A stretch of DNA of 64,000 nucleotides from a virus (lineage: Duplodnaviria > Heunggongvirae > Uroviricota > Caudoviricetes). The notes beneath the pieces were generated by a model. The model did not search any database and was not told the DNA's origin. It worked only from the letters and a program-made list of their open reading frames with translations. Shown one piece after another: positions 1-64,000 of this stretch (positions within the stretch are counted from its first letter, which is position 1; each line of letters begins with the position of its first letter). Location of the stretch: IMG/VR virus record IMGVR_UViG_3300021963_008171, positions 10,995 through 74,994 of that record. One strand, given 5' to 3'. Made by a program: the position numbers and the translations under genes.

Positions 1-146
1 CAAAGATATACGATAGACTTCCTGTTCATATAAAAAATAGAGTAATCAAGGAAATATCAGAGAGAAAGAAGGATCCAGAGGCATTTGAAAGATCTGTTCA
101 GAATGTTTCGGATCTAATGCAATCTGGCATATTTGATGATATATAA
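1..146 (+). CDS. 3' end of an ORF that starts upstream of the window; function unknown
   Basis: Frame 3 is open from the window edge to TAA 144-146 (...DLMQSGIFDDI*). It is co-oriented with the downstream genes. Confidence 0.4.
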   Translation, partial: KIYDRLPVHIKNRVIKEISERKKDPEAFERSVQNVSDLMQSGIFDDI

Positions 147-148
147 AT
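138..148 (+). promoter_or_regulatory. GATATATAAAT motif (candidate phage-specific promoter core)
   Basis: Exact 11-mer 2 nt before ATG 151. The same or near-identical motif recurs before many genes and before two RNA genes. Confidence 0.4.
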
Positions 149-150
149 CA

Positions 151-777
151 ATGAAATATCTAAAGAATTTTAAATCCTTATTTGAAAGTGATGATCCTGG
201 ACATTCCGCCAGGGATATCTTTGATATCTGGGAGGTCTACAAGGTACGAGGACCCGGAATAGGCCACACCAGCGAAGAATACTTGAAAAAAATAGATTGG
301 GAGATGGGAGATCATCTAGACACTCCCGACCATCATGTTAAGGTGTATTCAGCAGATGGGTTTCATGAAGACGGCACGGAATTTCAAGCAGAGTATATGG
401 TAATAGATGACAACATTACAGAACTGGATTTGGATAATTTAGAAATTGTTAATTCCGAACGTTTCGAGCAAACGATCTATGATAAAATAGAATCTGATGG
501 ACATATTGTTAAACGCGCAAAAAACTTCAACACGTTAGAGACCTCTGCAGAATGGGACGATATTATTGGGATGTTTAAAAAAGCTTCTGATAATGGATCA
601 AGAACAGATGGAAAAATAACCATCGATGATAAAGAATACGAAACGGACCTAATTCTGTCTTGGGGTATTGTTAAATTGAAAGACGATAAAAAGGAATATT
701 GGTGGAACCCTAATACGAAAATATTATACATTAAATCCAAGCAGGGAGAGGAAATTTGGGCAATCTACAATCGTTGA
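151..777 (+). CDS. hypothetical protein with the recurrent N-terminal motif (MKYLKNFKSLFE)
   Basis: ATG 151 is in frame with track ORF 133..777 and lies directly after the motif. 208 codons. Confidence 0.6.
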   Translation: MKYLKNFKSLFESDDPGHSARDIFDIWEVYKVRGPGIGHTSEEYLKKIDWEMGDHLDTPDHHVKVYSADGFHEDGTEFQAEYMVIDDNITELDLDNLEIVNSERFEQTIYDKIESDGHIVKRAKNFNTLETSAEWDDIIGMFKKASDNGSRTDGKITIDDKEYETDLILSWGIVKLKDDKKEYWWNPNTKILYIKSKQGEEIWAIYNR

Positions 778-965
778 TTCTCTATCAAATTACTTATCTC
801 TAACATCTTGGATTCATCCATAACAATTTCCTCGTTATCGTCAAAGGCATCTATCGAAAAATGTCCTGAATAAAAATCCTCGGTTAACATAACGGTGTAT
901 GAATTGCCATCATCAGTGGTAACATTATAGGTTAGATCTGTTTGCATTAATAATACTGTTGCCAT
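765..965 (-). CDS. small acidic hypothetical protein
   Basis: 66-codon ATG ORF immediately downstream of the minus-strand terminator 973-1002. A 13-nt convergent overlap with 151..777 lowers confidence. Confidence 0.35.
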   Translation of the reverse strand: MATVLLMQTDLTYNVTTDDGNSYTVMLTEDFYSGHFSIDAFDDNEEIVMDESKMLEISNLIENQRL

Positions 966-972
966 AGTTCAT

Positions 973-1002
973 AAAAAAAGCGACTGGATATCCAATCGCT
1001 TT
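973..1002 (-). terminator. rho-independent terminator (minus strand)
   Basis: AAAGCGA (977-983) pairs with TCGCTTT (996-1002). Read on the minus strand, the stem is followed by a run of T (A973-A979 on plus). It sits right after the stop of 1025..1312. Confidence 0.65.
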
Positions 1003-1024
1003 ATTTCATTTTAGTAGATTTCCA

Positions 1025-1312
1025 CTACTTTTTAGCTTTTTTAGCTTTAGTTGTTTCAGCCTTCGCCGGTGCCTTTTTAGCAGCTGGTTTTTTTGCTGGT
1101 GCTTTTTTGGTAGCTGGTTTTTTAGCAGCCGGTTTTACCTTTTCGATAACAGCTGGTGCTGCTTCTACTGATACAACGGGTTCTTCTGCCTTTACCTCTA
1201 CAACAGGATCAGCTTTAACTGGCTCAGCCTCTTGGTTTTTTGGTTTTTTGCTAATCTTTGTGTAAGCAAAATAAGCTCCCAAAACTAAAATCGCTAGAAA
1301 TAATACTTGCAT
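1025..1312 (-). CDS. membrane-anchored Lys/Ala/Pro-rich protein (histone-H1/AlgP-like KKPAAKKAPAKK repeats)
   Basis: N-terminal hydrophobic helix MQVLFLAILVLGAYFAY. The C-terminal tail reads AAKKPATKKAPAKKPAAKKAPAKAETTKAKKAKK. Confidence 0.65.
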   Translation of the reverse strand: MQVLFLAILVLGAYFAYTKISKKPKNQEAEPVKADPVVEVKAEEPVVSVEAAPAVIEKVKPAAKKPATKKAPAKKPAAKKAPAKAETTKAKKAKK

Positions 1313-1327
1313 ATTTTTGGTTATTTG

Positions 1328-1338
1328 ATTTATATATC
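1328..1338 (-). promoter_or_regulatory. GATATATAAAT motif on the minus strand
   Basis: Plus-strand ATTTATATATC is the reverse complement of GATATATAAAT, 15 nt upstream of the minus-strand ATG at 1312. Confidence 0.4.
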
Positions 1339-1419
1339 ACTTAATTCTTTCGTTTTTGCATTTTTAATGGGGTCCTGAATCTTTTCAATACATTTGTGAT
1401 AGAATGAAAAAACATTTTT

Positions 1420-2100
1420 ATGAAGATAAAACACCCACTTGTTAAGGGAAAGGTTGAAATGATAAAACCGTTCATTTATTGTGTGGAGGTAAAGGATGAC
1501 TATGATAGAGCAATGCTTTTTTGTAGATACCAAGAATTTTACGAATCTCCTTATAAAAACATCAGGGGTAAGTATTTTAGCTGGGAAACATTTATGAGAA
1601 CATATACAAAAGAAAGGTTATCCGATTTCTTTACGTATCCTTTTGATTGGTCTGGTTATAATATACCATCTAATGTTTTAGAAAAAGGCATAGATACCTT
1701 TTATAAACAGAGCGAGTATGATAAGATAATGAGTGACATTTACTTTTATTGCTCAATAGATTCTCAAAATAAAAACAAAGGGACAAGAACAAAGTGGTAT
1801 TTAATAGGAGCTGATTCTAAAAAATCACAAACTATGAATCACGAAATAGCACATGGACTTTATTATACCAATAAAGAATATAAAAAAAGAATGGATCGGA
1901 TAATATCCGATATGAAGAAATCCAATTTTAAATTTATGAAAAAAGCATTAGTTAAAATGGGATATGCTGATGACGATAAAATTATATTTGATGAGATACA
2001 GGCATTTATGTCAACTGGTTTATATAAAACACTCGATAATGAAGATACAAGATCCTATCAGGACAGCTTCAAGGAGGTCTATAACGAATTTAATATATAA
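1420..2100 (+). CDS. hypothetical protein with an HExxH motif (NHEIAHGLYY); possible metallopeptidase-like fold
   Basis: 226-codon ORF. A single HEIAH motif is the only recognisable feature. Confidence 0.5.
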   Translation: MKIKHPLVKGKVEMIKPFIYCVEVKDDYDRAMLFCRYQEFYESPYKNIRGKYFSWETFMRTYTKERLSDFFTYPFDWSGYNIPSNVLEKGIDTFYKQSEYDKIMSDIYFYCSIDSQNKNKGTRTKWYLIGADSKKSQTMNHEIAHGLYYTNKEYKKRMDRIISDMKKSNFKFMKKALVKMGYADDDKIIFDEIQAFMSTGLYKTLDNEDTRSYQDSFKEVYNEFNI

Positions 2101-2103
2101 GGA

Positions 2104-2322
2104 ATGATCCCAAACAAAGAATATCTAGATCAGATAGCAAAAAAATTAGATTCGTTTAATAAGATAAACGGTGTTGATCCAGGAATGCGCAGGGATTTAT
2201 ACAACGATAACTTTGATTTTATGGATCATGCAGGAAAGGCTGCGATTGAATACATGAACAGGAGAAAAGAAGAACCCCAAAATTTTATAGATCCTCTATT
2301 CACGGATCACAATAAATACTAA
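2104..2322 (+). CDS. hypothetical protein
   Basis: 72 codons. The ATG is 3 nt after the previous stop, and the ORF is co-oriented. Confidence 0.5.
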   Translation: MIPNKEYLDQIAKKLDSFNKINGVDPGMRRDLYNDNFDFMDHAGKAAIEYMNRRKEEPQNFIDPLFTDHNKY

Positions 2323-2324
2323 TT

Positions 2325-2531
2325 ATGGATTTAAAAAAACTAGATCAAAAAACATTAAAAAAAGGCATAGCTGATAAGGGATGGAACATTCATCTACCAA
2401 ATCCATTAAAGCCTCAAGAAACCGTTTGGATTCATCAGGATCAAACCGGAATAGACACAAGGCAATACGTTAGAATAATACACTCAGAACCTAATGTTGT
2501 CTCAGTTTTTAGTAAAAGATATTTTGAATAA
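2325..2531 (+). CDS. hypothetical protein
   Basis: 68 codons. The ATG is 2 nt after the previous stop. Confidence 0.5.
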   Translation: MDLKKLDQKTLKKGIADKGWNIHLPNPLKPQETVWIHQDQTGIDTRQYVRIIHSEPNVVSVFSKRYFE

Positions 2532-2544
2532 AAATATATAGAGC

Positions 2545-2994
2545 ATGGGATATGAAATTAAGTTAATAGCAGGGGAGATAGGGGCAACTAAGACCTTTAT
2601 TGAGATTGCAAGCGTGGATCTATCCAAGATAGGAAACGGTCCATTAGCTAAGCTCGTTGCATATTCTAAAGGTAAGGAAACACCAGATTTTAGTGATTGG
2701 AAATTTTTAAAGGACGTCAAAGGGTCACATCTAGGAATAGATCCATCCGCCTCTGAGATATTTGACATTGGAATGAATTATAACAACGTTGAGATTTGGG
2801 ACGGTGATGAAAAAATAGGCGAAGATCTTTATGGAGATCCGCTCCCGGCAATCCCGGTTAAGCAGGTACTCGCTGCACTTCATGAGGAATTAAAATCTGA
2901 AAGATATAGAAGATTTGAACTTGCAAAACAGCTTCTCGAAGAACTCTCTACATCCAAATGGGATAACATTTTCGTAGTTCCCTACGGTCACTAG
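2545..2994 (+). CDS. hypothetical protein
   Basis: 149 codons. Preceded by AAAAATATATAGAGC; the identical 18-mer AAAAATATATAGAGCATG also precedes the gene at 29196. Confidence 0.55.
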   Translation: MGYEIKLIAGEIGATKTFIEIASVDLSKIGNGPLAKLVAYSKGKETPDFSDWKFLKDVKGSHLGIDPSASEIFDIGMNYNNVEIWDGDEKIGEDLYGDPLPAIPVKQVLAALHEELKSERYRRFELAKQLLEELSTSKWDNIFVVPYGH

Positions 2995-3035
2995 AAATTT
3001 TGCAAACGGGGAATATATAGAAAAAAACCCCGATT

Positions 3036-3164
3036 ATGGCAAAGGCAAAAGGAGCATCAAGCAGCCAAAAAATTACTTTTGGTAAAAGAAGAAACGGCAA
3101 GGCTAAGAAAACCCACAATAAACACGACCGCAAGGAAAGAAACTACAGAGGTCAAGGCAGATAG
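3036..3164 (+). CDS. very basic 42-aa protein (MAKAKGASSSQKITFGKRRNGKAKKTHNKHDRKERNYRGQGR)
   Basis: Not in the track (shorter than 60 aa). ATG 3036 lies 15 nt after GAATATATAG (3011-3020), and the ORF is co-oriented with its neighbours. It competes with the TTG-started antisense track ORF 2948..3133. Confidence 0.4.
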   Translation: MAKAKGASSSQKITFGKRRNGKAKKTHNKHDRKERNYRGQGR

Positions 3165-3218
3165 TCTCATTTTAGTTTTACGTAAAATAGTATTACCTTT
3201 ATATTCAAAAATAAAGGT

Positions 3219-3632
3219 ATGAATAAAACGTTGACTATAGTTAGGGGTTTACCCGGATCTGGTAAATCTACATTTGCAAATTTTATCTGGAATGATTACG
3301 CTATTTGTGAGGCTGATAAGTTCTTCTATGATAGCGAGGGACATTATCTTTTTGATCCATCTAAGCTAAAGGAAGCTCACAAGTGGTGCCAGGAAGAAGT
3401 TGAGAAAAGAATGCAGGAGAATCAAAACAATCCCCAATATTATCCAGAAATAGTTGTTTCTAATACATTCACACAGGAATGGGAAATGCAAGCATATTTC
3501 GATCTAGCAAAGAAGTACGATTACAAAGTATTTTCGATAATAGTTGAGAATAGGCACGGAAACACTAATATACACGGGGTACCTGACGATACACTCAAAA
3601 AAATGAGGGACCGATTTCACATATCATTATAA
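3219..3632 (+). CDS. P-loop kinase (AAA_33 / polynucleotide-kinase-like family)
   Basis: Walker A motif GLPGSGKST at the N-terminus, then VVSNTFTQEWEM and a C-terminal HGVPDDTLKKMRDRF, typical of small phage ATP-binding kinases. Confidence 0.7.
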   Translation: MNKTLTIVRGLPGSGKSTFANFIWNDYAICEADKFFYDSEGHYLFDPSKLKEAHKWCQEEVEKRMQENQNNPQYYPEIVVSNTFTQEWEMQAYFDLAKKYDYKVFSIIVENRHGNTNIHGVPDDTLKKMRDRFHISL

Positions 3633-3679
3633 ATTAATATTTAATATTTTTATCAGGGGGGATTTTTGTCTTTCAGTCG

Positions 3680-3710
3680 GATATATAAACTGAAAAAATC
3701 CTCATTCCGT
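3680..3710 (+). promoter_or_regulatory. leader box copy 1: GATATATAAAC-TGAAAAAATCCTCATTCCGT
   Basis: Near-identical to 11676-11707. It starts a 168-nt untranslated leader ahead of envelope module I. A strong hairpin (3748-3755 pairing with 3783-3790, plus an inner AGGG/CCCT pair) follows. Confidence 0.5.
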
Positions 3711-3791
3711 GAAAAAAGATACGACCTTTTTACACGAAGATAGTTACAGTCTTTCAGGACAGGGAAACACGAAGCCCTATCAGAAAGACTT

Positions 3792-3799
3792 TATATTTG
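3792..3799 (+). promoter_or_regulatory. TATATTTG = Bacteroidetes-type TAnnTTTG -7 box
   Basis: Exact match to the TAnnTTTG consensus, 47 nt upstream of ATG 3847. Confidence 0.4.
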
Positions 3800-3822
3800 T
3801 CCCTCTCCTGGGATAGTGTGGA

Positions 3823-3847
3823 TTTTTTCCAATTTAATTGGAAAAAA
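3823..3847 (+). promoter_or_regulatory. perfect 12-nt inverted repeat abutting the start codon
   Basis: TTTTTTCCAATT (3823-3834), then T, then AATTGGAAAAAA (3836-3847). The last A is the A of ATG 3847. Confidence 0.4.
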
Positions 3848-4353
3848 TGACAAAGACACTTAAAATCCTATTTATAGCAATTTTTGCTATGGCATTTTCC
3901 TTTCAATCTTTCGGACAAGGAAAATCTGTTCTCATAGGGGAAATCACTAACAAAATTCAAATTGGAAATCTAGCAGGATCTAGGCCATTAACTTTTGGCT
4001 TTAGAAATCTATTGGAGGAATACCTTCAAGAAAACGATTTTGACATCGTAGAAGACGAGACTAAATTTGATTACAAGGTCAACATAGATCTTCTTTTCTT
4101 TGATGTTGAGACCACAAAGTCTAGCGTTGCAATATTCCACAAAAACAATGCAGAGACAGTACTAAAAATAAAGGCATATCTTTTAGATAATAAGGGGAAG
4201 AAAATAAAAGAATGTTTAATAACAGAAAAAGCTTCCGAGATTTCAACATCAACTTTAATAGTTGACGAGGGCGGAAAAATGAATCAACAATCGGTTTCTA
4301 CAGTTATTAAAAAGGTGTGCGGAACAGCAATAAAACAATTATTAACACAATGA
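3847..4353 (+). CDS. secreted short CsgG-like protein
   Basis: Signal peptide MTKTLKILFIAIFAMAFSFQSFGQ. The blocks FGFRNLLEEYLQENDFDIVE, DYKVNIDLLFFDVE and VLKIKAYLLDNKGKKIKE align by eye with CsgG-family blocks and with the paralog at 13503. Confidence 0.5.
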   Translation: MTKTLKILFIAIFAMAFSFQSFGQGKSVLIGEITNKIQIGNLAGSRPLTFGFRNLLEEYLQENDFDIVEDETKFDYKVNIDLLFFDVETTKSSVAIFHKNNAETVLKIKAYLLDNKGKKIKECLITEKASEISTSTLIVDEGGKMNQQSVSTVIKKVCGTAIKQLLTQ

Positions 4354-6005
4354 AAAAACTAATTTTATTATCAGTATTTTTTCTCCTGTTTGGATTCTCA
4401 GGATTTGCACAATTGACGATTAGTCAATCCCTAACACCTACCTCGGGTTTAAAGGTTGGTGACACGATTACAGTTAGATATAATTTAACGAAAGGAACAG
4501 TGATTAAGAATCCTCGTTATCTTTGGTTTAGATATCAGTTTAACAACAAAGCTCTGACTTATGTTTCAACTGCTTTCAATCAAGGATCATCTTCTCAAAC
4601 ATTCTATACAGGTTGGAGCAATTATAAGTTTACGCCAAACGGCGGAGCAAGTGACAATGATCTGGATGTCCAGTATGGTTTAACCCCTTGGAACTACGCA
4701 GTTAATTCTGATTGGAATGTTGGTCAATTAGCGGTTCAAAGAGCAGACCAATCTATTAATGGGTTAATCGCAACACAAAAGTACATTTTGAAGGATCAAA
4801 ATACCTACAACAATATCTTTAAAATAGATTTAGCATCAGGTACGGATACAACAGGTGCAAATGTTGGAACTATTTACGGCGGGGGTTGGTCTTCTATATC
4901 CGGTGTAACTGGTAACACTTCACAATTCAAGGTGAAAGTACTATTCCCTCAGGGATATGCAATCTCTGACCATAATGTTCAATTAATGAAATTAAAATCA
5001 GACGGTAGCGGAGATATCGATTGGTCACAACAGCCTATTGCTCAATTACCTCTAGATGCTACTGGAGAGGCTCTTTTCACAACGCAGGTTAAAGTTGGTG
5101 ATAGCGTTGGTGTGTTTGTATCACCAGCATCCCAAAAATCTTGGATGAATAATGTGATCACGGTTTCTGATGCTTATAAGGCATTTTTAGGACACACACA
5201 AACTGATATCGGCGGAACTGCAAACTTTTTCACTTATCCAGTTTTGGAGAAAAAGGTAGGAAATGTTACTAAAAACGATGCAACGTTTAACGAAGCGGAT
5301 TCTTATAATTTATTCGCTTATGTAATGGGACAAGACGTGTCAGCAAACGCATTCATTCCTACAAGCACTGTGACATCTTGGAGATGGTATAGCGGTTTAT
5401 TAAATCAAAGTTGGTTAGACGGAGTTATTAAGAATAGGGTATTAATTGATACACCTATCAAAGAGGTTTATGCTGTATATGCTTGGGGAGGTGATTTAAA
5501 CTGGTCTCACTCATCAGATCCTGCAGTGATTGCAAGTAGAATATCAGCTGGACAGTATACGAATTCTGTAAATTCAATTCAGACAAACTCTGTTAAATCA
5601 ATGAGTAGTGTTTCCATGGCTTACAGAACAGAAGCAGTTGAAACTGCTAAGCTAAGCGTAACATCAACTTTAGAAAATGGCAAGGTTATTTTAACAACAA
5701 CTTTAACTAAAGCAGAACTAGCAGGTTTACAAGTTGTTATGAACTATGACGAAAGCAAATTAACATTGGATAACGTGGTGTTCGATGCAGGTTCTACTAT
5801 AACGAACTTCTCAACCCACGATGGTGGTAGATTAACATTTGGTTCTATAGATCAATTAAAAACAGCAAGAATTAAAACTGGTACACCTTATAAATTAATC
5901 TTCACACCAAAGGTAGCATTATCAAACACTGCGGGATTATTCTACTTTGTACTATCAGACGCAGTTGACGGCAAAGGAAATAAAATCGACCTAATAGTTG
6001 AATAA
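4350..6005 (+). CDS. secreted protein with a C-terminal cohesin-like module
   Basis: ATG 4350 forms an ATGA overlap with the previous stop. Signal peptide MKKLILLSVFFLLFGFSGFAQ. The C-terminus LQVVMNYDESKLTLDNVVFDAGS...YKLIFTPK parallels the C-terminus of the next protein. Confidence 0.65.
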   Translation: MKKLILLSVFFLLFGFSGFAQLTISQSLTPTSGLKVGDTITVRYNLTKGTVIKNPRYLWFRYQFNNKALTYVSTAFNQGSSSQTFYTGWSNYKFTPNGGASDNDLDVQYGLTPWNYAVNSDWNVGQLAVQRADQSINGLIATQKYILKDQNTYNNIFKIDLASGTDTTGANVGTIYGGGWSSISGVTGNTSQFKVKVLFPQGYAISDHNVQLMKLKSDGSGDIDWSQQPIAQLPLDATGEALFTTQVKVGDSVGVFVSPASQKSWMNNVITVSDAYKAFLGHTQTDIGGTANFFTYPVLEKKVGNVTKNDATFNEADSYNLFAYVMGQDVSANAFIPTSTVTSWRWYSGLLNQSWLDGVIKNRVLIDTPIKEVYAVYAWGGDLNWSHSSDPAVIASRISAGQYTNSVNSIQTNSVKSMSSVSMAYRTEAVETAKLSVTSTLENGKVILTTTLTKAELAGLQVVMNYDESKLTLDNVVFDAGSTITNFSTHDGGRLTFGSIDQLKTARIKTGTPYKLIFTPKVALSNTAGLFYFVLSDAVDGKGNKIDLIVE

Positions 6006-6006
6006 T

Positions 6007-8301
6007 ATGAGATTTTTATTATTTATATTATTTTCTCTAATATCATTTTTAGGGTTCGGACAGAGTGTATCTGCTCCGGACTCTAAATCGTTTATACCAT
6101 CCACAACCGGCCAAGATGGGAGTGGATTCCAATTAAGTGGATTTAGTGCAACATCTACTTTATTAGCATCAATCAGTTTAATCAATCCATCAACAAATAC
6201 TACATTTTACCTTAACGATACACGAGGATTAATTGCCGCAAGTGGATTTACTTTAACGGGTAATAAAACTCGTTTAGTGGTATTGGGAACAATGTCAGAT
6301 ATTAATACTGCATTGGTATCTTTAAAAGTTAATACAGGTTCTGTAGTTGGTAATGTTCAATTATCGGTAGCGGCAACTGTAAACCCTGTTGGATTCTTTT
6401 ACAATGGAGTTAATGGACATTTTTACAAACCCATAACCGCAACCAATGAAAGAACTTCATACACACTTGCAAGAAGTAGGTCATTGCTAACTACATTCAA
6501 AGGACAGACAGGCTATTTGGTAACAATAACATCGGCTTCCGAAGATGCATTTATATTCGCAAATGTTCCTGCAACTAATGTATGGTTTGCTGCAACAGAT
6601 GAAATAAAAGATGGAACTTGGGTAATTGATGCTGGTCCTGAAAAAGGTACTGTGATGAAAACCTCAAATGGACAAACTAATGGAAACATTCCTGGCGTAT
6701 ATAACAACTGGGCACAAGGTGAACCAAATGGTAGTAATGGTAGTGAGAACTATGCAGTGGCAAAGTGGAATGGTGCTGCAAATTGGAACGATTTATCAAA
6801 CAATTGGAGTAATCCTTATGTAATTGAATACGGAACTTGGACTAACCCTGATGATGCAACATTTACTGAATTCTATACTAATAGTGTAACTCACTCAAAT
6901 GGGGAAGTATTGAGAGCAGCATTCAATGTTGATTTCGGAACTAATGTAGATGAAACAAAATTTTCAGCAAAAGCAAATACGTATGTAAATAATTTATGGG
7001 GTACAACAACTAACACATCAAGATCAATTAGTGGATTAGGTAAAGTAGATGTTACAAATGATTTGGATACTGTAAAGATTCAAAACGGAGGATACGTGGG
7101 TTCAATAGTAGGAGGGCAGGTAGAATGGTCTTATGTTAATTTTTATAACGGAGCAACCACACTTTACATTGACATGAGAAAGTTTGGTGCGATCGGTGCA
7201 AATTCTGTATCACACATTACACTCTTAGATGTATACAGTGGACCTGTTACCTTTTTAGGAAATGATGCAACCTGGGCAAGATATACGATACCCTCGACCC
7301 TTCCGAAAGTAACAAACGGAACGTCAACAAATTCACAATATATTCGCAACGCTGGATACGGAGATTATGCATTTATGTGTGAGATTTCATTTGAACTTAA
7401 TCGTGAATATAAACAACACGGAATAGAATTATCGTATACTAATCAAACAGATTTGAACACCCTGTATAATAGTATCGTTACTGTATCTGATGTGTTTATA
7501 GCATTTAAAGAATTATCAAATGGCGGGATATTTGGGGATCAAAGCGGATTGGAATTTACCAACGGTATTCAATTTATGAACGCAGATGTGGACGGTAATG
7601 GATTATTCAATGAATCCGACACGTATAAATTATTACAGCACCTAACTGGAGTTCAGCCATTAACACAAAATCCATTATTAACATTCTTGATGAAGCTTTA
7701 TAGCAAATCTGATTATGATGCAATTACAAAATCAAATTGGAACACAAGATTTAATTCTACGAGAAGTCTATTTCCATTTAGTTTAAATACGGGTACCCTT
7801 AATAACACATACAATGTGAACGTAACCTGGATAGGTGACGTAAACCTTTCTCATTCGGCACAACAAACTGCAAGCGGTGTTGCAACCAATTCATATAGAA
7901 GCATGAGCCTAATGACTAATACAACCACTAATGAAATAAATGCATCAATCATGGGTGAAAATGTTGGAGGTAAGGTTATAGTAACGATATCAGTAGACCC
8001 ATTACAGCAAGAATTAGTAGGAACCCAATTCCAGTTGAATTATGATAATACCTCGTTGGAATTTCAAAAAGTAGATTTTATAACAAAAGGTAATCCAACA
8101 AATTTTGGAACAGATAAAGGATCTTATATCACATTGGGATCATTAATCACTGATGGATCAACAATATTAGACAAAACAACAGAATATAAAATAACATTCG
8201 TACCAAAAATTGGATTAACTGGAACATTAGGGTTAACTTCTGTTTCAGCAACAGATGCTGTTAATAAAGCAGGAACTCAATTAAAAGTAAAATTAAACTA
8301 A
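6007..8301 (+). CDS. secreted multidomain protein: C-type lectin, dockerin-like EF-hand repeat and cohesin-like C-terminus
   Basis: Signal peptide MRFLLFILFSLISFLGFGQ. C-type lectin signature GHFY...YLVTITSASEDAFI...WFAATD...WAQGEPNGSNGSENYAV...WNDLS...YVIEYG. Dockerin-like MNADVDGNGLFNESDTYKLLQHLTG. C-terminus FQLNYDNTSLEFQKVDF...YKITFVPK. Confidence 0.75.
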   Translation: MRFLLFILFSLISFLGFGQSVSAPDSKSFIPSTTGQDGSGFQLSGFSATSTLLASISLINPSTNTTFYLNDTRGLIAASGFTLTGNKTRLVVLGTMSDINTALVSLKVNTGSVVGNVQLSVAATVNPVGFFYNGVNGHFYKPITATNERTSYTLARSRSLLTTFKGQTGYLVTITSASEDAFIFANVPATNVWFAATDEIKDGTWVIDAGPEKGTVMKTSNGQTNGNIPGVYNNWAQGEPNGSNGSENYAVAKWNGAANWNDLSNNWSNPYVIEYGTWTNPDDATFTEFYTNSVTHSNGEVLRAAFNVDFGTNVDETKFSAKANTYVNNLWGTTTNTSRSISGLGKVDVTNDLDTVKIQNGGYVGSIVGGQVEWSYVNFYNGATTLYIDMRKFGAIGANSVSHITLLDVYSGPVTFLGNDATWARYTIPSTLPKVTNGTSTNSQYIRNAGYGDYAFMCEISFELNREYKQHGIELSYTNQTDLNTLYNSIVTVSDVFIAFKELSNGGIFGDQSGLEFTNGIQFMNADVDGNGLFNESDTYKLLQHLTGVQPLTQNPLLTFLMKLYSKSDYDAITKSNWNTRFNSTRSLFPFSLNTGTLNNTYNVNVTWIGDVNLSHSAQQTASGVATNSYRSMSLMTNTTTNEINASIMGENVGGKVIVTISVDPLQQELVGTQFQLNYDNTSLEFQKVDFITKGNPTNFGTDKGSYITLGSLITDGSTILDKTTEYKITFVPKIGLTGTLGLTSVSATDAVNKAGTQLKVKLN

Positions 8302-9194
8302 TGAAAAGGATAACAATCATATTAATCTTACTTTTCATAGGGGTTTATTCTAAAGCACAAATTGTAAAACCTGATACGTTACAGCTTTCACCTAAAGAAT
8401 TGTTTGGTGAGAGTGATGATTGGAATGATATAGGTATATTACAATCCTATATTGATTTTTCAAAAGACGTTCTTTCATCCTCAAATCTATCTGTTGGTAT
8501 AATCGGAAAACAGGTGTCAAGTACTTTAAATCTGGGATACAGTAAATGGTCTAATAATGGAGTATGGGGACACTCATTTTCCACATCAATAAATCCGATA
8601 TGGAATTATTATGGTGTTGGTTATGGATTTAGTAGAAATACTGATAAGAGAACAACAACATTACAAACATTCTATTCAACTGATTTTGATTTTCAAAAAG
8701 ATATCAGTATTTCATTTATAGATGTTTTCAGGACAAAAAAGTTTGGGACATTTGGGTATAGCTTAATTGCATCAAAAACATTTTGGGGAACATATGAAGG
8801 AGCATGGGAAGGAAAATACACAGTTGATGCGAATGGTAATTTTTTGGATTTGATTTACCCACAAATGCCGGCATCATCCGAAATGATTTATAAAGGAATG
8901 TTAATGTACACATATACAATCAAAACAAAGAGAGTTAATATATCCCCACAAATATTTGCTATGAGCGACATCTATAAAGATTTTAAGGATGGTACCTCTT
9001 CGGATTTAGCATATCTTGATGATTTCAATTTGGATTTATATTATGGTACATCATTCGATTGGAAAATAACTAAAAGATTTGTTTTAAACACTAATATTAG
9101 ATTCAACAAAACGTGGGATAAATTAAGCGAGTCTGTTGGATATAAAAAAAGTAATCCAATAATGTTTATGATAGGAACAAACTTTCAATTTTAA
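8301..9194 (+). CDS. outer-membrane beta-barrel-like protein (paralogous to the C-terminus of 10224..11669)
   Basis: Signal peptide MKRITIILILLFIGVYSKAQ. Alternating aromatic/Gly-rich strands with a terminal ...MIGTNFQF. Shared blocks: ISPQIFAMS/IAPQVFVTS and GTSFDWKITKRFVLNTNIRFN/GFSYDYKLTGRFGLNLNYRFS. Confidence 0.6.
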   Translation: MKRITIILILLFIGVYSKAQIVKPDTLQLSPKELFGESDDWNDIGILQSYIDFSKDVLSSSNLSVGIIGKQVSSTLNLGYSKWSNNGVWGHSFSTSINPIWNYYGVGYGFSRNTDKRTTTLQTFYSTDFDFQKDISISFIDVFRTKKFGTFGYSLIASKTFWGTYEGAWEGKYTVDANGNFLDLIYPQMPASSEMIYKGMLMYTYTIKTKRVNISPQIFAMSDIYKDFKDGTSSDLAYLDDFNLDLYYGTSFDWKITKRFVLNTNIRFNKTWDKLSESVGYKKSNPIMFMIGTNFQF

Positions 9195-9197
9195 AAG

Positions 9198-9455
9198 ATG
9201 AAAAAAATATTAATTATATCATTTTTATTCTTAACAATATCATCTTGTACTAGTTACAAGATTAGGGTAATACAGTATGATGGAACTGGATATTCGTTGT
9301 ATTTGCCAATGAAAAAACACGGATTGGATAAATGGTACGATGATAACATTGTGTACTATTCTGAAGAGATGGCAAGGTTTAAAATTAAAAAATGGAAGAG
9401 TGAGGAATATCATTCGGATCCGTGGAAAAAACCAAAATACATTAAAATAAATTAA
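9198..9455 (+). CDS. small lipoprotein
   Basis: MKKILIISFLFLTISSC contains a lipobox Cys. 85 codons. Confidence 0.6.
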   Translation: MKKILIISFLFLTISSCTSYKIRVIQYDGTGYSLYLPMKKHGLDKWYDDNIVYYSEEMARFKIKKWKSEEYHSDPWKKPKYIKIN

Positions 9456-9799
9456 TGAAAAAGATATTATTCATATTTCTGATTTTACTGTATGGATGTA
9501 CTAAACCGGAGTTACCAACACCGGCACCGCCAGTCGAAAAAATATTTGATGTTGGGGAGAGTAGTGTTACCAATGGACAATCTTTGTATTTTGATTTACC
9601 ATCACCTGGAGTTTATATTTTATCCTTAATTGATAAAGAGACAAACCAAGTAATAAGCAGAGAAAAATTCGTGGGTCAGATTGGGGAGAATTCAAGAAAG
9701 ATCTATACCAATTCTATAAAATCACAAACGCTATATCTATTGTTGTCAGATTCTTCTAAAAACGAGATGAAAAGAACAACTATATTAATAAGAAAATAA
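9455..9799 (+). CDS. small lipoprotein, beta-sandwich-like (T9SS-CTD-like pattern)
   Basis: MKKILFIFLILLYGC lipobox. The stretch GQSLYFDLPSPGVYILSLIDKETNQVIS...LYLLL resembles the Por-secretion-tail / Ig-like pattern. Confidence 0.55.
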   Translation: MKKILFIFLILLYGCTKPELPTPAPPVEKIFDVGESSVTNGQSLYFDLPSPGVYILSLIDKETNQVISREKFVGQIGENSRKIYTNSIKSQTLYLLLSDSSKNEMKRTTILIRK

Positions 9800-9810
9800 A
9801 ATAAAAAGAA

Positions 9811-10185
9811 ATGAAAAAATCACTAATCTTCTCAATCTGCGTTATTCTATTTGCAGGATGTACAAAAGACGACATGCTAATTCCTATGCAGGAACAAATT
9901 AAACCAGAGCTTGCTATTCAAAACAGCGTGGGTATTAAATTAGAAACCCCATTTGTTTCCAAGGAAGTTTCAATGAACGTAAAATTGGAAAAGGAAGGTA
10001 CTGTAGTTATTAAAATAACTGACATATCAAATAGAGTTGTATCTAAGGAACAGGTTAATGTAAAGGCTGGAGATAATCTATTGAAAGTTTATACCTCTGC
10101 TTTACCATCTTCTTCATATAGAATTGGTATCTACGACTCTAGTAACAATCTTCTAGGAATAACAGACTTTAATAAGATAAACTAA
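9811..10185 (+). CDS. small lipoprotein, beta-sandwich-like (T9SS-CTD-like pattern)
   Basis: MKKSLIFSICVILFAGC lipobox. The stretch VVIKITDISNRVVSKEQVNVKAGDNLLKVYTSALPSSSYRIGIYD matches the xIxIxDxxGRxV...G.N...L..G.Y pattern. Confidence 0.55.
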   Translation: MKKSLIFSICVILFAGCTKDDMLIPMQEQIKPELAIQNSVGIKLETPFVSKEVSMNVKLEKEGTVVIKITDISNRVVSKEQVNVKAGDNLLKVYTSALPSSSYRIGIYDSSNNLLGITDFNKIN

Positions 10186-10223
10186 AAGATTATCTTAAAA
10201 TATTTGAGGCGGAGAAAAATTGA

Positions 10224-11669
10224 ATGAAGAAATTATTATTGTTCCTTTTATTGGTAGTAGCATCCTTTGCTGCTAGTGCACAGACCTTCACCCAGACCTA
10301 TGTGGATAAATGTACTGGGGAGCTCAAAGTTGTGGTGTCTGCTCCTATGCCCAATGGTGGAGTAATGATTTCTTTTTATAATCAAATGAAGATATTCACG
10401 AATGCGCAGGTCAATGACGGAACGGTTCAAAAATGGCTGAATCAAGTTTATACTGATTATAATACAAGACCTTGTCCAGTAAGTACTGTTGCTGTACAAA
10501 CAGTTCAACAAACTGTTGCACAAGCGGCATCAGCTGCTGCATCTGCTGCAGCTTCTTCCGCAGCAAGTAATGCAGCTTCATCTGCAGCTAGTTCTTCGGC
10601 ATCAGCTGCTGCTTCATCGTCTGCAAGTAGCGCTGCAAGTTCTTCTGCATCATCTTCTGCTAGTGCTTCTGCTGGTTCATCCGCGGGTGCTTCTGCTGGT
10701 TCATCAGGAGGTCCTTCTTCTCAAAGCTCAGGCGGATCTTCAGGTTCATCTAGCTCTAACGGGGAAAGTAAAAGTAGTGGATCATCATCAGGAGAATCAA
10801 AATCTGAAAGTAAAGCTGAATCAAAATCTGAAAGTAAATCAGAATCAAAATCCGAAAGTAAAAGTGAGGAGAAGAAAGAGGAAAGCAAATCTGAGAGTAA
10901 AAAAGAGGAGAAGAAAGAGGAGAATAAAAAAGAAGAAGAGAAGAAAAAAGAGGAGGAGAAAAAGAAAGAAGAGGAAAAGAAGAAGAAAGAAGAGGAAAAG
11001 AAGAAGAAACAATCCGTTAGTAATCCCACACTAGTTGCTTCCGATCTTGCAGTAACACAAGGAAATGACGGTAGATATTCTGCTATGATATCAACAGGTA
11101 TAAGCAAATCTTCCATGACGGGAACGGAAAGTTGGGGATTAACATCCATGATATGGACAACATTTGATCAATTTGCTTTGAATGGCGGATACACTAAAAT
11201 GAATTTCGAAAAAGGCAAATTAAAGAACATAGATTCATATTCTATGACATTAGCATACCTTCAGGGAAATATCATGATTATGCAGGGTTATACGCACATT
11301 AAACCGGATCCTAAGATAGGTACTTATGGATTTAACGTAGGAGTTGTTAGCTTATTATTAAAGGATGGAAATAAGTATACCTATTCTGCTTCTTTTTCGT
11401 CCATCGGATTTTGGACAAAGATTTATCAGGTAAATAAAAAAACATCAATAGCTCCTCAGGTTTTCGTAACAAGCTCCCCGATATCATGGAATCCAAACAC
11501 CAATCAAACCTTGGTAAACAGACATTACGGATATATGACAGGGTTTTCGTATGACTACAAATTAACTGGAAGATTCGGGCTTAATCTAAATTATAGATTT
11601 TCTGGATCAACCCAAGCGGGAACACCGATATTGCATAATTTTATGATAGGATCGAGGATTATGCTGTAG
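10224..11669 (+). CDS. secreted protein: N-terminal domain, long Ser/Ala to Ser/Gly to Ser/Glu/Lys to Glu/Lys low-complexity linker, and C-terminal beta-barrel-like domain
   Basis: Signal peptide MKKLLLFLLLVVASFAASAQ. The linker spans roughly 160 residues. The C-terminal ~200 aa are paralogous to 8301..9194 and end ...FMIGSRIML. Confidence 0.65.
   Translation: MKKLLLFLLLVVASFAASAQTFTQTYVDKCTGELKVVVSAPMPNGGVMISFYNQMKIFTNAQVNDGTVQKWLNQVYTDYNTRPCPVSTVAVQTVQQTVAQAASAAASAAASSAASNAASSAASSSASAAASSSASSAASSSASSSASASAGSSAGASAGSSGGPSSQSSGGSSGSSSSNGESKSSGSSSGESKSESKAESKSESKSESKSESKSEEKKEESKSESKKEEKKEENKKEEEKKKEEEKKKEEEKKKKEEEKKKKQSVSNPTLVASDLAVTQGNDGRYSAMISTGISKSSMTGTESWGLTSMIWTTFDQFALNGGYTKMNFEKGKLKNIDSYSMTLAYLQGNIMIMQGYTHIKPDPKIGTYGFNVGVVSLLLKDGNKYTYSASFSSIGFWTKIYQVNKKTSIAPQVFVTSSPISWNPNTNQTLVNRHYGYMTGFSYDYKLTGRFGLNLNYRFSGSTQAGTPILHNFMIGSRIML
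10523..11010 (+). repeat. coding low-complexity tract including a 3 x 24-nt tandem repeat (10794-10865)
   Basis: GAATCAAAATCTGAAAGTAAAGCT, GAATCAAAATCTGAAAGTAAATCA and GAATCAAAATCCGAAAGTAAAAGT encode ESKSESK(A/S). GCN/TCN runs lie upstream and GAA/GAG/AAA/AAG runs downstream. Confidence 0.85.
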
Positions 11670-11675
11670 AAAAAA

Positions 11676-11707
11676 GATATATAAAGTTGAAAAAATCCTC
11701 ATTCCGT
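11676..11707 (+). promoter_or_regulatory. leader box copy 2: GATATATAAAGTTGAAAAAATCCTCATTCCGT
   Basis: Matches 3680-3710 except for one substitution and one inserted T. It begins 7 nt after the stop of 10224..11669 and heads a 168-nt leader before ATG 11844. Confidence 0.5.
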
Positions 11708-11843
11708 TAGCAAGAAATCTACATTTCTTCGTACGTCTTTTCAAAACTAGCTGGCTTATTGCCGGAAACCTGTATGAAAGGCGGGTCTCAACTTTGAGTA
11801 TTTTTTCTAGGTATTAAAAAAAACCGAATATAAAATAAACAAA

Positions 11844-12158
11844 ATGAGCGAAGAAACAGAAAACGACGGAACCTGGTCAGGTTTAAAAAAGACAATCGTA
11901 GGAGTACTTGGTACAGTAGTAACTGCAGGTGGAGTATTTTTAACTACACTATTAGGAGGCGGAGATAAAGACGAAGCCCCAGCACCAGCAGCCCCAGTAA
12001 TTAACATCACAAACTCAAATCAACAGCAACAAGCAGCAGGAAAAACCGTGATTATTCAGGGTGGCAACAATGGCGGAACAGGCAAACCAGCAGCTCCAGC
12101 TCCAGCACCTAAGAAGAAAGAAGGTGATGAGTTTAAAGAGGAAGCACCAAAATGGTAA
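11844..12158 (+). CDS. single-pass membrane protein with Pro/Ala-rich segments
   Basis: TM helix IVGVLGTVVTAGGVFLTTLLGGG, then APAPAAP ... KPAAPAPAPKKK. Confidence 0.55.
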   Translation: MSEETENDGTWSGLKKTIVGVLGTVVTAGGVFLTTLLGGGDKDEAPAPAAPVINITNSNQQQQAAGKTVIIQGGNNGGTGKPAAPAPAPKKKEGDEFKEEAPKW

Positions 12159-12334
12159 ATATGGAACAAGGGCTAAGTTTCATAGCAGTAGTTGCAGTAT
12201 GTTCAATAGCTATGTTTGTATTTAATTCACCAATAATGTTTTTAACATCTTTTATAATTGGATGTAGCTACTTGGTATTAAGAGGGAGAAAAAAGGGGTG
12301 GAGATTACCCAAAGATATAAAAAATACACATTAA
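12152..12334 (+). CDS. small two-helix membrane protein
   Basis: LSFIAVVAVCSIAMFVF and IMFLTSFIIGCSYLVL. The start is either ATG 12152 or ATG 12161. Confidence 0.45.
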   Translation: MVNMEQGLSFIAVVAVCSIAMFVFNSPIMFLTSFIIGCSYLVLRGRKKGWRLPKDIKNTH

Positions 12335-12348
12335 TAGAATAAATTAAA

Positions 12349-12918
12349 ATGGCAGAAAAAAATCAACAACCAAGTGGATTTAAAGACCTATTAAACTCGA
12401 TGATGACCCGCAGATGGTACATCACCGCATTAGTGTTAGGCGGATTTATGCTAATACTAGCAGGAATGTTTGCAGCTATAGGAATAGGAACCAAAATGGC
12501 AGGAGAATGGAAAGAGCTTCTTCTTTTATTATTAGGGGCTTTTATTGGCTCTTATGGTAAGATTATAGACTACTGGTTCTCAGATACCGACAAAGACAAG
12601 ATGCTAGTTCAGAAGATGGACGAAGAAGATGGAACTACTTTATCTCATACTAATGACATGAAGGAAACTAACAAGCCATACGCACCAACTATCCCTGATG
12701 CATTTGTTGCAGGAGCACAAGCTGCTAGAGAATTAGCAGTGGTTGAAAATCAGCAAAATTTTGAATTGGCTAAGGATCAACAAGAGCACGAGCAGGAAAT
12801 GGAAAAGCTTGAATATGAATCTCATAGACAATGCGAGCATGAATGGGGTGATTCCGATAATGATGGAGAACTTGAATGTCAAAAATGCGGATTGTTAAAA
12901 GACAATTTCGAGGGTTAA
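12349..12918 (+). CDS. membrane protein with an acidic/coiled C-terminal domain containing a CxxC pair
   Basis: Two hydrophobic helices (WYITALVLGGFMLILAGMFAAIGIG and LLLLLLGAFIGSYG). The C-terminus reads ...HRQCEHEWGDSDNDGELECQKCG. Confidence 0.55.
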   Translation: MAEKNQQPSGFKDLLNSMMTRRWYITALVLGGFMLILAGMFAAIGIGTKMAGEWKELLLLLLGAFIGSYGKIIDYWFSDTDKDKMLVQKMDEEDGTTLSHTNDMKETNKPYAPTIPDAFVAGAQAARELAVVENQQNFELAKDQQEHEQEMEKLEYESHRQCEHEWGDSDNDGELECQKCGLLKDNFEG

Positions 12919-12942
12919 TCCCAAACAATATAAAATAATAAC

Positions 12943-13197
12943 ATGACTTTTAAAGAATGGATCATAGATCTTTTTAAAGACGAAAGAGGAGCAATTTCAG
13001 TAAAACCTGTGATTGCATTTGTTGGATCATTATTCCTTTGCGGAACGATGTTAGCTAACTCTTTCAGTGAAGAGCATTTTAAACCAGCAGCAGAATTGGT
13101 GAATGCAGTAATGGTAATAACAGCAATCGGTATGGGCGCTGATACATTAGATAAATTCACTAAGAAAGCACCTGCGGACAAGCAAGAAGAAGCTTAA
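12943..13197 (+). CDS. small two-helix membrane protein (holin-like size and topology; unproven)
   Basis: Helices VIAFVGSLFLCGTMLANSF and LVNAVMVITAIGMGA with a charged C-terminus. A hairpin follows at 13204-13225. Confidence 0.5.
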   Translation: MTFKEWIIDLFKDERGAISVKPVIAFVGSLFLCGTMLANSFSEEHFKPAAELVNAVMVITAIGMGADTLDKFTKKAPADKQEEA

Positions 13198-13203
13198 AGT
13201 TGA

Positions 13204-13225
13204 GGAACGGGTTAATCCCCGTTCC
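13204..13225 (+). terminator. terminator-like hairpin
   Basis: GGAACGGG, loop ttaatc, CCCGTTCC: a perfect 8-bp stem 7 nt after the stop. The downstream tract is only weakly T-rich. Confidence 0.4.
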
Positions 13226-13258
13226 CTTCAAATACAAATAAAACACGACTAAACCCCC

Positions 13259-13492
13259 ATGAAAAATCAATTAACAAAAGCAAGTGAATTTCTATTTCAC
13301 GTATACCTAAGACTTTGTCTGTGCTGGGTATTTTTTGCACTAGGAATACAGGTATTCTTTGTGTATTTACAAGTTAGCGATCAACAAGAAAGAATGCGTC
13401 AATATTCAAACGAATTCGAATGGAAATTTGACGGAAGATTTAAAAACAATCCAGAAAACATTATGTACGAAGGACCGACATCTGAAAAATAA
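13259..13492 (+). CDS. small membrane protein
   Basis: Hydrophobic segment FLFHVYLRLCLCWVFFALGIQVFFVYL. 77 codons. Confidence 0.45.
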   Translation: MKNQLTKASEFLFHVYLRLCLCWVFFALGIQVFFVYLQVSDQQERMRQYSNEFEWKFDGRFKNNPENIMYEGPTSEK

Positions 13493-13502
13493 TTAGGAAA
13501 GA

Positions 13503-14240
13503 ATGAAAAAGCAAATATACAACATCTCAATACTGGTCATCGTTTTTATGATTGGTTTTGTTCTGACTACAAAAGCTCAGACTATAGGTAAAACGAAAAC
13601 TGAAGATTTTAAAGCGGACTTCGAAAAGAAGAAGGATATTTCAGCATATCTTGATTACGAGGGTCCAAAGAAAAATATTCAATTGTTAAAGTGCGGAATC
13701 AATGATGAAACGTACGAGGCATATCCAGAATTAAAAGAAAAAAGAGTAGGACTTGGTGTTACTAACATCGTATTAGAATATCTTGATAACCTAAATAGAT
13801 TCGAATTCACTGAGGATAAAACCGAGATTAAAAACAGAATGGTGAAGCAATTCCAAGCATCACAATCTGGAATTTCTGAAAACAAATTAGACGGTAGAGG
13901 AAAGATAAAGCTAGCACACTATTTTGTTGAAATTGAAGTCTATGATTATTCAGTATCTGAAGACGAGTCAATTAGTCTAAAGGATGGCATCAAAGATAAT
14001 CTTGTAACAAGATTGGGTCTTCAGGTTAGATTTACTAATGCAGAGACTGGAGCAATAATAGCAGCATCTGGATTAGGTGAGGCTAAAACAACTAGGGAAT
14101 TAACTCTTGTTGCTGATGCTTCTGTTGACCCTATTAAATTCAATCAATCTACAATTAGTATTTCAACCAAAAAAGCATTGGATATAGCATGTGCAAACAT
14201 TCTAGATAAGATGATTAGAAAGGGAGTATTCCCTCAATAA
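13503..14240 (+). CDS. CsgG-family-like secretion/assembly protein
   Basis: Signal peptide MKKQIYNISILVIVFMIGFVLTTKAQ. The blocks GVTNIVLEYLDNLNRFEFTE, LAHYFVEIEVYDYS and LGLQVRFTNAETGAIIAASGLGEAKT align by eye with E. coli CsgG blocks (ATAMLVTALKDSRWF, ANIMVEGSIIGYES, IAVNLRVVNVSTGEILSSVNTSKT). Confidence 0.65.
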   Translation: MKKQIYNISILVIVFMIGFVLTTKAQTIGKTKTEDFKADFEKKKDISAYLDYEGPKKNIQLLKCGINDETYEAYPELKEKRVGLGVTNIVLEYLDNLNRFEFTEDKTEIKNRMVKQFQASQSGISENKLDGRGKIKLAHYFVEIEVYDYSVSEDESISLKDGIKDNLVTRLGLQVRFTNAETGAIIAASGLGEAKTTRELTLVADASVDPIKFNQSTISISTKKALDIACANILDKMIRKGVFPQ

Positions 14241-14293
14241 ATTTAGGTATAGCTTAAAACACTATGCTTTAGTTACACGACCTAAAGTATAAA

Positions 14294-14941
14294 ATGAACT
14301 TAAAACACGACAATTCCTCACTTAACACCATAGTAGTGGTGTTCTTTCTAGCAATCTCACAACTATTCTACAGCTGTAAGAATAACAGTTCCCCTAGGAA
14401 AGTATCCGATAAAGATAAAGCATCAATAAGTAAAGGATTGTCAGATACAACATTTATTCACGACACCGTGTATGTGGATAATTTAATTCCGTTCGAAGTT
14501 TTAAGGGACACCATAATTTATAGAGATGTCCCGGCTATCGTTGACACTGCTGCGATATTGGGAATGTATAATGTTAAAAAAGTTAAAATCGATACACTCA
14601 AGCTTGATTATGGCTATATCACAGTGGTTGATACTGTTTCTGGAGGTAATATCCTATCTAGAAAATATTTCTCTAAGATTAAGGTACCTGTTAAAGAGAG
14701 GATCGAAAAGATAAAAGAAGAACCTAGGGGTAATCTGTATTTAGGCCTGAATGGGGGTTTAGATAAACCTAACTATGTTTACTCCCTGGGGACTTCTTTT
14801 CTCTATAAAACACCTAAGGATAAAATTTACGAACTTGGTATAGGGGTTTGGAATATGACATCTAATGGAATAGATGGCCAATTCATTCCGTATGTAAAAG
14901 GAGGGGTTTACTGGAAGGTTAACCTCAAAGGGAAGAAATAA
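14294..14941 (+). CDS. lipoprotein with a beta-rich C-terminal domain
   Basis: TIVVVFFLAISQLFYSC lipobox-like signal. The C-terminus is Gly/aromatic-rich (GNLYLGLNGGLDKPNYVYSLGTSFLYK...GGVYWKVNL). Confidence 0.55.
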   Translation: MNLKHDNSSLNTIVVVFFLAISQLFYSCKNNSSPRKVSDKDKASISKGLSDTTFIHDTVYVDNLIPFEVLRDTIIYRDVPAIVDTAAILGMYNVKKVKIDTLKLDYGYITVVDTVSGGNILSRKYFSKIKVPVKERIEKIKEEPRGNLYLGLNGGLDKPNYVYSLGTSFLYKTPKDKIYELGIGVWNMTSNGIDGQFIPYVKGGVYWKVNLKGKK

Positions 14942-15000
14942 TTTGCCATATTTAAATCGAATTATTTCCTGCATAATGATCTATAATCACTAAAAAATGT

Positions 15001-15237
15001 ATGGAAATTAAATCAAGTCCCCTTAATTGCACATTAGTTTTTGATTTTTCCGTGAACGATAAGAGCTTTAATGTTTCTCTTTATCAGGATCTAATCACCA
15101 ACGACAAATCCGTAATAGTCTTAAATCCTGATGGAACAGATGTTGATGATGTTGCATTATGCGATCTTATTGCTAAATATGCTATAGATAAATATAGTAT
15201 CACTTATGATCCGGGTACTGAGGATAACGAGGATTAA
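15001..15237 (+). CDS. hypothetical acidic protein
   Basis: 78-codon ATG ORF, co-oriented. Confidence 0.45.
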   Translation: MEIKSSPLNCTLVFDFSVNDKSFNVSLYQDLITNDKSVIVLNPDGTDVDDVALCDLIAKYAIDKYSITYDPGTEDNED

Positions 15238-15255
15238 TCAATTTAAAAATAGGTT

Positions 15256-15810
15256 ATGATTTTAGAACAAGAAGATTTCTTATCGGAGCAGGATTGCGAT
15301 AAATTAATAGAATTAGCTCGACCCCAACTTTTCAAAACAACAACTTTGGGAAAACCTGTCGATGGATACAGAGTAGCAGAGGGAGCATGGCTTATGTCGA
15401 CAGAAGAAACTGTGTGCAAATTTAGATGCTTAGTATCAGATCTTGTTGGAATTCCAGAGGAGAACATGGAGGGAACACACATAGTTAAATATGAAATAGG
15501 AGGAGAGTATAAGGTTCATCACGATTTTTTCCATCCCAATGAAGGATATTATGATAGGGAAGTAACACAGAGAGGTGGACAGAGAACTAAAACCGCTCTG
15601 GTTTATCTTAATGACGATTTCAAGGGCGGGTCCACTGAATTTCCACAAAAAGAAAGAATTATCACACCAAGGAAAGGAAAATTAGTAGTCTGGTCAAATC
15701 TTAACGAAGATGGAACTTTAGATTTTACAAGTCTTCATGCGGGACTTCCTGTCGAAGAAGGAACAAAATATATTGCAGTAATCTGGATCAGGGAAAATAA
15801 ATTCAGATAA
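15256..15810 (+). CDS. prolyl 4-hydroxylase-like 2OG-Fe(II) oxygenase
   Basis: HxD in YKVHHDFF, the distal His in SLHAGLPV, and the 2OG-binding Lys in TKYIAVIWIRE. TALVYLNDDFKGGSTEFP is typical of the P4Hc family. Confidence 0.8.
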   Translation: MILEQEDFLSEQDCDKLIELARPQLFKTTTLGKPVDGYRVAEGAWLMSTEETVCKFRCLVSDLVGIPEENMEGTHIVKYEIGGEYKVHHDFFHPNEGYYDREVTQRGGQRTKTALVYLNDDFKGGSTEFPQKERIITPRKGKLVVWSNLNEDGTLDFTSLHAGLPVEEGTKYIAVIWIRENKFR

Positions 15811-15837
15811 ACATTTTTTTACTGACTGTACTATTTT

Positions 15838-15845
15838 TACATTTG
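15838..15845 (+). promoter_or_regulatory. TACATTTG = TAnnTTTG -7 box (preceded by CTGTACTAT)
   Basis: 17 nt upstream of the 15863 start. CTGTACTAT (15826-15834) recurs at 16326-16334, upstream of a TATATTTT box before the gene at 16369. Confidence 0.4.
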
Positions 15846-15862
15846 TAGAAAATCATTATACC

Positions 15863-16285
15863 TTGGGGCACGACATAACAGCAACATCGAAAAAATCTGG
15901 AGAAAGACTTTCATATATTAGTATAAGTGCATTCAACCAGTGTAAATCCTGGATCTTATATGAATCCCTAAATTGTAATGAATTCAATTCCGGGGTTTCC
16001 GGTAATGGAGGATCTAAGATTATTCAAGAGAATGATATAAAAATCTCACTATCGAAGTTTAAATATTTGGCAACTGAGCCTATCCAAGAAATGGAATCTG
16101 CCGTTGTTTCTTCCAAGCCATGTAAATCAGCATCTGGGGTTTTAAAAAAAGTTCTGAGTGCCCTTGGATCTAAACCCGATCGGGGAGATATTAAAACTAA
16201 CCTCGACACAGAATCTTTGAAGGACGTCGAGAGATTCCTAACAGAAATACAGGATTCCGGGGAAATAGTCATAGATTTCCTCTAA
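15863..16285 (+). CDS. hypothetical protein
   Basis: 140 codons. Only a TTG start is available near the 5' end. Confidence 0.45.
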   Translation: MGHDITATSKKSGERLSYISISAFNQCKSWILYESLNCNEFNSGVSGNGGSKIIQENDIKISLSKFKYLATEPIQEMESAVVSSKPCKSASGVLKKVLSALGSKPDRGDIKTNLDTESLKDVERFLTEIQDSGEIVIDFL

Positions 16286-16368
16286 ACCCTCATTTTTACC
16301 CCATTTTTGAAACCTTTTTGTTTGCCTGTACTATAATATGTATATTTTAACAAACTAAATTTAAAAAA

Positions 16369-16569
16369 ATGGCAAACACAAAAAAGGCGGTAAAACGCAA
16401 AAACATGGTCCCAGTGGTACAAATGACTCCGGGTGGAAGAAAGTTAAAGAAGTATTCTTCTATTCGTGAGGCAGCAACATCAACAGGCACAGACGCAAGT
16501 AATATCTCAAAAGTTACTAGAGGCGTTTATAAAACTGCTGGTGGATTCCGTTGGCAAACCTCAAAGTAG
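16369..16569 (+). CDS. small DNA-binding protein, NUMOD1/IENR-type HTH-like (as found in homing-endonuclease DNA-binding modules)
   Basis: YSSIREAATSTGTDASNISKVTRGVYKTAGGFRWQ fits the f.Si.eAa..lgi....Is....g..k...Gf.W pattern. The N-terminus is basic. Confidence 0.5.
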   Translation: MANTKKAVKRKNMVPVVQMTPGGRKLKKYSSIREAATSTGTDASNISKVTRGVYKTAGGFRWQTSK

Positions 16570-16580
16570 TTTAAAACTAA

Positions 16581-16616
16581 ATACGGGACTTCATCATTTT
16601 TTTTGGAGTCCCGTAT
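16581..16616 (+). terminator. terminator-like hairpin
   Basis: ATACGGGACT (16581-16590) pairs with AGTCCCGTAT (16607-16616) to form a 10-bp stem with a T-rich loop, 12 nt after the stop of 16369..16569. Confidence 0.5.
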
Positions 16617-16634
16617 TGTTTATCCCTATCCCAG

Positions 16635-17333
16635 ATGATATACGATTTTCATGGAAATTTTTCTGAGATCTATCCGATACCAAAGGATTCTTTAAAAAGA
16701 CCAGACAGGGAAAGATGGGGGTATTATTGGGATTTTGAAGATTATATAATAGAGCATGAGCCCGGCAGGGGATTATCAATACAGGGAATTCTTTTGACCG
16801 ATCCTGATGATTTTAAACTGTTCTCTGGTTTATTTCAAAGAGCATTTAGGATGTCAACGATAAATGCAAAGCTGAAAAATTTTCACATTGTAAATTTCAC
16901 GGATTTTGATGATTCTCCAGAATTTGAATCATCCTATATAAGCAACTCCGTATCTGGTCTGAGCTCTGAGATAGATGAAAAGATAGAAAGAATGGGAAAT
17001 CTCTTTGAAGAGATCAGGAATTCAATTAAAAGAAGGGATGGGGTTTGGATATCCCTTTGTCCATATTGGACTGATTTAATCCACGAGGAGACCCAAAGAT
17101 TCTGGGGGGACGACATAAAGGTTTTTAGACTTCCAGTAGAGTATTCCCCTATGAATTTCAAAGAGCTTTGGGAAGAGCTTGATGTTATGGGAGGTCTTAG
17201 ATTTGAAAAAGATATGATGTGGGAGGATTTCTCATTCATGTACCCACAATTTGTCAAATACTTAGATCCGGAGATTAGACAGAGGATAGACACAGATTTT
17301 CTGGGAACAAGCTCAGAATACGGACTCCTGTAG
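16635..17333 (+). CDS. hypothetical protein
   Basis: 232-codon ATG ORF. The antisense ORF 16934..17395 is judged a shadow. Confidence 0.55.
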   Translation: MIYDFHGNFSEIYPIPKDSLKRPDRERWGYYWDFEDYIIEHEPGRGLSIQGILLTDPDDFKLFSGLFQRAFRMSTINAKLKNFHIVNFTDFDDSPEFESSYISNSVSGLSSEIDEKIERMGNLFEEIRNSIKRRDGVWISLCPYWTDLIHEETQRFWGDDIKVFRLPVEYSPMNFKELWEELDVMGGLRFEKDMMWEDFSFMYPQFVKYLDPEIRQRIDTDFLGTSSEYGLL

Positions 17334-17528
17334 AAGAAAGGATAGATACAGCAAGATGGAAAGGATATAGCATTAATTAAACAGCCATTTAACAATTAGT
17401 TAGGTGATTTTTAATAAATCTTCTATCCCAAAATTCCATCCTCCCCAATTTATCGGCACATAAAACGGCAATCCAGAGAAATCCAGATTGCTACAAATGA
17501 TGACCTTGGGGATCATATAAAACAATAG

Positions 17529-17966
17529 ATGGAAGAGAAAGAATTGAGTGGGAAGGTAGTAACTACCACAGAAACAGACGAAAGTGTGGAATCAACACAC
17601 GAAACTACCTCGAGCAAAGGTAAAATGACAGACTTAGATGTTGCTAAGAAAATGATCAATTTAAAACAAAGCGCAGATGCTAGAAACATTAAATTTGATT
17701 TATCCTTCACAACATTAAAGAAACTGATGGAGCAGAAAAAATGCTTCTATACAGGAAGGGTTTTAGATCCAAGAGGGGATTATGCATTAAGCATAGACAG
17801 AATCGATAACAAATTAGGATATGTGGAAGGTAACGTCGTTTCCTGTACTGTTGAAATAAACAGAAAGAAAACCGACATTACATTGGATGAAATTGAAATG
17901 ATCTATAAGGCTATAAAAAAAGCCAAAAAAGGAATTTTTGAATCTGATGAAAACGGAGATAACTAG
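17529..17966 (+). CDS. HNH endonuclease-like protein
   Basis: ALSIDRIDNKLGYVEGNVVSCTVEINRKK matches the HNH_3-type pattern (sIDRIDn..gY...Nv......N..K). Confidence 0.55.
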   Translation: MEEKELSGKVVTTTETDESVESTHETTSSKGKMTDLDVAKKMINLKQSADARNIKFDLSFTTLKKLMEQKKCFYTGRVLDPRGDYALSIDRIDNKLGYVEGNVVSCTVEINRKKTDITLDEIEMIYKAIKKAKKGIFESDENGDN

Positions 17967-18375
17967 GGAGAACGTTGAAAAATCGTTTTTAAGTATGCTC
18001 GGATTAGAGTCCGGAGAGATTCTTTTTGAATCTCTCTGGAATCATTTTGTTGACCGGGGAGATTTTATTAATGTTGTTCTTTTAGACGGAAGTCCTCTTT
18101 ATAATAGCGAGGGATATCATTTAAAGCCAGTCTATTTGGATCCTGAAACCAGCGATAGCACGTATGATATATTTTATACGCCTTCGGAAATACCTGAGAA
18201 ATTCAGGGGCAAGATTGGTAATTACTACTATATCACAGGGAAAATAAGATTTATGGACGATGGTGGTCCCGCTTCAGATCTTATAGTATACGCAAGGAGA
18301 AAGAATAAAAACGGGGAATGGAAAAAATCCCACAATCAATTAATAGTCTATAAAATAAGACAAAAAGAAGAATAG
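17947..18375 (+). CDS. hypothetical protein
   Basis: ATG 17947 is in frame with track ORF 17938 (which starts at TTG). 142 codons. Confidence 0.5.
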   Translation: MKTEITRENVEKSFLSMLGLESGEILFESLWNHFVDRGDFINVVLLDGSPLYNSEGYHLKPVYLDPETSDSTYDIFYTPSEIPEKFRGKIGNYYYITGKIRFMDDGGPASDLIVYARRKNKNGEWKKSHNQLIVYKIRQKEE

Positions 18376-18394
18376 AAATCTAAAGAAAAAGAAT

Positions 18395-18766
18395 ATGAAT
18401 ATTTCAGACATTAATTTAAAAAATGCCAGGATTATTCTAGATTGGTGCTACCAAAATCTGGGTAGATCAAAGTACAGACCATATTCCAAATTAAAGATTT
18501 CAATGTCAAGAAGCATAAATTGTAAGGGAATGTACGAGGAGGAAGGCGATTCAAGTACCATATACATTAATCCCAAAAGACACAGGAGCTTTAATGAATT
18601 CATAGACACCATGATTCACGAGTATATCCATTTCTTGCAAAGCCTAAGATACTACGATCAAATCATGGAGATAACTGGATACGACAAGCATCCGATGGAG
18701 CATTCCTCAAATCTGGTAGCGGACATTCTTAAGCACAGATGCAGAAAAGAGCTTTTCAGCCGCTAA
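18395..18766 (+). CDS. hypothetical protein with an HExxH motif (MIHEYIHFLQ); SprT-like?
   Basis: One HEYIH motif in a 123-aa protein. Confidence 0.45.
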   Translation: MNISDINLKNARIILDWCYQNLGRSKYRPYSKLKISMSRSINCKGMYEEEGDSSTIYINPKRHRSFNEFIDTMIHEYIHFLQSLRYYDQIMEITGYDKHPMEHSSNLVADILKHRCRKELFSR

Positions 18767-18819
18767 TTTTTTTATACCGGGATATTCCCCTATATTTACA
18801 TTCTAAATGGAAATATTTT

Positions 18820-19230
18820 ATGGATTCAAAAGGTAAACAATGGTCTTCTGAGGAGATCGATTTTCTGAAGAAAAATTACGAAGCGATGAAATTTAAGGAT
18901 CTTTCAGAAAGCCTCGAAAGAAGCATAGAAAGCATCAGATCTAAGTTAAAAAGAATGGGCCTTTCAAAGGAGGCAAAAACACCTGGACCTAAGAATACTA
19001 TTATAGTTAAGGGTCTGATAGGAAAGGCTGCTAAACCAGATCCCAAGAATGGAAGAATCCCGAGAAGTAGAAAACAGTTTGAAACACTAACTAACGATAA
19101 GAAAATGATTCCAGTTTATATAGATTCAAAAACCACGATCTATATAAAAGAAGGGGAGGATCCACAGGCTGCTAGGGAGAAGTACTTTGCTAGAATGGCA
19201 GAAAGAACAGCTCCAATAGTGCATTTTTAA
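18820..19230 (+). CDS. Myb/SANT-like putative DNA-binding protein
   Basis: ATG 18820 is in frame with track ORF 18739. WSSEEIDFLKKNYEAMKFKDLSESLERSIESIRSKLKRMGL resembles a single Myb-like repeat. Confidence 0.4.
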   Translation: MDSKGKQWSSEEIDFLKKNYEAMKFKDLSESLERSIESIRSKLKRMGLSKEAKTPGPKNTIIVKGLIGKAAKPDPKNGRIPRSRKQFETLTNDKKMIPVYIDSKTTIYIKEGEDPQAAREKYFARMAERTAPIVHF

Positions 19231-19247
19231 TTATGAGTATCCTACCT

Positions 19248-19255
19248 TATCTTTG
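19248..19255 (+). promoter_or_regulatory. TATCTTTG = TAnnTTTG -7 box
   Basis: 9 nt upstream of ATG 19265, in a 34-nt intergenic gap. Confidence 0.4.
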
Positions 19256-19264
19256 CATTAACAT

Positions 19265-19606
19265 ATGAAGGTATACCACATTTCGCCTAAAAGATTAAGA
19301 AAAAACATTTTACAAGAGGGATTAAAACCAACACTGGGACCTAGATCTAAAAGATTGGGAGAAAAAGAAGCTAAGCTTTTTTTCACCAAAGAATTAAATC
19401 ACTCTGTGGAATTGAGCAACAATAAAAGATTCAACAGACATCCGGATTTTTCTAACGGAATTGATATTTGGGAGATTAAGCTATCTGACAAAGTTAAAAT
19501 AGAAAATGATATGAAATTTAATGATGGATTCTACACTAGAGAAATAGTAGGTGTTCTTGATATAGAACTTGTGAAATCTTTCGAATGGATGGACAAACAA
19601 AACTAG
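19265..19606 (+). CDS. hypothetical protein
   Basis: 113-codon ATG ORF. Confidence 0.55.
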   Translation: MKVYHISPKRLRKNILQEGLKPTLGPRSKRLGEKEAKLFFTKELNHSVELSNNKRFNRHPDFSNGIDIWEIKLSDKVKIENDMKFNDGFYTREIVGVLDIELVKSFEWMDKQN

Positions 19607-19610
19607 AATT

Positions 19611-19859
19611 ATGAAAAATTGGATAAAACATAAAAACAAAACGATAAATCTCAATAATGTTTTCTCGTACAGTAGTGGTTTATTCGAGAGATTAACAGAT
19701 TTTCAGAGCAATAAATCCGAGACTGTTTATTACATACAATTCGATTCAACTGGGAAAGAAAGTCAGCGATTCGAATTTGAATCTGCACAAGAAAGGGATG
19801 AATTCCTTACCCTCCTAGAAGATAAAATCAATGAAACTTCGGGTGATTCTGTGATATAA
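19611..19859 (+). CDS. hypothetical protein
   Basis: 82-codon ATG ORF, 4 nt after the previous stop. Confidence 0.5.
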   Translation: MKNWIKHKNKTINLNNVFSYSSGLFERLTDFQSNKSETVYYIQFDSTGKESQRFEFESAQERDEFLTLLEDKINETSGDSVI

Positions 19860-19879
19860 TAAGCATATAACATGCTGTA

Positions 19880-20245
19880 TTGAAAAGGTCAGAGCACTAC
19901 GAGGATTATCCTAAACCGGTTTCAGAATTGACAGAAAAGCTATTAGATGGCTTAGAAGAAGAGAATTTTTTCGAAACTGAACACGCAGATTACAACATCA
20001 CTTTTAGAAGATTCGCAGATTCCGCTTTAAAGAAGTGGATCAAGGGCGATGATATGGATGATTTTACAGAGGAGGAATTTTCTCAAATCCTCCGATTCTC
20101 CATGGTAGAAACAGATCTATTAAGAATGAGTGAAAGGGGATTGCTTGACTCTATAGAAGATTCCAATGGCGAAGCTATGTATTTCTTAACCGACAAGGGT
20201 AAGAAAGAGATAGAAACACTAGTGGAAAAGGAAAAATCCAAATAA
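19880..20245 (+). CDS. hypothetical acidic protein
   Basis: 121 codons with a TTG start only. Confidence 0.45.
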   Translation: MKRSEHYEDYPKPVSELTEKLLDGLEEENFFETEHADYNITFRRFADSALKKWIKGDDMDDFTEEEFSQILRFSMVETDLLRMSERGLLDSIEDSNGEAMYFLTDKGKKEIETLVEKEKSK

Positions 20246-20308
20246 ATTAATCTGGGCATTTACTGAAATAAAATTCATTTCTCCTACTAATATAGAGAAA
20301 GGTAAAGA

Positions 20309-20536
20309 ATGAATAATTTATCATGGTCTTCCGAAGATTCTGCTTCAAAAAAAGCTCAGACAAAGAAGGAGGAAGTAAAGAAAAAGAGGATAGATTACAA
20401 GAAGGAAATAGAGGATCTAGAAAAGATCCATAAGAGAATTCTAGATAAGTACGAACTTCATGCACACAACAAGGTGTCCAATGCTATGATTGATATAAAA
20501 GGAGCCATTGAGAATCTGAAAAAATTTGAGCAATAG
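20309..20536 (+). CDS. hypothetical Lys/Glu-rich protein
   Basis: 75-codon ATG ORF. Confidence 0.45.
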   Translation: MNNLSWSSEDSASKKAQTKKEEVKKKRIDYKKEIEDLEKIHKRILDKYELHAHNKVSNAMIDIKGAIENLKKFEQ

Positions 20537-20537
20537 C

Positions 20538-20753
20538 ATGAACCTTCCCGATAAGATAACTCAGAGTGACATCAAGGCAGCCTCCCTGAAATTCGTAAAA
20601 GAGAGGTTTGGTTTTGTGAACTTGAGATCTGCAGAATCTTATGATATAAATCTTAAATCACATAGGGTATCATACGAGGTTGGTATGATACAAACCCTGG
20701 AAAAAATGGGATACAGAAAGAAGGGGAATTCTTACCTGTACGGAGGAGAGTAA
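20538..20753 (+). CDS. hypothetical protein
   Basis: ATG 20538 is in frame with track ORF 20526 (TTG start) and lies 1 nt after the previous stop. Confidence 0.45.
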   Translation: MNLPDKITQSDIKAASLKFVKERFGFVNLRSAESYDINLKSHRVSYEVGMIQTLEKMGYRKKGNSYLYGGE

Positions 20754-20781
20754 AATCCCTCCACAATATAACGTATTTTAA

Positions 20782-21189
20782 ATGAGCGAATCGAAGTTCA
20801 GAGTTCTTTCAAAAGAAAAATTACTTTCCTACAAAGAAAGCCATTATCTAACTGTCGGAAGACTTTTAGAATTTATTAAGGAAAATAACATTCCTGAGGA
20901 TGCATTAGTTGTATCCCAAAGGGTGGAAGATATCTACTACGAAACTCACAATTGGGGCGTATATGTCAAAGAAGGATATCATTCACATTGGATGAAAGAT
21001 ATGAATCGAAAAATAGACGAAGGTGTATTTGATGACAAGGAAGAATTTCCTATGATCACAGAGGAGATGAAAAGGAAATTTACAGAAGATGAAATAGCTG
21101 AAGCACACGAGCAATATCATCCGGTTTGGTGTCCTGTATTATACAAGGACGACAAAGACGATATACTTTTTTTAGATCTACATTATTAG
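20782..21189 (+). CDS. hypothetical protein
   Basis: 135-codon ATG ORF. Confidence 0.55.
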   Translation: MSESKFRVLSKEKLLSYKESHYLTVGRLLEFIKENNIPEDALVVSQRVEDIYYETHNWGVYVKEGYHSHWMKDMNRKIDEGVFDDKEEFPMITEEMKRKFTEDEIAEAHEQYHPVWCPVLYKDDKDDILFLDLHY

Positions 21190-21192
21190 CAT

Positions 21193-21915
21193 ATGTCAAA
21201 AAGAAAAGTCTGTATAATCATTCCATCCAGAATGAATAGTTCTAGATTTCCCAATAAACCACTGGTTGATATTGATGGCAAATCCATGATAAGGAGAGTA
21301 TACGAAAAATGCTCTGCATCCATAGCAGATTCAGTGGCGGTTGCAACCGAGGATAAATCCATATACAATCACGTAACCGAATTTGGAAACTGTCACTTAA
21401 CCGATAAATTTGATAACGGAACATTAAGGGTTTGTCAGGTTGCTCAGATGCTGGAAGACTTCGATTATATTATCAACGTTCAGGGTGACGAGCCTTTCTT
21501 AGATTTGTCCTTTCTGAATAGATTTATTTCAGATTTATCCTGGATCAAAAGCGGAGAAATTTTAACAGGTGCAGAGGATAATTCCCTAATGACAGAAGAA
21601 CAAATGATCAATCCAAATGCAGTTAAATTCATAGCATCCGATGGCCTTGTTTCAGGATTCACAAGAAGCCCGATATTCAAGCCAACCAAGAACATATTTA
21701 AGCACATAGGAATATACGGATTCTGCTCTTCCGATATTAAATTGATAGCATCAATGGAGCCTAGTGATCTTTCAAAAAGAGATTCGCTAGAACAAATAAC
21801 CTGGATGGAAAGGGGCTTTAATTTTAAGTATACGGTGTGTTACAATAAAGCCATATCTATAGATACCCCTGAGGATTTAAGCTTAGCTATGAGCGTCTTT
21901 TTGCCCTCTAAATAG
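21193..21915 (+). CDS. kdsB: 3-deoxy-manno-octulosonate cytidylyltransferase (CMP-Kdo synthetase)-like
   Basis: Aligns by eye along its whole length with E. coli KdsB: IIIPSRMNSSRFPNKPLVDIDGKSMI, VAVATED, NVQGDEPFL, NPNAVKF, HIGIYGF, LEQ, IDTPEDL. Confidence 0.85.
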   Translation: MSKRKVCIIIPSRMNSSRFPNKPLVDIDGKSMIRRVYEKCSASIADSVAVATEDKSIYNHVTEFGNCHLTDKFDNGTLRVCQVAQMLEDFDYIINVQGDEPFLDLSFLNRFISDLSWIKSGEILTGAEDNSLMTEEQMINPNAVKFIASDGLVSGFTRSPIFKPTKNIFKHIGIYGFCSSDIKLIASMEPSDLSKRDSLEQITWMERGFNFKYTVCYNKAISIDTPEDLSLAMSVFLPSK

Positions 21916-21943
21916 AGAAAAATCCATTACATTTAGGATAAAT

Positions 21944-22426
21944 ATGGAAGTGAGAATTTACATAGATCTTGACGGCACAGTGTGCGATCTTAAATCTGCA
22001 GTTAATAAATACAGGGAGCAGAATTCGAACGACATCGAATCGATCAACTACAAATATCCGTGGTCTATACCCGGATTTTTTCTTGATCTGCAACCACTTC
22101 CTCTAGCAATAGAATCCGTTAATTTTCTAAAGAAAAATCACGATGTTTGGTTCTTGAGTAGACCATCTTTTAAAAACACAAACTCTTATACGGAAAAGGC
22201 AGAATGGGTCAAAAAACATTTTGGCTATGAGATGCAGAGAAAATTAATATTATGTGGGGATAAATCTCTACTAAAAGGAAAGATCCTAATCGACGATGCA
22301 GAAAATGCTAAGCAAGATATGTTTGACGGAGTGTGGTTAAAGATAGGATCCGAGCAATATCCTGATTGGGAAAGCATTCTCCCGAGGATCCAAGAAATAT
22401 CAGAATTGGGGATAAATAGCTTATAA
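21944..22426 (+). CDS. HAD-superfamily 5'(3')-deoxyribonucleotidase-like phosphatase
   Basis: Motif I IYIDLDGTVCDL; the distal motif is KGKILIDD. Size and pattern fit the NT5C family. Confidence 0.6.
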   Translation: MEVRIYIDLDGTVCDLKSAVNKYREQNSNDIESINYKYPWSIPGFFLDLQPLPLAIESVNFLKKNHDVWFLSRPSFKNTNSYTEKAEWVKKHFGYEMQRKLILCGDKSLLKGKILIDDAENAKQDMFDGVWLKIGSEQYPDWESILPRIQEISELGINSL

Positions 22427-22435
22427 GATTTTCTT

Positions 22436-22741
22436 ATGGCTAGAATGATTAGAAGATTCAGTTTCGACTCTGGTGATGTTACACTAGACACCCTAGTTGG
22501 CACTAACGACAGAGAAATAGTATATGAGATACTGAGAGGAATATTTTATGGGATTGCATCGGGGCATGAATCAGTAGAACTCTTTGAAATCAAAACAGTT
22601 TGCGGTAATCAGGTTTTTGCAATAAACAGAAAGCAATGGGGTAAAGCTCTGGAGAGATGTTTGGAATCCATGATAGAGGAGGAGGATTATGAGACGTGCT
22701 CTGAAATACAAAAAGCTTTAGATATAGTTAAGAATATATAA
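22436..22741 (+). CDS. hypothetical protein
   Basis: 101-codon ATG ORF. Confidence 0.5.
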   Translation: MARMIRRFSFDSGDVTLDTLVGTNDREIVYEILRGIFYGIASGHESVELFEIKTVCGNQVFAINRKQWGKALERCLESMIEEEDYETCSEIQKALDIVKNI

Positions 22742-22745
22742 GGTA

Positions 22746-22988
22746 ATGAAGCATATTAGAATTTTTGAAGAGTACGATCCTAATTACAATCCTTATCCTT
22801 ATAAGGTTCTTAATCCTGGGCAGATCCAGCACTATCGTCAAGTTTTTAGACTTAGACCTGCCAAAGATGTAGACTATGCCTGGAAAATACTTGATACGGT
22901 CGAGAAAAACGAAGGTAAGGTTTCACTTAAGCAGTGGAATGTAATCCAAAGAACATATCACGGAGGAAATTATCCGGTTAATTATTAA
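22746..22988 (+). CDS. hypothetical protein with the recurrent N-terminal motif (MKHIRIFEEY)
   Basis: 80-codon ATG ORF. Confidence 0.5.
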   Translation: MKHIRIFEEYDPNYNPYPYKVLNPGQIQHYRQVFRLRPAKDVDYAWKILDTVEKNEGKVSLKQWNVIQRTYHGGNYPVNY

Positions 22989-23629
22989 TGAAGCACCTAT
23001 TAGAATATCTTGATTTCAGTGAGCTTTCCCCGGAAGCAGCAAACAATGCCATAGAAAAGGTCAGACAGGAAAGATACGAAGATTATGATATTTGTGATTG
23101 GGTAGTTGATGATTCTGAATTATTCGAGCCGCCACATAAAGAAATGTCACAGCTTTTTGGGGAGGATTATTATGAATCCAATGGAGATCGATTCATGATC
23201 GAGAATGAATCACCCAAAAAAATCAGCTTTGTTGGAAAACAGGATCAGAACCACTACCTCCACTGCTCAAAGGCGATGGAAGTAAGTAATGACAATCTTT
23301 TTTTAAGATGGCTAGGTATACCCCCAAAATTTTTTAAATATATTTATTATTCATTTATAGACGGGGGACTTGGATATTCTGGCTCAAATACTGCAATAGC
23401 TTTTGAAATCGAAGACCATCAAGAGTTTGAAGAAAGATTCGGGTCACAAGGAGAAACAATCCTCGCAGAGTATTTTGAAAAAGCAGAAAAGAAATTTGAT
23501 TCACACATGGATTATGTTCTGACCAAGATCTCATCTTGCATAGATTCCCAATACGAAGACGATGCAATAATAGACCACATAGAATCCAATGAGATTACCT
23601 TTGACGAAGAAGGCAATCCAATAAGATAG
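22988..23629 (+). CDS. hypothetical acidic protein with the recurrent N-terminal motif (MKHLLEYLDF)
   Basis: TAATG overlap with the previous gene. 213 codons. Confidence 0.55.
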   Translation: MKHLLEYLDFSELSPEAANNAIEKVRQERYEDYDICDWVVDDSELFEPPHKEMSQLFGEDYYESNGDRFMIENESPKKISFVGKQDQNHYLHCSKAMEVSNDNLFLRWLGIPPKFFKYIYYSFIDGGLGYSGSNTAIAFEIEDHQEFEERFGSQGETILAEYFEKAEKKFDSHMDYVLTKISSCIDSQYEDDAIIDHIESNEITFDEEGNPIR

Positions 23630-23658
23630 TTACATTTTAAAGTTCGGGGAAATTATTT

Positions 23659-23666
23659 TATATTTG
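23659..23666 (+). promoter_or_regulatory. TATATTTG = TAnnTTTG -7 box
   Basis: 27 nt upstream of the TTG start at 23694. Confidence 0.4.
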
Positions 23667-23693
23667 TAGATATAATATGTTAAACCCGAAGAA

Positions 23694-24431
23694 TTGAGCC
23701 AGAAAGATATAAATTTTGATAGATTAAAATTAGATCCGTCTGATGGAATTCTAAAGATAACAAAATCCAAACAATTTAAGGAAATACCATATATTGATGT
23801 TAATCAACACATCGAGGAATCTGTCATTTGGGCTGTTAAGAACGAATTTCAAAGAAACGGAAGGGTTCTTGATAAAGTGATAAAAAATTCAATCATCGGA
23901 AAACTTGGTGAATTTGCAGTCTATCATTTTTTAGATAGAATGGGATATCTTCCTGGATATCCAGATCTTAGAATAATAGAAAAAGGCGAAAGCAAGAATG
24001 ACGGTGGATACGATCTAAAAATTCTTAATAAGTATTACATCAACGTAAAAACATCAACAGGAGGATCCAATACACTTCTCTTAAAAAAAAGTCATTTCGA
24101 TTCCTTGGGAAATTGTGTATATAGAAAATCACCAGAAGATCCTCCGTGCCAATATTTTTTTCTATGCAGGATAAATCCAGATCTAAAAAAAATTAATCTG
24201 GATGATTGGACTGATATCGATTCCGTTGCTAGAGAACTATCACAATTAAGATTTAGGTGTGACATACCTGGATTTTTGACAATAGATGATTTTAGAAAAA
24301 TCATCTTAGAGAAGGTCACAATAAATACTGGACAAATGTTAGCAGTGAAGGATTTTAAATTCGACGAGGATAACTATTATTGTCAGACTGGAAATCTTAG
24401 AGATATAGAACAAATTAAAAAATATGGTTGA
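23694..24431 (+). CDS. hypothetical protein, possible PD-(D/E)xK nuclease fold
   Basis: GEFAVYHFL...DGGYDLKILNKYYINVKTS loosely fits a D...(D/E)xK arrangement. A TTG start is the only option near the 5' end. Confidence 0.4.
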   Translation: MSQKDINFDRLKLDPSDGILKITKSKQFKEIPYIDVNQHIEESVIWAVKNEFQRNGRVLDKVIKNSIIGKLGEFAVYHFLDRMGYLPGYPDLRIIEKGESKNDGGYDLKILNKYYINVKTSTGGSNTLLLKKSHFDSLGNCVYRKSPEDPPCQYFFLCRINPDLKKINLDDWTDIDSVARELSQLRFRCDIPGFLTIDDFRKIILEKVTINTGQMLAVKDFKFDEDNYYCQTGNLRDIEQIKKYG

Positions 24432-25134
24432 TATAGTAATACTTAGTTGCTCTGCAAATGATGAATTAAAAAAGCAAACTACCGATTGCCTCGATTCCCT
24501 ATTTTTATCAGAGAACGATTCGGAAAATTTATTCAACGTCATAGTATTGGAATCCGAAGATTCCGTTAATTGGAATTCTTATCCAAACACCAAAACATAT
24601 AAATCTCCAGAGCCATATGGATACCACAAGTACATGAACTATGGCAGAAAACTTGGAATCAATGAATATGTCTGCTTATGTAATAATGATCTCATATTTT
24701 ATAAGGGATGGGCTTCTCATATTCTAGAATTATCTAAGGCACACCCAGGTATACTTTCATTTTCCCCAATATGTCCGAGAACCCAGCCTCTGTACGGAAT
24801 ACAACCAAATTCTGAAAATTATCTTGGATATGAAATAAGAAAGCATATTTCTGGTTGGTGCATATTTCAGAAAAGAGAAATTTATGAAATTATTGGGGAT
24901 CTTGACGAGAGCTTTACCCACTGGTTCTCTGATAATGATTATGCTTTAACCCTGTACACAAAAGGCATTCAGCACTGTTTAGTTACGCATTCCATAGTGG
25001 AACATCACGACAAAAATGTCGGAAAAACTGGACCTGCAGTATTATCAGACTCCGAGATGTATAATATGACAAGCGGAAGCCAAGATTTATTCACTAGGAA
25101 ATGGGATTCCTATTTCTCACAAATCGGTAAATAA
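24424..25134 (+). CDS. glycosyltransferase family 2-like
   Basis: N-terminus VDIVILSCSANDELKKQTTDCLDSL...VIVLESEDS fits the usual GT2 start. Acidic motifs NNDLIF and SDNDYAL lie downstream. Confidence 0.5.
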   Translation: MVDIVILSCSANDELKKQTTDCLDSLFLSENDSENLFNVIVLESEDSVNWNSYPNTKTYKSPEPYGYHKYMNYGRKLGINEYVCLCNNDLIFYKGWASHILELSKAHPGILSFSPICPRTQPLYGIQPNSENYLGYEIRKHISGWCIFQKREIYEIIGDLDESFTHWFSDNDYALTLYTKGIQHCLVTHSIVEHHDKNVGKTGPAVLSDSEMYNMTSGSQDLFTRKWDSYFSQIGK

Positions 25135-25193
25135 TTCAGATTTATTTGAAAATCCAAACAGGTTTTGATCTATAGTAATGAATATGGATTTTA

Positions 25194-25682
25194 ATGTTTA
25201 GGATATCCTTTAGAATTTCACCATTCCAAGAATTTAACGTTGGATCCCTGGTTGCTTACCGGGACGAAAATCTAGTGGATTACATAAGGGAAACCCTTTA
25301 TTCTAGATCCAATTTTTTCTACATTGAATCAGTTGATTGGCAAAAATATGAATGCAAAATATCTAATGGTATAGACTCTATCATGTCAACCCCAGACCAA
25401 CTCATAGAGGTGGTTTCTTATATAGAAAAGATCGAGATGAACGGAATAAGATCTATGAAATTTTCAGAGAATACCGTTGAAAATGTTGCTAGATGGCAAG
25501 ATGATTTTGACAATAGAGAATCCTATATTTTGGAGGATCAAAAAATGGGAGTATTTCTCGAAAATGTTGAAATACCGAGGGATTATTTTTCCTTAGCGAA
25601 TAAAATAATTAATGTCAATTCCAAGATTAAAAATTATATAGTTGCCCGGTTTGACGACGAGGTAATTCATAGTCTCCTTTGA
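25194..25682 (+). CDS. hypothetical protein
   Basis: 162-codon ATG ORF. Confidence 0.5.
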   Translation: MFRISFRISPFQEFNVGSLVAYRDENLVDYIRETLYSRSNFFYIESVDWQKYECKISNGIDSIMSTPDQLIEVVSYIEKIEMNGIRSMKFSENTVENVARWQDDFDNRESYILEDQKMGVFLENVEIPRDYFSLANKIINVNSKIKNYIVARFDDEVIHSLL

Positions 25683-25725
25683 GATAGATACAAGAATCAA
25701 TCAGATAAAATATAAATTTAGAAAA

Positions 25726-26025
25726 ATGACAGAATTGCAAGGTGACAATTTCGAAAGTGCTGTTTCTTCAGCCAAAAAATGTTTAGTAGATTTTTATGCA
25801 ACTTGGTGTGGGCCGTGCAGAGCTATGAATCCGGTTTTAGAAAGTGTAGAGAGTGAATTGGGTGCAGATATTATTTTTAAAATTGACGTTGATAAAAATA
25901 GAGAATTGGTTGAAAAATACGGAATTAGATCCGTTCCAACTTTTATATTTTTTGAAGATGGGGAAGAAAAGGAAAGAAAAAGCGGAGCGATCCCTAAAGG
26001 ATATTTAATAGAATCTTTATCATAA
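25726..26025 (+). CDS. trxA: thioredoxin
   Basis: WCGPC active site in VDFYATWCGPCRAM, followed by VPTFIFF. 99 aa. Confidence 0.9.
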   Translation: MTELQGDNFESAVSSAKKCLVDFYATWCGPCRAMNPVLESVESELGADIIFKIDVDKNRELVEKYGIRSVPTFIFFEDGEEKERKSGAIPKGYLIESLS

Positions 26026-26315
26026 TGGAAAAAATTAAATCATTTAATTCATTTCTTAGCGAGGGAAATAAATCAGGAGAGATGACACCTGATGAGGTAT
26101 ACCAAAGAGCCTCTTCACACAAAAAGTGGTATCATCTTGAAGATTTTGAAAAAGAATTAAAGGCAGGAATAGCAGTGGAAATGGAACACACCAATGACCA
26201 AGAAACCGCTAGAAGAATTGCATTGGATCATCTTTATGAAGATCCCGAATACTATGAAAAATTAGCTAAAGCTGGTTTAATCGATGAACCAGACGCATTG
26301 AAAAATTTGGAATAA
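26025..26315 (+). CDS. conserved small protein (VEMEHT...DHLYEDPEYY motif) with the recurrent N-terminal motif (MEKIKSFNSFLSE)
   Basis: TAATG overlap with the thioredoxin gene. 96 codons. Confidence 0.55.
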   Translation: MEKIKSFNSFLSEGNKSGEMTPDEVYQRASSHKKWYHLEDFEKELKAGIAVEMEHTNDQETARRIALDHLYEDPEYYEKLAKAGLIDEPDALKNLE

Positions 26316-26351
26316 TTTTTCAAAACATTTTTATTTCTCAGGAAACTATCA

Positions 26352-26370
26352 TAGATTTGCATATATAAAC
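26352..26370 (+). promoter_or_regulatory. TAGATTTG (-7 box) immediately followed by CATATATAAAC
   Basis: Both promoter-like motifs are juxtaposed at the 5' edge of the ORF-free region. Confidence 0.5.
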
Positions 26371-26822
26371 ATCTAAAGAAAAAGTTCTTTAAAATATTGG
26401 TTGTTAAAGTTGAAGCGGCAGAATTGGATACATCAAAATCAATTATGCAAGGAACGAATTTGATCTCGTATCAAATTTATCCAAACACCATCTTATCCGG
26501 TCTAATAGGATGAGATACGTCAGACACTAGCTGGATGACGGTAAATTTAGATATTTCTGAATAGAAATTCGGGGCGGCTAACAGGCCTTAGGGGTTAGAG
26601 AATCGTTCACTTAATGGACAACCTCCAGATCTGGAGATTCTCATCTTTACAATAACCAATTAATAAAATACTATCCGACGCGGGATAGGGAGTTACTTCA
26701 CTGCAAACGAAACAACACTCCCTTTCAATATTCTCGGTAAGTTATTCTTATTAAATACATTAAATTGTGTTTGCTTAAATATAGGAAGGCTTATCGACTC
26801 ACGTTGGTAAGCTTTTTTTTTT
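26371..26822 (+). ncRNA. candidate structured non-coding RNA locus (possible Y-RNA/YrlA-like partner of the adjacent Ro60 homolog); one long RNA or two shorter ones
   Basis: No ORF of 60 aa or more. Hairpins at 26427-26472, 26490-26516, 26518-26540, 26553-26568, 26623-26636, 26671-26688 and 26688-26722. Possible long-range helix between 26399-26409 and 26645-26657 with bulges. Ends in a terminator. Confidence 0.55.
26789..26822 (+). terminator. rho-independent terminator
   Basis: GCTTATCGAC, loop tcac, GTTGGTAAGC: 10 bp including 2 G:U pairs, followed by T10 (26813-26822). Confidence 0.8.
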
Positions 26823-26844
26823 GCCAAAAATTTAAAACAAACAT

Positions 26845-28470
26845 ATGAGCAAGTTATCAGAGTACGCGGTTAAGTCCAAAACAGAAATTAGAAAATACGA
26901 GGATCTAGTTGTTGAGAATTTTATGGGGGGTAATTCCTATAAATTGTCACCGCTACAAACACTTAAAATAGTAGCTGCTAGCTCGATCTTCGGGGAGCCA
27001 CAGTACTATAGAGATGGGATAAAGAAGCAGGCTTCGATAAAGAACCATGATACCCTATTGAAATACTCAATATTTGCTGGCCTTATAGAAGGCTGTACCT
27101 CCGCAGCGGACGTTTTTACGAACGCTATTGATGCAGCCTTAGATTATGACTTCAAGGGAACTTTAGACTTAGCTACGGAGCTAAGAATGGTGTTTTTTAT
27201 GAGATTAAACCCAGCCGTCATATTTATACGTGCTTCTATCCATCCAAAAAGAGCAGAATTCAATGGATCCAACCCAGGATACATGAAAACTGTGGGCAAA
27301 TCCATAGCACTTAGACCCGATGATTTAACAAATCAGCTTGAATATTTCATGTACGTGAACAAGACAAAAAGCAAATTAAGCTCCATTGTTAAAAGAACCT
27401 GGGCAGAAAGACTTGGAGAGTATTCAAGATATCAACTAAACAAATACAAAGGCAAAAGTCTAATTGATCTTGTTAGAATTTCACACGCTTGGAATAATGA
27501 TATAGATGAGCTAATGAAGACCGGATCTATCAAGGTTGAAGAATCTGAAAGAACATGGGAAAATTTAAGGTCGGAGGGCAAGACATGGAAGGAGATTCTA
27601 GAAGCAATCGAAATCCCTCACATGGCTCTTTTGAGAAATCTGAGGGGAATCTTCAAAGAAATAGAGGATTTGGAGATTGCTAAATCCGTCATGACAAAAT
27701 TATCGGCTGGTGTTACTAAGGGAAATCAATTTCCATTTAGATATTGGTCTGCATATAAAGCGGTAGAGAAAGAAGAAATAAATCATAAAGGAGTCATTCT
27801 TGATGGATTAGAGGAGTGCATGGACATTTCAGTACTGAATATGCCAAAGCTTGATGGAAAAACTATATGTCTTTCCGATAATTCAGGATCTGCCTGGGGT
27901 CAGTTATCATCAGAATATGGAACGGTTTATGCAGCAGAGATAGCAAATCTTTCTTCACTGATTACTGGAAAACAATCCGACGAAGGCGAAATAGGTTTAT
28001 TCGGAGATCGCCTTATTGTAGAGTCAGTTTCTAAAAGAAATGGACTTCTATCTCAGTTAAAAGCTATCAATGAGGTGGAGAGAGATCATGGTAAATTGGG
28101 GGGAGGCACAGAGAATGGGATTTGGTTGTTCTTCGATGATGCAATCAAGAGTAAAAAACATTACGATAACATTTTTATCTATTCTGATATGCAAGCTGGA
28201 CATGGTGGGTTATATGGAACAGATTCTTCAGAATATAAAGATTTCTTACATGGAGATTGGAGGCATATAGATGTTCTAGCTCTTGTTTCTAAATATAGGA
28301 AAGACGTGAATCCCAAGGTGAATCTATTTTCCGTTCAAGTTGCTGGATATGACAATACAGTATTGCCGGAGAATCTTTATAGGGGAGCTATTTTAGCAGG
28401 ATGGACGGGTAAAGAGCCAGTTTTTGCTAAGGCGTTAATCGACACCTGGAACGAAATAGAAAATCGATAA
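26845..28470 (+). CDS. rsr: Ro60-like TROVE-domain protein with a C-terminal vWA domain
   Basis: By-eye matches to human Ro60: NKYKGKSLIDLVRISHAWN vs YKQRNGWSHKDLLRLSH; IPHMALLRNLRGI vs MPLTALLRNLGKM; NQFPFRY vs RIHPFHI. The vWA MIDAS-like motif is ICLSDNSGSAWG. Confidence 0.85.
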   Translation: MSKLSEYAVKSKTEIRKYEDLVVENFMGGNSYKLSPLQTLKIVAASSIFGEPQYYRDGIKKQASIKNHDTLLKYSIFAGLIEGCTSAADVFTNAIDAALDYDFKGTLDLATELRMVFFMRLNPAVIFIRASIHPKRAEFNGSNPGYMKTVGKSIALRPDDLTNQLEYFMYVNKTKSKLSSIVKRTWAERLGEYSRYQLNKYKGKSLIDLVRISHAWNNDIDELMKTGSIKVEESERTWENLRSEGKTWKEILEAIEIPHMALLRNLRGIFKEIEDLEIAKSVMTKLSAGVTKGNQFPFRYWSAYKAVEKEEINHKGVILDGLEECMDISVLNMPKLDGKTICLSDNSGSAWGQLSSEYGTVYAAEIANLSSLITGKQSDEGEIGLFGDRLIVESVSKRNGLLSQLKAINEVERDHGKLGGGTENGIWLFFDDAIKSKKHYDNIFIYSDMQAGHGGLYGTDSSEYKDFLHGDWRHIDVLALVSKYRKDVNPKVNLFSVQVAGYDNTVLPENLYRGAILAGWTGKEPVFAKALIDTWNEIENR

Positions 28471-28475
28471 TTAGT

Positions 28476-28497
28476 GGGATCTTACGATCCCATTTTT
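28476..28497 (+). terminator. rho-independent terminator
   Basis: GGGATC, loop ttac, GATCCC, then ATTTTT. It starts 6 nt after the stop of the Ro60-like gene and is immediately followed by GATATATAAAT. Confidence 0.7.
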
Positions 28498-28499
28498 CT

Positions 28500-28510
28500 G
28501 ATATATAAAT
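28500..28510 (+). promoter_or_regulatory. GATATATAAAT motif
   Basis: Exact 11-mer between the terminator (28476-28497) and ATG 28512. Confidence 0.45.
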
Positions 28511-28511
28511 C

Positions 28512-29192
28512 ATGAAGCACCTGAATACGTTCAATGAATCAATGAGATCCAACAACATTATTGTGGGTGGATCAAGTTTCAAAGATCCAAGAGACGGAAG
28601 AGAATATCAAACTGTTATACTTGATAACGGAAAAGAGAAAGTAGAATGGTTTGCGGAAAACTTAGATTATGATGACACTGATGACTTTGGTGGAAAATCT
28701 GCATTAGACATATTCTTTACTAATAATGATCTGCCATCGATCAAGGAGGATACAAACAGAAACACCTGCGGTAGATATTATAGATTCAATTCGTTGGTGA
28801 ACGCATGTCCAGAAGGATGGGAGATACCAGAAAGAAGTGAATTTATAGATCTTTTTAAAAAAATCACGGGAAAAGATCCACATTTATGGAGGGATCACGA
28901 TAGAACTGAAATATTTAAATCAGTTTGCGGGTTTAGATCCTCATTAGAATTGACAATGTGCGGAAGCTATGAAAAACCAAGATATATGGGAACATCTTCT
29001 TTTGCAGGACAAAGACCGGATTCTAACGGATTTAATTTTAGCGGTAATAGGGATGGATATTATTGGTCAAGTACACCAGGTTCTATGAATAATGGAGGCG
29101 CAGTCTTTATATTCAGGGAGGATGAAAAAAAGTACCTAGAGGATGTTGGCTATGGTTATTACGCGGTTAGACCGATAAGAAAAAATATATAG
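28512..29192 (+). CDS. FISUMP (Fibrobacter succinogenes major paralogous) domain protein with the recurrent N-terminal motif (MKHLNTFNES)
   Basis: FKDPRDGREYQTVILDNGKEKVEWFAENLDY, CPEGWEIPERSEFIDLF and GYYWSST match the FISUMP pattern. Confidence 0.7.
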   Translation: MKHLNTFNESMRSNNIIVGGSSFKDPRDGREYQTVILDNGKEKVEWFAENLDYDDTDDFGGKSALDIFFTNNDLPSIKEDTNRNTCGRYYRFNSLVNACPEGWEIPERSEFIDLFKKITGKDPHLWRDHDRTEIFKSVCGFRSSLELTMCGSYEKPRYMGTSSFAGQRPDSNGFNFSGNRDGYYWSSTPGSMNNGGAVFIFREDEKKYLEDVGYGYYAVRPIRKNI

Positions 29193-29195
29193 AGC

Positions 29196-29438
29196 ATGGA
29201 AATTAAAAGATTTGGCACATTTCTTAACGAAATGAAAAAAGAATACGGACAGGATTTCTCTCTTAGAGATATTAAACCTGGTGATAAAGTGACCTACATG
29301 GGGACTAAATACCACGTGATAGATTCTAATGAGGTTGTTTTAGAGCTTTCTAAAAATGACAAAGCAAAGCAGGGTGACAAGGGAAACTTCTTTGTGAACA
29401 GAAATATGTTCAAACAAAACGGGGCTATTCCTGACTAA
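29196..29438 (+). CDS. hypothetical protein (N-terminus MEIKRFGTFLNEM)
   Basis: 80 codons. Preceded by the same AAAAATATATAGAGC string as the gene at 2545. Confidence 0.5.
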   Translation: MEIKRFGTFLNEMKKEYGQDFSLRDIKPGDKVTYMGTKYHVIDSNEVVLELSKNDKAKQGDKGNFFVNRNMFKQNGAIPD

Positions 29439-29441
29439 TCC

Positions 29442-29452
29442 GATATATAAAT
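29442..29452 (+). promoter_or_regulatory. GATATATAAAT motif
   Basis: Exact 11-mer 10 nt before ATG 29463. Confidence 0.4.
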
Positions 29453-29462
29453 AAACAAAAAT

Positions 29463-29849
29463 ATGAAGCACTTAAAAGACTTTGATTCTATAGTAGAAAA
29501 TTTGGAAGAATCTGATGTTATGGATACATCTGGCGATTCCCCAGTGATGGAACCGGTTGAAAATAAATCATTAATCAACGCAGATTCTTGGATACCATCC
29601 CAACACGAAGAGGGTGATTACGATGTCACATGGACAGATGAAAATGGTGAAAAAGTGACCGCGGCATTTAAAGACGCTGGAGGTCCAATTCAATCTATGG
29701 AAAATGGAACCGGGTTTTCAGATCTAGAATCCATTGAAGGAACGGCAACCGACGGTAAAGAATATGTTGGAGAGATCAGATATAAAGAAGGAAAGGGCAA
29801 TTCTGAGGATGTTTTCTTAGTTACCAATATATCAATTAGCCATAAATAG
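29463..29849 (+). CDS. hypothetical acidic protein (N-terminus MKHLKDFDSIVEN)
   Basis: 128-codon ATG ORF. Confidence 0.55.
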   Translation: MKHLKDFDSIVENLEESDVMDTSGDSPVMEPVENKSLINADSWIPSQHEEGDYDVTWTDENGEKVTAAFKDAGGPIQSMENGTGFSDLESIEGTATDGKEYVGEIRYKEGKGNSEDVFLVTNISISHK

Positions 29850-29893
29850 CTGAAACATTTTTTCGAAACAAATATTTTTAATACATTTGAAGG

Positions 29894-30403
29894 ATGAAAC
29901 ACATCCTTCTTTTTTTGCTCCTGATTTCAGGTATTTCGGGATATTCGCAAACATCGGTTCCGTTCGGATCTGATGGTGATAAGGTTAATAGAGCATGCTC
30001 ACTTGTTAAAGAATATGCCCCGGATGTATATAATCACATAACATCCAGATCCAGGATCCAATCCTTCCTTGATTCCAATGGTGATAAATTTTCAAGCACA
30101 AATAGAATAGAAGGAGGAAATGAAAAAACTTATTGGATATTGGCGGGATTTGGATCAATCAGAGAAAGAAGCCAATATCACCTTGCAGGACTTATATTCC
30201 ACGAATCCATGCACATGTTGATAGCTGAGCAAAGAATGGCAAACGGAAGATCTGGGTATTTTTCTCATTTATCTCCGAAACAACAGAAACAAGAAGAATT
30301 TTTGATCTATAAAATGCAGATAGATCTTCTCGTAAGAATGAATGCACCACGTAGGGAAATTCAAGAAATGAGGGAGTGGATGCAACCCTACGTATCTAGA
30401 TAA
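29894..30403 (+). CDS. secreted protein with an HExxH motif (IFHESMHMLI); possible metallopeptidase
   Basis: Signal peptide MKHILLFLLLISGISGYSQ and a single HESMH motif. Confidence 0.45.
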   Translation: MKHILLFLLLISGISGYSQTSVPFGSDGDKVNRACSLVKEYAPDVYNHITSRSRIQSFLDSNGDKFSSTNRIEGGNEKTYWILAGFGSIRERSQYHLAGLIFHESMHMLIAEQRMANGRSGYFSHLSPKQQKQEEFLIYKMQIDLLVRMNAPRREIQEMREWMQPYVSR

Positions 30404-30453
30404 AAAACATCTTTTTTTACTGAGATAGATAGCGGCAATATAAGTAATTAGAA

Positions 30454-30780
30454 ATGGCTCTAGTTGTCTACAGTAAGTTAAAGGAATTACAAATCCAAGA
30501 AAAAGAAATATACGAATTTGGTAATTGGCTAAGAAGCTTTGCCAATGAATCAGCGTGGGACGGTGACGATGAGTATGAGGATTCATATGAGGAAGAAACC
30601 GAGGTACCTACCAATCATGACGGTGATGTCATGGAATACCCATGGGATGATTTCAGCTATATAGTGGTACCGGATTCAGCGGACGAGGTTAATGATGCAT
30701 TAGACGTTTCAAGAATGCTTGGTGTGTCATCAAGATTTGACGTTTATGACATGGGTAGGGTATTTTTTGTCGTTAAGTAG
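30454..30780 (+). CDS. hypothetical acidic protein
   Basis: 108-codon ATG ORF. A weak hairpin (30781-30796) follows it. Confidence 0.5.
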   Translation: MALVVYSKLKELQIQEKEIYEFGNWLRSFANESAWDGDDEYEDSYEEETEVPTNHDGDVMEYPWDDFSYIVVPDSADEVNDALDVSRMLGVSSRFDVYDMGRVFFVVK

Positions 30781-30799
30781 AGGACCCGGCGGTCTTTTA

Positions 30800-30810
30800 G
30801 ATATATAAAA
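30800..30810 (+). promoter_or_regulatory. GATATATAAAA motif
   Basis: Follows the weak hairpin AGGACC-cggc-GGTCTT. Lies 13 nt before ATG 30824. Confidence 0.4.
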
Positions 30811-30823
30811 AAAAGAGATTAAA

Positions 30824-31375
30824 ATGGCTTTACAAATTAATCAAGAAATTGAGACAATTAATAAGGGAATAGTGACTAATCCGTATTTAAGGATAGAATC
30901 ATACAGAATAGATAAGGTTTTAGGATATTTTATAGTTGCAACTGCTATGTTCAGGGACAAAGCAGACGCAGACTCTAATAAATTTGTCTATCACGAGGAT
31001 TATACACAGCCTATAGATAGAGCACCACAAACTGGGCCGATAGCAACAATGATCACATACGAGGATAACTCTTTCGAATATCCAGTAATTGTTGAATTCC
31101 CATTAACTGTTTCAGAAGAAGTTACCGAAGACATTTACGAGGATCAGGAGGTAACTAGAACCATAACATACAATGACTTTGACGAAAACGGAGATATCGT
31201 AGAGAAAACAAGAACAGAAACCACGATAGAAAAAGTTAAGACAGGGACACACGAAGTAACCAAATCAAGAATAGATCTTTCCGTAGTAGGAGCAGATCCT
31301 TATGGATGGGCTTACTCAAGATTAAAGACGCACTACGAAGGAATCTTCGGGGCTGGAAATGTAACTGATTGTTAA
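30824..31375 (+). CDS. hypothetical protein
   Basis: 183-codon ATG ORF. Confidence 0.55.
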   Translation: MALQINQEIETINKGIVTNPYLRIESYRIDKVLGYFIVATAMFRDKADADSNKFVYHEDYTQPIDRAPQTGPIATMITYEDNSFEYPVIVEFPLTVSEEVTEDIYEDQEVTRTITYNDFDENGDIVEKTRTETTIEKVKTGTHEVTKSRIDLSVVGADPYGWAYSRLKTHYEGIFGAGNVTDC

Positions 31376-31378
31376 GAT

Positions 31379-31858
31379 ATGAGTGTAGTTGCGTTTACTT
31401 CTAGTAATATTAGATTTGGTAATCAGGGTACCTTCGGAGGAACTACCCAATTATCCAATCTATGGATGGGAACAACCAACGTTTCCTTGCAAACAATATA
31501 CACGTCAAAAATATACCCAAGGGGTCCTGCATTAGGAGCGAATCTTGCAACTTTCAGATCCTCGAAATGGAGAGTTATTAGACTCGTGAGCAATGATTAC
31601 ACAAAGGGTAACGTTGCATTTTCTTATCCGGTATTAACATTGGGTGCAGGTGGCCCGGTTGGAGATGGATATGCCTGGAGTTATCTTGATTATAGTTACA
31701 TTACTATAGCAGCAACCGCCGTATATCCATACACATTCCAAAGATGGGAAACTTTAAATCCTGCGCCGGCAGGAACGACACTTAGCACATCATCAGCAGT
31801 ATCTCTTTACAACACAGATTGGACTGGATACTATGAGGTTAGAGCAGTATTTGCATAA
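31379..31858 (+). CDS. hypothetical protein
   Basis: 159-codon ATG ORF, 3 nt after the previous stop. Confidence 0.55.
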   Translation: MSVVAFTSSNIRFGNQGTFGGTTQLSNLWMGTTNVSLQTIYTSKIYPRGPALGANLATFRSSKWRVIRLVSNDYTKGNVAFSYPVLTLGAGGPVGDGYAWSYLDYSYITIAATAVYPYTFQRWETLNPAPAGTTLSTSSAVSLYNTDWTGYYEVRAVFA

Positions 31859-31861
31859 TTT

Positions 31862-32764
31862 ATGAAAGTAATTTGGGTCCTAGAAAATATCAGGAAAGAC
31901 CATAAATTTTTTTTACCAGAAATAGAACTTCTTGGATTGATCGCTTCTATTTCTAATTGGAAATTACTGTATCCAGAAACAAACACGCATCTTTATTGTG
32001 ATTCCACAGTACTCGAATATCTAACCAAGATAGAAATATTAGATCTCTGGGATAACGTACACACAGAAGAACTTTGCACAGAGGACAAAATAAACAGAAG
32101 GGCTTTCTGGGCAGCTTCAAAAATTAAAATTCTAAGAAATATAGAGGCTCCTTTTATAATAATGGACTGTGATCTTTATTTTAAAAAAAGATCTCTAGAT
32201 CTTGATTCTTTTCAAAAATTTGACATAGTAACAAATCAGATAGAAGATGGATTGGGATACTATCCAACAAAGAGAGATCCTATTATAAAAGAAATGAATG
32301 ATCCTTTTAAATACAGATCCTCACACGCATTCAATGTTGCCTTTCTTTATATAGGCTGTGAAAAAATTAGAAGGGAATACACAAATTTAGCATATTCATG
32401 GATGGAAGATTTATCTTCAAAAAATCCAGACATTGGGATTTTAACCGGAAAGCATATGATTTTCTGTGAACAAAAGATGCTAAAGGAATTTTCAGATCTT
32501 TATGATTCTAAGGTAATATCCCTAGCAGATCATATGATAAAAGGAGCGGAAGAAAGAATACCTATGATGGATGGATATGAATCTTTAAATCTTAGAGATT
32601 CAGATTATGTGCATCTGCACAGATTAAAAAGCAGAGTTAAATTCAATTCCGGGCTGTTTATTGATACCAGAAGTGATATCATTAAATCTATATACAATCT
32701 AAGTCCAGAGAGATCTAAGAAAGCATTCTCAGCATTAAAGCTCTCTAATCAGGATCTATTCTAA
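31862..32764 (+). CDS. hypothetical protein (contains IIMDCDLYF, a possible DxD motif)
   Basis: 300-codon ATG ORF. No confident family assignment. Confidence 0.55.
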   Translation: MKVIWVLENIRKDHKFFLPEIELLGLIASISNWKLLYPETNTHLYCDSTVLEYLTKIEILDLWDNVHTEELCTEDKINRRAFWAASKIKILRNIEAPFIIMDCDLYFKKRSLDLDSFQKFDIVTNQIEDGLGYYPTKRDPIIKEMNDPFKYRSSHAFNVAFLYIGCEKIRREYTNLAYSWMEDLSSKNPDIGILTGKHMIFCEQKMLKEFSDLYDSKVISLADHMIKGAEERIPMMDGYESLNLRDSDYVHLHRLKSRVKFNSGLFIDTRSDIIKSIYNLSPERSKKAFSALKLSNQDLF

Positions 32765-33380
32765 CCTTTCTTTTATCCGAAATGATGTAATCGTAAATTA
32801 CATCATTTTCTATTTCTACTCCAATATATTCTAGCATCCTTGCAATTTCTGAAATGTTATGGCCGACAAAAAGATCTTCATAATAAAATATAGGCCACGA
32901 ATTTTGTTCTGCTATTGAGGTCATTTTATAGGAAAAATATTTGAAAGATTCGATTTCATTCTTTAGTCTTTCCCGATCTATTTTATTTACATCATATATC
33001 TTAGGAATATCCCACCCAATCTTAGAATCTAGATTTATTAAAAGACTTTCTGCCTGTAATCCTTTATCTCTTCTATCCAAAACTATAACCTTATCAAAGA
33101 ATTCTTTCATCCAATCAGTAAATCTTCTTTCATCGTTTCCTGTCGATTTTTTGGGATGCTGGCTACATCCAAAAAGGGTTTTAGTTAATACCTGATCGTA
33201 TTTAAAAAAAGGATCTATATAATCAAAATCAAAACCTTCTTTATAATATGTAACGTAATTTTTTGGATTATATGGTTCATAGAAACATTGAAATCCCTTT
33301 GGATGTAAATGCGATTCCAACATTCTATATAAGGAGGTTGAACCTGTTCTTGGCCTAGCTAATATTGCTATTTTACTCAT
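32745..33380 (-). CDS. Stf0-type sulfotransferase-like protein
   Basis: 5'-PSB-like loop ILARPRTGSTSL and 3'-PB-like VIVLDRRDKGLQAESLL. Paralogous to the two upstream genes. Confidence 0.7.
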   Translation of the reverse strand: MSKIAILARPRTGSTSLYRMLESHLHPKGFQCFYEPYNPKNYVTYYKEGFDFDYIDPFFKYDQVLTKTLFGCSQHPKKSTGNDERRFTDWMKEFFDKVIVLDRRDKGLQAESLLINLDSKIGWDIPKIYDVNKIDRERLKNEIESFKYFSYKMTSIAEQNSWPIFYYEDLFVGHNISEIARMLEYIGVEIENDVIYDYIISDKRKVRIDPD

Positions 33381-33407
33381 TACATATCTATCCTAATGGT
33401 TTGGATA

Positions 33408-33989
33408 TCAAATTAATCTCTTTCCTGATTTCCCTCCTCTTAATTTATTCTGAGGATTTACTATGTTAATTTTAGGGGTAAACCCTAGATAAGATGCTAT
33501 TTTTTCACCTCCCGTGTTATTGAAATATAGATCTTCGTATGTTACCTGTATACAGTCCTTTAGTGATTTAAAATATTTATTTCTTATTACTATTGATTCG
33601 TGAACGGATCTTATCCTTTCCTCGTTATCCAATAGAAATTCGTTATTTATTTCATAATATGAAACGTCCCACTTATCATTAACTAAATTATTATGCCACC
33701 TATTATGAACGTTTGCCCAAACTACGCTTTCTGCTTGAGCCATAGAATCATTCCTTGTTAAAACTATTCTTTTATCAAAGAAATCCTTACCATTATCATA
33801 ACTCCATCTATTATCAGTTGATATCTTAACTATACACTCATTCATCTTTTCCAATTTAATTCCTTTAAAAAATTCCTCATGTTTAGGATTTAGCAACTCG
33901 TGATAATACGTTATACCGGTCTCAAGTTCTAACCATTCCCCCAGAGATCTTGATCCAGTCCTGTAGTCGGTGTATATTAATATTCTCAT
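33408..33989 (-). CDS. Stf0-type sulfotransferase-like protein
   Basis: ILIYTDYRTGSRSL and IVLTRNDSMAQAESVVWA. Confidence 0.7.
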   Translation of the reverse strand: MRILIYTDYRTGSRSLGEWLELETGITYYHELLNPKHEEFFKGIKLEKMNECIVKISTDNRWSYDNGKDFFDKRIVLTRNDSMAQAESVVWANVHNRWHNNLVNDKWDVSYYEINNEFLLDNEERIRSVHESIVIRNKYFKSLKDCIQVTYEDLYFNNTGGEKIASYLGFTPKINIVNPQNKLRGGKSGKRLI

Positions 33990-33992
33990 CTG

Positions 33993-34523
33993 CTATATCA
34001 ATTGTTTTTTCATATTTCTATATCTTTTAGATCCTATTTCGAATTTTGATTCAAATTCTAAATAATCCTCAATTTTCTTAAGACCCTCTTTTGAATAAAA
34101 TAATTCCTCATATGTTAAATGAAGACATTCTATTAATTTTTTAAATTCCACATTTTCAGAAATTATTTTATTTTCTATTTCTTTAATTTCTTGCTTGTTT
34201 GAATTTAAAAAATCATCCGATATAGAATATGCTGAAAATTTCTTTTCTTCTATTTCAGAATATAATCTACTTTCAGCTTGTTCCCTAGTATTTTCCCTTA
34301 CGAGAACTATTTTTTTATCGAACATATGTTTGATTCTATCATAAGAATCTTCGTCCGGGCAAACCTTGTATATTCCGAATGTGTGCGAATTCACAGCTTG
34401 GTCAAACTCATCGTTTGTTTTATAATGAAATCTTCTATAATAATCACAGCTATATTCTATCATCAAAAAGTTAGCTAATGATGTGGATCCTGTTCTATGG
34501 CTTGTGTATATTAATATTTTCAT
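33993..34523 (-). CDS. Stf0-type sulfotransferase-like protein
   Basis: ILIYTSHRTGSTSL and IVLVRENTREQAESRLYS. Confidence 0.7.
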   Translation of the reverse strand: MKILIYTSHRTGSTSLANFLMIEYSCDYYRRFHYKTNDEFDQAVNSHTFGIYKVCPDEDSYDRIKHMFDKKIVLVRENTREQAESRLYSEIEEKKFSAYSISDDFLNSNKQEIKEIENKIISENVEFKKLIECLHLTYEELFYSKEGLKKIEDYLEFESKFEIGSKRYRNMKKQLI

Positions 34524-35346
34524 TGATGTGCTTTAATATATTATTTGCAATCTCCTCATGCCCACTATAGCTTGGATGATAATCAACAATTTTACCATTT
34601 GTATCGTGCATAATAGTGTGCTTATCTTTGCGTATTTTATATGATATTCCATTATCGCCATCGGAAATTAAATTTTTTGGCTTCTCGCAACATTTAGGCC
34701 AGTAGTCTTCGTGTAGGATAAAAACATTAAATCCTATATTTAAGAGAATTTCATTTATTTGTATAAATCTCCAAACCTCCCTCTCGTAATATTTTTTGGT
34801 TGATATGAATTCTAAAAAAAAGTCTTGCATTAAATCATACTTTTTTTTAGATAATTTTAAATTTTCATTACGTAAATATTGCCCGGTGTTTGTATAGAGT
34901 AAGGTGTCTTCTCCCCCGTCCTCATAACTCTTGATTATATTATTAATAAAGACGGTTTTTAAGAAATATGGAGATTGATTATCGGGATCATATAAAAAAT
35001 CTCTAGGCTCAATGCACCACCCACCCAGGAGCTTTTGCTGTTTAACTAAGGGGAAGTCATATCTAGCGCTAGTCGATATTTGAATTATGATAATATCGTC
35101 TTTTTTAAAATTATTAAACTCCTTTAATATTCTATCTAAAATAGAATCGTTTGTTGACCCATTTACGCCATAGTTTAAAATATCAAATCCGATTTTTTCT
35201 GCTACATGTTCCGCCCATATTTTTTTTGTTGGATCGATATAATCAAGATATTTTGAATTGTAAAATGATTTAGGATCGCCCGACTTATCCTCTTTGCATC
35301 CGTGTCCCCACGTAAAACTGTCACCAAAAGCCCAGAGTTTACTCAT
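34495..35346 (-). CDS. SGNH/GDSL hydrolase-like protein
   Basis: Block I LWAFGDSFTWGHG and block V-like IVDYHPSYSGHEEIA. Confidence 0.65.
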   Translation of the reverse strand: MSKLWAFGDSFTWGHGCKEDKSGDPKSFYNSKYLDYIDPTKKIWAEHVAEKIGFDILNYGVNGSTNDSILDRILKEFNNFKKDDIIIIQISTSARYDFPLVKQQKLLGGWCIEPRDFLYDPDNQSPYFLKTVFINNIIKSYEDGGEDTLLYTNTGQYLRNENLKLSKKKYDLMQDFFLEFISTKKYYEREVWRFIQINEILLNIGFNVFILHEDYWPKCCEKPKNLISDGDNGISYKIRKDKHTIMHDTNGKIVDYHPSYSGHEEIANNILKHINENINIHKP

Positions 35347-35930
35347 ATTAATTTTTTTTCAAAATTTAAAAAAGAAAACATATTATAATATTTTCTATCC
35401 TCTTTAATCATATTCATCATAATACCATATTGGTCGGGATAAGTACTTTTAATATAATTTTTAATATAATTAGGGCTCCTCCATATATTAAATTCTTTAA
35501 AATTATATCTATCTTTATCGTATGGTTTCATTTTTCCCTCGAGAGATAAAAACAAAGTTAGATCTTTCAGTCTTAAAGCAATCGGCTTTTTATCCTTGGA
35601 TAAATAGGCCTCAAAAATAGTTCTATTCAGAATCCCACACCAGTGTGTTGACCCTAATTCAGAAACAAACAGGTTAATTAATTCTTCCTCCGTAATTCCT
35701 TCCCAGTTACTATGATTGTTCCACAAGCTTAAAATCTCTGTGTGTAGAGCACTATTTAGATGATCCTCAGGGTCTCTTAATATTATAACCCCCCAATTCA
35801 AATTCTTAAATTCGTCCCATCCGGCATCGAGCATAATTACTCCTTTTGTTTCTCCCCCGAAGGATCTTAAATATCTCGTTCCACACTTTAACGGTGTTAT
35901 AAATCTATTATCGATTTGTATTATCGTCAT
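35343..35930 (-). CDS. sulfotransferase-like protein (fourth, divergent)
   Basis: ITPLKCGTRYL resembles the PK.GTT 5'-PSB loop. ILRDPEDHLNSAL resembles the RDP..R..S 3'-PB motif. Confidence 0.45.
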   Translation of the reverse strand: MTIIQIDNRFITPLKCGTRYLRSFGGETKGVIMLDAGWDEFKNLNWGVIILRDPEDHLNSALHTEILSLWNNHSNWEGITEEELINLFVSELGSTHWCGILNRTIFEAYLSKDKKPIALRLKDLTLFLSLEGKMKPYDKDRYNFKEFNIWRSPNYIKNYIKSTYPDQYGIMMNMIKEDRKYYNMFSFLNFEKKLI

Positions 35931-36596
35931 TTAAATACTTTAAAAAATATTCACATTGAACTAATTGGCCTATCTCACCGAATTGATCGTCATTTAGCTC
36001 GTTTTTTGTTTCTTCCTTAATAGTCTGAGCACCAATTTTTTTAAGATGATTGTACAGATCTGTTACATCCCCTCCTATGTAATATGGCTTGTGTATTTTT
36101 TTATCAAACGTCCAATAATAAACTTTAAACCCTATAGATCTAGATAATAGATTAATTAGATTTTCCCAGCTAAATATTTCATCGAGCCACGACTCGTTGA
36201 TCCTATTATCGTGCAATTCCTTTATTGTTGTTAAATTAATACCGCTCAAAAACTCTGGGGTATTCACATGTTTTAATACATACGGTCTAGATGTAACAAC
36301 TCCCCATTATATTGATTAACTATTCTAAAATTTTGAATATCGGACCAACCAATAATGACAATATCTTCTTTCTTAATCGATGCAGAGAGTTTACAGAACC
36401 ACTCAAATATATCATAGTTAGATTGTCCTCCTATAGCATAATTTTTTAAACCAAGATTTAATTTTTCAGAAAGAAGCTCTGACCACGACTTAGGAAATTT
36501 TCCGGACCTGTATTGATTGTAATAATGATATCGACGCTCTTTCGTCTTTCCGAATATAGCGGAAGAATTATCTCCGAATATCCATAAATCGCTCAT
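35908..36596 (-). pseudogene. split SGNH hydrolase paralog (two ORFs, 36273..36596 and 35908..36267, in different frames)
   Basis: The N-terminal piece (LWIFGDNSS...YAIGGQSNYDIFEWF...DIVIIGWSD) parallels the N-terminus of 36593..37291. The C-terminal piece (..DDQFGEIGQLVQCEYFLKYL) parallels DMHFSENGNRQMSEYLYDLI, with the catalytic His position read as Gln. Confidence 0.5.
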
Positions 36597-37291
36597 AGTA
36601 ATTTTACTTTTTTGGTATTATCATAGGATTTAATTAGATCATAAAGATATTCAGACATTTGTCTATTTCCATTTTCACTGAAATGCATATCATAGATTTC
36701 GCCGTTTGTTTCTTCGAATATGGTTTCTATTTTTTGCTTTATCGGCGTAACAAACAATCCTCCTTCTTCCTGTTTAAATGGAGACCAATTAATTATAATA
36801 TTATCCGGATATATGTGATTGATTAATTTAATATATCTATTAATCTCGTCAACATATGGAAGTTCGCACCTATTAACAATTATTTCATTTAATGCGTCCA
36901 CACTAATGTCAGTTAAATAACTTGTATCAGATATTGTGGATATCAACTGCGAATCTTTGTCTTTGTTATTTAAATTATCTGGCCTAATTGTTAAAAAACT
37001 GCCATTCCTTGAAGCTACTCTAAATCTAATCGTAGACGACCATCCGATAATTATGATGTCTTCCCTATCGATTTTATTTAAACTATCAATTATAGAATCC
37101 ATGATGGTATAATTGTCTGCTCCGCCTATTCCCAGGTTTCTAGAAGGCATTCCCAGTTTTGCAGACAAAAAATCAGAAAATACCTTCGGAACATATTTTT
37201 TCCAATTGATATAATCCCTCCTCCATTTTACTAAAAATCGTCCTTCGTTTGTTTCTGAGAACGAATCACCAAAGATCCATAGTTTTGGCAT
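36593..37291 (-). CDS. SGNH/GDSL hydrolase-like protein
   Basis: LWIFGDSFSE, LGIGGADNY and DMHFSENGNRQM (the D-x-H block). Confidence 0.65.
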   Translation of the reverse strand: MPKLWIFGDSFSETNEGRFLVKWRRDYINWKKYVPKVFSDFLSAKLGMPSRNLGIGGADNYTIMDSIIDSLNKIDREDIIIIGWSSTIRFRVASRNGSFLTIRPDNLNNKDKDSQLISTISDTSYLTDISVDALNEIIVNRCELPYVDEINRYIKLINHIYPDNIIINWSPFKQEEGGLFVTPIKQKIETIFEETNGEIYDMHFSENGNRQMSEYLYDLIKSYDNTKKVKLL

Positions 37292-37302
37292 AAAATTACC
37301 AG

Positions 37303-37416
37303 TTAGGAATGCTTATTTCTTATTGCTGTAAATATTGTGCTTAGTATAGCTAAGCAGACAGTTTTGTCTGAAGCCTGTACTTGAGTTGGTGTGGATTTGT
37401 CTAATAATTTTGCCAT
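37303..37416 (-). CDS. possible 37-aa protein with a short hydrophobic segment
   Basis: Not in the track. MAKLLDKSTPTQVQASDKTVCLAILSTIFTAIRNKHS fills the only gap in the minus-strand operon. Confidence 0.3.
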   Translation of the reverse strand: MAKLLDKSTPTQVQASDKTVCLAILSTIFTAIRNKHS

Positions 37417-37424
37417 TTTTTTTA

Positions 37425-38825
37425 TTATTTTTCTGGGACGAAGTTGTGTGTTATTACGCTACCTAGTAGATTAACCCCGGTAATTCCGTTTAAATCTGTA
37501 CCTGCTACAAATACGTCATCAGGCTCTATGTTTATTGTTGTGATATTACCGTTGTACCATTCTAAATTTATTGAATTTATGTCAGCAACAATTTCATCTG
37601 AGATTACAATTGAATCTGTGTCCTCTATATCACTTGCTATTTTGAATTTAACGATGCCTGTGTTTTTTTCCCTAATTAATAGTTTTTCGTTTGGAGTTAC
37701 CAGTGTACTTCCGTTTAATGATCCATTGGAATATTCTATTCTTGGAAGCCAACCCTGAAATGTTGAGGTTAATTTATTAATAACAGATGCTGAAGAATAC
37801 GTGATTAACTCAGATATTGATAAAGATGATGACCAATTTAAACTCTCTGTTGAAAGTTCGTCTTTATTTAAACCTGATATAGAAATAGATTTAATTACAT
37901 CTCCTATATCAATGGAGTTTAAATCAATGGAAATTTCCTGATCTTCTACAATTTTAATAACCTCGTATTCGCTGGGTGTTCCCGTAGAATTCATGGGATT
38001 TGAGAAATACATAGACCTCCATTTATTGTCTAATTTATTATCTGTATATGTTATTTCAGTTTCCGCTAGTGGTACTGTGTTAGAATAAACACATCCCCCC
38101 ATATCAATAATGGTTTCAGCATCCTCTAATAATAGCGTCCATGTTCTGATCACGTTTGAAATTTTCCCATTTTCTAACGTATTTTCGTCAAATCTATATT
38201 CCTGCAGCATACTTGTACCATCTAGTGTAGATTTTAAATTTGACAGATTCGTTTCATTGTCTATTTTATAAAATGCGGGATATTCATTTTTTTCAAAATC
38301 TGGCAGTATTTTTTTAGCTATAACGTTAGGATTTAAACCGTTATCTATTAATTCGTTTAGATTATCAAATGTAACATTATCATCTGGGTGTAAAAGACAC
38401 GTTTTGGGTAAAATTCCCTCATTGTTTGATTCAAATAGCAATTTTACCATTTCAGACTTATCCCTGCAATAAAGATCGTCTATGATGGCAGTTAAATCAT
38501 ATGCGCATCTCAGATAAAATGTACTTTCGTCTACAACTATAGAAGGTGTAGTCAAGCTATTATTTGGAACTACAATTAACTCCAGTATTATGCTGTTATT
38601 GTCACAAAAATCTTGAAACTTAGAAATAGCAGACTGTGAAATGTGCTTTTTTTTGTAAACTAGTATTAGCTTAGTATACGAATTAGACGTCAAATATGTC
38701 ATTAAATTATCCAATTCTAGAAATTCGATAGTTGTGTGAAAAAGATCAACATCTGTGTTTGTTTCTAAGAATTTTATGTCGTTTTCCAATTTTAAAAAAT
38801 CGGATCCTATTAATACTGCTTTCAT
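37425..38825 (-). CDS. hypothetical protein (466 aa)
   Basis: Long ATG ORF inside the minus-strand operon. No recognisable motif. Confidence 0.6.
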   Translation of the reverse strand: MKAVLIGSDFLKLENDIKFLETNTDVDLFHTTIEFLELDNLMTYLTSNSYTKLILVYKKKHISQSAISKFQDFCDNNSIILELIVVPNNSLTTPSIVVDESTFYLRCAYDLTAIIDDLYCRDKSEMVKLLFESNNEGILPKTCLLHPDDNVTFDNLNELIDNGLNPNVIAKKILPDFEKNEYPAFYKIDNETNLSNLKSTLDGTSMLQEYRFDENTLENGKISNVIRTWTLLLEDAETIIDMGGCVYSNTVPLAETEITYTDNKLDNKWRSMYFSNPMNSTGTPSEYEVIKIVEDQEISIDLNSIDIGDVIKSISISGLNKDELSTESLNWSSSLSISELITYSSASVINKLTSTFQGWLPRIEYSNGSLNGSTLVTPNEKLLIREKNTGIVKFKIASDIEDTDSIVISDEIVADINSINLEWYNGNITTINIEPDDVFVAGTDLNGITGVNLLGSVITHNFVPEK

Positions 38826-38835
38826 ATATTGTTTT

Positions 38836-39417
38836 TTATAAATATTTATTTTTTCTCTCCATTATTTTTTCTTTCAATAAAAATGGAATCTTTTCTTCGA
38901 TACTAAAGGTTTCGTCGTTATATAATAGATGAAAATCGTCTAAAAACTCAGTTTTAAAATTGGTAATATTTCCGTACGATAAATACCAGCTATCAATTGT
39001 AACAGATTCATCGTATGTTCTATCCCTATTTTTAACCCTATTAATACACACGTCCAGCGGCGCATATAGCATAAACATTATGGTTTTGTATCCATTAATA
39101 TTCAACTTTTTGCGCTGTTTCCTTATAGAATCTATATATCTACCAACTGTATCGATGACTATATTATCCCCATGGGCTATAGCTTCTAAAAATGTATTAT
39201 AACTAATATCCTTTGCACTCTCGAAAAACTTAGAAGCCTGTCCTGCCTGATCCTCGCTGAAATCTGTTATTTTAACCCCCATCCCCGAGCCTTTTAATAG
39301 TTTTTCGTATGGGATGTCAACATTAATCTTCTTAAAAGAACTAAAATATCTATCGGAAAATGTAGTTTTACCACTTCCCCCAGAGCCACAAACAAAGACT
39401 GCTATCTTATCTTTCAT
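38836..39417 (-). CDS. P-loop NTPase/kinase
   Basis: Walker A motif VFVCGSGGSGKTTFS at the N-terminus. 193 aa, kinase-sized. Confidence 0.6.
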   Translation of the reverse strand: MKDKIAVFVCGSGGSGKTTFSDRYFSSFKKINVDIPYEKLLKGSGMGVKITDFSEDQAGQASKFFESAKDISYNTFLEAIAHGDNIVIDTVGRYIDSIRKQRKKLNINGYKTIMFMLYAPLDVCINRVKNRDRTYDESVTIDSWYLSYGNITNFKTEFLDDFHLLYNDETFSIEEKIPFLLKEKIMERKNKYL

Positions 39418-39874
39418 TTACCCATTTTTTTATTGATTCAATATCCTCATTGTGTTTAATTAGTTCTGGCTCTGTTTCTAGTATCCATAATTTATCCTTT
39501 AGAATAAATTCAGGCTTTAAAACCCTTATTGAGTAACCCCCGGATGATATCGTGTTAAAAATGTTTTCTACGTAATTAACAAACAAGTGAAATTCCCCGC
39601 ATTTGTTTTTATTAAATCCGGTGTATACCTCAAAATTAAATCCAAGATCCTGGTTGACTATTAAATCACCCCGATACAATCTAAATTTCCTTTGTAAAAT
39701 ATTTTCGTAAATGTCCCAATCTTTTTTTAAAATATTAAGATCTATATCAGAAATATCTCTACTTATTACCCCTTGTAGATTTAAGCTTAAAGATCCTCCG
39801 ACAATTATATTACCCTCTGTGATACTGTAAATTTCTTTGAATATCTCCTCGTAGGGTCCGTGTAGTTTAATCAT
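39407..39874 (-). CDS. minimal nucleotidyltransferase (pol-beta-type fold)
   Basis: IVGGSLSLNLQGVISRDISDIDLNI fits hG[GS]x9-13Dh[DE]h. Confidence 0.55.
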   Translation of the reverse strand: MIKLHGPYEEIFKEIYSITEGNIIVGGSLSLNLQGVISRDISDIDLNILKKDWDIYENILQRKFRLYRGDLIVNQDLGFNFEVYTGFNKNKCGEFHLFVNYVENIFNTISSGGYSIRVLKPEFILKDKLWILETEPELIKHNEDIESIKKWVNER

Positions 39875-40422
39875 ATTAATGTCTTTTTAAATCCACCAGA
39901 TCCTTTAAGAGAAACCCAATTGACCAAAGAATATCTGATCCCGCTAATAACAGGGGTTACCCTGTGTGGTGTGTCGGAATAAAAGATCAATAAGGTTCCT
40001 GTGTTAACATTTGGAGTTGTTAAATTACCATTATCGTCTTTGAATTGTAGATATCCCCCGTCATAATCATTATTGAGTACGATTACAACCGAACAATATC
40101 TTTCTCTGTAGACATCGTCTGAAGAATCTGTATGCCAATTATAATATTCATCGGGTTTGTATTCAGTAAATTGATATCTACCTAGATTTGTTAATTCGTG
40201 TCCCTTAACATTCATGGTTTTTCTTAGAATTTCCTTTAATCTATCATCTAAACCATCAATCTTATCTATAAATCCCACTGATGATTTTCTAGCGTTAGAA
40301 ATACCAGAATTTGCCACTTTTGCTGCGGTTAGATTCAATTCAGTTTTATACTTTATTATACATTCGAAACATTCATCCTCTGTTAAAAATCCACAAAAAA
40401 CTTGAACGTTCCTATTCATCAT
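39871..40422 (-). CDS. 2OG-Fe(II) oxygenase (P4H-like)
   Basis: HxD in NWHTDSSDD, the distal His in DTPHRVTPV, Arg in IRYSLVNWV, and VVIVLNNDYDGGYLQF. Confidence 0.75.
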   Translation of the reverse strand: MMNRNVQVFCGFLTEDECFECIIKYKTELNLTAAKVANSGISNARKSSVGFIDKIDGLDDRLKEILRKTMNVKGHELTNLGRYQFTEYKPDEYYNWHTDSSDDVYRERYCSVVIVLNNDYDGGYLQFKDDNGNLTTPNVNTGTLLIFYSDTPHRVTPVISGIRYSLVNWVSLKGSGGFKKTLI

Positions 40423-40633
40423 TCATCTTTTTTAGTCCGTATTTAATACATTTGTACCATATTCTTTCGTGCAAATAGTATTGAATGGGTTTCCACAGGA
40501 GCTCTGCAACACCAAAGGCTGCCCCAATCTTTATTGATCCGGTTACTATCCACATTGTTAAAAATCCAATCGTAGTACTAAGCACCCTATAGCTAATTGT
40601 TTTTGCTATGTGTCTCTTTTTCTCTACTATCAT
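40412..40633 (-). CDS. DUF2061-type small membrane protein
   Basis: RHIAKTISYRVLSTTIGFLTMWIVTGS...ELLWKPIQYYLHERIW matches the R..KT.sYR...Yy.HER.W pattern as remembered. Confidence 0.6.
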   Translation of the reverse strand: MIVEKKRHIAKTISYRVLSTTIGFLTMWIVTGSIKIGAAFGVAELLWKPIQYYLHERIWYKCIKYGLKKMNDE

Positions 40634-40653
40634 ATATTATATGTGTATAAAAA

Positions 40654-41031
40654 CTATCCTTTGCTTACGTCATATTTTATAGACCCATCAGCTGACATAT
40701 GACCAGTTCTTATAGCAGTACCGCTTATTGCTCCTACCTCTGCTGGCGGTTCATGGTAAATCACATCATATCCTACTCCCCTTCCATAATTAACACTTTC
40801 TATATCAGGTATAACGGAGATAAAAAGTCTCCCGGTTTGTAAATAATCGTTCAGTTCGATTTTTAATTCATCAAAAACTTGCAATGCAGATTTTGGATTG
40901 TTTTCGTCTTGCGGTACGTCTCTAATTGCGACCCAGACATTCTTCCCCTGACTAAATTGCTGATCTATTAACCACTGGTGTCCTTTGTGCCAGTTTTGCC
41001 ATCTTCCGATGTATAACGCGTATTTTTTCAT
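40654..41031 (-). CDS. minimal HxGH-type nucleotidyltransferase (cytidylyltransferase-like superfamily)
   Basis: YIGRWQNWHKGHQWLI carries the (H/T)xGH motif, and ISGTAIR matches the ISxTxxR motif. 125 aa. 4-nt overlap with the APS-kinase gene. Confidence 0.65.
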   Translation of the reverse strand: MKKYALYIGRWQNWHKGHQWLIDQQFSQGKNVWVAIRDVPQDENNPKSALQVFDELKIELNDYLQTGRLFISVIPDIESVNYGRGVGYDVIYHEPPAEVGAISGTAIRTGHMSADGSIKYDVSKG

Positions 41032-41465
41032 ATAGATTCTAGACCCAAAATACTGATAAGTTCCTCGAACGATTCATTCAGATCATCACCATTTACAAAT
41101 GCCTTATAATTATCAACGGGCAGCTCAAATGCTTGTACATGGAGTTTATCCTTTCCTGAGAAATGCGGCCTATTAAACAGTATCTCAGTGACCTCGTTAT
41201 TCGCTTTTAAATCCTCCCTAATTGCACGATAAGGACAAACCATACTTATCACTACATCATATCCTTTTTGGCTCATAAAACGAGCTATTGTAAAGGATCT
41301 TTCTATGTTTCTAATTCTCCCCGAATATGAATAATCAGTATTTGGAAATATCTCTCTTAAATCGTCGCCGTCTATCCAAATTGTTTTTTCGCCCAATCTT
41401 TCTACGAGCATACTAGACATTTGGGTTTTTCCTGTGCCAGGCTGCCCGATAAACAAATAAATCAT
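41028..41465 (-). CDS. cysC: adenylyl-sulfate (APS) kinase-like
   Basis: IYLFIGQPGTGKTQMSS...IWIDGDDLREIFPNTDYSYSGRIRNIERSFTIARFMSQKGYDVVISMVCPYRAIRE aligns with E. coli CysC LWFTGLSGSGKSTVAG...[53 protein letters not shown]. The lid region appears shortened. Confidence 0.7.
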   Translation of the reverse strand: MIYLFIGQPGTGKTQMSSMLVERLGEKTIWIDGDDLREIFPNTDYSYSGRIRNIERSFTIARFMSQKGYDVVISMVCPYRAIREDLKANNEVTEILFNRPHFSGKDKLHVQAFELPVDNYKAFVNGDDLNESFEELISILGLESI

Positions 41466-41476
41466 ATATTTTTAAA

Positions 41477-41593
41477 TTAATGGTTATATGTGAACGGATC
41501 TCTTTTTCTGATCTCCTCTATTTTCTTCATGAACTCCTTCTTTTTCCTTCTTTTTTCGAAGTAATCCTTGATCCAGTTTAGTATCTTTTTCAT
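41477..41593 (-). CDS. possible 38-aa very basic protein at the head of the minus-strand operon
   Basis: Not in the track. MKKILNWIKDYFEKRRKKKEFMKKIEEIRKRDPFTYNH, with ATG 41593 and TAA 41477-41479. Confidence 0.3.
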   Translation of the reverse strand: MKKILNWIKDYFEKRRKKKEFMKKIEEIRKRDPFTYNH

Positions 41594-41694
41594 CTTAATA
41601 GTTATATTGATTATATATTTTAAGTTTCCCCCTTCCTGGCGGTAACTATTTCGGAATTTTATCCAATTTTACTCTAAAATATTAAAATAGAAAT

Positions 41695-42918
41695 ATGGTT
41701 TGGAATTACCAAGATACAGTGCTAGTTCATGTGGAACTTTCCAATCTTTGCAATGCTGCTTGTCCCCTTTGCCCAAGATATGTAAACAATTCGTTAAGGG
41801 TCAATCCAGAATTGGACTTGGGCAGCGTTTCTTTTGAGGATTTTAAAAAATGGTTCCCTCTAGAATTTGTACAAAAAAGTAAAGGATGGATATTCTGCGG
41901 TACTAATGGCGACCCCATGATGGCTAGAGACGTGTATGAGATATTAGAATATGTTCTCAGAAATTCGACTGCTAAGGTCCAGGTCAACACTAACGGTTCC
42001 ATAAGAGACGGGGAATTTTGGGAAAAAATAGGATCTTTATTTGCCGAGCCCTGTGAAAATAGCAGATATGTTGTTTTCTCTGTTGATGGACTGGAGGACA
42101 CGAACCACATCTACAGAAGAAACGTGAAATGGGAGAGGGTGATGGAAAATATGAGAGCCTATGCAAAATCAGGATCTACTGGTATTTGGGACTTTCTAAT
42201 ATTCAAGCACAATGAGCATCAGCTAGAGGAGGCTGAGCTTCTCTGCAAAGAAATAGGTCTAGCATTTTCTCCAAAAAGACCCTTTGGGTTTGAAACGGGA
42301 AATCCTGATGAATACCAGGACTTAATGGTTTATGACATGGAAGGAAATTTTTTATACAAGATAGAGCCGGCCAGCGAGGAGTGGAGATTAAATAGATCCA
42401 TGAATAAATTTGAGAGAGGAGAGGAAAAAATATGGATTCCGGGAAAGGGGAAAAGAACAGATGATGAAATCAAAGAAAAGTGGAATGGACTGATCGAGAG
42501 GGATCTTCCTAAATATAAATTCCCGGAAAGATTCAAAGAAAAATCAGTTAGTTGCAAATCTTGCCATCCTATCGGGAAGGAAATTTATGTTGATTGTAAG
42601 GGAAATGTTATGCCTTGCTGCTTTGTTGGAACAATGTACAACAGTGACTTTCAACACCACGAGGCATTACAGATAAAAAAACATTTATGGGACTGGGGAT
42701 TGGATAAAATAAATCTGAATAATCATTCTCTCAAAGATATACTAGATAGCAAATATCTAGATGAGGTTTTTGCCAACCGCTGGGAAGGAGCTAAGGATGA
42801 GGATAAAATGGGATATTGCTTTAACACATGCTCGGTTGATCACATGAAAGATCTTTTTGTCAGAAAGGAAAATCTACCAATTTCTTCAGAAAAATCAGGC
42901 AAAAAAAGTCTTATCTAG
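41695..42918 (+). CDS. radical SAM enzyme with a Cys-rich (SPASM/twitch-like) C-terminal region
   Basis: CxxxCxxC in LSNLCNAACPLCPRY. The C-terminal region has CKSCHP...CKGNVMPCCF...CFNTC. Confidence 0.75.
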   Translation: MVWNYQDTVLVHVELSNLCNAACPLCPRYVNNSLRVNPELDLGSVSFEDFKKWFPLEFVQKSKGWIFCGTNGDPMMARDVYEILEYVLRNSTAKVQVNTNGSIRDGEFWEKIGSLFAEPCENSRYVVFSVDGLEDTNHIYRRNVKWERVMENMRAYAKSGSTGIWDFLIFKHNEHQLEEAELLCKEIGLAFSPKRPFGFETGNPDEYQDLMVYDMEGNFLYKIEPASEEWRLNRSMNKFERGEEKIWIPGKGKRTDDEIKEKWNGLIERDLPKYKFPERFKEKSVSCKSCHPIGKEIYVDCKGNVMPCCFVGTMYNSDFQHHEALQIKKHLWDWGLDKINLNNHSLKDILDSKYLDEVFANRWEGAKDEDKMGYCFNTCSVDHMKDLFVRKENLPISSEKSGKKSLI

Positions 42919-42933
42919 GGACATTTTTTGGGC

Positions 42934-42944
42934 GATATATAAAA
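42934..42944 (+). promoter_or_regulatory. GATATATAAAA motif
   Basis: Ends 1 nt before ATG 42946. Confidence 0.35.
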
Positions 42945-42945
42945 T

Positions 42946-45441
42946 ATGAACGATAAGATAAATTTAGTCTATGACGATTGGCCTCTTGATCAGGAAAGGC
43001 CGAATCCCAATGGAGATAAATATTTTCCAGAAGCAAATGCCTGGATGACTGGTGATGGTCCGATGGAGACTCTTCGATACTGCAATTACGTCAACCGAAG
43101 AATGGAAGATGTCGACAAGTACCAGGAGGAAAATTTCTTTTATGTTGTTTGGCATCGACATTCTCTCTATGACAGATTTTTGTATTTTGACAGACTTCCA
43201 ATAGGTGATGATATGATAGGGGCTTTCCAAAGAAAGCCAAATCTTTATCTTCTTTTAATAAACGATCAAGAGATAGAGCCTATAGAAACTATAAGCAAAC
43301 TTGATCTCGCTCTAGAAAGAAATAATATAGATCCAAGAAAGGTTTTTGTAGTTAACAACAATTCTAGAAATTGGGAATATAAAAAAGAATTGGGGAGTAA
43401 TATTAATGTTCATAGTACGAGGGCAATGCCTCTAGCATTGGCTAAAATTCCCAGAAGTAATTTCGTAGAGAATAAAGAAGGGCATTTTTTCATGTCACAC
43501 AACCATTCTTTAAGAGAAAGCAGATCCGCGTTTGTGTGTCTCTTAAAAAAATATGGACTGATCGATGATTTTGATTGGTCTTATTTGAAGCTCTGGAGAC
43601 TACCTGGTGAGGATTGGATAACTATCTATAGAAGAATATTCAACGATTCCGATATGGAATTCATGATGCCAGAAATAGAATATTTTAATTCTTATGGTAT
43701 TAAGAAAAGCAATTACGAGTCACATTTTCCGTGGCTTGATGAAATGACAACTAATAGTCCTTCTTGGTGGGAAACATTTAATTCACAGCAGTACGAGAAT
43801 ACCTATTTTAATGTAACTGTGGAAACACAATATTTTGGAAGGGACCTTCACATAACAGAAAAGTCATTTAAACCCTTTATCCATCTGCAGTTTCCTATGA
43901 TTCTTGCCTCCAGACATCATATAAAACATATGCGGGAGTATTACGGGTATGATTTTTTCGATGATGTGATTAACCACGATTATGATAACGTCGTAAGTGA
44001 TAGAGATAGAATCTTTAGGTTCATAGAAGAACTAAAAAGAATTCAGGAGAATAAAGAATTCTTTATCGATTTTTATAAAAATAACAAGGAAAGATTTCGG
44101 AGGAATCAAGAAATGGTTTATCAATTCACCAATGAATATGATGCTAGCTATTTCAGGGCATTGACAAAATTTGATCACCCAAAGAAAACCCTTAATCTTG
44201 TTTATGATAATTGGGATACCCAAACTAATCGCCCATTAAGAGGCAATTCTGAAGATCTTTACCTAAGTACATTCCACATGAATGTTGACAGTGTAGTTGG
44301 ATCCTTACAATTTGATAGAAGATTAATCAGAAGATATAGATTGGAAGATGTTCCTAAGATAAAAAATGAGACATTCTTTTATTTTGTCACCTTAATTCCT
44401 GGCATCCTAGCGGAGAATTTAAGATCTGGAAAACTACCAATAAATAGAGATGCTATCAACATGCTCAAGAATTATTCAAACTTTAATGTGATAATAATGA
44501 ATGAGCAGGAAGCAGAAAGAAAAGAAACACTGGTTCTTCTTGATAAATGGTCCAAAGAATCCGGCTTAAATCAGCAACAAATTTGGTTTTCTAATAACAA
44601 CCCAAGACTACAAGAATTCAAAGAGGAAATAGGAACTGATATAAATGTTCATTCGACAGTTAGACTTGCTAATTTCACAGCAAATTCTGTTATACATTCA
44701 GTGGGAAGGGTGGAGTTCAAGTCTGAGAAAGACGGGGAATTTTTCATGTGTCACAATAGAAGGCCAAGACCGCATAGATATGGTTTACTATGCTTGCTTA
44801 AAAAGAGCGGGGTTTTAGATGATGTTGATTGGTCTTTAGTTCAAGGGTTTCAGTTCAAGGGAAATAAGCACCCTGAATCCTTCTTTAGAACAATATTTAA
44901 CGATGAAGATATAGAAAACATGAGAGAAGAAATTGAGTACTTCTCTAACATAGAACAAAAGAAAAGTAGATACGAGGAAGAAAGAACATGGTTCGATGAT
45001 AGGGAAAATGAAAATAATGTTCCTTGGAATGAAACCTATGATAAAAATCAGTTGGAAAATTCATATTTCAATATCACAACAGAAACTGAATTTTCATCAG
45101 ATCTGACACACATATCAGAAAAATCTTTCAAAGCTTTCTGTGCAATGCAGTTTCCCATGATTCTTGCATCTGCTCACCACATCAGAGAAATTAAAAAGAA
45201 ATATGATTTTGATTTTTTTGATGATGTGATCAATCACGATTATGACGACGAAGAGAATCACAGAGACAGACTTTTTAAATTTGTAAAAGAGATAAAAAGA
45301 ATAAACGACAACAAGGAGTTCTTCATAGAATTTTATAAGAACAACAAATTTAGATTCGAGGAAAATCTTAGAAAAATAGAGGAGAAAGTAAAGGATCAAT
45401 CAGATTCTGACTTTTTAAAAAGAATATCTGGTATAATATGA
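42946..45441 (+). CDS. tandem-duplicated two-module enzyme, fucosyltransferase (GT10/GT11)-like C-terminal motif in each half
   Basis: The halves (aa 1-~411 and ~412-831) are colinear. Shared blocks: INLVYDDW/LNLVYDNW, NVHST, FFMSHN/FFMCHN, LCLLKK.G..DD.DWS, and HITEKSFKPFIHLQFPMILASRHH/HISEKSFKAFCAMQFPMILASAHH followed by FFDDVINHDYD. Confidence 0.45.
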   Translation: MNDKINLVYDDWPLDQERPNPNGDKYFPEANAWMTGDGPMETLRYCNYVNRRMEDVDKYQEENFFYVVWHRHSLYDRFLYFDRLPIGDDMIGAFQRKPNLYLLLINDQEIEPIETISKLDLALERNNIDPRKVFVVNNNSRNWEYKKELGSNINVHSTRAMPLALAKIPRSNFVENKEGHFFMSHNHSLRESRSAFVCLLKKYGLIDDFDWSYLKLWRLPGEDWITIYRRIFNDSDMEFMMPEIEYFNSYGIKKSNYESHFPWLDEMTTNSPSWWETFNSQQYENTYFNVTVETQYFGRDLHITEKSFKPFIHLQFPMILASRHHIKHMREYYGYDFFDDVINHDYDNVVSDRDRIFRFIEELKRIQENKEFFIDFYKNNKERFRRNQEMVYQFTNEYDASYFRALTKFDHPKKTLNLVYDNWDTQTNRPLRGNSEDLYLSTFHMNVDSVVGSLQFDRRLIRRYRLEDVPKIKNETFFYFVTLIPGILAENLRSGKLPINRDAINMLKNYSNFNVIIMNEQEAERKETLVLLDKWSKESGLNQQQIWFSNNNPRLQEFKEEIGTDINVHSTVRLANFTANSVIHSVGRVEFKSEKDGEFFMCHNRRPRPHRYGLLCLLKKSGVLDDVDWSLVQGFQFKGNKHPESFFRTIFNDEDIENMREEIEYFSNIEQKKSRYEEERTWFDDRENENNVPWNETYDKNQLENSYFNITTETEFSSDLTHISEKSFKAFCAMQFPMILASAHHIREIKKKYDFDFFDDVINHDYDDEENHRDRLFKFVKEIKRINDNKEFFIEFYKNNKFRFEENLRKIEEKVKDQSDSDFLKRISGII

Positions 45442-47105
45442 AAAAGGTACTAATTACAGGATGCAATGGTTTAGTTGGAAGCTATCTAAGAGATCTTTGT
45501 TTAGATAATGGATGGAAAGTTACTGGTGTAGATAGAAACGCAACAAAGAGAATTACCAGAGATTTTAATTACAAATTTAAAAAACTAGACTTATTAATAG
45601 AACAAAATATAATAGATCTTTTTAAAGATGAAAAATATGATGTAGTATTTAATTGTTTTGGAATTAAAGGATCTCCAGTAAGGGCAAAAAATAATCCTGT
45701 TGATTTTCTGTACCCGTCTTTTAAAATAAACACTGAGATAATAAATCAATGTTATTTAAACGACACGTGGTTGGTTTTTGTTAGCTCTGTTGGTGTTTAT
45801 AGCCCAGCAGAAAAATTCTCAGAAGATGATGTTTGGAAAACACTACCATCAGAATCCGATTGGTTTCCGTCTTGGTCTAAAAGAATGGGAGAATTGCTAT
45901 TGGAATCATATCGGGTTCAATATGGATACAACAAATGGACGATAGTAAGACCAGCAAATATATTTGGTGAATACGACGACTTTAGTGGTAGTGGAACATT
46001 GATATCAACCATGGTAAAAAAGGTCTACGAATCTTCTGGAGAGATTGAAGCATGGGGAGACGGCACACCTATCAGGGATTTTGTTTACGGAAAAGACGTT
46101 GCTTTGTCTTTAATAAAACTTTATGAAGAAGAAATAAACGATATAGTTAATTGCGGGTCAGGAATAGAGGTATCAATAAAAGATGTTGTTGAAGAAATTA
46201 TAAAAGCAAGCGGGAAGGAAATCTCAGTAAAATGGGATTCTTCTAAACCTAATGGAGATCTTAGAAGACTAATGGATACCACAAGACAGGAAATTCACGG
46301 GATAATGCCAAAAACCAATTTTTCCGATGCTATACTTAATGTTTATAAATATTACTCAGGTCTTTTCGAAGAGGAGTTACCAGTAATATCTAAAGACGAT
46401 TTGCTCGTCGAAGGTGCATATGTTGGAAAAATATCTGATTTCCTAGAGGAGGATGAATTAGAGCTTTTCAAAGAAATGATAGAGGATGTTAAAGAGTACT
46501 CCTCCGAAGATATTGAAAATAGACTTTCGTGCAAATATAATTATGACGATATAGTAAATGAATATGACCATAATATTCCACCCAGTAAAGTTGCGGAGAG
46601 AGATGCATTTATTCGAAAGAATAAATATCACGTTTGGCAAAAATGGTGGGATTTTAGGTATCCTAAAGAGTCATATTTCAGCGAGATAGCCACAAAAATA
46701 TTAAAGGATCTTTACCCACAGGCTGCCGCTGCTTTGAATGAGGCTAAGATATCAGGATCTATGGCACTTTTTGAAGATGGACATTTCATAGACATTCACA
46801 ACGATGGAGCTAATGTAGGAAGACTTTGTGTAATTATATTCTATCTCTCCGACCCTTCTGCTCATAATAACGGGGGAGGGGAATTAAGAATAATTACCAG
46901 CACAGGAAAAGAATTTATAATAGATCCAGTTTTTGATAATTTCTGCGTGATGGATTTTGCAAAGAATAACATAAAACATGAAGTAAAGATGGTTAATAAC
47001 GGATTTAAAAGATATACCTATATAAATTTTATATCACTCAAAGATGGGATTTTAGAATCAATTTTCCCGAACGAAATAAAAATAGAAAAGAAAAAAATAA
47101 TATGA
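45438..47105 (+). CDS. fusion protein: NAD(P)-dependent epimerase/reductase (extended SDR) plus C-terminal 2OG-Fe(II) oxygenase-like domain
   Basis: N-terminus VLITGCNGLVGSYL, RPANIFG and WGDGTPIRDFVY. C-terminus IDIHNDGANVGRLCVIIFYLSD...GGGELRI...IKHEV...RYTYINF, giving HxD, a distal His and an Arg. Confidence 0.65.
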   Translation: MKKVLITGCNGLVGSYLRDLCLDNGWKVTGVDRNATKRITRDFNYKFKKLDLLIEQNIIDLFKDEKYDVVFNCFGIKGSPVRAKNNPVDFLYPSFKINTEIINQCYLNDTWLVFVSSVGVYSPAEKFSEDDVWKTLPSESDWFPSWSKRMGELLLESYRVQYGYNKWTIVRPANIFGEYDDFSGSGTLISTMVKKVYESSGEIEAWGDGTPIRDFVYGKDVALSLIKLYEEEINDIVNCGSGIEVSIKDVVEEIIKASGKEISVKWDSSKPNGDLRRLMDTTRQEIHGIMPKTNFSDAILNVYKYYSGLFEEELPVISKDDLLVEGAYVGKISDFLEEDELELFKEMIEDVKEYSSEDIENRLSCKYNYDDIVNEYDHNIPPSKVAERDAFIRKNKYHVWQKWWDFRYPKESYFSEIATKILKDLYPQAAAALNEAKISGSMALFEDGHFIDIHNDGANVGRLCVIIFYLSDPSAHNNGGGELRIITSTGKEFIIDPVFDNFCVMDFAKNNIKHEVKMVNNGFKRYTYINFISLKDGILESIFPNEIKIEKKKII

Positions 47106-48076
47106 TAAACAAGAATTCAAGAATTTTAATTACCGGTGGATCTGGATTGGTTGGACAAAATTTAACTGAAAGACTAGTCAGAGAGGGATATACAGATTTA
47201 AGAGTAAATCTTCATAGAAGAGGAGTTAGAAAGGTTCATGACGGTGTTAATTACACATATCATGATCTACAAACATACGAAGGGTGTAAAATCGCAACAG
47301 TGGACGTTGATGTTGTTTTTCATGCCGCTGCTTCAACCTCAAATGCAGTTGATACTGTAGTAGATCCTTTAGCACACGTTACACCAAATGTTGCTATGAA
47401 TAATTTTCTTATAGATGCAGCTTGGAGGAATAATGTACAGCACTATATTTTCATTTCTTCCAATACCGTTTATCCACCAAAGGGTGATGAGCCTGTGGTA
47501 GAAACAGATTTTCTATTTGATGAACCTTATCCAGTATATTTTCCAGTTGGCTGGATGAAAAGATACGCAGAGGTTCAGTGCGAACTTTACGGAAAATATC
47601 TCCCAAGAAAGATGAAATCAACTGTGATAAGACCAGCCAATTTGTTTGGTCCTCATGATAAGTACGATTTCAATAAATGTCACGTTACCCCAGCAACAAT
47701 AAGAAAGGTAGCAGACAAAATGAACCCGATTCCTGTTTGGGGTGACGGATCGGAATTAAGGGATCTCCTTTTCGTAGAAGATTTTGTAGAAGCTCTACAG
47801 ACGGTAATGGAAAAAGAAACTGAAATGTTCGAGGTGTATAATGTTGGATCTAATAAAGTATATTCAGTTCTTGATGTTCTTGAGAAGATGAAAAAGATTG
47901 CAGACTATGATGCACCGACAGAGTTCATTAGTGGAAAGCCTTCTATGATACCAACTAGAAAAATAGATTCTAATAAAATCAAAGAAAAATTAGGATGGGA
48001 GGCAAAAACCCCCCTAGAAGATGGATTGGCTATAGCTTATAATTGGTATCTTGAGAATAATAAAGAATTCAAATAA
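47102..48076 (+). CDS. GDP-L-fucose synthase (Fcl/GMER)-like NAD(P)-dependent epimerase/reductase
   Basis: [14 protein letters not shown]. By-eye matches to E. coli Fcl: [26 protein letters not shown] vs [64 protein letters not shown] vs GWYHEISLEAGLASTYQWFLEN. Confidence 0.75.
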   Translation: [324 protein letters not shown]

Positions 48077-48077
48077 T

Positions 48078-48983
48078 ATGAAGGGATTGATTTTTGCTGG
48101 TTGTTCTTTTACCTGGGGTCAGGGATTATATTACTATTCGGGATTGAATACTTTAGTCGAGCCTGAACCAGATTGTTATGATGCTAGTCTTATCACAGAT
48201 GCCCATAAAAGATATATGGAAACACTGAGATATCCCAGGATAGTTGCAAATCATTTCAACACGTTTGAGTTGGTGTCTAAGCAAAATGGAGGATCTGAAG
48301 AAAGTTCGATTGATTTTATTAATTCAGCATTTGGAATTGGGGAAAAATTTGGATTTTTAACAGATCAGGAATTTTCTTTTAGCGAAATAGAATATGTTAT
48401 AATACAAACATCCCAACCGAATAGAAATGGATTTTACTTCCAATACGAGGGAGAGGAACATAAATTCTTGATTCACGAAAAATCATCAAAAGGTAAATTT
48501 TACGAATGGCTTATAGAAGAAAGAAAATTAACTATCGATGAGTGGTTTGAAGAGCACAAGGAAACATACATTGAGAAAATAAAAAGATTGATGAAGTTCC
48601 TTGAATCCAATGGAATTAAAACGAAAATACTCTGCTGGGAGAACGATTATTTAAATCTAATCAGATCTGATATTTTTATGTACAACAGATTTATCCCGTT
48701 GGAATACAGAGGGGATCAATTTTCGTCCATAAGAGATTTAATGTCCAAACACTCGCATCTTACCATAAATTCAGATTATGATAACTTTCAGGATCCTCCG
48801 AAGGATCACCATCCATCTAAAGAATGTCACCAGGTTCTAGCAGAATCTGTTATAAAATCTATAGAAAGTGATCTGAAGAATTTAAGCGAAACCCATATTT
48901 TTGATGATCACAGGGAGTTTATGAAAACTCTTCCTTGTCCAGCAAAAGAGCCAATTATAAAAAAGGCTAAAACCCTTATATAG
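48078..48983 (+). CDS. divergent SGNH-like hydrolase
   Basis: ATG 48078 is in frame with track ORF 48051. The N-terminus LIFAGCSFTWGQG has GCS in place of GDS. The C-terminus is PKDHHPSKECHQVLAESV. Confidence 0.45.
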   Translation: MKGLIFAGCSFTWGQGLYYYSGLNTLVEPEPDCYDASLITDAHKRYMETLRYPRIVANHFNTFELVSKQNGGSEESSIDFINSAFGIGEKFGFLTDQEFSFSEIEYVIIQTSQPNRNGFYFQYEGEEHKFLIHEKSSKGKFYEWLIEERKLTIDEWFEEHKETYIEKIKRLMKFLESNGIKTKILCWENDYLNLIRSDIFMYNRFIPLEYRGDQFSSIRDLMSKHSHLTINSDYDNFQDPPKDHHPSKECHQVLAESVIKSIESDLKNLSETHIFDDHREFMKTLPCPAKEPIIKKAKTLI

Positions 48984-50421
48984 GTTTTTCTGGTGGATAT
49001 GGATAAGTACCTGTTTCGAAGTGCGTTATTCTTCCATCGTTAAGATTAACTACTGGAATGGATTGATCAACTTTTATAGCCCCATACCATTCAGCTAATT
49101 CTGGAAAAGTCTCTTTGAAGTTCTTACCCCTTCTACTATCATATTGTACATAGAAGCTTTTGAAATCATGGTGTAGTATCGATTTATCGTCTTCTGTTGT
49201 ATTGTGCCCTTTCTCTACAACCTGTATGTAATCCAATAATCTTTGAACCTGAGCAAATTCTCCAACACTGAATAAATTGGGTGTCATTTTTTCGTTGAAC
49301 CATTTACTCAATTTTGCATGAAGCTCAGCTTTGATTTCATCAGGAAGAACTAATGGTGACATAAATGCCGGCCATCTTAGAATATTAAGATCAACGTTTG
49401 GTTTATTTGCACCATATTTCTTTTTTAGTTCTATCATATCATCCAAGAAATCAGTGATGCTAAATAGACATAAACTGTTGATTGTCATCATTATGGTTAA
49501 AGATCTTAATTTAGCTCTTTCGATTAAGCTAACAAGATTGCTTCTCCATGTTTCGTAAACTAATCCGTCTCTAATATATTCTGCATGTCTTCCATAGGAT
49601 TCGTTGCTAGTATAGATGTCCATTTCTTTAATGTCCATCGTGTGTGACATTGCTATCATCTTCTCTAATGTTTGTTCTGTCATTCCGAGATTTGAATTAA
49701 CAGCAAGTCTTAGATTAGGAGAAGGGTTGGATTTTAATATGTCTATGAAATCCCAAAAATTGTGGCTCAAAGAAGGCTCTCCCCCTGTAATTCTGATCTC
49801 CTCTAATGTTTGAGATAACTCTGGCCACCATTCGAAAAAAGCCTGTACGAATGGATTCCTTTCGTTATACTTTCCAAATATTTCTGACCAAGAACCGTCA
49901 CTTCGGTATGCACCCGCTGAATCTGTTCTCATCTTTTGATATGGACCAAATTGCTGAATTTCCTTTCCCCACGTGGTACTGTATCCTGCATTACAATAGC
50001 TACACGCAAAATTACAAGTTCTATCAAAGCTTATTTCTAATGTCTTTAAAAGAATATCATCTCTGTAATCGGTCTCTTCTATTTTAGCTATGTCTTCCTC
50101 GTTATAGATGATGCTTTTGTAAACCCTGTCAGATACATTGTTTCTCCCTATGTCCTCTATTTTCCAGCAATAAGAGCATTCTGCAGGTCTAATGCCACTA
50201 AGCATCATTTTTCGCATTTGCTTTTTATGCCTTGTGTTGTGAATTGCAGAAGGATTTGTTTTTATTTCTTCCAAGTCTATAGGATGCGGAAGGGGTAAAT
50301 GGCAGGATCCGGTGTATCCATGTCCAAGATGTATACTTGCATTGTACCATTTCGCTGCACAAAAGCTTTTGCTTATCTTATTAAGGTTTTTTTCTCTCCA
50401 GTCTATCAGTTCTTTTGACAT
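48976..50421 (-). CDS. radical SAM enzyme (paralog of 50989..52383)
   Basis: CxxxCxxC in DRTCNFACSYCNAGYS. The N-terminal Cys/His cluster is CAAKWYNASIHLGHGYTGSCHLPLPH...ECSYCWKIED. Confidence 0.75.
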   Translation of the reverse strand: MSKELIDWREKNLNKISKSFCAAKWYNASIHLGHGYTGSCHLPLPHPIDLEEIKTNPSAIHNTRHKKQMRKMMLSGIRPAECSYCWKIEDIGRNNVSDRVYKSIIYNEEDIAKIEETDYRDDILLKTLEISFDRTCNFACSYCNAGYSTTWGKEIQQFGPYQKMRTDSAGAYRSDGSWSEIFGKYNERNPFVQAFFEWWPELSQTLEEIRITGGEPSLSHNFWDFIDILKSNPSPNLRLAVNSNLGMTEQTLEKMIAMSHTMDIKEMDIYTSNESYGRHAEYIRDGLVYETWRSNLVSLIERAKLRSLTIMMTINSLCLFSITDFLDDMIELKKKYGANKPNVDLNILRWPAFMSPLVLPDEIKAELHAKLSKWFNEKMTPNLFSVGEFAQVQRLLDYIQVVEKGHNTTEDDKSILHHDFKSFYVQYDSRRGKNFKETFPELAEWYGAIKVDQSIPVVNLNDGRITHFETGTYPYPPEKPI

Positions 50422-50429
50422 AGTCTAAA

Positions 50430-51011
50430 TTATATTTGGTGTAGAAAATTGCAGTTATCTGTTAGATCGTAGCTTTTTCCGTGGATGAATTCTTCGAATA
50501 CATGCTTACTTATAGTTTCTTCGTCTCTTATTATTTCCAGTTCATGAAGAATTACCTCAAGATAATTGAGATTAAATTCATTTTTCGGGAAATTCCCAGC
50601 TCCAAATATTATATGTGAATTTGTGTCTGCTGCTAATTTGTCGTTTATAAAATAAAGGGTTAATGCATTTCCGTCTATATAAACAGTTATTACACCATTT
50701 CCTTTTGTTACCAACAATTCATATTTTCTGTTTGGCTCCCATTCAAAGTTACAAGAAAGATATTCAGTTTTTCCTTTACCGTCAGTAACAATTAATAGCA
50801 TGCCATATTCCTCCAGATCTATTCCAAGGTAGCTGGGAAGTTTAGCAAATAGAGTTGATTTTCTAGTTATTTCTTTCTCTAGTTCAAAGACTAGCTTAAA
50901 ACTAAAATCCCCTTCATAATCAAATATGTGATTTGCTGGATCTTTTATGAATTTTTGTCCTAATATATTAGGCCACATTATCCAGGGTTCACCCTCTTTT
51001 ATTTTTAACAT
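50430..51011 (-). CDS. LamG/concanavalin-like jelly-roll protein
   Basis: FSFKLVF...RKYELLVTKGNGVITVYIDGNAL...NSHIIFGAGNF...LEVILHELEII fits the Laminin_G_3 pattern. Confidence 0.5.
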   Translation of the reverse strand: MLKIKEGEPWIMWPNILGQKFIKDPANHIFDYEGDFSFKLVFELEKEITRKSTLFAKLPSYLGIDLEEYGMLLIVTDGKGKTEYLSCNFEWEPNRKYELLVTKGNGVITVYIDGNALTLYFINDKLAADTNSHIIFGAGNFPKNEFNLNYLEVILHELEIIRDEETISKHVFEEFIHGKSYDLTDNCNFLHQI

Positions 51012-52383
51012 CTTCGTAGAATTTTTTTAGTTCAGGAAAGGTTTTTATAAAATCTGTACCTCTTCTTTTATCGTGTTCATCAACAAACAATACAAAATCT
51101 TTTCTATTTTTTTCAACGTCGAATCCATCCTCTGATATAGCATAGTCATAGATTCTTTTTATCTTTTGAATCTCAACATCGGAAAATCCATAATTATCGT
51201 GTGTGAATTCAGGTGTTGCGTAATAGAATGCTTTTTGAGCAGCTTTGAATATGAGCTCTTTGTGTTCGTCGTTAAGTATTTTAACCGACTGATGCTCTGG
51301 CCATCTTAGATAGGATGTATCTAGCTGTATGGCAGATATCCAATACCTTTCTTTGTTTTGGTATTTCTTTTTTAGCTGGAATATCTTTTCTATTAACTTA
51401 GAATACCCAAACACCGACATTGCGTTAAACGTTGCCATAACGTTCACTGTGACCTTCGGAAGTTCGGTTAGGATAGTTTCTACATTTTCGAAGAAGTGGT
51501 CAAAATTGAGCCCGAAACGGATGTATTCGGCTTGTTCTTTCCATGCTTCACACGAGGTAAATACTATTAGCTCGTTTACCCTGTTTTCCTCAATTATTTT
51601 TTTACACAATTTCACAAATTTTTCTACCAGATTTTTAGGAACACCAAGATTGGTATTGATTGAAAGATTTAATTTTCTATTAGGTTCCTCGGTTTCTGCT
51701 ATGAATTCTAATAACTTCCACGTGTCTTTTGAAAGAAGTGGTTCACCACCAGTTATTCTAAATGTGTGTAAGTCGTTGTAAAGATCTGGCCACCATTCCC
51801 AAAATGCTTCAACGTATGGATTTTCTTCTGAATGCTTGTATGGTATTTGTCCGGTTTCCCTGGGCCATTTAAGATCATTAAAATTTGTTGATGTTGGATA
51901 TCCCCCATGATTTTCTATTTCTTCCATCCATTTGGAAGAAAACATAGGGCTACAATAGGAGCATTTGAAATTACACGTGTTTGAAAAATTAACCTCAACA
52001 TATTTTGGATTGTAATCTGAGCTCCATCTTAGATTTTTAATTTCGTCCATGTGTGGAAATGACCATGGCTCTGAGCTTTTGAAAACCCTATCAGAAAAAG
52101 ATTCTGAACTATCTTCCACCTTCCAACAATAATTACATTCCTCGGGTCTTTGCCCATTTAACATTTCCCTTCTCACCTTCTTTTTGTGCTTGGTGTTGTG
52201 AAGAGCCGATGGATTATTTTCCAGTTCGCTCAAAGGAATTTTATGTGGAATCGGGTGATGACATGAATGCGTCATTCCATTATGAAGATGCATAGTAACT
52301 TGTGTCCACTTAGCGAGACACATCCCACATCCAGTTGAATTTAATTCTTTTCTTGTTTCCTCAAAAATTCTTTGATCGCTCAT
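50989..52383 (-). CDS. radical SAM enzyme (paralog of 48976..50421)
   Basis: SNTCNFKCSYCSPMFS. The N-terminal cluster is CGMCLAKWTQVTMHLHNGMTHSCHHPIPH...ECNYCWKVED. Confidence 0.75.
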   Translation of the reverse strand: MSDQRIFEETRKELNSTGCGMCLAKWTQVTMHLHNGMTHSCHHPIPHKIPLSELENNPSALHNTKHKKKVRREMLNGQRPEECNYCWKVEDSSESFSDRVFKSSEPWSFPHMDEIKNLRWSSDYNPKYVEVNFSNTCNFKCSYCSPMFSSKWMEEIENHGGYPTSTNFNDLKWPRETGQIPYKHSEENPYVEAFWEWWPDLYNDLHTFRITGGEPLLSKDTWKLLEFIAETEEPNRKLNLSINTNLGVPKNLVEKFVKLCKKIIEENRVNELIVFTSCEAWKEQAEYIRFGLNFDHFFENVETILTELPKVTVNVMATFNAMSVFGYSKLIEKIFQLKKKYQNKERYWISAIQLDTSYLRWPEHQSVKILNDEHKELIFKAAQKAFYYATPEFTHDNYGFSDVEIQKIKRIYDYAISEDGFDVEKNRKDFVLFVDEHDKRRGTDFIKTFPELKKFYEDVKNKRG

Positions 52384-53825
52384 TATGCTTTACAATTTAT
52401 TAAAAGTACGTTATTGCCAAGATCCTTCGCCGTGATTAATTCATATTGCATATTATTAATCCCGTCGCTCTTGTAATCTATGGATCTTCTTTGCATTTCT
52501 GTAACAAATCTTCTTTCGTTTCTGGCTGTTGTTTCTCCCTTAGCCCATTTATTGTTTACTAATCCTTCGTCAACATGTGGCATGCATTCAAAATCTCCTT
52601 CTCTTCTAAATGGTATTGGCATATCAGTAACCGAAAAATCCTTCTTCTCAAATTCCACATTTTTATGATCTGCTCTTACTCCTTTTATTAAATCTGGTAT
52701 TTTTTCTGCTGATATATTTTCAAAATCATAATGCAAGACAGGATCTATTTTCTTTGAATGAAAATCCGATATTTGACTAGCATTATCTACGAATTTATCA
52801 AATATAAGTAATTCTGCTATCTCTCCCCTGAAATTTATAGGATTTCCTTTATCTGCATTGGTTCCTAAATACATCGGACTTTTATCTTCGTAATTGAACA
52901 TACCTCCAAATATGTAAGTGGATTTTTCCTCCTTGATGCCCTTTTCGTTAGATTTTCCAAGCTCGTCATTAAGAAAAAAGTTAAATCTGGACTCAGATTC
53001 TTTATACGAAGTTGTCACCCATGTCCATTCTTCGTCACTTCTTTTGAGCCAATTGTAAAACATAGTTTTGTCCTGGTTGTAAACCATGCTTGTTACTGCT
53101 CTTGAATTATTGAAAGAGATTGAATATGGACAATAGCTTTGCTTTCTAAAAACTGGAAATTCTATAAATTGTTTATCTTCCTCCCCTATTAACCATTCGT
53201 TATACTTTTCATTCTGTTGCTGAGCCCGGAATAAAACCGCTATGGTGTGATCTTTGGTTAACAGGTGATTCATTTCTTTTTTGTGAGGAATCTTTATCCA
53301 TGAATCCTCCCCATTAAAAATTGCAACATTCTTCTGATCGTACTTTTTATACACCCTGCAGTTAGAGTATCCCTCGAAATGAGCACGGAAAAAAAGATCA
53401 TCGTCTTCCATTCCCCAATCCCAATAGTTATTAGAATATCCATTTGTTCTCTCCACCTGCTCCTTGGTAAAAAGAACCACCCCGCCAAAGTATTGTTCGT
53501 AATTTAATTTGTAATCATACTTTGATAGTTTGGTTGCTATATGAACAGGATTTTCTCCTGGGTAGGAATAATCACAGTCTTCTGACACTGGTATCATATC
53601 AATATCGTGCCATGCTATGTAATCACATCCGTCATCAAAAGCAAACTTGGCTGCAATGTTCTTCATTAAACCCCGGTTAAAGAGTTTATCGTCCATTTGA
53701 TTTGCAACATAGAATTTATGTTCTATTCCTCTCTTGTTCAGAAATTCTGTCAAGTGCGGAACTAGTTTTTGTAAATGTTCGTATCTATTTCTGTATGGGA
53801 TACAGATTCCAAGTTTATGTTTCAT
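52383..53825 (-). CDS. GT7 (beta-1,4-galactosyltransferase-like) glycosyltransferase with an inserted LamG-like domain
   Basis: Start ATG 53825, forming an ATGA overlap. IPYRNRYEHL..., FNRGLMKN, HDIDMIPV and YFGGVVLFTKEQVERTNGYSNNYWDWGMEDDDLFFR compare with mammalian B4GalT1 [36 protein letters not shown]. The C-terminal tail SDGINNMQYELI... resumes the GT7 fold after a ~230-aa insert. Confidence 0.8.
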   Translation of the reverse strand: MKHKLGICIPYRNRYEHLQKLVPHLTEFLNKRGIEHKFYVANQMDDKLFNRGLMKNIAAKFAFDDGCDYIAWHDIDMIPVSEDCDYSYPGENPVHIATKLSKYDYKLNYEQYFGGVVLFTKEQVERTNGYSNNYWDWGMEDDDLFFRAHFEGYSNCRVYKKYDQKNVAIFNGEDSWIKIPHKKEMNHLLTKDHTIAVLFRAQQQNEKYNEWLIGEEDKQFIEFPVFRKQSYCPYSISFNNSRAVTSMVYNQDKTMFYNWLKRSDEEWTWVTTSYKESESRFNFFLNDELGKSNEKGIKEEKSTYIFGGMFNYEDKSPMYLGTNADKGNPINFRGEIAELLIFDKFVDNASQISDFHSKKIDPVLHYDFENISAEKIPDLIKGVRADHKNVEFEKKDFSVTDMPIPFRREGDFECMPHVDEGLVNNKWAKGETTARNERRFVTEMQRRSIDYKSDGINNMQYELITAKDLGNNVLLINCKA

Positions 53826-55234
53826 ATGCCTACGTCTACCCAAGTTATATTCTTGTCTTTTTTTATTCCGTGTTCTGTGAATTTGATTCTGAATACACCA
53901 TCATCTTCATCTGATGATGACATACTATAATTTTTAGAAACCTCGTTGATGAACCTCAATTGATTCCATCTAGTTGCCTGATCCTTCCATTTATTTTCAA
54001 AGAATCCATTCTCACTGTGACCAAGTGCTTTGAATAATCCCTTCCTCCTTCTGGGAATTTCTAATTTTTTGTGTGATGGAATTTCCATTTCCCTGATATC
54101 ACAATTGAATATTCTAGCATGATTCCTATTTCCGGATTGATCTACCAATCGATAATTTCTGATACTTTTTGCATTGTAAAGAAGATGTAGCTCGTTAGAA
54201 ATTTTATATTTTCTAAATTTTTGATTTTTAGTTAATTCCTCTACCTCTTCTTTGGATAAACATTTCTTGACAACTGCAAATGAGTCTATCAGTCCTTTAA
54301 ACATATTAGGATCTCCTATTCTGTGTGGATTTCCTGCTCCTAGATAAAACAAATCAACATCATCATATGACCTTAAAGATTCGAATCCCTCAGATTCTCC
54401 TATTAATTCACCATCCTGATAGAATTTGATTTTCTTTTCTCCTAATGATATTGTCACACAAACTGTAGTTTGATAGTTTGTTTTAATATCGGAATTCACG
54501 TAAAAAGCTTTTTCTTCCTTATCGAATGTTACAAAATTGTATCTCTGAAAAGAATTATAAGAAACTGCAGTGTCATATCCAGGTAAGCTAAATGCTGTAA
54601 AAACGTCCGAATCCTTTGTGTGATCACACTCGATATCTTCTGGATAAAAAGAAACAAAAAATGTTAGATCCGTATCAAGATCAAAATTGTTTTTAATCTC
54701 GACGTAAGAATTAATTCCATTAAAATATAATGCTGTGAATTTCTTTTTTGAATTCTTAACAAATCCAAAATCAGTCTCACATCCGTTTCTAACGCATCTT
54801 AATAATAGATCATCGTCTTCGAATCCCCATCCCCAATATCTGTTTGAGTAACCATTTATTCTTCTAAATTCATCTGCTGGAAAAATAGTAACACCACCAA
54901 AATATTGATCGAAAGTCTTTTTTGTATTTCCAGATTCTACCTCCACTATATTTTTAGCCAAGTGAACTGGGAATGGTGAATAACTATAATCAACATCAAC
55001 AGGAAGAAGATCTATGTCATGAAATACCACATAATTACATCCAAGTCTTTTTGCGTATTTGAATCCAATATTTAAGAGCATCCCACGGTTAAATTGCTTA
55101 GCATCATCTTGGTTGATAATGATAAGCTCGAATGAGATCCTTTTCTCGTCAAGATAATTTATTAGATGTCTCTTGAATGCTAGAAGATGCTCCCATCTGT
55201 GCCGATGAGGTACTATTACTCCTAGTTTATTCAT
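53822..55234 (-). CDS. GT7 (beta-1,4-galactosyltransferase-like) glycosyltransferase with an inserted LamG-like domain (paralog)
   Basis: VPHRHRWEHL, FNRGMLLN, HDIDLLPV and YFGGVTIFPADEFRRINGYSNRYWGWGFEDDDLLLR. The insert contains FKGLIDSFAVVKKCLSKEEVEEL. The tail ...NITWVDVGI compares with B4GalT1 ...TQITVDIG. Confidence 0.8.
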   Translation of the reverse strand: MNKLGVIVPHRHRWEHLLAFKRHLINYLDEKRISFELIIINQDDAKQFNRGMLLNIGFKYAKRLGCNYVVFHDIDLLPVDVDYSYSPFPVHLAKNIVEVESGNTKKTFDQYFGGVTIFPADEFRRINGYSNRYWGWGFEDDDLLLRCVRNGCETDFGFVKNSKKKFTALYFNGINSYVEIKNNFDLDTDLTFFVSFYPEDIECDHTKDSDVFTAFSLPGYDTAVSYNSFQRYNFVTFDKEEKAFYVNSDIKTNYQTTVCVTISLGEKKIKFYQDGELIGESEGFESLRSYDDVDLFYLGAGNPHRIGDPNMFKGLIDSFAVVKKCLSKEEVEELTKNQKFRKYKISNELHLLYNAKSIRNYRLVDQSGNRNHARIFNCDIREMEIPSHKKLEIPRRRKGLFKALGHSENGFFENKWKDQATRWNQLRFINEVSKNYSMSSSDEDDGVFRIKFTEHGIKKDKNITWVDVGI

Positions 55235-55430
55235 TCAAATTATCGTTTTCTTCTACGAATTTAGTGTGGAATTCAGACAGATAGAATTGGATTCGGTTGC
55301 TCCATTCGTTTTTGTCTATCTCCTCTACCCAAGCTGTTAGGTCTTCCATACAGTTTGCAATCTTTTCTAATGCTTTAACCTTTCTGATTTCCAGGTCTTG
55401 TGGATTTTCTGTTTTTTTAGATACTGACAT
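55227..55430 (-). CDS. hypothetical small acidic protein
   Basis: 67-codon ATG ORF with an 8-nt overlap onto the downstream gene. Confidence 0.45.
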   Translation of the reverse strand: MSVSKKTENPQDLEIRKVKALEKIANCMEDLTAWVEEIDKNEWSNRIQFYLSEFHTKFVEENDNLNE

Positions 55431-55441
55431 GATTTCTGTTT

Positions 55442-56287
55442 TTATATGGATGTGATAATTTTTATTAATTTTTTCCAGGAAGTGTATCCATCATAGCTGT
55501 TTACATTCTGCTCGAACATAAATGAAGGATCGCTTACGTCTAGTTTATTCTCTATTATAGCATCATACATCTTTTTATATTCGGATGAAAATGCATATTG
55601 TGAATTTACGTCCGCCACAGCCTTGATCCTTTCTAGACACGTTGAATCCCATTTGAAGTGATGAACTTGGACCGAGTATTTTTCAACTGGAGCAATTAAT
55701 GGATGATTCCACCCCTGCCATTTCCATGTTGTATAGCCATCTATCTTTGCATAGTGCTGGCCAGAAGTTATTTGAACGTGCCCCTTTACCAAACAAACTT
55801 TATTTGGGCAGGCATTACTTAGTGGATATCTAAAAAACCCAGCAAGTGGAAATTGAGAAAATATGTCTTTTCCTGATCTTATTCTGGGGAATTCACCATC
55901 TTCTCCTAATCTATCAACAAATCCACCTCTAACCAAATCCCACCCATTTTTTTCGCAGTCGTCTGCTATTCTTCTTGGATGATCGTTGTAAAGATGAAAT
56001 TCATCAATATCAGCAACCATCCACCAATCGTTAGGATGCTCATATTTACAAGAATTATAAATTGTGGTTACCTCTTCCCAGTCAAAACCCCTACTTTTTC
56101 TGGATCCGCAGATTTTTACATTCTTGTGATCCTTTATCTTTTCCTCTACCTGTTTTTTTAAATCTGGATAAAGATCCGATTCATAGACGTAAAACAAAAT
56201 TTCATCCACATTAAATTTACTATAATGTTGAATGAAGTGGGGTATAAGATTAACCCCGTGTCCTATTACTGATACGACTCTAAGCAT
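55442..56287 (-). CDS. glycosyltransferase-like protein (GT2_4/GT92-like, DxDEF motif)
   Basis: DWWMVADIDEFHLY resembles the dW....D.DEf motif of the Glyco_tranf_2_4 and GT92 families. Confidence 0.45.
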   Translation of the reverse strand: MLRVVSVIGHGVNLIPHFIQHYSKFNVDEILFYVYESDLYPDLKKQVEEKIKDHKNVKICGSRKSRGFDWEEVTTIYNSCKYEHPNDWWMVADIDEFHLYNDHPRRIADDCEKNGWDLVRGGFVDRLGEDGEFPRIRSGKDIFSQFPLAGFFRYPLSNACPNKVCLVKGHVQITSGQHYAKIDGYTTWKWQGWNHPLIAPVEKYSVQVHHFKWDSTCLERIKAVADVNSQYAFSSEYKKMYDAIIENKLDVSDPSFMFEQNVNSYDGYTSWKKLIKIITSI

Positions 56288-57011
56288 TTTTTCTTTTTAA
56301 TATAGTTATACCGCTCGAAGCTGGTTTTTCTTTTAATCTTCCATAATTGAATAAATTAAAAATTTCCCATTCATCGTTATTAAAATCCTTTACGAATTGG
56401 GAAGGACCTGAGAAATCATGGAAATCCTTTTTCTGGTCCTCTGTTACTATATAATTTTCTGAAAAGCTTGGATCTGTGTCGTGTATAGCGATTATCCCAT
56501 TCTTTTCCATTATCGTGCTGTACATATTAAAATCCTTGGAAACCCCTTCATATGAATGATCGCCGTCTATAAATAAGAAATCTATTTTGATGTCTTGCAT
56601 TATAAAGAAATCATAGAATGCTTTCTCTGATGTTTCTTTTATAAATCTTGGGTGGAAATTAGATCTATAGAATCCAGATTCGTCCATCATATTGGATTGT
56701 CCCCCGATTCCATTGCAAGGATCTACCACGTAGGTAGCTCCGATATCTCCCCAATTGTAATCGGGATTTCCTTCGAATATTCCCGAACCGTGTAAATCTA
56801 TTCTTGCCTGTGTCATTATCCTAGGAATAAAACCTCCCCCGCTCCCAATACACACGCAATTTTTAGATCTTGTAAACTGGATAAGCGAGTATATTAATAG
56901 TCCATCGCCTAGATCAGAATCCGTTGCACCATGTGACCAGCGGAAAGGTACAGGAATTTCCCCGTCGTTTGTTATCTTTTCCCTGATATAATCTAAATTC
57001 AATACCATCAT
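56280..57011 (-). CDS. class I SAM-dependent methyltransferase (Methyltransf_24/CmcI-like)
   Basis: Motif I CVCIGSGGGFIP, then FLFIDGDHSYEGVSKDFNMY...GIIAIHD. Confidence 0.6.
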   Translation of the reverse strand: MMVLNLDYIREKITNDGEIPVPFRWSHGATDSDLGDGLLIYSLIQFTRSKNCVCIGSGGGFIPRIMTQARIDLHGSGIFEGNPDYNWGDIGATYVVDPCNGIGGQSNMMDESGFYRSNFHPRFIKETSEKAFYDFFIMQDIKIDFLFIDGDHSYEGVSKDFNMYSTIMEKNGIIAIHDTDPSFSENYIVTEDQKKDFHDFSGPSQFVKDFNNDEWEIFNLFNYGRLKEKPASSGITILKRKNA

Positions 57012-57116
57012 TTTATTTTATCAATTAAGGATGAAAGATTTCACCAAAACGAAACTTAATAGTAAACAAATAGTATTACATTTTATATTCGGAAGGATTT
57101 ATATTATATTTACACC

Positions 57117-57899
57117 ATGGGACAAAAAATAATGACAATAGGGGACGTTCACGGGAGGGATACCTGGAAGTTTCTGACCCATGGGAGTAGTTATGAATTC
57201 GAGCAATGGTCTATTATGGTCGAAAATGGTGCGGATCCCAGTGATGAAATGTTCAAGGATGATTATCCATATTTCGGGGTAGATAAGATTGTTTTTATCG
57301 GTGACTATGTTGATAGCTTCACGGTATCAAATGTTGAGATTAAGAGAAATCTGGAAGACATTATTATGTTTAAAAAGAAAATGCCGGATAAAGTGATTCT
57401 TCTTTGGGGAAATCATGATGTTCAGTATTTTATCCCAAATCAAATTTGCAGCGGGTTTAGACCAGAGGCTAAATGGGACTTACAAATTCTATTTGATCAC
57501 AACAAAGAGCTTTTTCAAATGGCGTATCAGGAGGGAGAATATCTTTGGACCCATGCTGGTTTATTGAAACCGGTTCTTTCGGATATGCTAAAAATGTACC
57601 CAGATTTGAAAGAATTTAAAACTGAGATGGATATTTTGAATCATGCTTTTGAAATGGAAATTCCACAGATATTTCAGGTCGATGGAGCAAGTGGGGGATG
57701 GAGTATGTATGGAGGACCTTTATGGGTAAGACCTAAACAGCTCGAGCAGTACGGATGTAGATTGAATCAAATAGTAGGTCACACCCCGCAGAAAAAATTA
57801 GTTGAAATTGAAACAGGTCATGGTTATAAAATCTGGCTAACGGATTACATCGAATATAATGAAGAATCGGAGATCATTCCATTTATACTAGAGATATGA
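57117..57899 (+). CDS. calcineurin-like metallophosphoesterase
   Basis: MTIGDVHGR, VFIGDYVDS, LWGNHD and WTHAG. Confidence 0.85.
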   Translation: MGQKIMTIGDVHGRDTWKFLTHGSSYEFEQWSIMVENGADPSDEMFKDDYPYFGVDKIVFIGDYVDSFTVSNVEIKRNLEDIIMFKKKMPDKVILLWGNHDVQYFIPNQICSGFRPEAKWDLQILFDHNKELFQMAYQEGEYLWTHAGLLKPVLSDMLKMYPDLKEFKTEMDILNHAFEMEIPQIFQVDGASGGWSMYGGPLWVRPKQLEQYGCRLNQIVGHTPQKKLVEIETGHGYKIWLTDYIEYNEESEIIPFILEI

Positions 57900-58180
57900 T
57901 ATCAAAAAAGACAAAAGAAAGAGCGAAACAAATTATGAATGGAACATATACTCCGCCGGAGCCTGAAAAAATTGCTGTTAAATTCGAGGTCACAGAAAAA
58001 CAGTATAAAAAATATAAGAGATGGAGAAATGCTAAAACTAAAAAAGACGGGGAGCTTTATGTCGGAACAATCGGAGGAGCATATACTTTTTGCTTTACTG
58101 CAACCGGAATAGGAGAAATAGTAACGGTGAGAGCAGCAGACGGAGACGAGTTAGATTTAACAGATTATAATACTTGGTAA
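57896..58180 (+). CDS. hypothetical protein
   Basis: 94 codons with an ATGA overlap onto the phosphoesterase gene. Confidence 0.5.
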   Translation: MISKKTKERAKQIMNGTYTPPEPEKIAVKFEVTEKQYKKYKRWRNAKTKKDGELYVGTIGGAYTFCFTATGIGEIVTVRAADGDELDLTDYNTW

Positions 58181-58782
58181 TGAAGGTAATATTTTTAGAT
58201 CACGATGGAGTGATATGTCTTTCTAATAATTGGGGAGGTAGAATGAAGAAGCAGAAAGAGTATGGCAGAAAGATGAGCCAATCTGTTAATGAACTTCCTG
58301 TGGAGGTTAGATTCGATAATTTTGACAAAAAAGCAATTGACACATTAAATGAAATACTGGAAGAAACTGGTGCTGAAATTGTTGTCTCATCTGATTGGAA
58401 AAGATGGGCCACTGTTGAGGAGATGGGTGAATATTACGAGTCACAGGGGATCAAAAAGAAACCCATAGATTGTACTCCATATTTCAGAGATCTCATGAAA
58501 GACGGAAAGGCTCCTAAAATAGGAGAATTTCACTATCAAAGATTTGAAGATCTTGAACAGGAGAGGCATTTTGAAATCCTGGATTATTTAAGAGATCATC
58601 CAGAGATAACACATTGGGTTGCTATTGATGATTTAAATATGGGTATCGACATTGTTTATACCGACGGACAGGAGGATCAAAGATATTGGGGACTTACAAA
58701 TTTTGTTTGGACGCCAAGAGAAGATGAAGGAATTAAACAATCAGGTATCAAAGAAAAGATTTTAAAATTTTTAAAACAATAA
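58180..58782 (+). CDS. HAD-like phosphatase-fold protein
   Basis: ATG 58180 forms a TAATG overlap. Motifs VIFLDHDGVI, VVSSDWK and VAIDDLN. Confidence 0.55.
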   Translation: MKVIFLDHDGVICLSNNWGGRMKKQKEYGRKMSQSVNELPVEVRFDNFDKKAIDTLNEILEETGAEIVVSSDWKRWATVEEMGEYYESQGIKKKPIDCTPYFRDLMKDGKAPKIGEFHYQRFEDLEQERHFEILDYLRDHPEITHWVAIDDLNMGIDIVYTDGQEDQRYWGLTNFVWTPREDEGIKQSGIKEKILKFLKQ

Positions 58783-58787
58783 TAATT

Positions 58788-58973
58788 ATGGAATACGCAC
58801 CGGTTTTTGGATTAATGTTTATAGTAGTTGCTTTCATATCGTGGCAATGGGTTAGAGGTATTGACAACATGAAAAAGAATCATCCTGATTACAAAGGTGA
58901 GGATTTTTTAAACTGGGGAGATGAAGATATCGATGACGAATTTAGCAGGCAAAATAAAAATAATAACAAATGA
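58788..58973 (+). CDS. small single-pass membrane protein
   Basis: TM segment YAPVFGLMFIVVAFISWQWV. Confidence 0.45.
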   Translation: MEYAPVFGLMFIVVAFISWQWVRGIDNMKKNHPDYKGEDFLNWGDEDIDDEFSRQNKNNNK

Positions 58974-59329
58974 AAAGAGTATTAAAAAAGATTTTTATCA
59001 ACAAATTCTCGGAGATCCTACTGATTATTTTCGTAGCAGGATTCTCTCTTGATCTTTTAGCGTTCCCACTAATGAGCGCACCGAGTTCAATAAAGAATAT
59101 AATAGGAGGTGCAATTCTGGTTTTCTTTGTCATGTTCATCGTTATGTATGCAAGTGAAATGCTATCAGACGGAAAAAAAGAAGCCGAAGATTCTGAGGAT
59201 CCGGGAGAAACTGAATTGGATTATATCCCGAAGGATAAGCTACCAAAAAAGAAGAAAAATTCCAAGCAATTTCCCGAAATTAAGAGCGATGAACCCTTTG
59301 TAAAAACAAGAAAGAAAGCAAAAAAATAG
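58970..59329 (+). CDS. two-helix membrane protein with a charged tail
   Basis: Helices EILLIIFVAGFSLDLLAFPLM and IIGGAILVFFVMFIVMYA. It sits directly upstream of the SPFH gene. Confidence 0.5.
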   Translation: MKRVLKKIFINKFSEILLIIFVAGFSLDLLAFPLMSAPSSIKNIIGGAILVFFVMFIVMYASEMLSDGKKEAEDSEDPGETELDYIPKDKLPKKKKNSKQFPEIKSDEPFVKTRKKAKK

Positions 59330-59333
59330 TAAT

Positions 59334-60251
59334 ATGAATTTCGAAGAAAGATATGCTCAACAAATCAAAGAGAGGGAAGAGCAAGCACAACAAGAAAAAT
59401 TAAAAAAACAAATAAAACAAAAACAGATGATGAGAAACATTTTAATTGGGGTTGGGTTATTTTTTACACTAACCTTTTTATTCTTCTCTTGTGAGAGGAT
59501 CGATGCAGGACACGTTGGCGTCAAGGTGAATCAGTACGGGGATAATAAAGGCGTGGATGATGTTGTTGCAGTTACCGGTATGGTATTCTTTAATCCATTC
59601 ACAACTGCAATCTATGAATTTCCAACTTTTATTCAACACAAAGAATATAAAGGAGAGAATTCATTTGTGGTAAATAGCAAAGATGGTTCTGAATTTAGTG
59701 TTTCTCCTATTATGAACTACTCCGTACAGAGAGATAAAGTACCAGCAATCTTTAGTAAGTATCGTAGACCATTAGAAGATATTGAAGAAGGCTTTTTAAA
59801 AACTGCTGTGTATGATGCTTTTAGATTGGCAACTAATAAATATACTGCGGATGAATTAATTTCAAACAGAGCAGTATTTGAAATTGAGGTTCGCAGATTA
59901 CTAGACGGACAACTATTAAAAGAGGGTTTTATCATTAATCAATTCACGTCTAACCTGATCTACCCAGAAACATTTAAGAAATCTATTGAAGCTAAAAATA
60001 ATGCGGTACAAGCAGCTTTAAGAGCTGAGAACGAAGTTAAAACTGCAGAAGCACAAGCTAAGATTAAGGTAGCAACTGCTGAAGGTAATGCACAGGCTAT
60101 GCTAACGTCTGCAAAGGCAGAAGCTGAATCAAATAGAATGAAACAGCAGACATTAACACCACTGTTATTGCAATTGGAGTACATTAATAAATGGGACGGA
60201 AAACTTCCTGTTTATGGAACTGCACCTATGTTATATAAACCGGTTAACTAG
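59334..60251 (+). CDS. SPFH/band-7 (prohibitin-like) membrane protein
   Basis: N-terminal TM helix, IDAGHVGVKVNQYG, and a C-terminal Ala/Glu/Lys coiled region ...ALRAENEVKTAEAQAKIKVATAEGNAQA.... Confidence 0.8.
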   Translation: MNFEERYAQQIKEREEQAQQEKLKKQIKQKQMMRNILIGVGLFFTLTFLFFSCERIDAGHVGVKVNQYGDNKGVDDVVAVTGMVFFNPFTTAIYEFPTFIQHKEYKGENSFVVNSKDGSEFSVSPIMNYSVQRDKVPAIFSKYRRPLEDIEEGFLKTAVYDAFRLATNKYTADELISNRAVFEIEVRRLLDGQLLKEGFIINQFTSNLIYPETFKKSIEAKNNAVQAALRAENEVKTAEAQAKIKVATAEGNAQAMLTSAKAEAESNRMKQQTLTPLLLQLEYINKWDGKLPVYGTAPMLYKPVN

Positions 60252-60278
60252 GATTTACAAGAAACTAAATCTTCCTCC

Positions 60279-60297
60279 GAATATATAATCCTCAATT
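60279..60297 (+). promoter_or_regulatory. GAATATATAATCCTCAATT: promoter-like motif upstream of the tmRNA
   Basis: Combines the ATATATAA core with AATCCTCA(A)TT, which also follows the core in the two leader boxes. It ends 16 nt before the tmRNA 5' end. Confidence 0.45.
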
Positions 60298-60313
60298 AGT
60301 TCTTTTAAATATT

Positions 60314-60725
60314 GGGGATGACATGGCATTTGATCCGGATGTGGATTTTAATACTACACGCAGAGGTATGGTACTCATCCTCTTTAATCTCGGTACAAAC
60401 AAGTAAACGACGTAGAATTATCTACCATGACTTTCGAAGACGCAATGTCTTTCGTAGGTGCTGATTACGCACTAGCTGCCTAATCACTCCCGCACACATC
60501 GTGGGACTTAAAATAGAATGTGTACCAAGGTGTGATTTCTACCCAAAAAGGAATAAGGTCACGTTCAGAGGACTACCTTAATACAAGTGAACTCGACACA
60601 GTTATTGGTAACGATGTCAAAATAGGAACCATTTATTTTGTTAGGCAAGAAAAACTAGCTAAGCGTGTGAGACGTTAGTATTATTATTTCTTTCGGAGAC
60701 CGGGGTTCGAATCCCCGCATCTCCA
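60314..60725 (+). ncRNA. ssrA: tmRNA (transfer-messenger RNA)
   Basis: 5' GGGGATG pairs with CATCTCC (60718-60724), including a G3:U pair. T-arm CGGGG-TTCGAAT-CCCCG. Discriminator A at 60725. The internal tag frame ends ...GGT GCT GAT TAC GCA CTA GCT GCC TAA (GADYALAA*, stop 60481-60483). Confidence 0.9.
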
Positions 60726-60737
60726 CAAATTTTATAT

Positions 60738-60812
<75 letters not shown>

Positions 60813-60823
60813 AATTTAAAATC

Positions 60824-61207
60824 ATGTCTACCAATTGTAATATCTGCAGCGAAAAATGTTTTGGAAAGGATGGATATGATGGAAGTTGCTGTACAATAGA
60901 AGCACGTGACTATATCATAGGTCCACATAAGGACGCTAAGCAATTCATTCAATCATTATCATTAAAGCTCGGAAGAGAGATCAGCTACGAGTCAATATTC
61001 ATTGATTACGAAGAAGGAAAAAGACTTTTTCCCGACAAATCCGCATGGCAAAGCCCAACTTCATATCCTGCATTCAGAGTTGATCTAAATAATCCAAGAA
61101 ACCCCTGCATCTTTTACAATACAGTAGTTAAATCATGTATGGTATATGATATCAGACCAGAAACATGCGAGACATATCAATGCGATTATCTTAAAAGTAA
61201 TCTCTGA
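60824..61207 (+). CDS. YkgJ-family (CxxCxxCC) Cys-cluster protein
   Basis: ATG 60824 is in frame with track ORF 60752, whose 5' part overlaps the tRNA. CNICSEKCFGKDGYDGSCC...CIFYN...CMVYDIRPETCETYQC. Confidence 0.6.
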   Translation: MSTNCNICSEKCFGKDGYDGSCCTIEARDYIIGPHKDAKQFIQSLSLKLGREISYESIFIDYEEGKRLFPDKSAWQSPTSYPAFRVDLNNPRNPCIFYNTVVKSCMVYDIRPETCETYQCDYLKSNL

Positions 61208-61214
61208 TATATAG
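61206..61214 (+). promoter_or_regulatory. GATATATAG motif variant
   Basis: Overlaps the stop of the previous gene. Lies 19 nt before ATG 61234. Confidence 0.3.
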
Positions 61215-61233
61215 ATGCAAAACACGTGCATCA

Positions 61234-62046
61234 ATGATTAAGAAGTATCTAGATTTTATTAATGAATCCATAAAATATCTTTCAACCCAAGAGTTTTTCA
61301 ATTGGCTAGAGGAAAGAAAGGACCATGTATTCATTGCTCTTGACACAGAAACTACTGGGCTAAAAGGTCCAAGGATAGATCAATTGACTCAAATTGCTGC
61401 TATTGCTTTTTCTTTTGATTATGATTCTCTATCATTCTTGGAAATTAGCAGATACAATAAGAAGATCTCTTTAACTCCAGAAATTAAAGCATTAAAACAA
61501 TTACCGGATTCTGAAATTCAGGGAGCACTTAAATATAACAGATACGGCGTAAGCGGAGGAAAATTCCAAGACGAGCAGGTAGTTATAAACGAATTGGTAG
61601 ATTTTGTTGCACAATTTGATAAAAGCATTTTATTAATTCAAAATTCACCATTTGATATGCCAATGATTAATGTCAGGGCTAAATTTCAAAGACTGAATTC
61701 AGAGGTATTTGATACAAAAGATTTCTTTGCATATTTCTTAATACCAACTCTTCAAAGATTAGCAGATACTGATCCAGAAGCCCAAAGTATATTGGATACT
61801 TTCGGTAAATCATCAAGTGGGAAGCTTTACACATCATCGCTTCCTAAGGTAGCTGCAGGACTTGGTGTTGACCCGAGTGGAGCGCATGATGCATTATACG
61901 ATTGCTCATATATGGTTGAAACCCTGGAAAAAGCGTTTCAAATAGTTAGAAATAATTCAGATTTTGACAGAAAAGATTTAATCAGACAAAGAATACTAAC
62001 AGATCGCTATATGAAAGCGAAGAATAAGGCAGAAGGAAGACTATGA
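61234..62046 (+). CDS. DEDD-family (DnaQ-like) 3'-5' exonuclease
   Basis: ExoI VFIALDTETTGL, ExoII LLIQNSPFDMPMI and ExoIII GAHDALYDCSYM. The N-terminus is MIKKYLDFINESI. Confidence 0.85.
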   Translation: MIKKYLDFINESIKYLSTQEFFNWLEERKDHVFIALDTETTGLKGPRIDQLTQIAAIAFSFDYDSLSFLEISRYNKKISLTPEIKALKQLPDSEIQGALKYNRYGVSGGKFQDEQVVINELVDFVAQFDKSILLIQNSPFDMPMINVRAKFQRLNSEVFDTKDFFAYFLIPTLQRLADTDPEAQSILDTFGKSSSGKLYTSSLPKVAAGLGVDPSGAHDALYDCSYMVETLEKAFQIVRNNSDFDRKDLIRQRILTDRYMKAKNKAEGRL

Positions 62047-62735
62047 TAAAGAACTTTTCATCATACATTAATGAGCAGTATTCCAATCCAAAAGATGTGG
62101 TTAATCTGAAATATGGCACCCCTCAGATGGATCACAAAGAAAAAATGGATCAAGGATCATCCCTATATTCCTCCGTGAAAGACACAGATCTTTGGAAAAA
62201 GTGGACTTCCACCTTTCCTCCGGCGCAGAGTTCAGAAGATGCTATAAAATCCCTAGAAGAATTAATTCTAATTGGATCTTCACAAACCCCAGAGGATAAA
62301 GAATTTGTTAAAGATGCTGAACATGATATGAAAGGCATTTTCGTTAAATTTTTAAAACTCAACGGAGTAGATAATATAACTGTAGAAGATCTTAAAGAGA
62401 TATCCAAAGAATTAGATCCTATAACATTTCATCTGAAATACATTTTTAATTATCCAAGACCTCACCAATTAGCAGGCGAATTGGAAATCCCGTTATACCC
62501 TTCTCAAACAACAGATGCATGCAGTCCTGCATATCCGTCGGGTCATTCTATAGATTCATTCGTTATGGGAGGATTAATAGGTAAAAAAATACCTCAACTC
62601 CGAAACGATGTTCTAAAACTGTCTGAAAAAATTTCCAGATCTAGACTTCAAGGAGGTATACATTTTTCTTTCGATCAGGAGTTTGGGAGACAAATTGCAG
62701 AGGATATTTTAAACCTTGATTTTTTGTCTCTCTAG
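62043..62735 (+). CDS. PAP2-superfamily phosphatase
   Basis: NYPRPHQ (the RP of motif 1), YPSGHS, and SRSRLQGGIHFSFD (SRx5Hx3D). The N-terminus is MIKNFSSYINEQ. Confidence 0.75.
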   Translation: MIKNFSSYINEQYSNPKDVVNLKYGTPQMDHKEKMDQGSSLYSSVKDTDLWKKWTSTFPPAQSSEDAIKSLEELILIGSSQTPEDKEFVKDAEHDMKGIFVKFLKLNGVDNITVEDLKEISKELDPITFHLKYIFNYPRPHQLAGELEIPLYPSQTTDACSPAYPSGHSIDSFVMGGLIGKKIPQLRNDVLKLSEKISRSRLQGGIHFSFDQEFGRQIAEDILNLDFLSL

Positions 62736-62794
62736 AGCCATTTTTTCCCTTTCTAAAATAAAATCACCTTCTTTCCTGTTTAATCATATTTCTT

Positions 62795-62806
62795 GAATAT
62801 ATAAAT
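62795..62806 (+). promoter_or_regulatory. GAATATATAAAT motif
   Basis: 32 nt upstream of ATG 62839 of the collagen-like gene. Confidence 0.4.
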
Positions 62807-62838
62807 GAACTCGATAGAGTCAAAATTCAAAGAAATAG

Positions 62839-64000
62839 ATGCCATTAATTTTAAGAAACGTCAAAGGTTCGGCTTTAACCATCAATGAGATGGATGATAA
62901 CCTTGAGTATTTATACAATAGGACATCGGTTGGAACATCAGGTACTGCTGGTACATCAGGTATTCAAGGATCCCAAGGATTTCAAGGTGCTCAGGGTCTA
63001 ACAGGACCTCAAGGTCTTAAAGGTGATACCGGGTCAACCGGAGCACAGGGTAGCACAGGATCAACCGGGGCTCAAGGAGCTCAGGGATTAACTGGTTCAG
63101 GAGCACAGGGAGCAGAAGGTCCAACCGGAGCACAGGGTAGCACAGGATCAACCGGAGCTCAAGGAGCTCAGGGATTAACTGGTTCAGGAGCACAGGGAGC
63201 AGAAGGTCCAACAGGGGCTCAGGGAGACATTGGATCTACAGGATCACAGGGAGCGCCGGGAACAGGAGCACAGGGAGCGCCAGGTCCAACAGGAGCACAG
63301 GGTGATACAGGTTTAACCGGAGCTCAAGGAATTAGCGGAACATCTGGCCAGTCAGGAGCACAAGGTCCAGCAGGTTCAGGAGCGCAAGGGGATCCAGGTC
63401 CAACGGGAGCTCAGGGAGACCCTGGATTAACAGGAGCACAAGGTCCAGCAGGGGCGGGAGCTCAGGGAGAGGCTGGTCCAACGGGAGCTCAGGGAGACAC
63501 TGGATTAACGGGAGCACAAGGAGCACAAGGTCCAGCAGGTTCTGGGGCACAGGGTGATTCAGGTCCAACCGGAGCTCAGGGGGACATCGGATTAACAGGA
63601 GCGCAAGGACCAGCAGGTTCTGGAGCCCAGGGTGCAGAGGGTGCTCAGGGAGCAACAGGAGCAGATGGATCCTCAATTACCTGGATGGGTGGATGGGTTA
63701 ATAATATACCATACGGAGAAAACGATGTAGTACAATATAATGGCAATTCCTACATAGGAACTGTAAATTCGATAACAGTAGGGGTAGCACCTGAAAATAA
63801 TCTAGCGGAATGGGACATATTTGTTCTTTCTGGGGAAGGAGCTCAAGGAGCAGAAGGAGCACAGGGTGCTAACGGAGCAGCTGGAGCACAGGGAGCAGCA
63901 GGTGAAGGAGCTCAGGGAGATGCCGGATCTGCAGGAGCGCAGGGAGCTAAAGGAGATGATGGGTCCGCAGGGGCACAAGGAGCAAAAGGAGACACAGGAG
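62839..64000 (+). CDS. collagen-like (Gly-X-Y) fibre protein with an embedded CBM5/12-like module; 3' end lies beyond the window
   Basis: Hand translation is open from ATG 62839 to the window edge. N-terminus MPLILRNVKGSALTINEMDDNLEYLYNRT. About 250 residues of GXY follow (GTSGTAGTSGIQGSQG...). A non-collagen block ITWMGGWVNNIPYGENDVVQYNGNSYIG...AEWDIFV lies at 63676-63828, after which GXY resumes. Confidence 0.85.
   Translation, partial: MPLILRNVKGSALTINEMDDNLEYLYNRTSVGTSGTAGTSGIQGSQGFQGAQGLTGPQGLKGDTGSTGAQGSTGSTGAQGAQGLTGSGAQGAEGPTGAQGSTGSTGAQGAQGLTGSGAQGAEGPTGAQGDIGSTGSQGAPGTGAQGAPGPTGAQGDTGLTGAQGISGTSGQSGAQGPAGSGAQGDPGPTGAQGDPGLTGAQGPAGAGAQGEAGPTGAQGDTGLTGAQGAQGPAGSGAQGDSGPTGAQGDIGLTGAQGPAGSGAQGAEGAQGATGADGSSITWMGGWVNNIPYGENDVVQYNGNSYIGTVNSITVGVAPENNLAEWDIFVLSGEGAQGAEGAQGANGAAGAQGAAGEGAQGDAGSAGAQGAKGDDGSAGAQGAKGDTG
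63034..63207 (+). repeat. 2 x 87-bp tandem duplication inside the collagen-like gene
   Basis: 63034-63120 and 63121-63207 differ at 2 positions. Each encodes 29 aa ((S/P)TGAQGSTGSTGAQGAQGLTGSGAQGAEG). Confidence 0.9.

Follow-up and report, generated by a model that had tools for sequence, protein, structure and literature searches.

What would a phage use an exported protein for in which a small conserved domain is held in front of a beta-barrel by a long chain of changing composition? This question is raised by one gene in the window, the 64,000-nt stretch (positions 10,995 to 74,994) of the Caudoviricetes record IMGVR_UViG_3300021963_008171 that was analysed here. We suggest that the gene, termed here the graded-tether gene, encodes an exported phage protein in which the barrel serves as an anchor and a head domain on a charge-graded stalk is presented at the infected cell's surface, and we give this reading a probability of about 40%. 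The features on which the argument depends are collected in Table 1.

Table 1. Position of the graded-tether gene, its protein domains and the neighbouring genes of the block in the window.
Feature	Position	Strand	Basis or remark
Graded-tether barrel protein, whole gene	10224..11669	+	single ORF; codes for 481 aa, stop codon included in the span
Sec signal peptide, aa 1-19	10224..10280	+	read from sequence; predicted cleavage ASA|Q, Gln20 exposed
N-terminal head domain, aa 20-98	10281..10517	+	alignments; invariant Cys30, Cys84, Gly66, Trp71
Linker zone 1, aa 99-148	10518..10667	+	Ala/Ser tetrapeptide-type repeats, no charge
Linker zone 2, aa 149-180	10668..10763	+	Ser/Gly-rich, no charge, coil predicted
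Linker zone 3, aa 181-222	10764..10889	+	(E-S-K-S)n grading into EEKK; holds 24-nt tandem repeat
Linker zone 4, aa 223-262	10890..11009	+	E3K3/E3K4 repeats, KKKK end; predicted single alpha-helix and Lys cap
C-terminal outer-membrane beta-barrel domain (predicted), aa 263-481	11010..11666	+	starts at conserved NPxLxxSDL junction; ends with beta-signal-like NFMIGSRIML
Barrel-only paralogue, 297 aa	8301..9194	+	signal peptide 8301-8357, barrel region ~8463-9191, ends MIGTNFQF
o171, signal peptide	3838-4353	+	ORF, gene order conserved
o562, signal peptide	4317-6005	+	ORF, gene order conserved
o767, signal peptide	5998-8301	+	ORF, gene order conserved
Three small predicted lipoproteins between the barrel genes	9198-9455, 9455-9799, 9811-10185	+	lipoboxes in translations
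Small membrane proteins	11844-12158, 12152-12334, 12349-12918, 12943-13197, 13259-13492	+	ORFs, related loci
s245, 245 aa, signal peptide	13503..14240	+	tblastn: in 139 of 143 related loci
s215	14294-14941	+	ORF, downstream part of block (11844..14941)

Architecture of the protein

All of 17 diverse members share the residue exposed by the predicted cleavage, Gln20, as do all 26 in the head alignment, where it is the first position. Gln is the first residue after signal peptidase I cleavage in the Q-rule of Bacteroidota (PMC5837995), and with the Gln behind its signal peptide the family has the mark of a Sec/SPI substrate of this phylum. The first-pass annotation had placed an N-terminal domain of ~90 aa here; such a domain is present, but once the 19-aa signal peptide is removed its size is ~78 aa. 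Its two invariant cysteines lie 54 residues apart, and in alignments the head is conserved to the same degree as the barrel. AlphaFold confidence for it is below 50. Pfam searches with 26 members gave no match and the PDB no sequence relative, and neither search found an SLH, OmpA-like or other peptidoglycan-binding signature in the head.

The stepwise change of composition that had been noticed in a stretch of ~160 residues was confirmed for aa 99-262 (164 aa), where Ala/Ser gives way to Ser/Gly, then to E-S-K-S and finally to E/K. From Cys84 to the barrel, the charged fraction per quartile is 0, 0, 0.44 and 0.83, and charged state rises with position (Spearman rho 0.77), a value reached in 0 of 20,000 shuffles, the highest of which gave 0.29. 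The mean relative positions in the linker are 0.17 for A, 0.39 for S, 0.43 for G, 0.79 for E and 0.82 for K. A threefold 24-nt tandem repeat had been reported at 10794-10865; TRF recovered it at 10793-10862, one base off at the start (period 24, 2.9 copies, 91% matches), and covered the remaining linker with several 12-nt and 24-nt arrays.

The E/K end had been taken for a disordered polyampholyte. Instead, AlphaFold predicts a stiff single alpha-helix at aa 223-263 with a pLDDT of 85-93, which stops ~10 residues before the strands are predicted to begin at aa 274; in zone 1 a helix is weakly predicted (aa 88-126). Eleven E(i)-K(i+4) and 16 E(i)-K(i+3) pairs occur in aa 223-262, and the charged fraction of the wider E/K part (aa 213-262) is 0.9, so that by prediction the segment has the properties of a charged single alpha-helix (SAH). 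Stable single alpha-helices are known from E/K heptad-like repeats, de novo AEEEXXX repeats included (PMC5347031), and such SAH domains serve as spacers or springs (PMC5347031, PMC4183817). The net charge per residue is +0.06 at the E/K end and +0.01 in the stalk of the window's own clade, which is thus neutral. It had also been proposed that the passenger is an entropic spacer or brush. The stretch is indeed of low complexity, but it is not just a brush, because a conserved two-Cys head stands at its end; the low-complexity part is therefore a tether for this head.

The barrel and its paralogues

The C-terminal domain of ~215 aa was modelled as a small barrel of ~12 strands, where the count (12 or 13 elements) is of low confidence, as is the model of the first 40 residues. 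Divergent members terminate in IGSKLVF, RFSF and similar sequences, which are classical terminal-Phe beta-signals. A signal peptide, a predicted all-beta antiparallel barrel and a C-terminal beta-signal together agree with what is generally expected of an outer-membrane beta-barrel. No relative of the family was found in Pfam, NCBIfam, PHROG or PDB, and the Pfam outer-membrane-protein families gave no match at E <= 0.1 with the whole protein or at E <= 10 with 11 members, with one DUF5777 match (E 0.056) as the sole exception.

The first reading had noticed ordered blocks common to the C-terminus of this protein and the product of the gene at 8301..9194, and the two are paralogues according to hhalign (probability 94.9%, E=4.8e-8), whose 205 columns span residues 55-295 of the 297-aa protein and the entire C-terminal domain of the 481-aa protein. 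BLASTP between the two (8301-9191 against 10224-11666) was much weaker (E=0.009; 156 columns, of which 26% are identical). The weak BLASTP and the strong profile-profile match therefore indicate that the homology of the barrels is real but distant. The shorter protein has 835 database homologues and was found in only 14 of the 143 related loci. Barrel-only paralogues of 297, 257 and 273 aa exist, and the barrel family is therefore not primarily a translocator.

These paralogues, lying within the same gene block, are also what a phage-encoded porin or channel would lead one to expect: they would be its constitutive version, and the head and stalk a regulatory "ball and chain" or a cleaved chaperone-like pro-region. 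Porin-like barrels are present in viral protein sets, and the BFVD matches of our protein bear names such as OmpC porin and outer membrane protein, from uncultured Caudovirales and Aeromonas phage phiAS5, all of them weak (E >= 1.6e-3). However, a chain of 65-401 aa with conserved charge polarity far exceeds the need of a gating tether, a protease site or processing motif is not evident, and a head conserved as strongly as the barrel does not suit this function. We regard a channel as very improbable.

Conservation of the charge gradient

We compared 96 distinct linkers drawn from ~150 related sequences. The charged fraction climbs quartile by quartile in 91 of them, and in 92 the 12 residues next to the barrel include at least three Lys/Arg. 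Linker length ranges from 65 to 401 aa and varies by indels of repeat units, which between related linkers measure 4, 8 or 12 aa and always leave the frame intact; in more than 60 loci, orthologues of the gene are single intact frames of 410-517 aa. With intact frames and a gradient in 91 of 96, the linker is not the frameshifted hypervariable junk that the first-pass annotation had considered possible. In distant members Thr/Glu, Pro/Glu or poly-Glu replace Ser/Glu/Lys and the Lys patch is still terminal; zone 2 often includes poly-Pro or Thr in orthologues. The net charge of the second half never exceeds +3 and falls to -94 in distant clades. Sister clades carry non-helical acidic Gly/Ser/Asp/Glu or poly-Glu segments in place of the E/K helix, so that it is charge density, not helicity, that is conserved. 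Because the rise in charge recurs in nearly all relatives despite different amino acids, the gradient looks selected rather than accidental.

A contrary reading is that the gradient has no function and is the footprint of a growing repeat array, in which point mutation and local duplication led from AASS to SASS, SGSS, ESKS and EEKK while only a long hydrophilic spacer was selected. The 12-nt and 24-nt arrays of the linker, the repeat-sized indels and the highly variable length agree with this, and so do two members (P0157 and P0160) whose long Asn/Ser/Gly linkers have scarcely any gradient. Against it, the order of neutral head end, charged barrel end and Lys cap is kept in 91-92 of the 96 linkers at barrel identities down to ~25%; the residues differ per clade, which descent from a single repeat array leaves unexplained; and the terminal E/K segment is almost invariant in close relatives while the other units come and go. 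We consider a functionless gradient unlikely.

Gene context and distribution

The first-pass annotation missed the context of the gene, namely the phage-type sequence and a conserved block of exported-protein genes. The graded-tether gene always lies within this block, and s245 is directly upstream of it in most related loci. No Pfam or PDB match was obtained for s245; as a CsgG-like secretion channel it was rejected (hhalign of a 12-member profile against E. coli CsgG, probability 0.4%). One orthologue of o767 (in locus L001) has a PA14 match and a weak Cohesin match. The second and third small lipoproteins are kept in related loci, and one neighbouring lipoprotein starts with CTKDD, in agreement with the K-(D/E)2 signal for surface export (PMC5080379).

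The family occurs on 277 IMG/VR viral contigs (219 + 58) of up to 317 kb. Two pattern scans found it in 0 of 185,579 species genomes of cellular organisms, and tblastn gave no match among 50,697 GenBank phage records. No phage structural hallmark gene was found within the window; it is assigned to a virus by its place in IMG/VR and by the genes it carries. The phage most likely infects a member of the Bacteroidota.

Gene callers break the graded-tether gene apart, and a false gene is even predicted on the other strand. Because of this splitting, public protein sets hold mostly barrel-only fragments, and for annotation the head-tether-barrel architecture is invisible unless the DNA itself is re-examined.

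Surface display or periplasmic tether

In the reading that we prefer, the host Sec system would cleave off the signal peptide and the host BAM machinery would put the C-terminal domain into the outer membrane. The head would then be tethered by a stalk whose charge density increases monotonically toward the membrane: an uncharged flexible Ala/Ser/Gly leash in the distal part, a charged, expanded Ser/Glu/Lys chain in the middle, and a stiff E/K helix in the 40 membrane-proximal residues, closed by the Lys patch at the barrel junction. During BAM-assisted assembly the stalk may thread through or alongside its own barrel, C-terminal to N-terminal as in type Va autotransporters, such that the most charged or acidic part would exit first and the Lys cap would remain at the periplasmic mouth. 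The graded spacer would hold the displayed head off the anionic lipopolysaccharide layer, where it may cooperate with the lectin/PA14/cohesin-like proteins, lipoproteins and barrel-only paralogues of the block in remodelling the host surface. Of this picture, the order of domains, the predicted barrel fold, the paralogy, the conserved gradient and Lys cap and the confinement to viral contigs come from the analysis itself, and insertion by BAM, stiffness of the stalk, direction of threading, exposure at the surface and biological role are inferred.

According to a passage of PMC4174580 that cites Kang'ethe and Bernstein 2013, an intrinsically disordered passenger depends critically on acidic residues for its secretion by an autotransporter, and acidic character predominates among natural passengers. 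The stalk of the window's clade is neutral and not acidic, which counts against threading to the surface. The invariant head cysteines, if oxidised in the periplasm, would make threading harder. By default, N-terminal extensions of outer-membrane barrels have a periplasmic topology, which also counts against display.

The same topology supports a periplasmic tether, in which the barrel anchors a stalk and head that remain in the periplasm, where the head would attach to peptidoglycan or to a partner in the inner membrane. The single-pass protein at 11844-12158, with its Pro/Ala-rich periplasmic tail, is an example of such a partner; it is encoded directly downstream of the graded-tether gene here and in four related loci (L001, L007, L008, L014), and the two would form a trans-envelope bridge comparable in layout to OmpM-type attachment porins or to a spanin- or TonB-like connection. 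Several small inner-membrane proteins are encoded in the block, the Cys pair suits the oxidising periplasm, and barrel-only paralogues have short Pro-rich N-terminal extensions. However, a stalk that differs by tens of residues between close relatives is a poor ruler for a fixed gap, net charges to -94 and Pro/Thr/Ser-rich segments generally resemble extracellular linkers, no peptidoglycan-binding signature was found in the head (Pfam, PDB), and no lysis genes were found beside the block. We hold a periplasmic tether to be possible, at odds clearly below even.

A more specific proposal is that the charge-graded stalk is itself an export device, a self-contained ATP-independent ratchet in which the most acidic or charged segment, next to the barrel, would leave first through the small phage-encoded barrel and the Lys cap would serve as a stop; we consider this doubtful.

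Comparison with known proteins

Surface display of the autotransporter kind is compatible with the layout of the protein. The mini-autotransporter likeness first proposed holds for the order of parts, which is that of type Va proteins (EspP, Hbp, NalP, AIDA-I: signal peptide, N-terminal part, helix, ~12-strand barrel), but not at the level of family membership, as the Pfam Autotransporter domain (PF03797) had no match at E <= 0.1 with the whole protein or E <= 10 with 11 members. Type Va proteins have barrels of ~250-300 aa and beta-helix passengers, whereas here a smaller barrel carries a low-complexity stalk and a head, and the gene belongs to phages of a phylum that rarely uses type V secretion.

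OmpM/Slp-type attachment porins (Veillonella OmpM1, PDB 8bym) have a comparable layout of small N-terminal domain, stalk and barrel. They differ in their SLH domain and trimeric coiled coil, in place of which our protein has a monomeric low-complexity chain with a predicted single helix; its barrel is smaller and its stalk very variable in length. Identity with an OmpM/SLH porin was rejected, as neither the head (Pfam, 26 members; PDB) nor the stalk (no coiled coil) matched. The SAH spacers of myosins, INCENP and CAF-1 share the dense Glu-Lys pairs and the predicted lone helix of the E3K3/E3K4 repeat, but here the helix is only the final step of a graded stalk and is replaced in sister clades. 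In TonB and TolA, too, a compartment beside a membrane anchor is spanned by long segments of low complexity and patterned charge; their anchor is in the inner membrane, however, and their charge is in blocks (Glu-Pro then Lys-Pro) or uniform, with no neutral-to-charged gradient, and no sequence relation to them was found.

Lambda Lom-type barrels and phage porins are likewise beta-barrels encoded by phages and built into the outer membrane by the host itself, but the similarity of our protein to such proteins is not significant (best BFVD E 1.6e-3), and we know of no phage outer-membrane protein with a head on a graded stalk. PorP/SprF proteins of Bacteroidota stand beside large type-B-CTD adhesins, and here the ~300-aa barrel gene lies directly downstream of, and overlaps, the adhesin-like o767, in surroundings of Bacteroidota type. 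PorP/SprF (PF11751 and the NCBIfam T9SS PorP family) did not match 8301-9191 or 10224-11666 (Pfam E <= 0.1, NCBIfam E <= 1), nor did a T9SS C-terminal domain match the large secreted proteins even at E <= 1.

Implications

Low-complexity linkers are usually characterised by their overall composition or charge patterning. In this family the polarity of the zones is conserved though the barrels are ~25% identical and the linker residues differ, which makes it a natural test case for selection on zone order itself, with dozens of natural variants in length and chemistry for comparison. If the ratchet were true, the mechanism would lie in how compositions follow one another along a disordered chain and not in the overall composition alone, and the family would be a previously unrecognised phage-borne, type-V-like class of surface display operating in Bacteroidota.

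The large uncultivated phages described here, with probable Bacteroidota hosts, carry a conserved block of ~10-15 exported-protein genes that includes barrels, lipoproteins, lectin/PA14/cohesin-like proteins and small membrane proteins, and this block suggests that the host envelope is systematically remodelled during infection.

Layout of the 481-aa protein

Two genes on the same strand are involved, encoding proteins of 297 aa and 481 aa, and three small lipoprotein-like ORFs lie between them. The 481-aa product is an exported protein with a conserved head, a charge-polar stalk and a C-terminal outer-membrane barrel, and a basic cap marks the junction of stalk and barrel.

Features of the exported-protein block, the 481-aa graded-tether protein and the distal part of the window
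Feature	Position	Remark
o171 (171 aa)	3838-4353	conserved block
Two large secreted proteins (562 and 767 aa)	4317-6005, 5998-8301	conserved block
297-aa barrel gene	8301-9194	accessory member of the block
Lipoproteins	9455-9799, 9811-10185	conserved block
Graded-tether gene (481 aa)	10224-11669	conserved block
Small membrane proteins	11844-13492	conserved block
s245 (245 aa)	13503-14240	conserved block
s215 (215 aa)	14294-14941	conserved block
541-aa protein	26845-28470	PHROG 850 'RNA-binding protein', E 5e-42
305-aa SPFH/Band 7 protein	59334-60251	Pfam E 1.8e-21; PHROG 200 'lipoprotein'
tmRNA	60314-60728	full-length, 80 bits
tRNA-Met	60738-60812	starts 10 bases after the tmRNA
Signal peptide of the 481-aa protein	aa 1-19	cleavage between ASA and Q
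78-aa region after the signal peptide		two cysteines, Cys30 and Cys84
Low-complexity stretch	aa 99-262	164 aa
Linker zone 1	aa 99-148	Ala/Ser
Linker zone 2	aa 149-180	Ser/Gly
Linker zone 3	aa 181-222	E-S-K-S repeats
Linker zone 4	aa 223-262	E3K3/E3K4 repeats, KKKK at end
C-terminal region		219 aa, terminus ...HNFMIGSRIML

The first-pass annotation had described a graded composition along the linker and a 3 x 24-nt tandem repeat within it, and both were recovered. The charged fraction in successive quartiles from Cys84 to the barrel junction was 0, 0, 0.44 and 0.83. The rank correlation between charge and position was 0.77 over the 164 aa of the low-complexity stretch, and none of 20,000 shuffles of that stretch exceeded 0.29. 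Tandem Repeats Finder placed the 24-nt repeat at 10793-10862 (2.9 copies, 91% matches), and 12-nt and 24-nt arrays make up most of the linker DNA. General O-glycosylation of this stalk was rejected: the linker contains no Asp, and the D-S/T-hydrophobic motif of Bacteroidota is therefore absent.

The E/K end had been read as a disordered polyampholyte, which the structure prediction contradicts. It is probably a helix instead, as AlphaFold models built on shallow alignments (window sequences and the proteins from homology searches) predict a single helix at aa 223-263 with pLDDT 85-93. Across the wider E/K part (aa 213-262) the charged fraction is 0.9 and the charges nearly cancel; within the 40 residues of zone 4 there are 11 E(i)-K(i+4) and 16 E(i)-K(i+3) pairs. 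Sequences of this type are the mark of stable single alpha-helices, as demonstrated with designed AEEEXXX repeats (PMC5347031), and such helices act like spacers or constant-force springs (PMC4183817).

The N-terminal domain had been put at about 90 aa; a domain is present, but it measures 78 aa after the 19-aa signal peptide. Judged from its conservation it is a real domain, because Gln20 (the first mature residue), Cys30, Gly66, Trp71 and Cys84 are invariant across 17 diverse full-length members; the same residues are invariant in a 26-member head-only alignment. Pfam and PDB sequence and profile searches found no relative of it. A protein-database search with the head matched a single fragment, because gene calls are broken in that region. 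The AlphaFold model of the head (pLDDT below 50) is unreliable because only two sequences covered it, and its predicted helices were discarded.

The charge gradient in related viruses

An IMG/VR scan found relatives on 219 viral contigs, 80 of which were fetched for locus comparison, and a second scan seeded by the head domain of distant members added 58 contigs. In the database gene calls the graded-tether protein is mostly cut down to a barrel-only fragment with an internal Met as its start, and most entries of the barrel family (P0001-P0013) are of this kind. Low-complexity DNA also gives rise to spurious ORFs, at 10489-11034 (+) and 10721-11149 (-) in the window and at 9319-9993 (-) in the related locus L001. 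In L001 this false minus-strand ORF had been called as a gene and the real gene cut to its barrel. The DNA of related contigs shows a single continuous ORF with the same layout and zone order: 510 aa in L001, with an additional poly-Pro block, and 506 aa in L004. The only break in the L002 orthologue is a scaffold gap. The ORF is also intact in the loci from the two IMG/VR scans, with 410-517 aa in the first contig set. The linker is thus not the frameshifted, hypervariable junk that would have spoken against the original proposal.

Alignments of close relatives are gap-free over the head, the final ~21 E/K residues and the barrel, and the remaining linker varies through indels, mostly of 4, 8 or 12 residues. 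We compared 96 distinct linkers, which span 65-401 aa (median 152). The charged fraction is non-decreasing from quartile to quartile in 91 of them, and 92 have at least three Lys/Arg among the final 12 residues ahead of the barrel. No linker has a strongly net positive second half (>+3); this half is net negative or close to neutral. In distant members the order runs from Ala-rich through Thr/Ser and Thr/Glu to Glu (P0142), from Gln/Ala through Thr/Ser to Glu/Thr/Lys (P0230), or from Pro-rich through Glu to EKK (P0246). The linkers of one distant clade end in runs such as EEEEEEEEDEEEEEKDEEEDEEEEEEKKKKF, with net charge reaching -94. The gradient is almost absent from the Asn/Ser/Gly linkers of P0157 and P0160, and the linker of P0140 is almost missing.

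Because distant members reach the same polarity with differing residues, the conserved property is a charge density that rises from the head end to the barrel end, usually acidic and with a short basic patch last, rather than E/K chemistry itself. The E/K linker in the window is one realisation of it. The gradient might instead be a neutral footprint of repeat growth. We consider this improbable, since a polarity rebuilt from other residues in separate clades is hard to reconcile with it.

The barrel family

A direct BLASTP comparison of the two proteins was marginal (E=0.009), and a separate family alignment was therefore built for each. The C-terminal region of the 481-aa protein had 14 database homologues (47-89% identity); the 297-aa protein had 835, every identity exceeding 80% among the 120 matches listed. 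Profile-profile comparison of the two alignments gave a probability of 94.9% (E=4.8e-8, 205 columns, both C-termini included), which bears out the shared C-terminal blocks noticed at first. The C-terminal region of the 481-aa protein did model as a barrel, and divergent family members terminate in ...IGSKLVF, ...IGSRFSF and similar, the classical terminal-Phe beta-signal. PgaA, KdgM and OmpM1 are the names given for comparison with this region. From homology and its ...MIGTNFQF terminus, we infer that the 297-aa protein is also a barrel.

An exhaustive HMMER search of 1.84 billion representatives returned only 138 family members, and in full-length matches the barrel is at the C-terminus. The 297-aa barrel occurs in 14 of the 143 related loci. 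In related phages the block also includes other barrel-only paralogues, 257 and 273 aa long (L004, 9228-10001 and 13970-14791; P0256, P0269 and P0270). Their N-terminal extension is short and either poly-Pro or rich in Gln, and their barrel is preceded by basic residues and an NPxL..SDL-type junction, as in the graded-tether protein. In P0014 (380 aa, on a 1.8 kb metagenome contig) the family barrel follows a short E/K linker and an unrelated N-terminus lacking a signal peptide; either a domain swap or an error of assembly or ORF calling could account for this.

Scans of Pfam, NCBIfam and PHROGs assigned no family to either barrel, the head, s245 or the neighbours. In PDB profile searches the 481-aa barrel family drew nothing but E/K low-complexity noise, and there was no match to the 297-aa family, the head or s245.

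Gene neighbourhood and host

In a tblastn comparison of the window's neighbours with all 143 related loci, the same-strand block was conserved. In the window it is a single run of ~15 genes (3838-14941) whose order is kept across the 143 loci. Signal peptides, lipoboxes or membrane segments mark every product, and the block looks like a dedicated host-envelope remodelling module. The most conserved neighbour is the exported s245 (139/143 loci, 45-96% identity). Its presence in nearly all loci and its position directly upstream of the graded-tether gene in most of them make a functional coupling of the two probable; the window is an exception, with s245 shifted ~1.8 kb downstream. A guess that s245 is CsgG-like was rejected (hhalign against E. 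coli CsgG, probability 0.4%).

The two large secreted proteins have a common C-terminal domain of ~100 aa. By eye, the 767-aa protein contains a C-type-lectin-like region and a dockerin-like DVDGNG calcium loop, and its L001 orthologue matches PA14 and, weakly, Cohesin. The two secreted proteins matched no T9SS C-terminal-domain model and the barrel proteins no PorP/SprF model, and a T9SS link was rejected. The lipoprotein at 9811-10185 has CTKDD directly after the lipobox, in agreement with the K-(D/E)2 surface-export signal of Bacteroidota lipoproteins (PMC5080379); its orthologues keep the motif only partly (CTKND, CTKEQD, CTKNI). Between the orthologues of 11844-12158 and 12349-12918, L001 has an inserted 230-aa ORF (11057-11749) with a GIY-YIG-like N-terminal motif (IFYIGIGKNENRAY) and Cys/His-rich repeats, which looks like a homing endonuclease. 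A lysis or spanin cassette beside the block was rejected, as no endolysin or holin families were found there.

The window is AT-rich (G+C ~35%), with many small ORFs lacking family matches, and carries a tmRNA and a tRNA-Met. Its PHROG and Pfam matches are those commonly seen in the accessory regions of large phages: 2OG oxygenases, nucleotide-sugar epimerases, radical SAM proteins, glycosyltransferases and a DNA polymerase exonuclease subunit. Sugar and radical-SAM chemistry is densely clustered at 41695-57011. Of the two NAD-dependent epimerase/dehydratases encoded there, one is a fusion with a 2OG-Fe(II) oxygenase, and of the two eukaryote-type GT7 (beta-1,4-galactosyltransferase-like) proteins, one has a fused Laminin_G_3 domain; four radical SAM proteins and one GT2-like protein complete the cluster. 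Related contigs also encode T4-type RNA ligase, thymidylate synthase, thioredoxin, a UvrD-like helicase and a ClpB-like ATPase, and family-bearing contigs are as long as 244-317 kb. No relative was found by blastn and tblastn in 50,697 GenBank phage records, or with two different pattern sets in one genome each from 185,579 bacterial and archaeal species. The Gln that invariably follows the signal peptide agrees with the 'Q-rule' of Bacteroidota (PMC5837995), and neighbours of the graded-tether gene have lipoprotein boxes. We assign the gene to large phages of an uncultivated group, which probably infect Bacteroidota, with the caveat that the 64-kb window has neither a capsid nor a terminase gene.

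Topology and significance

We suggest that the host BAM complex would insert the barrel as an anchor. Near the membrane the stalk would be stiff and charged, and farther out it would be flexible and neutral, so that the head would be kept off the anionic membrane surface yet remain free to explore space.

With a probability of roughly 0.4, we favour display of the head at the cell surface through autotransporter-like threading. Signal peptide, exported part, helix and small barrel follow one another as in type Va autotransporters, and the predicted helix ends ~10 residues ahead of the first predicted strand. Autotransporter export runs from the C-terminal to the N-terminal end. Export of an intrinsically disordered passenger has been shown to need acidic residues, and natural passengers are mostly acidic (PMC4174580). 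Threading would bring out first, in the barrel family, the segment with the most charge or acidity, which also argues for display. A surface location is further suggested by the strong length variation, the Pro/Thr/Ser-rich inserts, the lectin-, PA14- and cohesin-like neighbours and the CTKDD lipoprotein.

It is only slightly less probable that stalk and head remain in the periplasm as a tether. The default topology of N-terminal extensions on outer-membrane barrels is periplasmic, and the conserved Cys pair in the head, the likeness to OmpM-type attachment porins and the small inner-membrane proteins within the block point the same way. The closest working likenesses are thus a miniature type Va autotransporter and an OmpM-like tether, but membership of neither class is demonstrable, as the 481-aa protein matches no autotransporter beta-domain model and no SLH model. 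The order of parts fits the mini-autotransporter first proposed.

Phage-encoded outer-membrane barrels are a known kind, but a BFVD structure search gave weak matches only, several annotated as porin or outer membrane protein and none significantly similar. A full-text literature search for a linker of this kind with a conserved gradient of composition or charge came back empty, which is weak evidence of absence. Taken together, these results point to a new, virus-restricted family of outer-membrane barrel proteins, distinguished by a conserved, polar, charge-graded tether that bears a novel head domain.

Follow-up and report, generated by a model that had tools for sequence, protein, structure and literature searches.

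The 64,000-nucleotide window analysed here, part of an 85.5-kb metagenomic contig, carries a newly recognized conserved cassette of genes for a methyltransferase (MT), a GT-A enzyme, two GT7::LamG enzymes, a twitch-domain radical SAM enzyme and a GT-B enzyme. A strongly one-sided conserved synteny in related loci supports a link between this cassette and fibre genes. The explanation that we tentatively prefer, at slightly under even confidence, is that the core cassette glycosylates the phage's own fibres in the cytoplasm; which proteins are targeted, where the sugars attach and what each enzyme does chemically are inferred from the genes. Judged from predicted functions, the window appears unusually rich in genes for making and tailoring glycans (Table 1), and the individual domain matches lie far above chance level.

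Table 1. Positions (window coordinates) and supporting evidence of the features discussed
Feature	Position	Strand	Evidence
Exported-protein cluster, ~10 genes	3838..14941	+	N-terminal signal-peptide, lipoprotein or TM-like segments (hydrophobicity scan)
Exported protein with cysteine-free C-type-lectin-like domain (residues about 120-280)	6007..8301	+	EPN, WND motifs; signal-like N-terminus
Collagen-type prolyl 4-hydroxylase (P4H), catalytic domain only	15256..15810	+	184 aa; PDB P4H matches
KdsB-like CMP-sugar (Kdo-type) cytidylyltransferase	21193..21915	+	Pfam CTP_transf_3 5.6e-28
Three Stf0-like sulfotransferase paralogues	32745..33380, 33408..33989, 33993..34523 (span 32745..34523)	-	AF2 fold and motifs
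SGNH/GDSL hydrolase-like genes, fragments between	34495..35346, 36593..37291 (span 34495..37291)	-	Pfam Lipase_GDSL 6.3e-7, 0.0021
Claimed fourth sulfotransferase, not supported	35343..35930	-	No Pfam match
2OG-Fe(II) oxygenase, generically P4H/PKHD-like	39871..40422	-	Pfam PF13640 3.2e-15
HxGH nucleotidyltransferase	40654..41031	-	125 aa; NCBIfam cyt_tran_rel 5e-5; NMNAT models weakly
Short APS-kinase-like P-loop kinase	41028..41465	-	145 aa; Pfam APS_kinase 5.4e-10
Radical SAM/SPASM enzyme	41695..42918	+	Pfam Radical_SAM 2.8e-10, SPASM 8.8e-4
Tandem fusion of two GT-B-fold glycosyltransferase-like units	42946..45441	+	No Pfam model for family; family in 66/80 loci
NDP-sugar SDR with C-terminal 2OG-Fe(II) oxygenase	45438..47105	+	Pfam Epimerase 2.4e-38, 2OG-FeII_Oxy_3 1e-6
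Second NDP-sugar SDR, GDP-L-fucose-synthase-like	47102..48076	+	Pfam Epimerase 4.5e-41; NCBIfam Fcl 7.1e-43, under cut-off
Second twitch-domain radical SAM enzyme	48976..50421	-	NCBIfam N_Twi_rSAM 8e-92
Small LamG/concanavalin-like protein	50430..51011	-	Weak Pfam Laminin_G_3 0.0076, TS_C 0.0017
Twitch-domain radical SAM enzyme (NF033640)	50989..52383	-	NCBIfam N_Twi_rSAM 2.2e-104, over cut-off; 73/80 loci
Second GT7-like enzyme	52383..53843	-	Pfam GT7C 4.6e-22, GT7N 1.4e-18; 80/80 loci
GT7 beta4-galactosyltransferase-like enzyme with LamG	53822..55234	-	Pfam GT7N 9.6e-20, GT7C 2e-18, Laminin_G_3 1.5e-11; GT7 in 80/80 loci
GT-A type glycosyltransferase (Glyco_tranf_2_4)	55442..56287	-	Pfam 4.8e-8; 79/80 loci
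Methyltransferase, first cassette gene	56280..57011	-	Pfam Methyltransf_24 3.5e-11; 75/80 loci
Collagen-like fibre gene col1	62839..64000 in window (full 62839..65067)	+	742 aa; Pfam Collagen 1.7e-69, Peptidase_S74 1.2e-5
Collagen-like fibre gene col2, just beyond window	65073..68426		1117 aa; Pfam Collagen 5.9e-101, S74 1.4e-16

The glycosyltransferase cassette and its association with fibre genes

The components of the cassette recur across 80 related loci at the frequencies given in Table 1. A first-pass annotation of the window had described two metazoan-type GT7 enzymes. Both genes indeed match GT7N and GT7C (1e-18 to 1e-22), but the qualifier was overstated, since relatives of the catalytic domain occur in many bacterial genomes as well. 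In 53822, a core with DxD and WGWGxEDDD motifs is followed by LamG and then by a conserved C-terminal segment, and the best PDB match is beta4GalT7 (1.1e-28); 52383 is a paralogue with the same architecture, in the same cluster. The two motifs are at least 90% conserved among 136 distinct GT7 relatives. Metazoan beta4-galactosyltransferases (CAZy GT7, with beta4GalT7 acting in proteoglycan linker synthesis) share these motifs and ~40% identity over the first 150 residues, whereas the enzymes described here have no membrane anchor or stem, carry a LamG domain of ~160 aa after the core, and have a C-terminal segment that aligns weakly with the beta4GalT1 C-terminus (E 0.14). GT7 had no match in cultured phages, in contrast to 226 relatives in IMG/VR, on contigs of up to 289 kb. 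LamG domains had also been proposed earlier; they are borne out in 53822 and are weak in 50430, which is encoded between the two twitch radical SAM genes and is found in 12 related loci. The only close cultured-phage homologue of radical SAM enzyme 50989 belongs to Ralstonia phage RsoM2USA, where it adjoins an epimerase. Fold neighbours of the GT-B enzyme include GT10 fucosyltransferases, and the Fcl-like SDR genes adjoin it.

In the relatives, the cassette lies directly downstream of a fibre gene ending in Peptidase_S74. Such an ORF is found upstream in 49/80 loci, on the same strand in 48; after dereplication, it is upstream in 28 of 38 groups and downstream in 0 of 50. In the present phage, as in its closest relative (L039), cassette and collagen-like genes run on opposite strands, with ~5.8 kb of unrelated genes in between; a collagen-like ORF close to the cassette is seen in just 9/80 loci, roughly the chance level for a jumbo genome. 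A conserved gene order may be inherited rather than functional.

The GXY protein noticed earlier at 62839 is clearly collagen-like. Its gene, col1, is cut by the window end and encodes 171 GXY triplets, and col2 encodes 236; both products have Peptidase_S74 at the C-terminus and are matched by phage fibre PHROGs. GAQ, GDT and GAK account for most of the triplets, and Y positions are 26-33% Thr+Ser, 8-11% Lys and 2.3-2.5% Pro, so that the earlier caveat of Pro-poor repeats holds. Because Pro occupies only 2.4% of Y positions (10/407 triplets in both proteins together), collagen-style prolyl hydroxylation of the helix appears unlikely.

The proposed mechanism builds on what the sequences show: the identity of the genes, the conservation of the cassette, its one-sided linkage to fibres and the absence of membrane or export components. 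A hydrophobicity scan found no hydrophobic segment in the enzymes, hence neither membrane nor signal segments, and no multi-pass membrane protein in the 64-kb window. Soluble cytoplasmic enzymes would make activated unusual sugars, using SDRs of the 6-deoxyhexose type, a cytidylyltransferase of the Kdo type and steps catalysed by radical SAM and 2OG enzymes, and then build and decorate a glycan. Assembly could involve the two GT7::LamG, one GT-A and one tandem GT-B enzyme, and decoration the methyltransferase, the SGNH acyl enzymes, and the Stf0-like sulfotransferases with an APS-kinase-like supply. The core cassette would glycosylate fibre proteins prior to assembly. In this phage, the targets could be the two collagen-like fibres, trimerised via the C-terminal S74 chaperone, with the abundant Thr/Ser at Y positions as likely attachment sites, as in Bacillus BclA; for the P4H, Pro-rich linkers would be a more likely substrate than the helix with its few prolines. 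On the other hand, GT7 enzymes normally add to existing sugars rather than to peptides, a protein O-glycosyltransferase for the initiating step was not identified, and the KdsB-like gene fits LPS or capsule chemistry as well as a virion glycan.

Sugar-nucleotide, sulfation and hydroxylation genes

The gene inventory of the first-pass annotation is largely real; the items that found no support are a complete PAPS supply, a fourth sulfotransferase and the reading of 39871 as a specific P4H. The SDR part of 45438 is best matched by GDP-L-fucose synthase (NCBIfam Fcl 7.7e-36, under cut-off), and its C-terminal domain corroborates the third 2OG-oxygenase domain proposed earlier. Since this domain shares a polypeptide with an NDP-sugar enzyme, an arrangement that close relatives (L008 and L039) preserve, it probably acts on a sugar nucleotide. 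The presumed CMP-Kdo synthetase 21193 can be retained as KdsB-like, as all its top NCBIfam matches are KdsB, although they remain under the curated cut-offs (179 vs 193 bits). Genes for RmlC-like, TPP-dependent and carbamoyltransferase proteins lie just upstream on the contig, and the SGNH/GDSL hydrolase-like genes are candidate O-acyl tailoring enzymes.

PDB matches of the APS-kinase-like protein 41028 are nearly all APS kinases (best 1.5e-7), under NCBIfam cut-offs. A complete PAPS supply, as had been suggested, is not retained: no ATP sulfurylase was identified, and 40654 is a small HxGH nucleotidyltransferase. The AF2 model of the Stf0-like paralogues (pLDDT 83) has Stf0 (1tex, E 6.4e-5) as best fold match, with P-loop kinases close behind; their RTGS and R..QAES motifs are invariant and the Walker-A lysine is missing. 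Three of the four sulfotransferase-like genes reported earlier are thus sustained by fold and motifs. The fourth, 35343, is not supported, having 18% identity to the paralogues, neither of these motifs and no family match. Only 7 homologues of the Stf0-like sulfotransferase exist in 5.8 billion protein clusters. The block does not occur within 10 kb on either side of the cassette in the 80 loci, and one cassette-bearing contig carries a sulfotransferase relative ~45 kb from the cassette.

Of the two genes previously called P4H-like, 15256 is a true collagen-type P4H, matching the enzymes of B. anthracis (4e-29), human (C-P4H alpha-2, 4.5e-22) and PBCV-1 (8.6e-11). The PDB search with 39871 gave weak matches to a PKHD hydroxylase (7.5e-5) and a P4H (2.8e-4) and none to LH, and its assignment as a specific P4H is not supported (E about 1e-4). 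Homologues of 15256 are found in 165 cultured phage records, mostly cyanophages, and a close-relative scan of IMG/VR gave 38. The gene lies 47 kb from the collagen genes; its spacing to the cassette is also 39 kb in the closest relative, and IMG/VR contig 3300032331_003609 has an 83% identical P4H at the same cassette distance as here. In all 5 relatives that have a P4H-like gene within the fibre-cassette interval, its neighbours encode polyproline or (T/A)P-repeat proteins rather than GXY proteins; such polyPro, (TP)n and (APTP)n neighbours are limited to 5/80 cassette loci and 2/38 P4H loci. The present contig carries TPGPTPGPTPGPPAPTPAPTPAPS and PAAPAPAPKKK segments.

Exported proteins, alternative targets and phage identity

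The C-type lectin noted earlier at 6007 proved to be a cysteine-free C-type-lectin-like domain, thus devoid of canonical disulfides. It has no Pfam match at E 0.01; its homologue profile matches only C-type lectins in the PDB (E 5.7e-6), and homologues at 56-73% identity carry PF00059. The EPN motif is invariant and WND is present in the query. Given the signal-peptide, lipoprotein or TM-like N-termini of the 3838..14941 products, this cluster would be exported to the host envelope; the lectin, as a member of it, is predicted to follow and is not evidently part of the virion.

It is possible, though rather unlikely, that the enzymes rebuild or decorate LPS, capsule or Bacteroidota O-glycoproteins during infection, together with exported lectin-containing proteins; superinfection would then be blocked or re-adsorption of progeny stopped. 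The KdsB-like gene and the clustering of ~10 exported proteins, including the lectin with its EPN sugar-binding motif, would fit, as would the sulfotransferase, SGNH and carbamoyl enzymes, whose activities are typical of polysaccharide tailoring. Precedents are seroconverting phages and the LPS-type genes carried by cyanophages. However, every enzyme is soluble, and the cassette position is tied to fibre genes, not to the exported cluster 40 kb off. Moreover, no flippase, polymerase, initiating phosphoglycosyltransferase, ABC exporter or membrane-bound Gtr/Oac-type enzyme was found in the 64-kb window, nor did any of these turn up among the Pfam-annotated genes in the rest of the contig; as only 85 kb of the genome is seen, export genes could be elsewhere.

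More doubtful is the absence of any common target, in which case unrelated auxiliary genes of a hyperplastic region would each have their own small-molecule or protein substrate and the "toolkit" would be a reader's pattern, not a system. Indeed, the distributions of GT7, P4H and sulfotransferase relatives given above differ widely, the P4H, sulfotransferases, KdsB and lectin are mostly missing near the cassette in the 80 relatives, and the components lie on different strands and blocks, interspersed with unrelated genes. Yet the core cassette is a tightly conserved multi-gene unit, the sugar-nucleotide, glycosyltransferase and tailoring genes form chemically coherent sets, and the P4H keeps its cassette distance in the closest relative.

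Decoration of phage DNA bases against restriction by the glycosyltransferases, radical SAM and sugar-nucleotide genes is very improbable. Phage glycosyltransferases are known to glycosylate DNA, according to work cited in PMC12619734. Here, however, GT-B fold matches are generic, the window showed no gene for base modification such as a hydroxymethylase or dNMP kinase, the linkage of the cassette is to fibre and not replication genes, and DNA chemistry does not fit sulfotransferases, SGNH enzymes or GT7 enzymes bearing lectin-type LamG domains.

The contig most probably stems from an uncultivated jumbo tailed phage, in line with the bacterial virus first recognized: besides S74 fibres and PHROG matches, it has one tRNA, one tmRNA, an upstream ribosomal S21 gene and a TROVE protein with 50% identity to Bacillus phage G gp540, and the 226 GT7 relatives lie on IMG/VR contigs of up to 289 kb. 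The host is probably a member of Bacteroidota/Flavobacteriia, as suggested by a Fib_succ_major domain, signal peptides of Bacteroidota type, and the binning of full-length GT7::LamG contigs with Flavobacteriaceae/Flavobacteriales MAGs, although such contigs were binned with MAGs of Pelagibacterales, Anaeromicropila and Spirochaetales too. An origin from a bacterial chromosomal island or a eukaryotic giant virus is scarcely credible: the 85 kb examined contain no capsid, portal or terminase gene, giant eukaryotic viruses feature GT7, P4H, collagen-like proteins and Kdo genes, and some relatives are binned in bacterial MAGs, but S74-chaperone fibres and tail-fibre PHROG matches in the contig and 49 related loci, short and densely packed genes, the tmRNA, tRNA and S21 genes that huge phages also have, and bacterial Sec/lipoprotein-type signal peptides all argue against it, and the MAG contigs, one of 248 kb, resemble mis-binned phage genomes.

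Comparison with known glycosylation systems

Moraphages, published Bacteroidota-infecting phages with four core putative glycosyltransferase orthogroups, resemble the present phage by description, being aquatic, uncultivated, up to 307 kb and predicted to infect Flavobacteriia; PMC12619734 makes no mention of collagen-like fibres, GT7, radical SAM, P4H or sulfotransferases. In mycobacteriophages (Freeman et al. 2023, as cited in PMC12619734), phage-encoded glycosyltransferases likewise modify virion proteins in the cytoplasm, but there one or two enzymes act on capsid and tail-tube C-termini, whereas here a cassette of at least 7 genes and ~15 further sugar or tailoring genes are fibre-linked, with a putative target. 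BclA of the Bacillus anthracis exosporium is a GXT-rich collagen-like fibre whose rhamnose/anthrose glycans place methylated 6-deoxy sugars on Thr. The B. anthracis P4H is the best PDB match of 15256, and RmlC-like, Fcl-like and methyltransferase genes are present on this contig; in contrast, BclA has GPT triplets and a C1q-like trimerisation domain instead of the S74 chaperone, and its glycosyltransferases are, as far as tested, unrelated. The P4H of chlorovirus PBCV-1, with viral (Pro-Ala-Pro-Lys)n repeats as substrate, and algal/plant hydroxyproline-rich glycoproteins offer another parallel, since 15256 matches PBCV-1 and Chlamydomonas P4H structures and P4H-like genes of relatives adjoin Pro-rich repeat proteins; here, however, the virus is bacterial, and the genes identified include no arabinosyl or galactosyl transferase specific for Hyp.

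Mimivirus and Megavirus glycosylate their fibrils, with a repertoire that includes the collagen-modifying L230 enzyme. The likeness extends to own nucleotide-sugar pathways, soluble glycosyltransferases, collagen-like proteins, 2OG oxygenases, and glycans built without host secretory machinery. The present phage differs by its bacterial host, its S74-chaperone fibres, its GT7::LamG enzymes and sulfotransferases, and by the lack of a detected L230-like lysyl hydroxylase/glycosyltransferase fusion. With ~25 sugar-building or sugar-decorating genes beside its collagen-like fibre genes, this phage may thus coat its fibres with elaborate sugars.

A conserved glycan cassette linked to fibre genes

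The two enzymes encoded at 52383 and 53822 (genes are named here by their start in the window) carry the Pfam domains GT7N and GT7C and match beta4GalT7 in the PDB at 1e-28. Their DxD and WGWGxEDDD motifs are at least 90% conserved across 136 distinct viral GT7 homologues and, by these sequence criteria, the identification of both genes as GT7 is solid. The qualifier 'metazoan-type' attached to them in the first-pass annotation is too strong, since many bacterial genomes contain relatives of the GT7 catalytic domain. No type II membrane anchor, a trait of Golgi enzymes, and no hydrophobic segment are present in the GT7 proteins. A LamG domain follows residue ~170, behind the catalytic core, and the C-terminal 105 aa of GT7 are conserved, with a near-invariant His. 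This arrangement could reflect insertion of LamG inside the GT7 catalytic domain, a reading that stays suggestive because the C-terminal profile matches the beta4GalT1 C-terminus weakly (E 0.14).

To define the companions of this pair, we counted co-occurring genes in the loci of the best 80 of 226 IMG/VR relatives. The GT7::LamG pair is found in all 80, together with a GT-A enzyme (79 loci), a methyltransferase (75), a twitch radical SAM protein (73), a GT-B family member (66) and SDRs (38); RmlC-like and TPP-dependent genes are also recurrent. The window itself carries the methyltransferase, the GT-A enzyme and three radical SAM genes, two from the N-terminal twitch family NF033640 and one of SPASM type. 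Its GT-B protein (42946) is a fusion of two units, while elsewhere the family occurs as a rule as a single unit of ~420 aa, often in two adjacent genes. The profile of the 42946 family found no match among PDB sequences, and its assignment to GT-B needed a fold search. Hydrophobic segments are lacking in all of these enzymes, and no multi-pass membrane protein is encoded in the window. A tblastn search with GT7::LamG against 50,697 cultured phage records gave zero matches. The cassette is widespread in uncultivated aquatic jumbo phages, and the genomes of cultured phages hold no match to its GT7. Alongside it, this lineage has genes for prolyl 4-hydroxylase (P4H), for sulfotransferase-like and Kdo-type enzymes and for acyl/methyl tailoring.

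Among cultured phages, Ralstonia phage RsoM2USA alone has a close homologue of the twitch radical SAM protein (43% identity, full length); there, an SDR epimerase gene lies ~7 kb away and all neighbours are annotated as hypothetical. Further sugar genes precede the window start; among them, the TPP-dependent E1 alpha- and beta-like proteins are truncated. In many relatives, the RmlC-like and E1-like genes lie inside the cassette region.

The main new observation is the link of this cassette to fibre genes. In 49 of the 80 loci, the cassette has upstream of it an ORF terminated by Peptidase_S74, on the same strand in 48; this ORF often ends 1-2 kb ahead of the methyltransferase gene. After dereplication at 95% GT7 identity, scoring only groups with at least 8 kb of flank on the side concerned, an S74 fibre gene was present upstream in 28/38 groups and downstream in 0/50. 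Enrichment of collagen genes beside the cassette was rejected as evidence, the 9/80 loci with nearby collagen-like ORFs being not clearly above chance; because of this low count, the link is, judging from gene order, to S74 fibres in general and not to collagen. This contig and its closest relative, L039, have collagen-like fibres encoded on the strand opposite to the cassette, with ~5.8 kb of unrelated genes between. The real finding is a conserved, fibre-linked multi-enzyme glycan cassette centred on soluble GT7::LamG enzymes.

Positions of the features discussed in the text (window coordinates, unless a compared locus, L, is named)
Feature	Position	Details
Exported-protein cluster	3838..14941	~10 genes
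ORFs upstream of TROVE gene	25700..26845	1.1 kb; all <100 aa
TROVE/Ro60-like protein	26845..28470	50% identity to Bacillus phage G gp540
Fib_succ_major (FISUMP) domain protein	28512..29192	
Small exported protein	29894..30403	HExxH metalloprotease-like motif (by eye)
Zeta-toxin/AAA_33-like kinase	38836..39417	Pfam Zeta_toxin 7.6e-9
Fused GT-B protein	42946..45441	831 aa; units 40% identical
tmRNA, full-length	60314..60728 (+)	Rfam 80 bits, E 1.4e-29; directly upstream of tRNA-Met gene
tRNA-Met	60738..60812	
ORF overlapping tRNA-Met	60752..61207	151 aa as called
Collagen-like fibre gene col1	62839..65067	742 aa; 171 GXY triplets; Pfam Collagen (PF01391) 1.7e-69
Collagen-like fibre gene col2	65073..68426	1117 aa; 236 GXY triplets; Pfam Collagen (PF01391) 5.9e-101
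Upstream sugar genes (before window start)	L007 664..3378 and 6177..8526	SDR, RmlC-like epimerase, TPP-dependent E1 alpha-/beta-like, NodU-like carbamoyltransferase
Pro-rich-type protein just after fibre gene	L031 4569..5540	
Pro-rich-type protein just after fibre gene	L035 3746..4435	
Pro-rich-type protein just after fibre gene	L047 2031..3053	
Pro-rich-type protein just after fibre gene	L037 1539..3242	
Pro-rich-type protein just after fibre gene	L020 1767..3416	
Ralstonia phage RsoM2USA locus	L088 205357..230694	

Candidate substrates and oxygenases

The collagen-like protein noticed at 62839 is real and turns out to be the first of a tandem pair, col1 and col2, with long, uninterrupted GXY repeats. 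Both end in a C-terminal Peptidase_S74 intramolecular chaperone, a non-collagen trimerisation or registration domain of the kind used by phage tail fibres and spikes. Of the 407 triplets of the two proteins, 10 have Pro at Y, whereas Thr and Ser together account for 26-33% of Y residues and Lys for 8-11%. Since the fibres are syntenic with the cassette, all of the enzymes are soluble and no export machinery is encoded in the 64 kb, we tentatively favour, at somewhat less than even confidence, glycosylation of the phage's own fibres in the cytoplasm. The conserved cassette, together with the accessory enzymes, would build and tailor a glycan there on the fibres, with Thr/Ser-rich GXY positions as plausible acceptors, as the analogy with Bacillus BclA suggests.

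The product of 15256 matches PDB P4Hs of B. anthracis (4e-29), Chlamydomonas (2.8e-24), human (C-P4H alpha-2, 4.5e-22) and PBCV-1 (8.6e-11), as well as Pfam PF13640 (6.5e-16), which by sequence places it firmly in the collagen-type P4H family. With 184 aa, it consists of the catalytic domain alone and is akin to monomeric or dimeric microbial and viral P4Hs; the peptide-substrate-binding domain of animal C-P4H, which also forms a tetramer with PDI, is absent. Of the two P4H-like genes proposed at first, only this one holds: 39871 belongs to PF13640, but its best PDB matches, a PKHD-type hydroxylase (7.5e-5) and a P4H (2.8e-4), indicate a generic PKHD/P4H similarity, and its NCBIfam scores fall far below the cut-offs. 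No lysyl hydroxylase (LH) structure is among its PDB matches. The third 2OG-oxygenase domain, in 45438, is indeed present, fused to an SDR whose best match is GDP-L-fucose synthase. Since the closest relatives keep this fusion, the oxygenase probably acts on an NDP-sugar rather than on a protein. The arrangement differs from that of the Mimivirus L230 type, in which an LH 2OG domain is fused to, or lies beside, a collagen glycosyltransferase.

Because Pro at Y is so rare, leaving few X-Pro-Gly sites, stabilisation of the predicted helix by hydroxyproline in the manner of collagen appears implausible, and the initial caution about hydroxylation of this Pro-poor protein was well placed, its helix being probably a poor P4H substrate. 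P4H-like genes occur in 165 cultured phage records, mostly of cyanophages, so their presence here is not new. Five cassette loci carry a P4H-like gene between the fibre gene and the cassette, and in all five it lies at most two genes downstream of a Pro-rich protein (Fisher p 2e-4) that contains either polyproline stretches 16-40 residues long or repeats of the type (TP)n, (APTP)n or (APNVTPQVTP)n. In loci centred on closer homologues of 15256, such a neighbour was found in only 2/38, and the association counts as no more than a lead. With the threshold lowered, many of the 'Pro-rich ORFs' returned were antisense frames of collagen genes. The nearest precedents are the P4H of PBCV-1, which acts on (PAPK)n, and the hydroxyproline-rich glycoproteins of algae. 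In this contig, a comparable segment, TPGPTPGPTPGPPAPTPAPTPAPS, occurs in the 572-aa protein after col2, and APAPAAP and PAAPAPAPKKK are found in a small membrane protein encoded 3 kb ahead of 15256.

In the five Pro-rich-type proteins listed in the table, polyproline or long (TP)n/(APTP)n stretches separate small Cys-containing domains, and the C-terminal ends of those in L020 and L037 look like a Hint/intein-type domain (C...VHN).

Accessory sugar genes, exported proteins and alternative targets

Four sulfotransferase-like genes and a PAPS supply had been proposed for the window. Three paralogues (32745, 33408 and 33993) retain that description: their AF2 model (pLDDT 83) has Stf0 as best fold match (E 6.4e-5, TM 0.54), with P-loop kinases close behind, and RTGS and R..QAES are invariant, with no Walker lysine. 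Only the fold comparison gave this match, sequence and profile searches of the PDB returning nothing significant and Pfam a sub-threshold match for 32745. The fourth gene is unsupported. As to PAPS, 41028, a short protein of 145 aa, resembles APS kinases (1.5e-7) without reaching curated cut-offs; among the ORFs scanned there is no ATP sulfurylase, 40654 being a generic HxGH nucleotidyltransferase, and APS may be supplied by the host. A split NadR-like NAD salvage pair made of 40654 and 41028 was considered and set aside, the kinase matching APS kinases specifically. SGNH hydrolases are also encoded in the window, and a Zeta-toxin/AAA_33-like kinase (38836) lies within the sulfotransferase/SGNH block; since Zeta toxins phosphorylate UDP-sugars, it could, by analogy, be a sugar-nucleotide kinase. 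The literature search returned nothing relevant on phage collagen with P4H and glycosyltransferases, nor on jumbo-phage sulfotransferases.

A rather unlikely alternative is that the enzymes remodel surface glycans of the host. It would suit 21193, whose top matches are all KdsB models; the gene is KdsB-like but misses the equivalog cut-off for CMP-Kdo synthetase (179 bits vs 193; 130 vs 155 for another model). It would also suit the exported cluster, whose products have signal-like, lipoprotein or TM N-termini and are presumably exported into the host envelope. Among them is the C-type lectin of 6007, whose profile matches only C-type lectins in the PDB (E 5.7e-6) and whose homologues carry PF00059. 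EPN, which with WND forms the Ca/sugar-site motifs, is invariant, so that the annotation is supported even though the domain, as a single sequence, has no Pfam match. Its 160 aa include zero cysteines, and it thus lacks the two canonical disulfide bonds. Given its signal-like N-terminus and exported neighbours, the lectin probably does not belong to the virion. Against host-glycan remodelling, membrane enzymes and exporters are absent from the 64-kb window. A collection of enzymes with no common target is improbable, and their use in DNA hypermodification is very improbable.

The cluster proteins have no Pfam or PHROG match. Two large paralogues, 4317 and 6007, show dockerin-like and cohesin-like C-terminal regions by eye, two products have the look of beta-barrels with a C-terminal aromatic residue, and in 10224 a long Ser/Ala tract precedes low-complexity runs of (ESK)n and (EEKKK)n.

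Origin of the contig and significance

We placed the window on the ENA metagenome contig ERZ27296343 k141_1586432 (85,545 bp; window position = 72,525 minus contig position), near-identical pieces of which occur in two further sequencing runs. Its GC content is ~35%, and its genes are short and closely packed. Megablast searches with 48 kb of window sequence gave zero matches among the 50,697 phage records, hence no close cultured relative. No capsid, portal or terminase gene was found in the 85 kb, so the viral assignment rests on the fibre genes, PHROG matches, RNA and S21 features and IMG/VR relatives; a non-phage origin of the contig is the least credible alternative. The contig carries tmRNA and tRNA-Met genes and, just ahead of the window, one for ribosomal protein S21, all of which are typical of huge phages. 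The 226 relatives lie on contigs of up to 289 kb, and the full genome probably exceeds 200 kb, of which only 85 kb is seen.

The tmRNA was found by Rfam and is missing from the ARAGORN output. The ORF called at 60752 begins within the tRNA-Met gene; its first ~20 residues (VARWAHNPKVAGSNPVPAT) resemble translated tRNA, and its true start is probably the Met at MSTNCNICSEKC. The TROVE/Ro60-like protein has relatives in 87 phage records, crAss-like phages among them, and no Y-RNA family was detected at the gathering threshold.

Several clues point to a Bacteroidota host. These are the Bacteroidota-type signal peptides, the FISUMP domain, typical of Fibrobacter/Bacteroidota, and full-length GT7::LamG relatives in Flavobacteriaceae/Flavobacteriales MAG bins; others are in Pelagibacterales, Anaeromicropila and Spirochaetales MAGs. 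The 'bacterial' contigs concerned (L136-L142) look like mis-binned jumbo-phage genomes, L137 (CBFHJJ010000001.1) being a single contig of 248,233 bp in a Flavobacteriaceae bin. This contig and IMG/VR 3300032331_003609 (244,850 bp) are the nearest relatives of almost complete length. As a further host clue, the phage resembles, by their recent description, the 'moraphages', which have four orthogroups of glycosyltransferases in their core genome (PMC12619734). The placement markers TerL, MCP and PolB are absent from the 85-kb contig.

Collectively, the genes first described as an extracellular-matrix-like toolkit are largely as reported; the interpretation holds in part, and the label is a metaphor. 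Extending fibre glycosylation further, one may speculate, with little confidence, that this widespread aquatic jumbo-phage clade builds a proteoglycan-like or hydroxyproline-rich-glycoprotein-like coat on its own fibres, entirely in the bacterial cytoplasm. The viral P4H would hydroxylate polyPro and (T/A)P linkers; GT7::LamG, GT-A and the fucosyltransferase-like GT-B would attach a methylated glycan containing 6-deoxyhexose or Kdo at Hyp, Thr or Ser residues of S74 fibres, whether collagen-like or of another kind; and, in this lineage, the Stf0-like enzymes would then sulfate it. Eukaryotic extracellular-matrix biosynthesis would then have its counterpart in a bacterial virus.

For giant eukaryotic viruses, it is established that the virus itself encodes the glycosylation of its virion fibres, and mycobacteriophages have a simple form of this. 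The soluble GT7 with a built-in lectin domain, the twitch radical SAM sugar enzymes and the small Stf0-like sulfotransferases are candidate untapped enzymes, and the Pro-rich linkers are a concrete candidate substrate for the P4H-like oxygenases of phages, which have long lacked an explanation. If a cassette of seven or more genes is indeed tied to fibres in hundreds of uncultivated aquatic jumbo phages, complex virion glycans would be common in environmental phages, which would bear on how these recognise hosts, stick to polysaccharide gels of marine and fresh waters and evade grazing or immunity.
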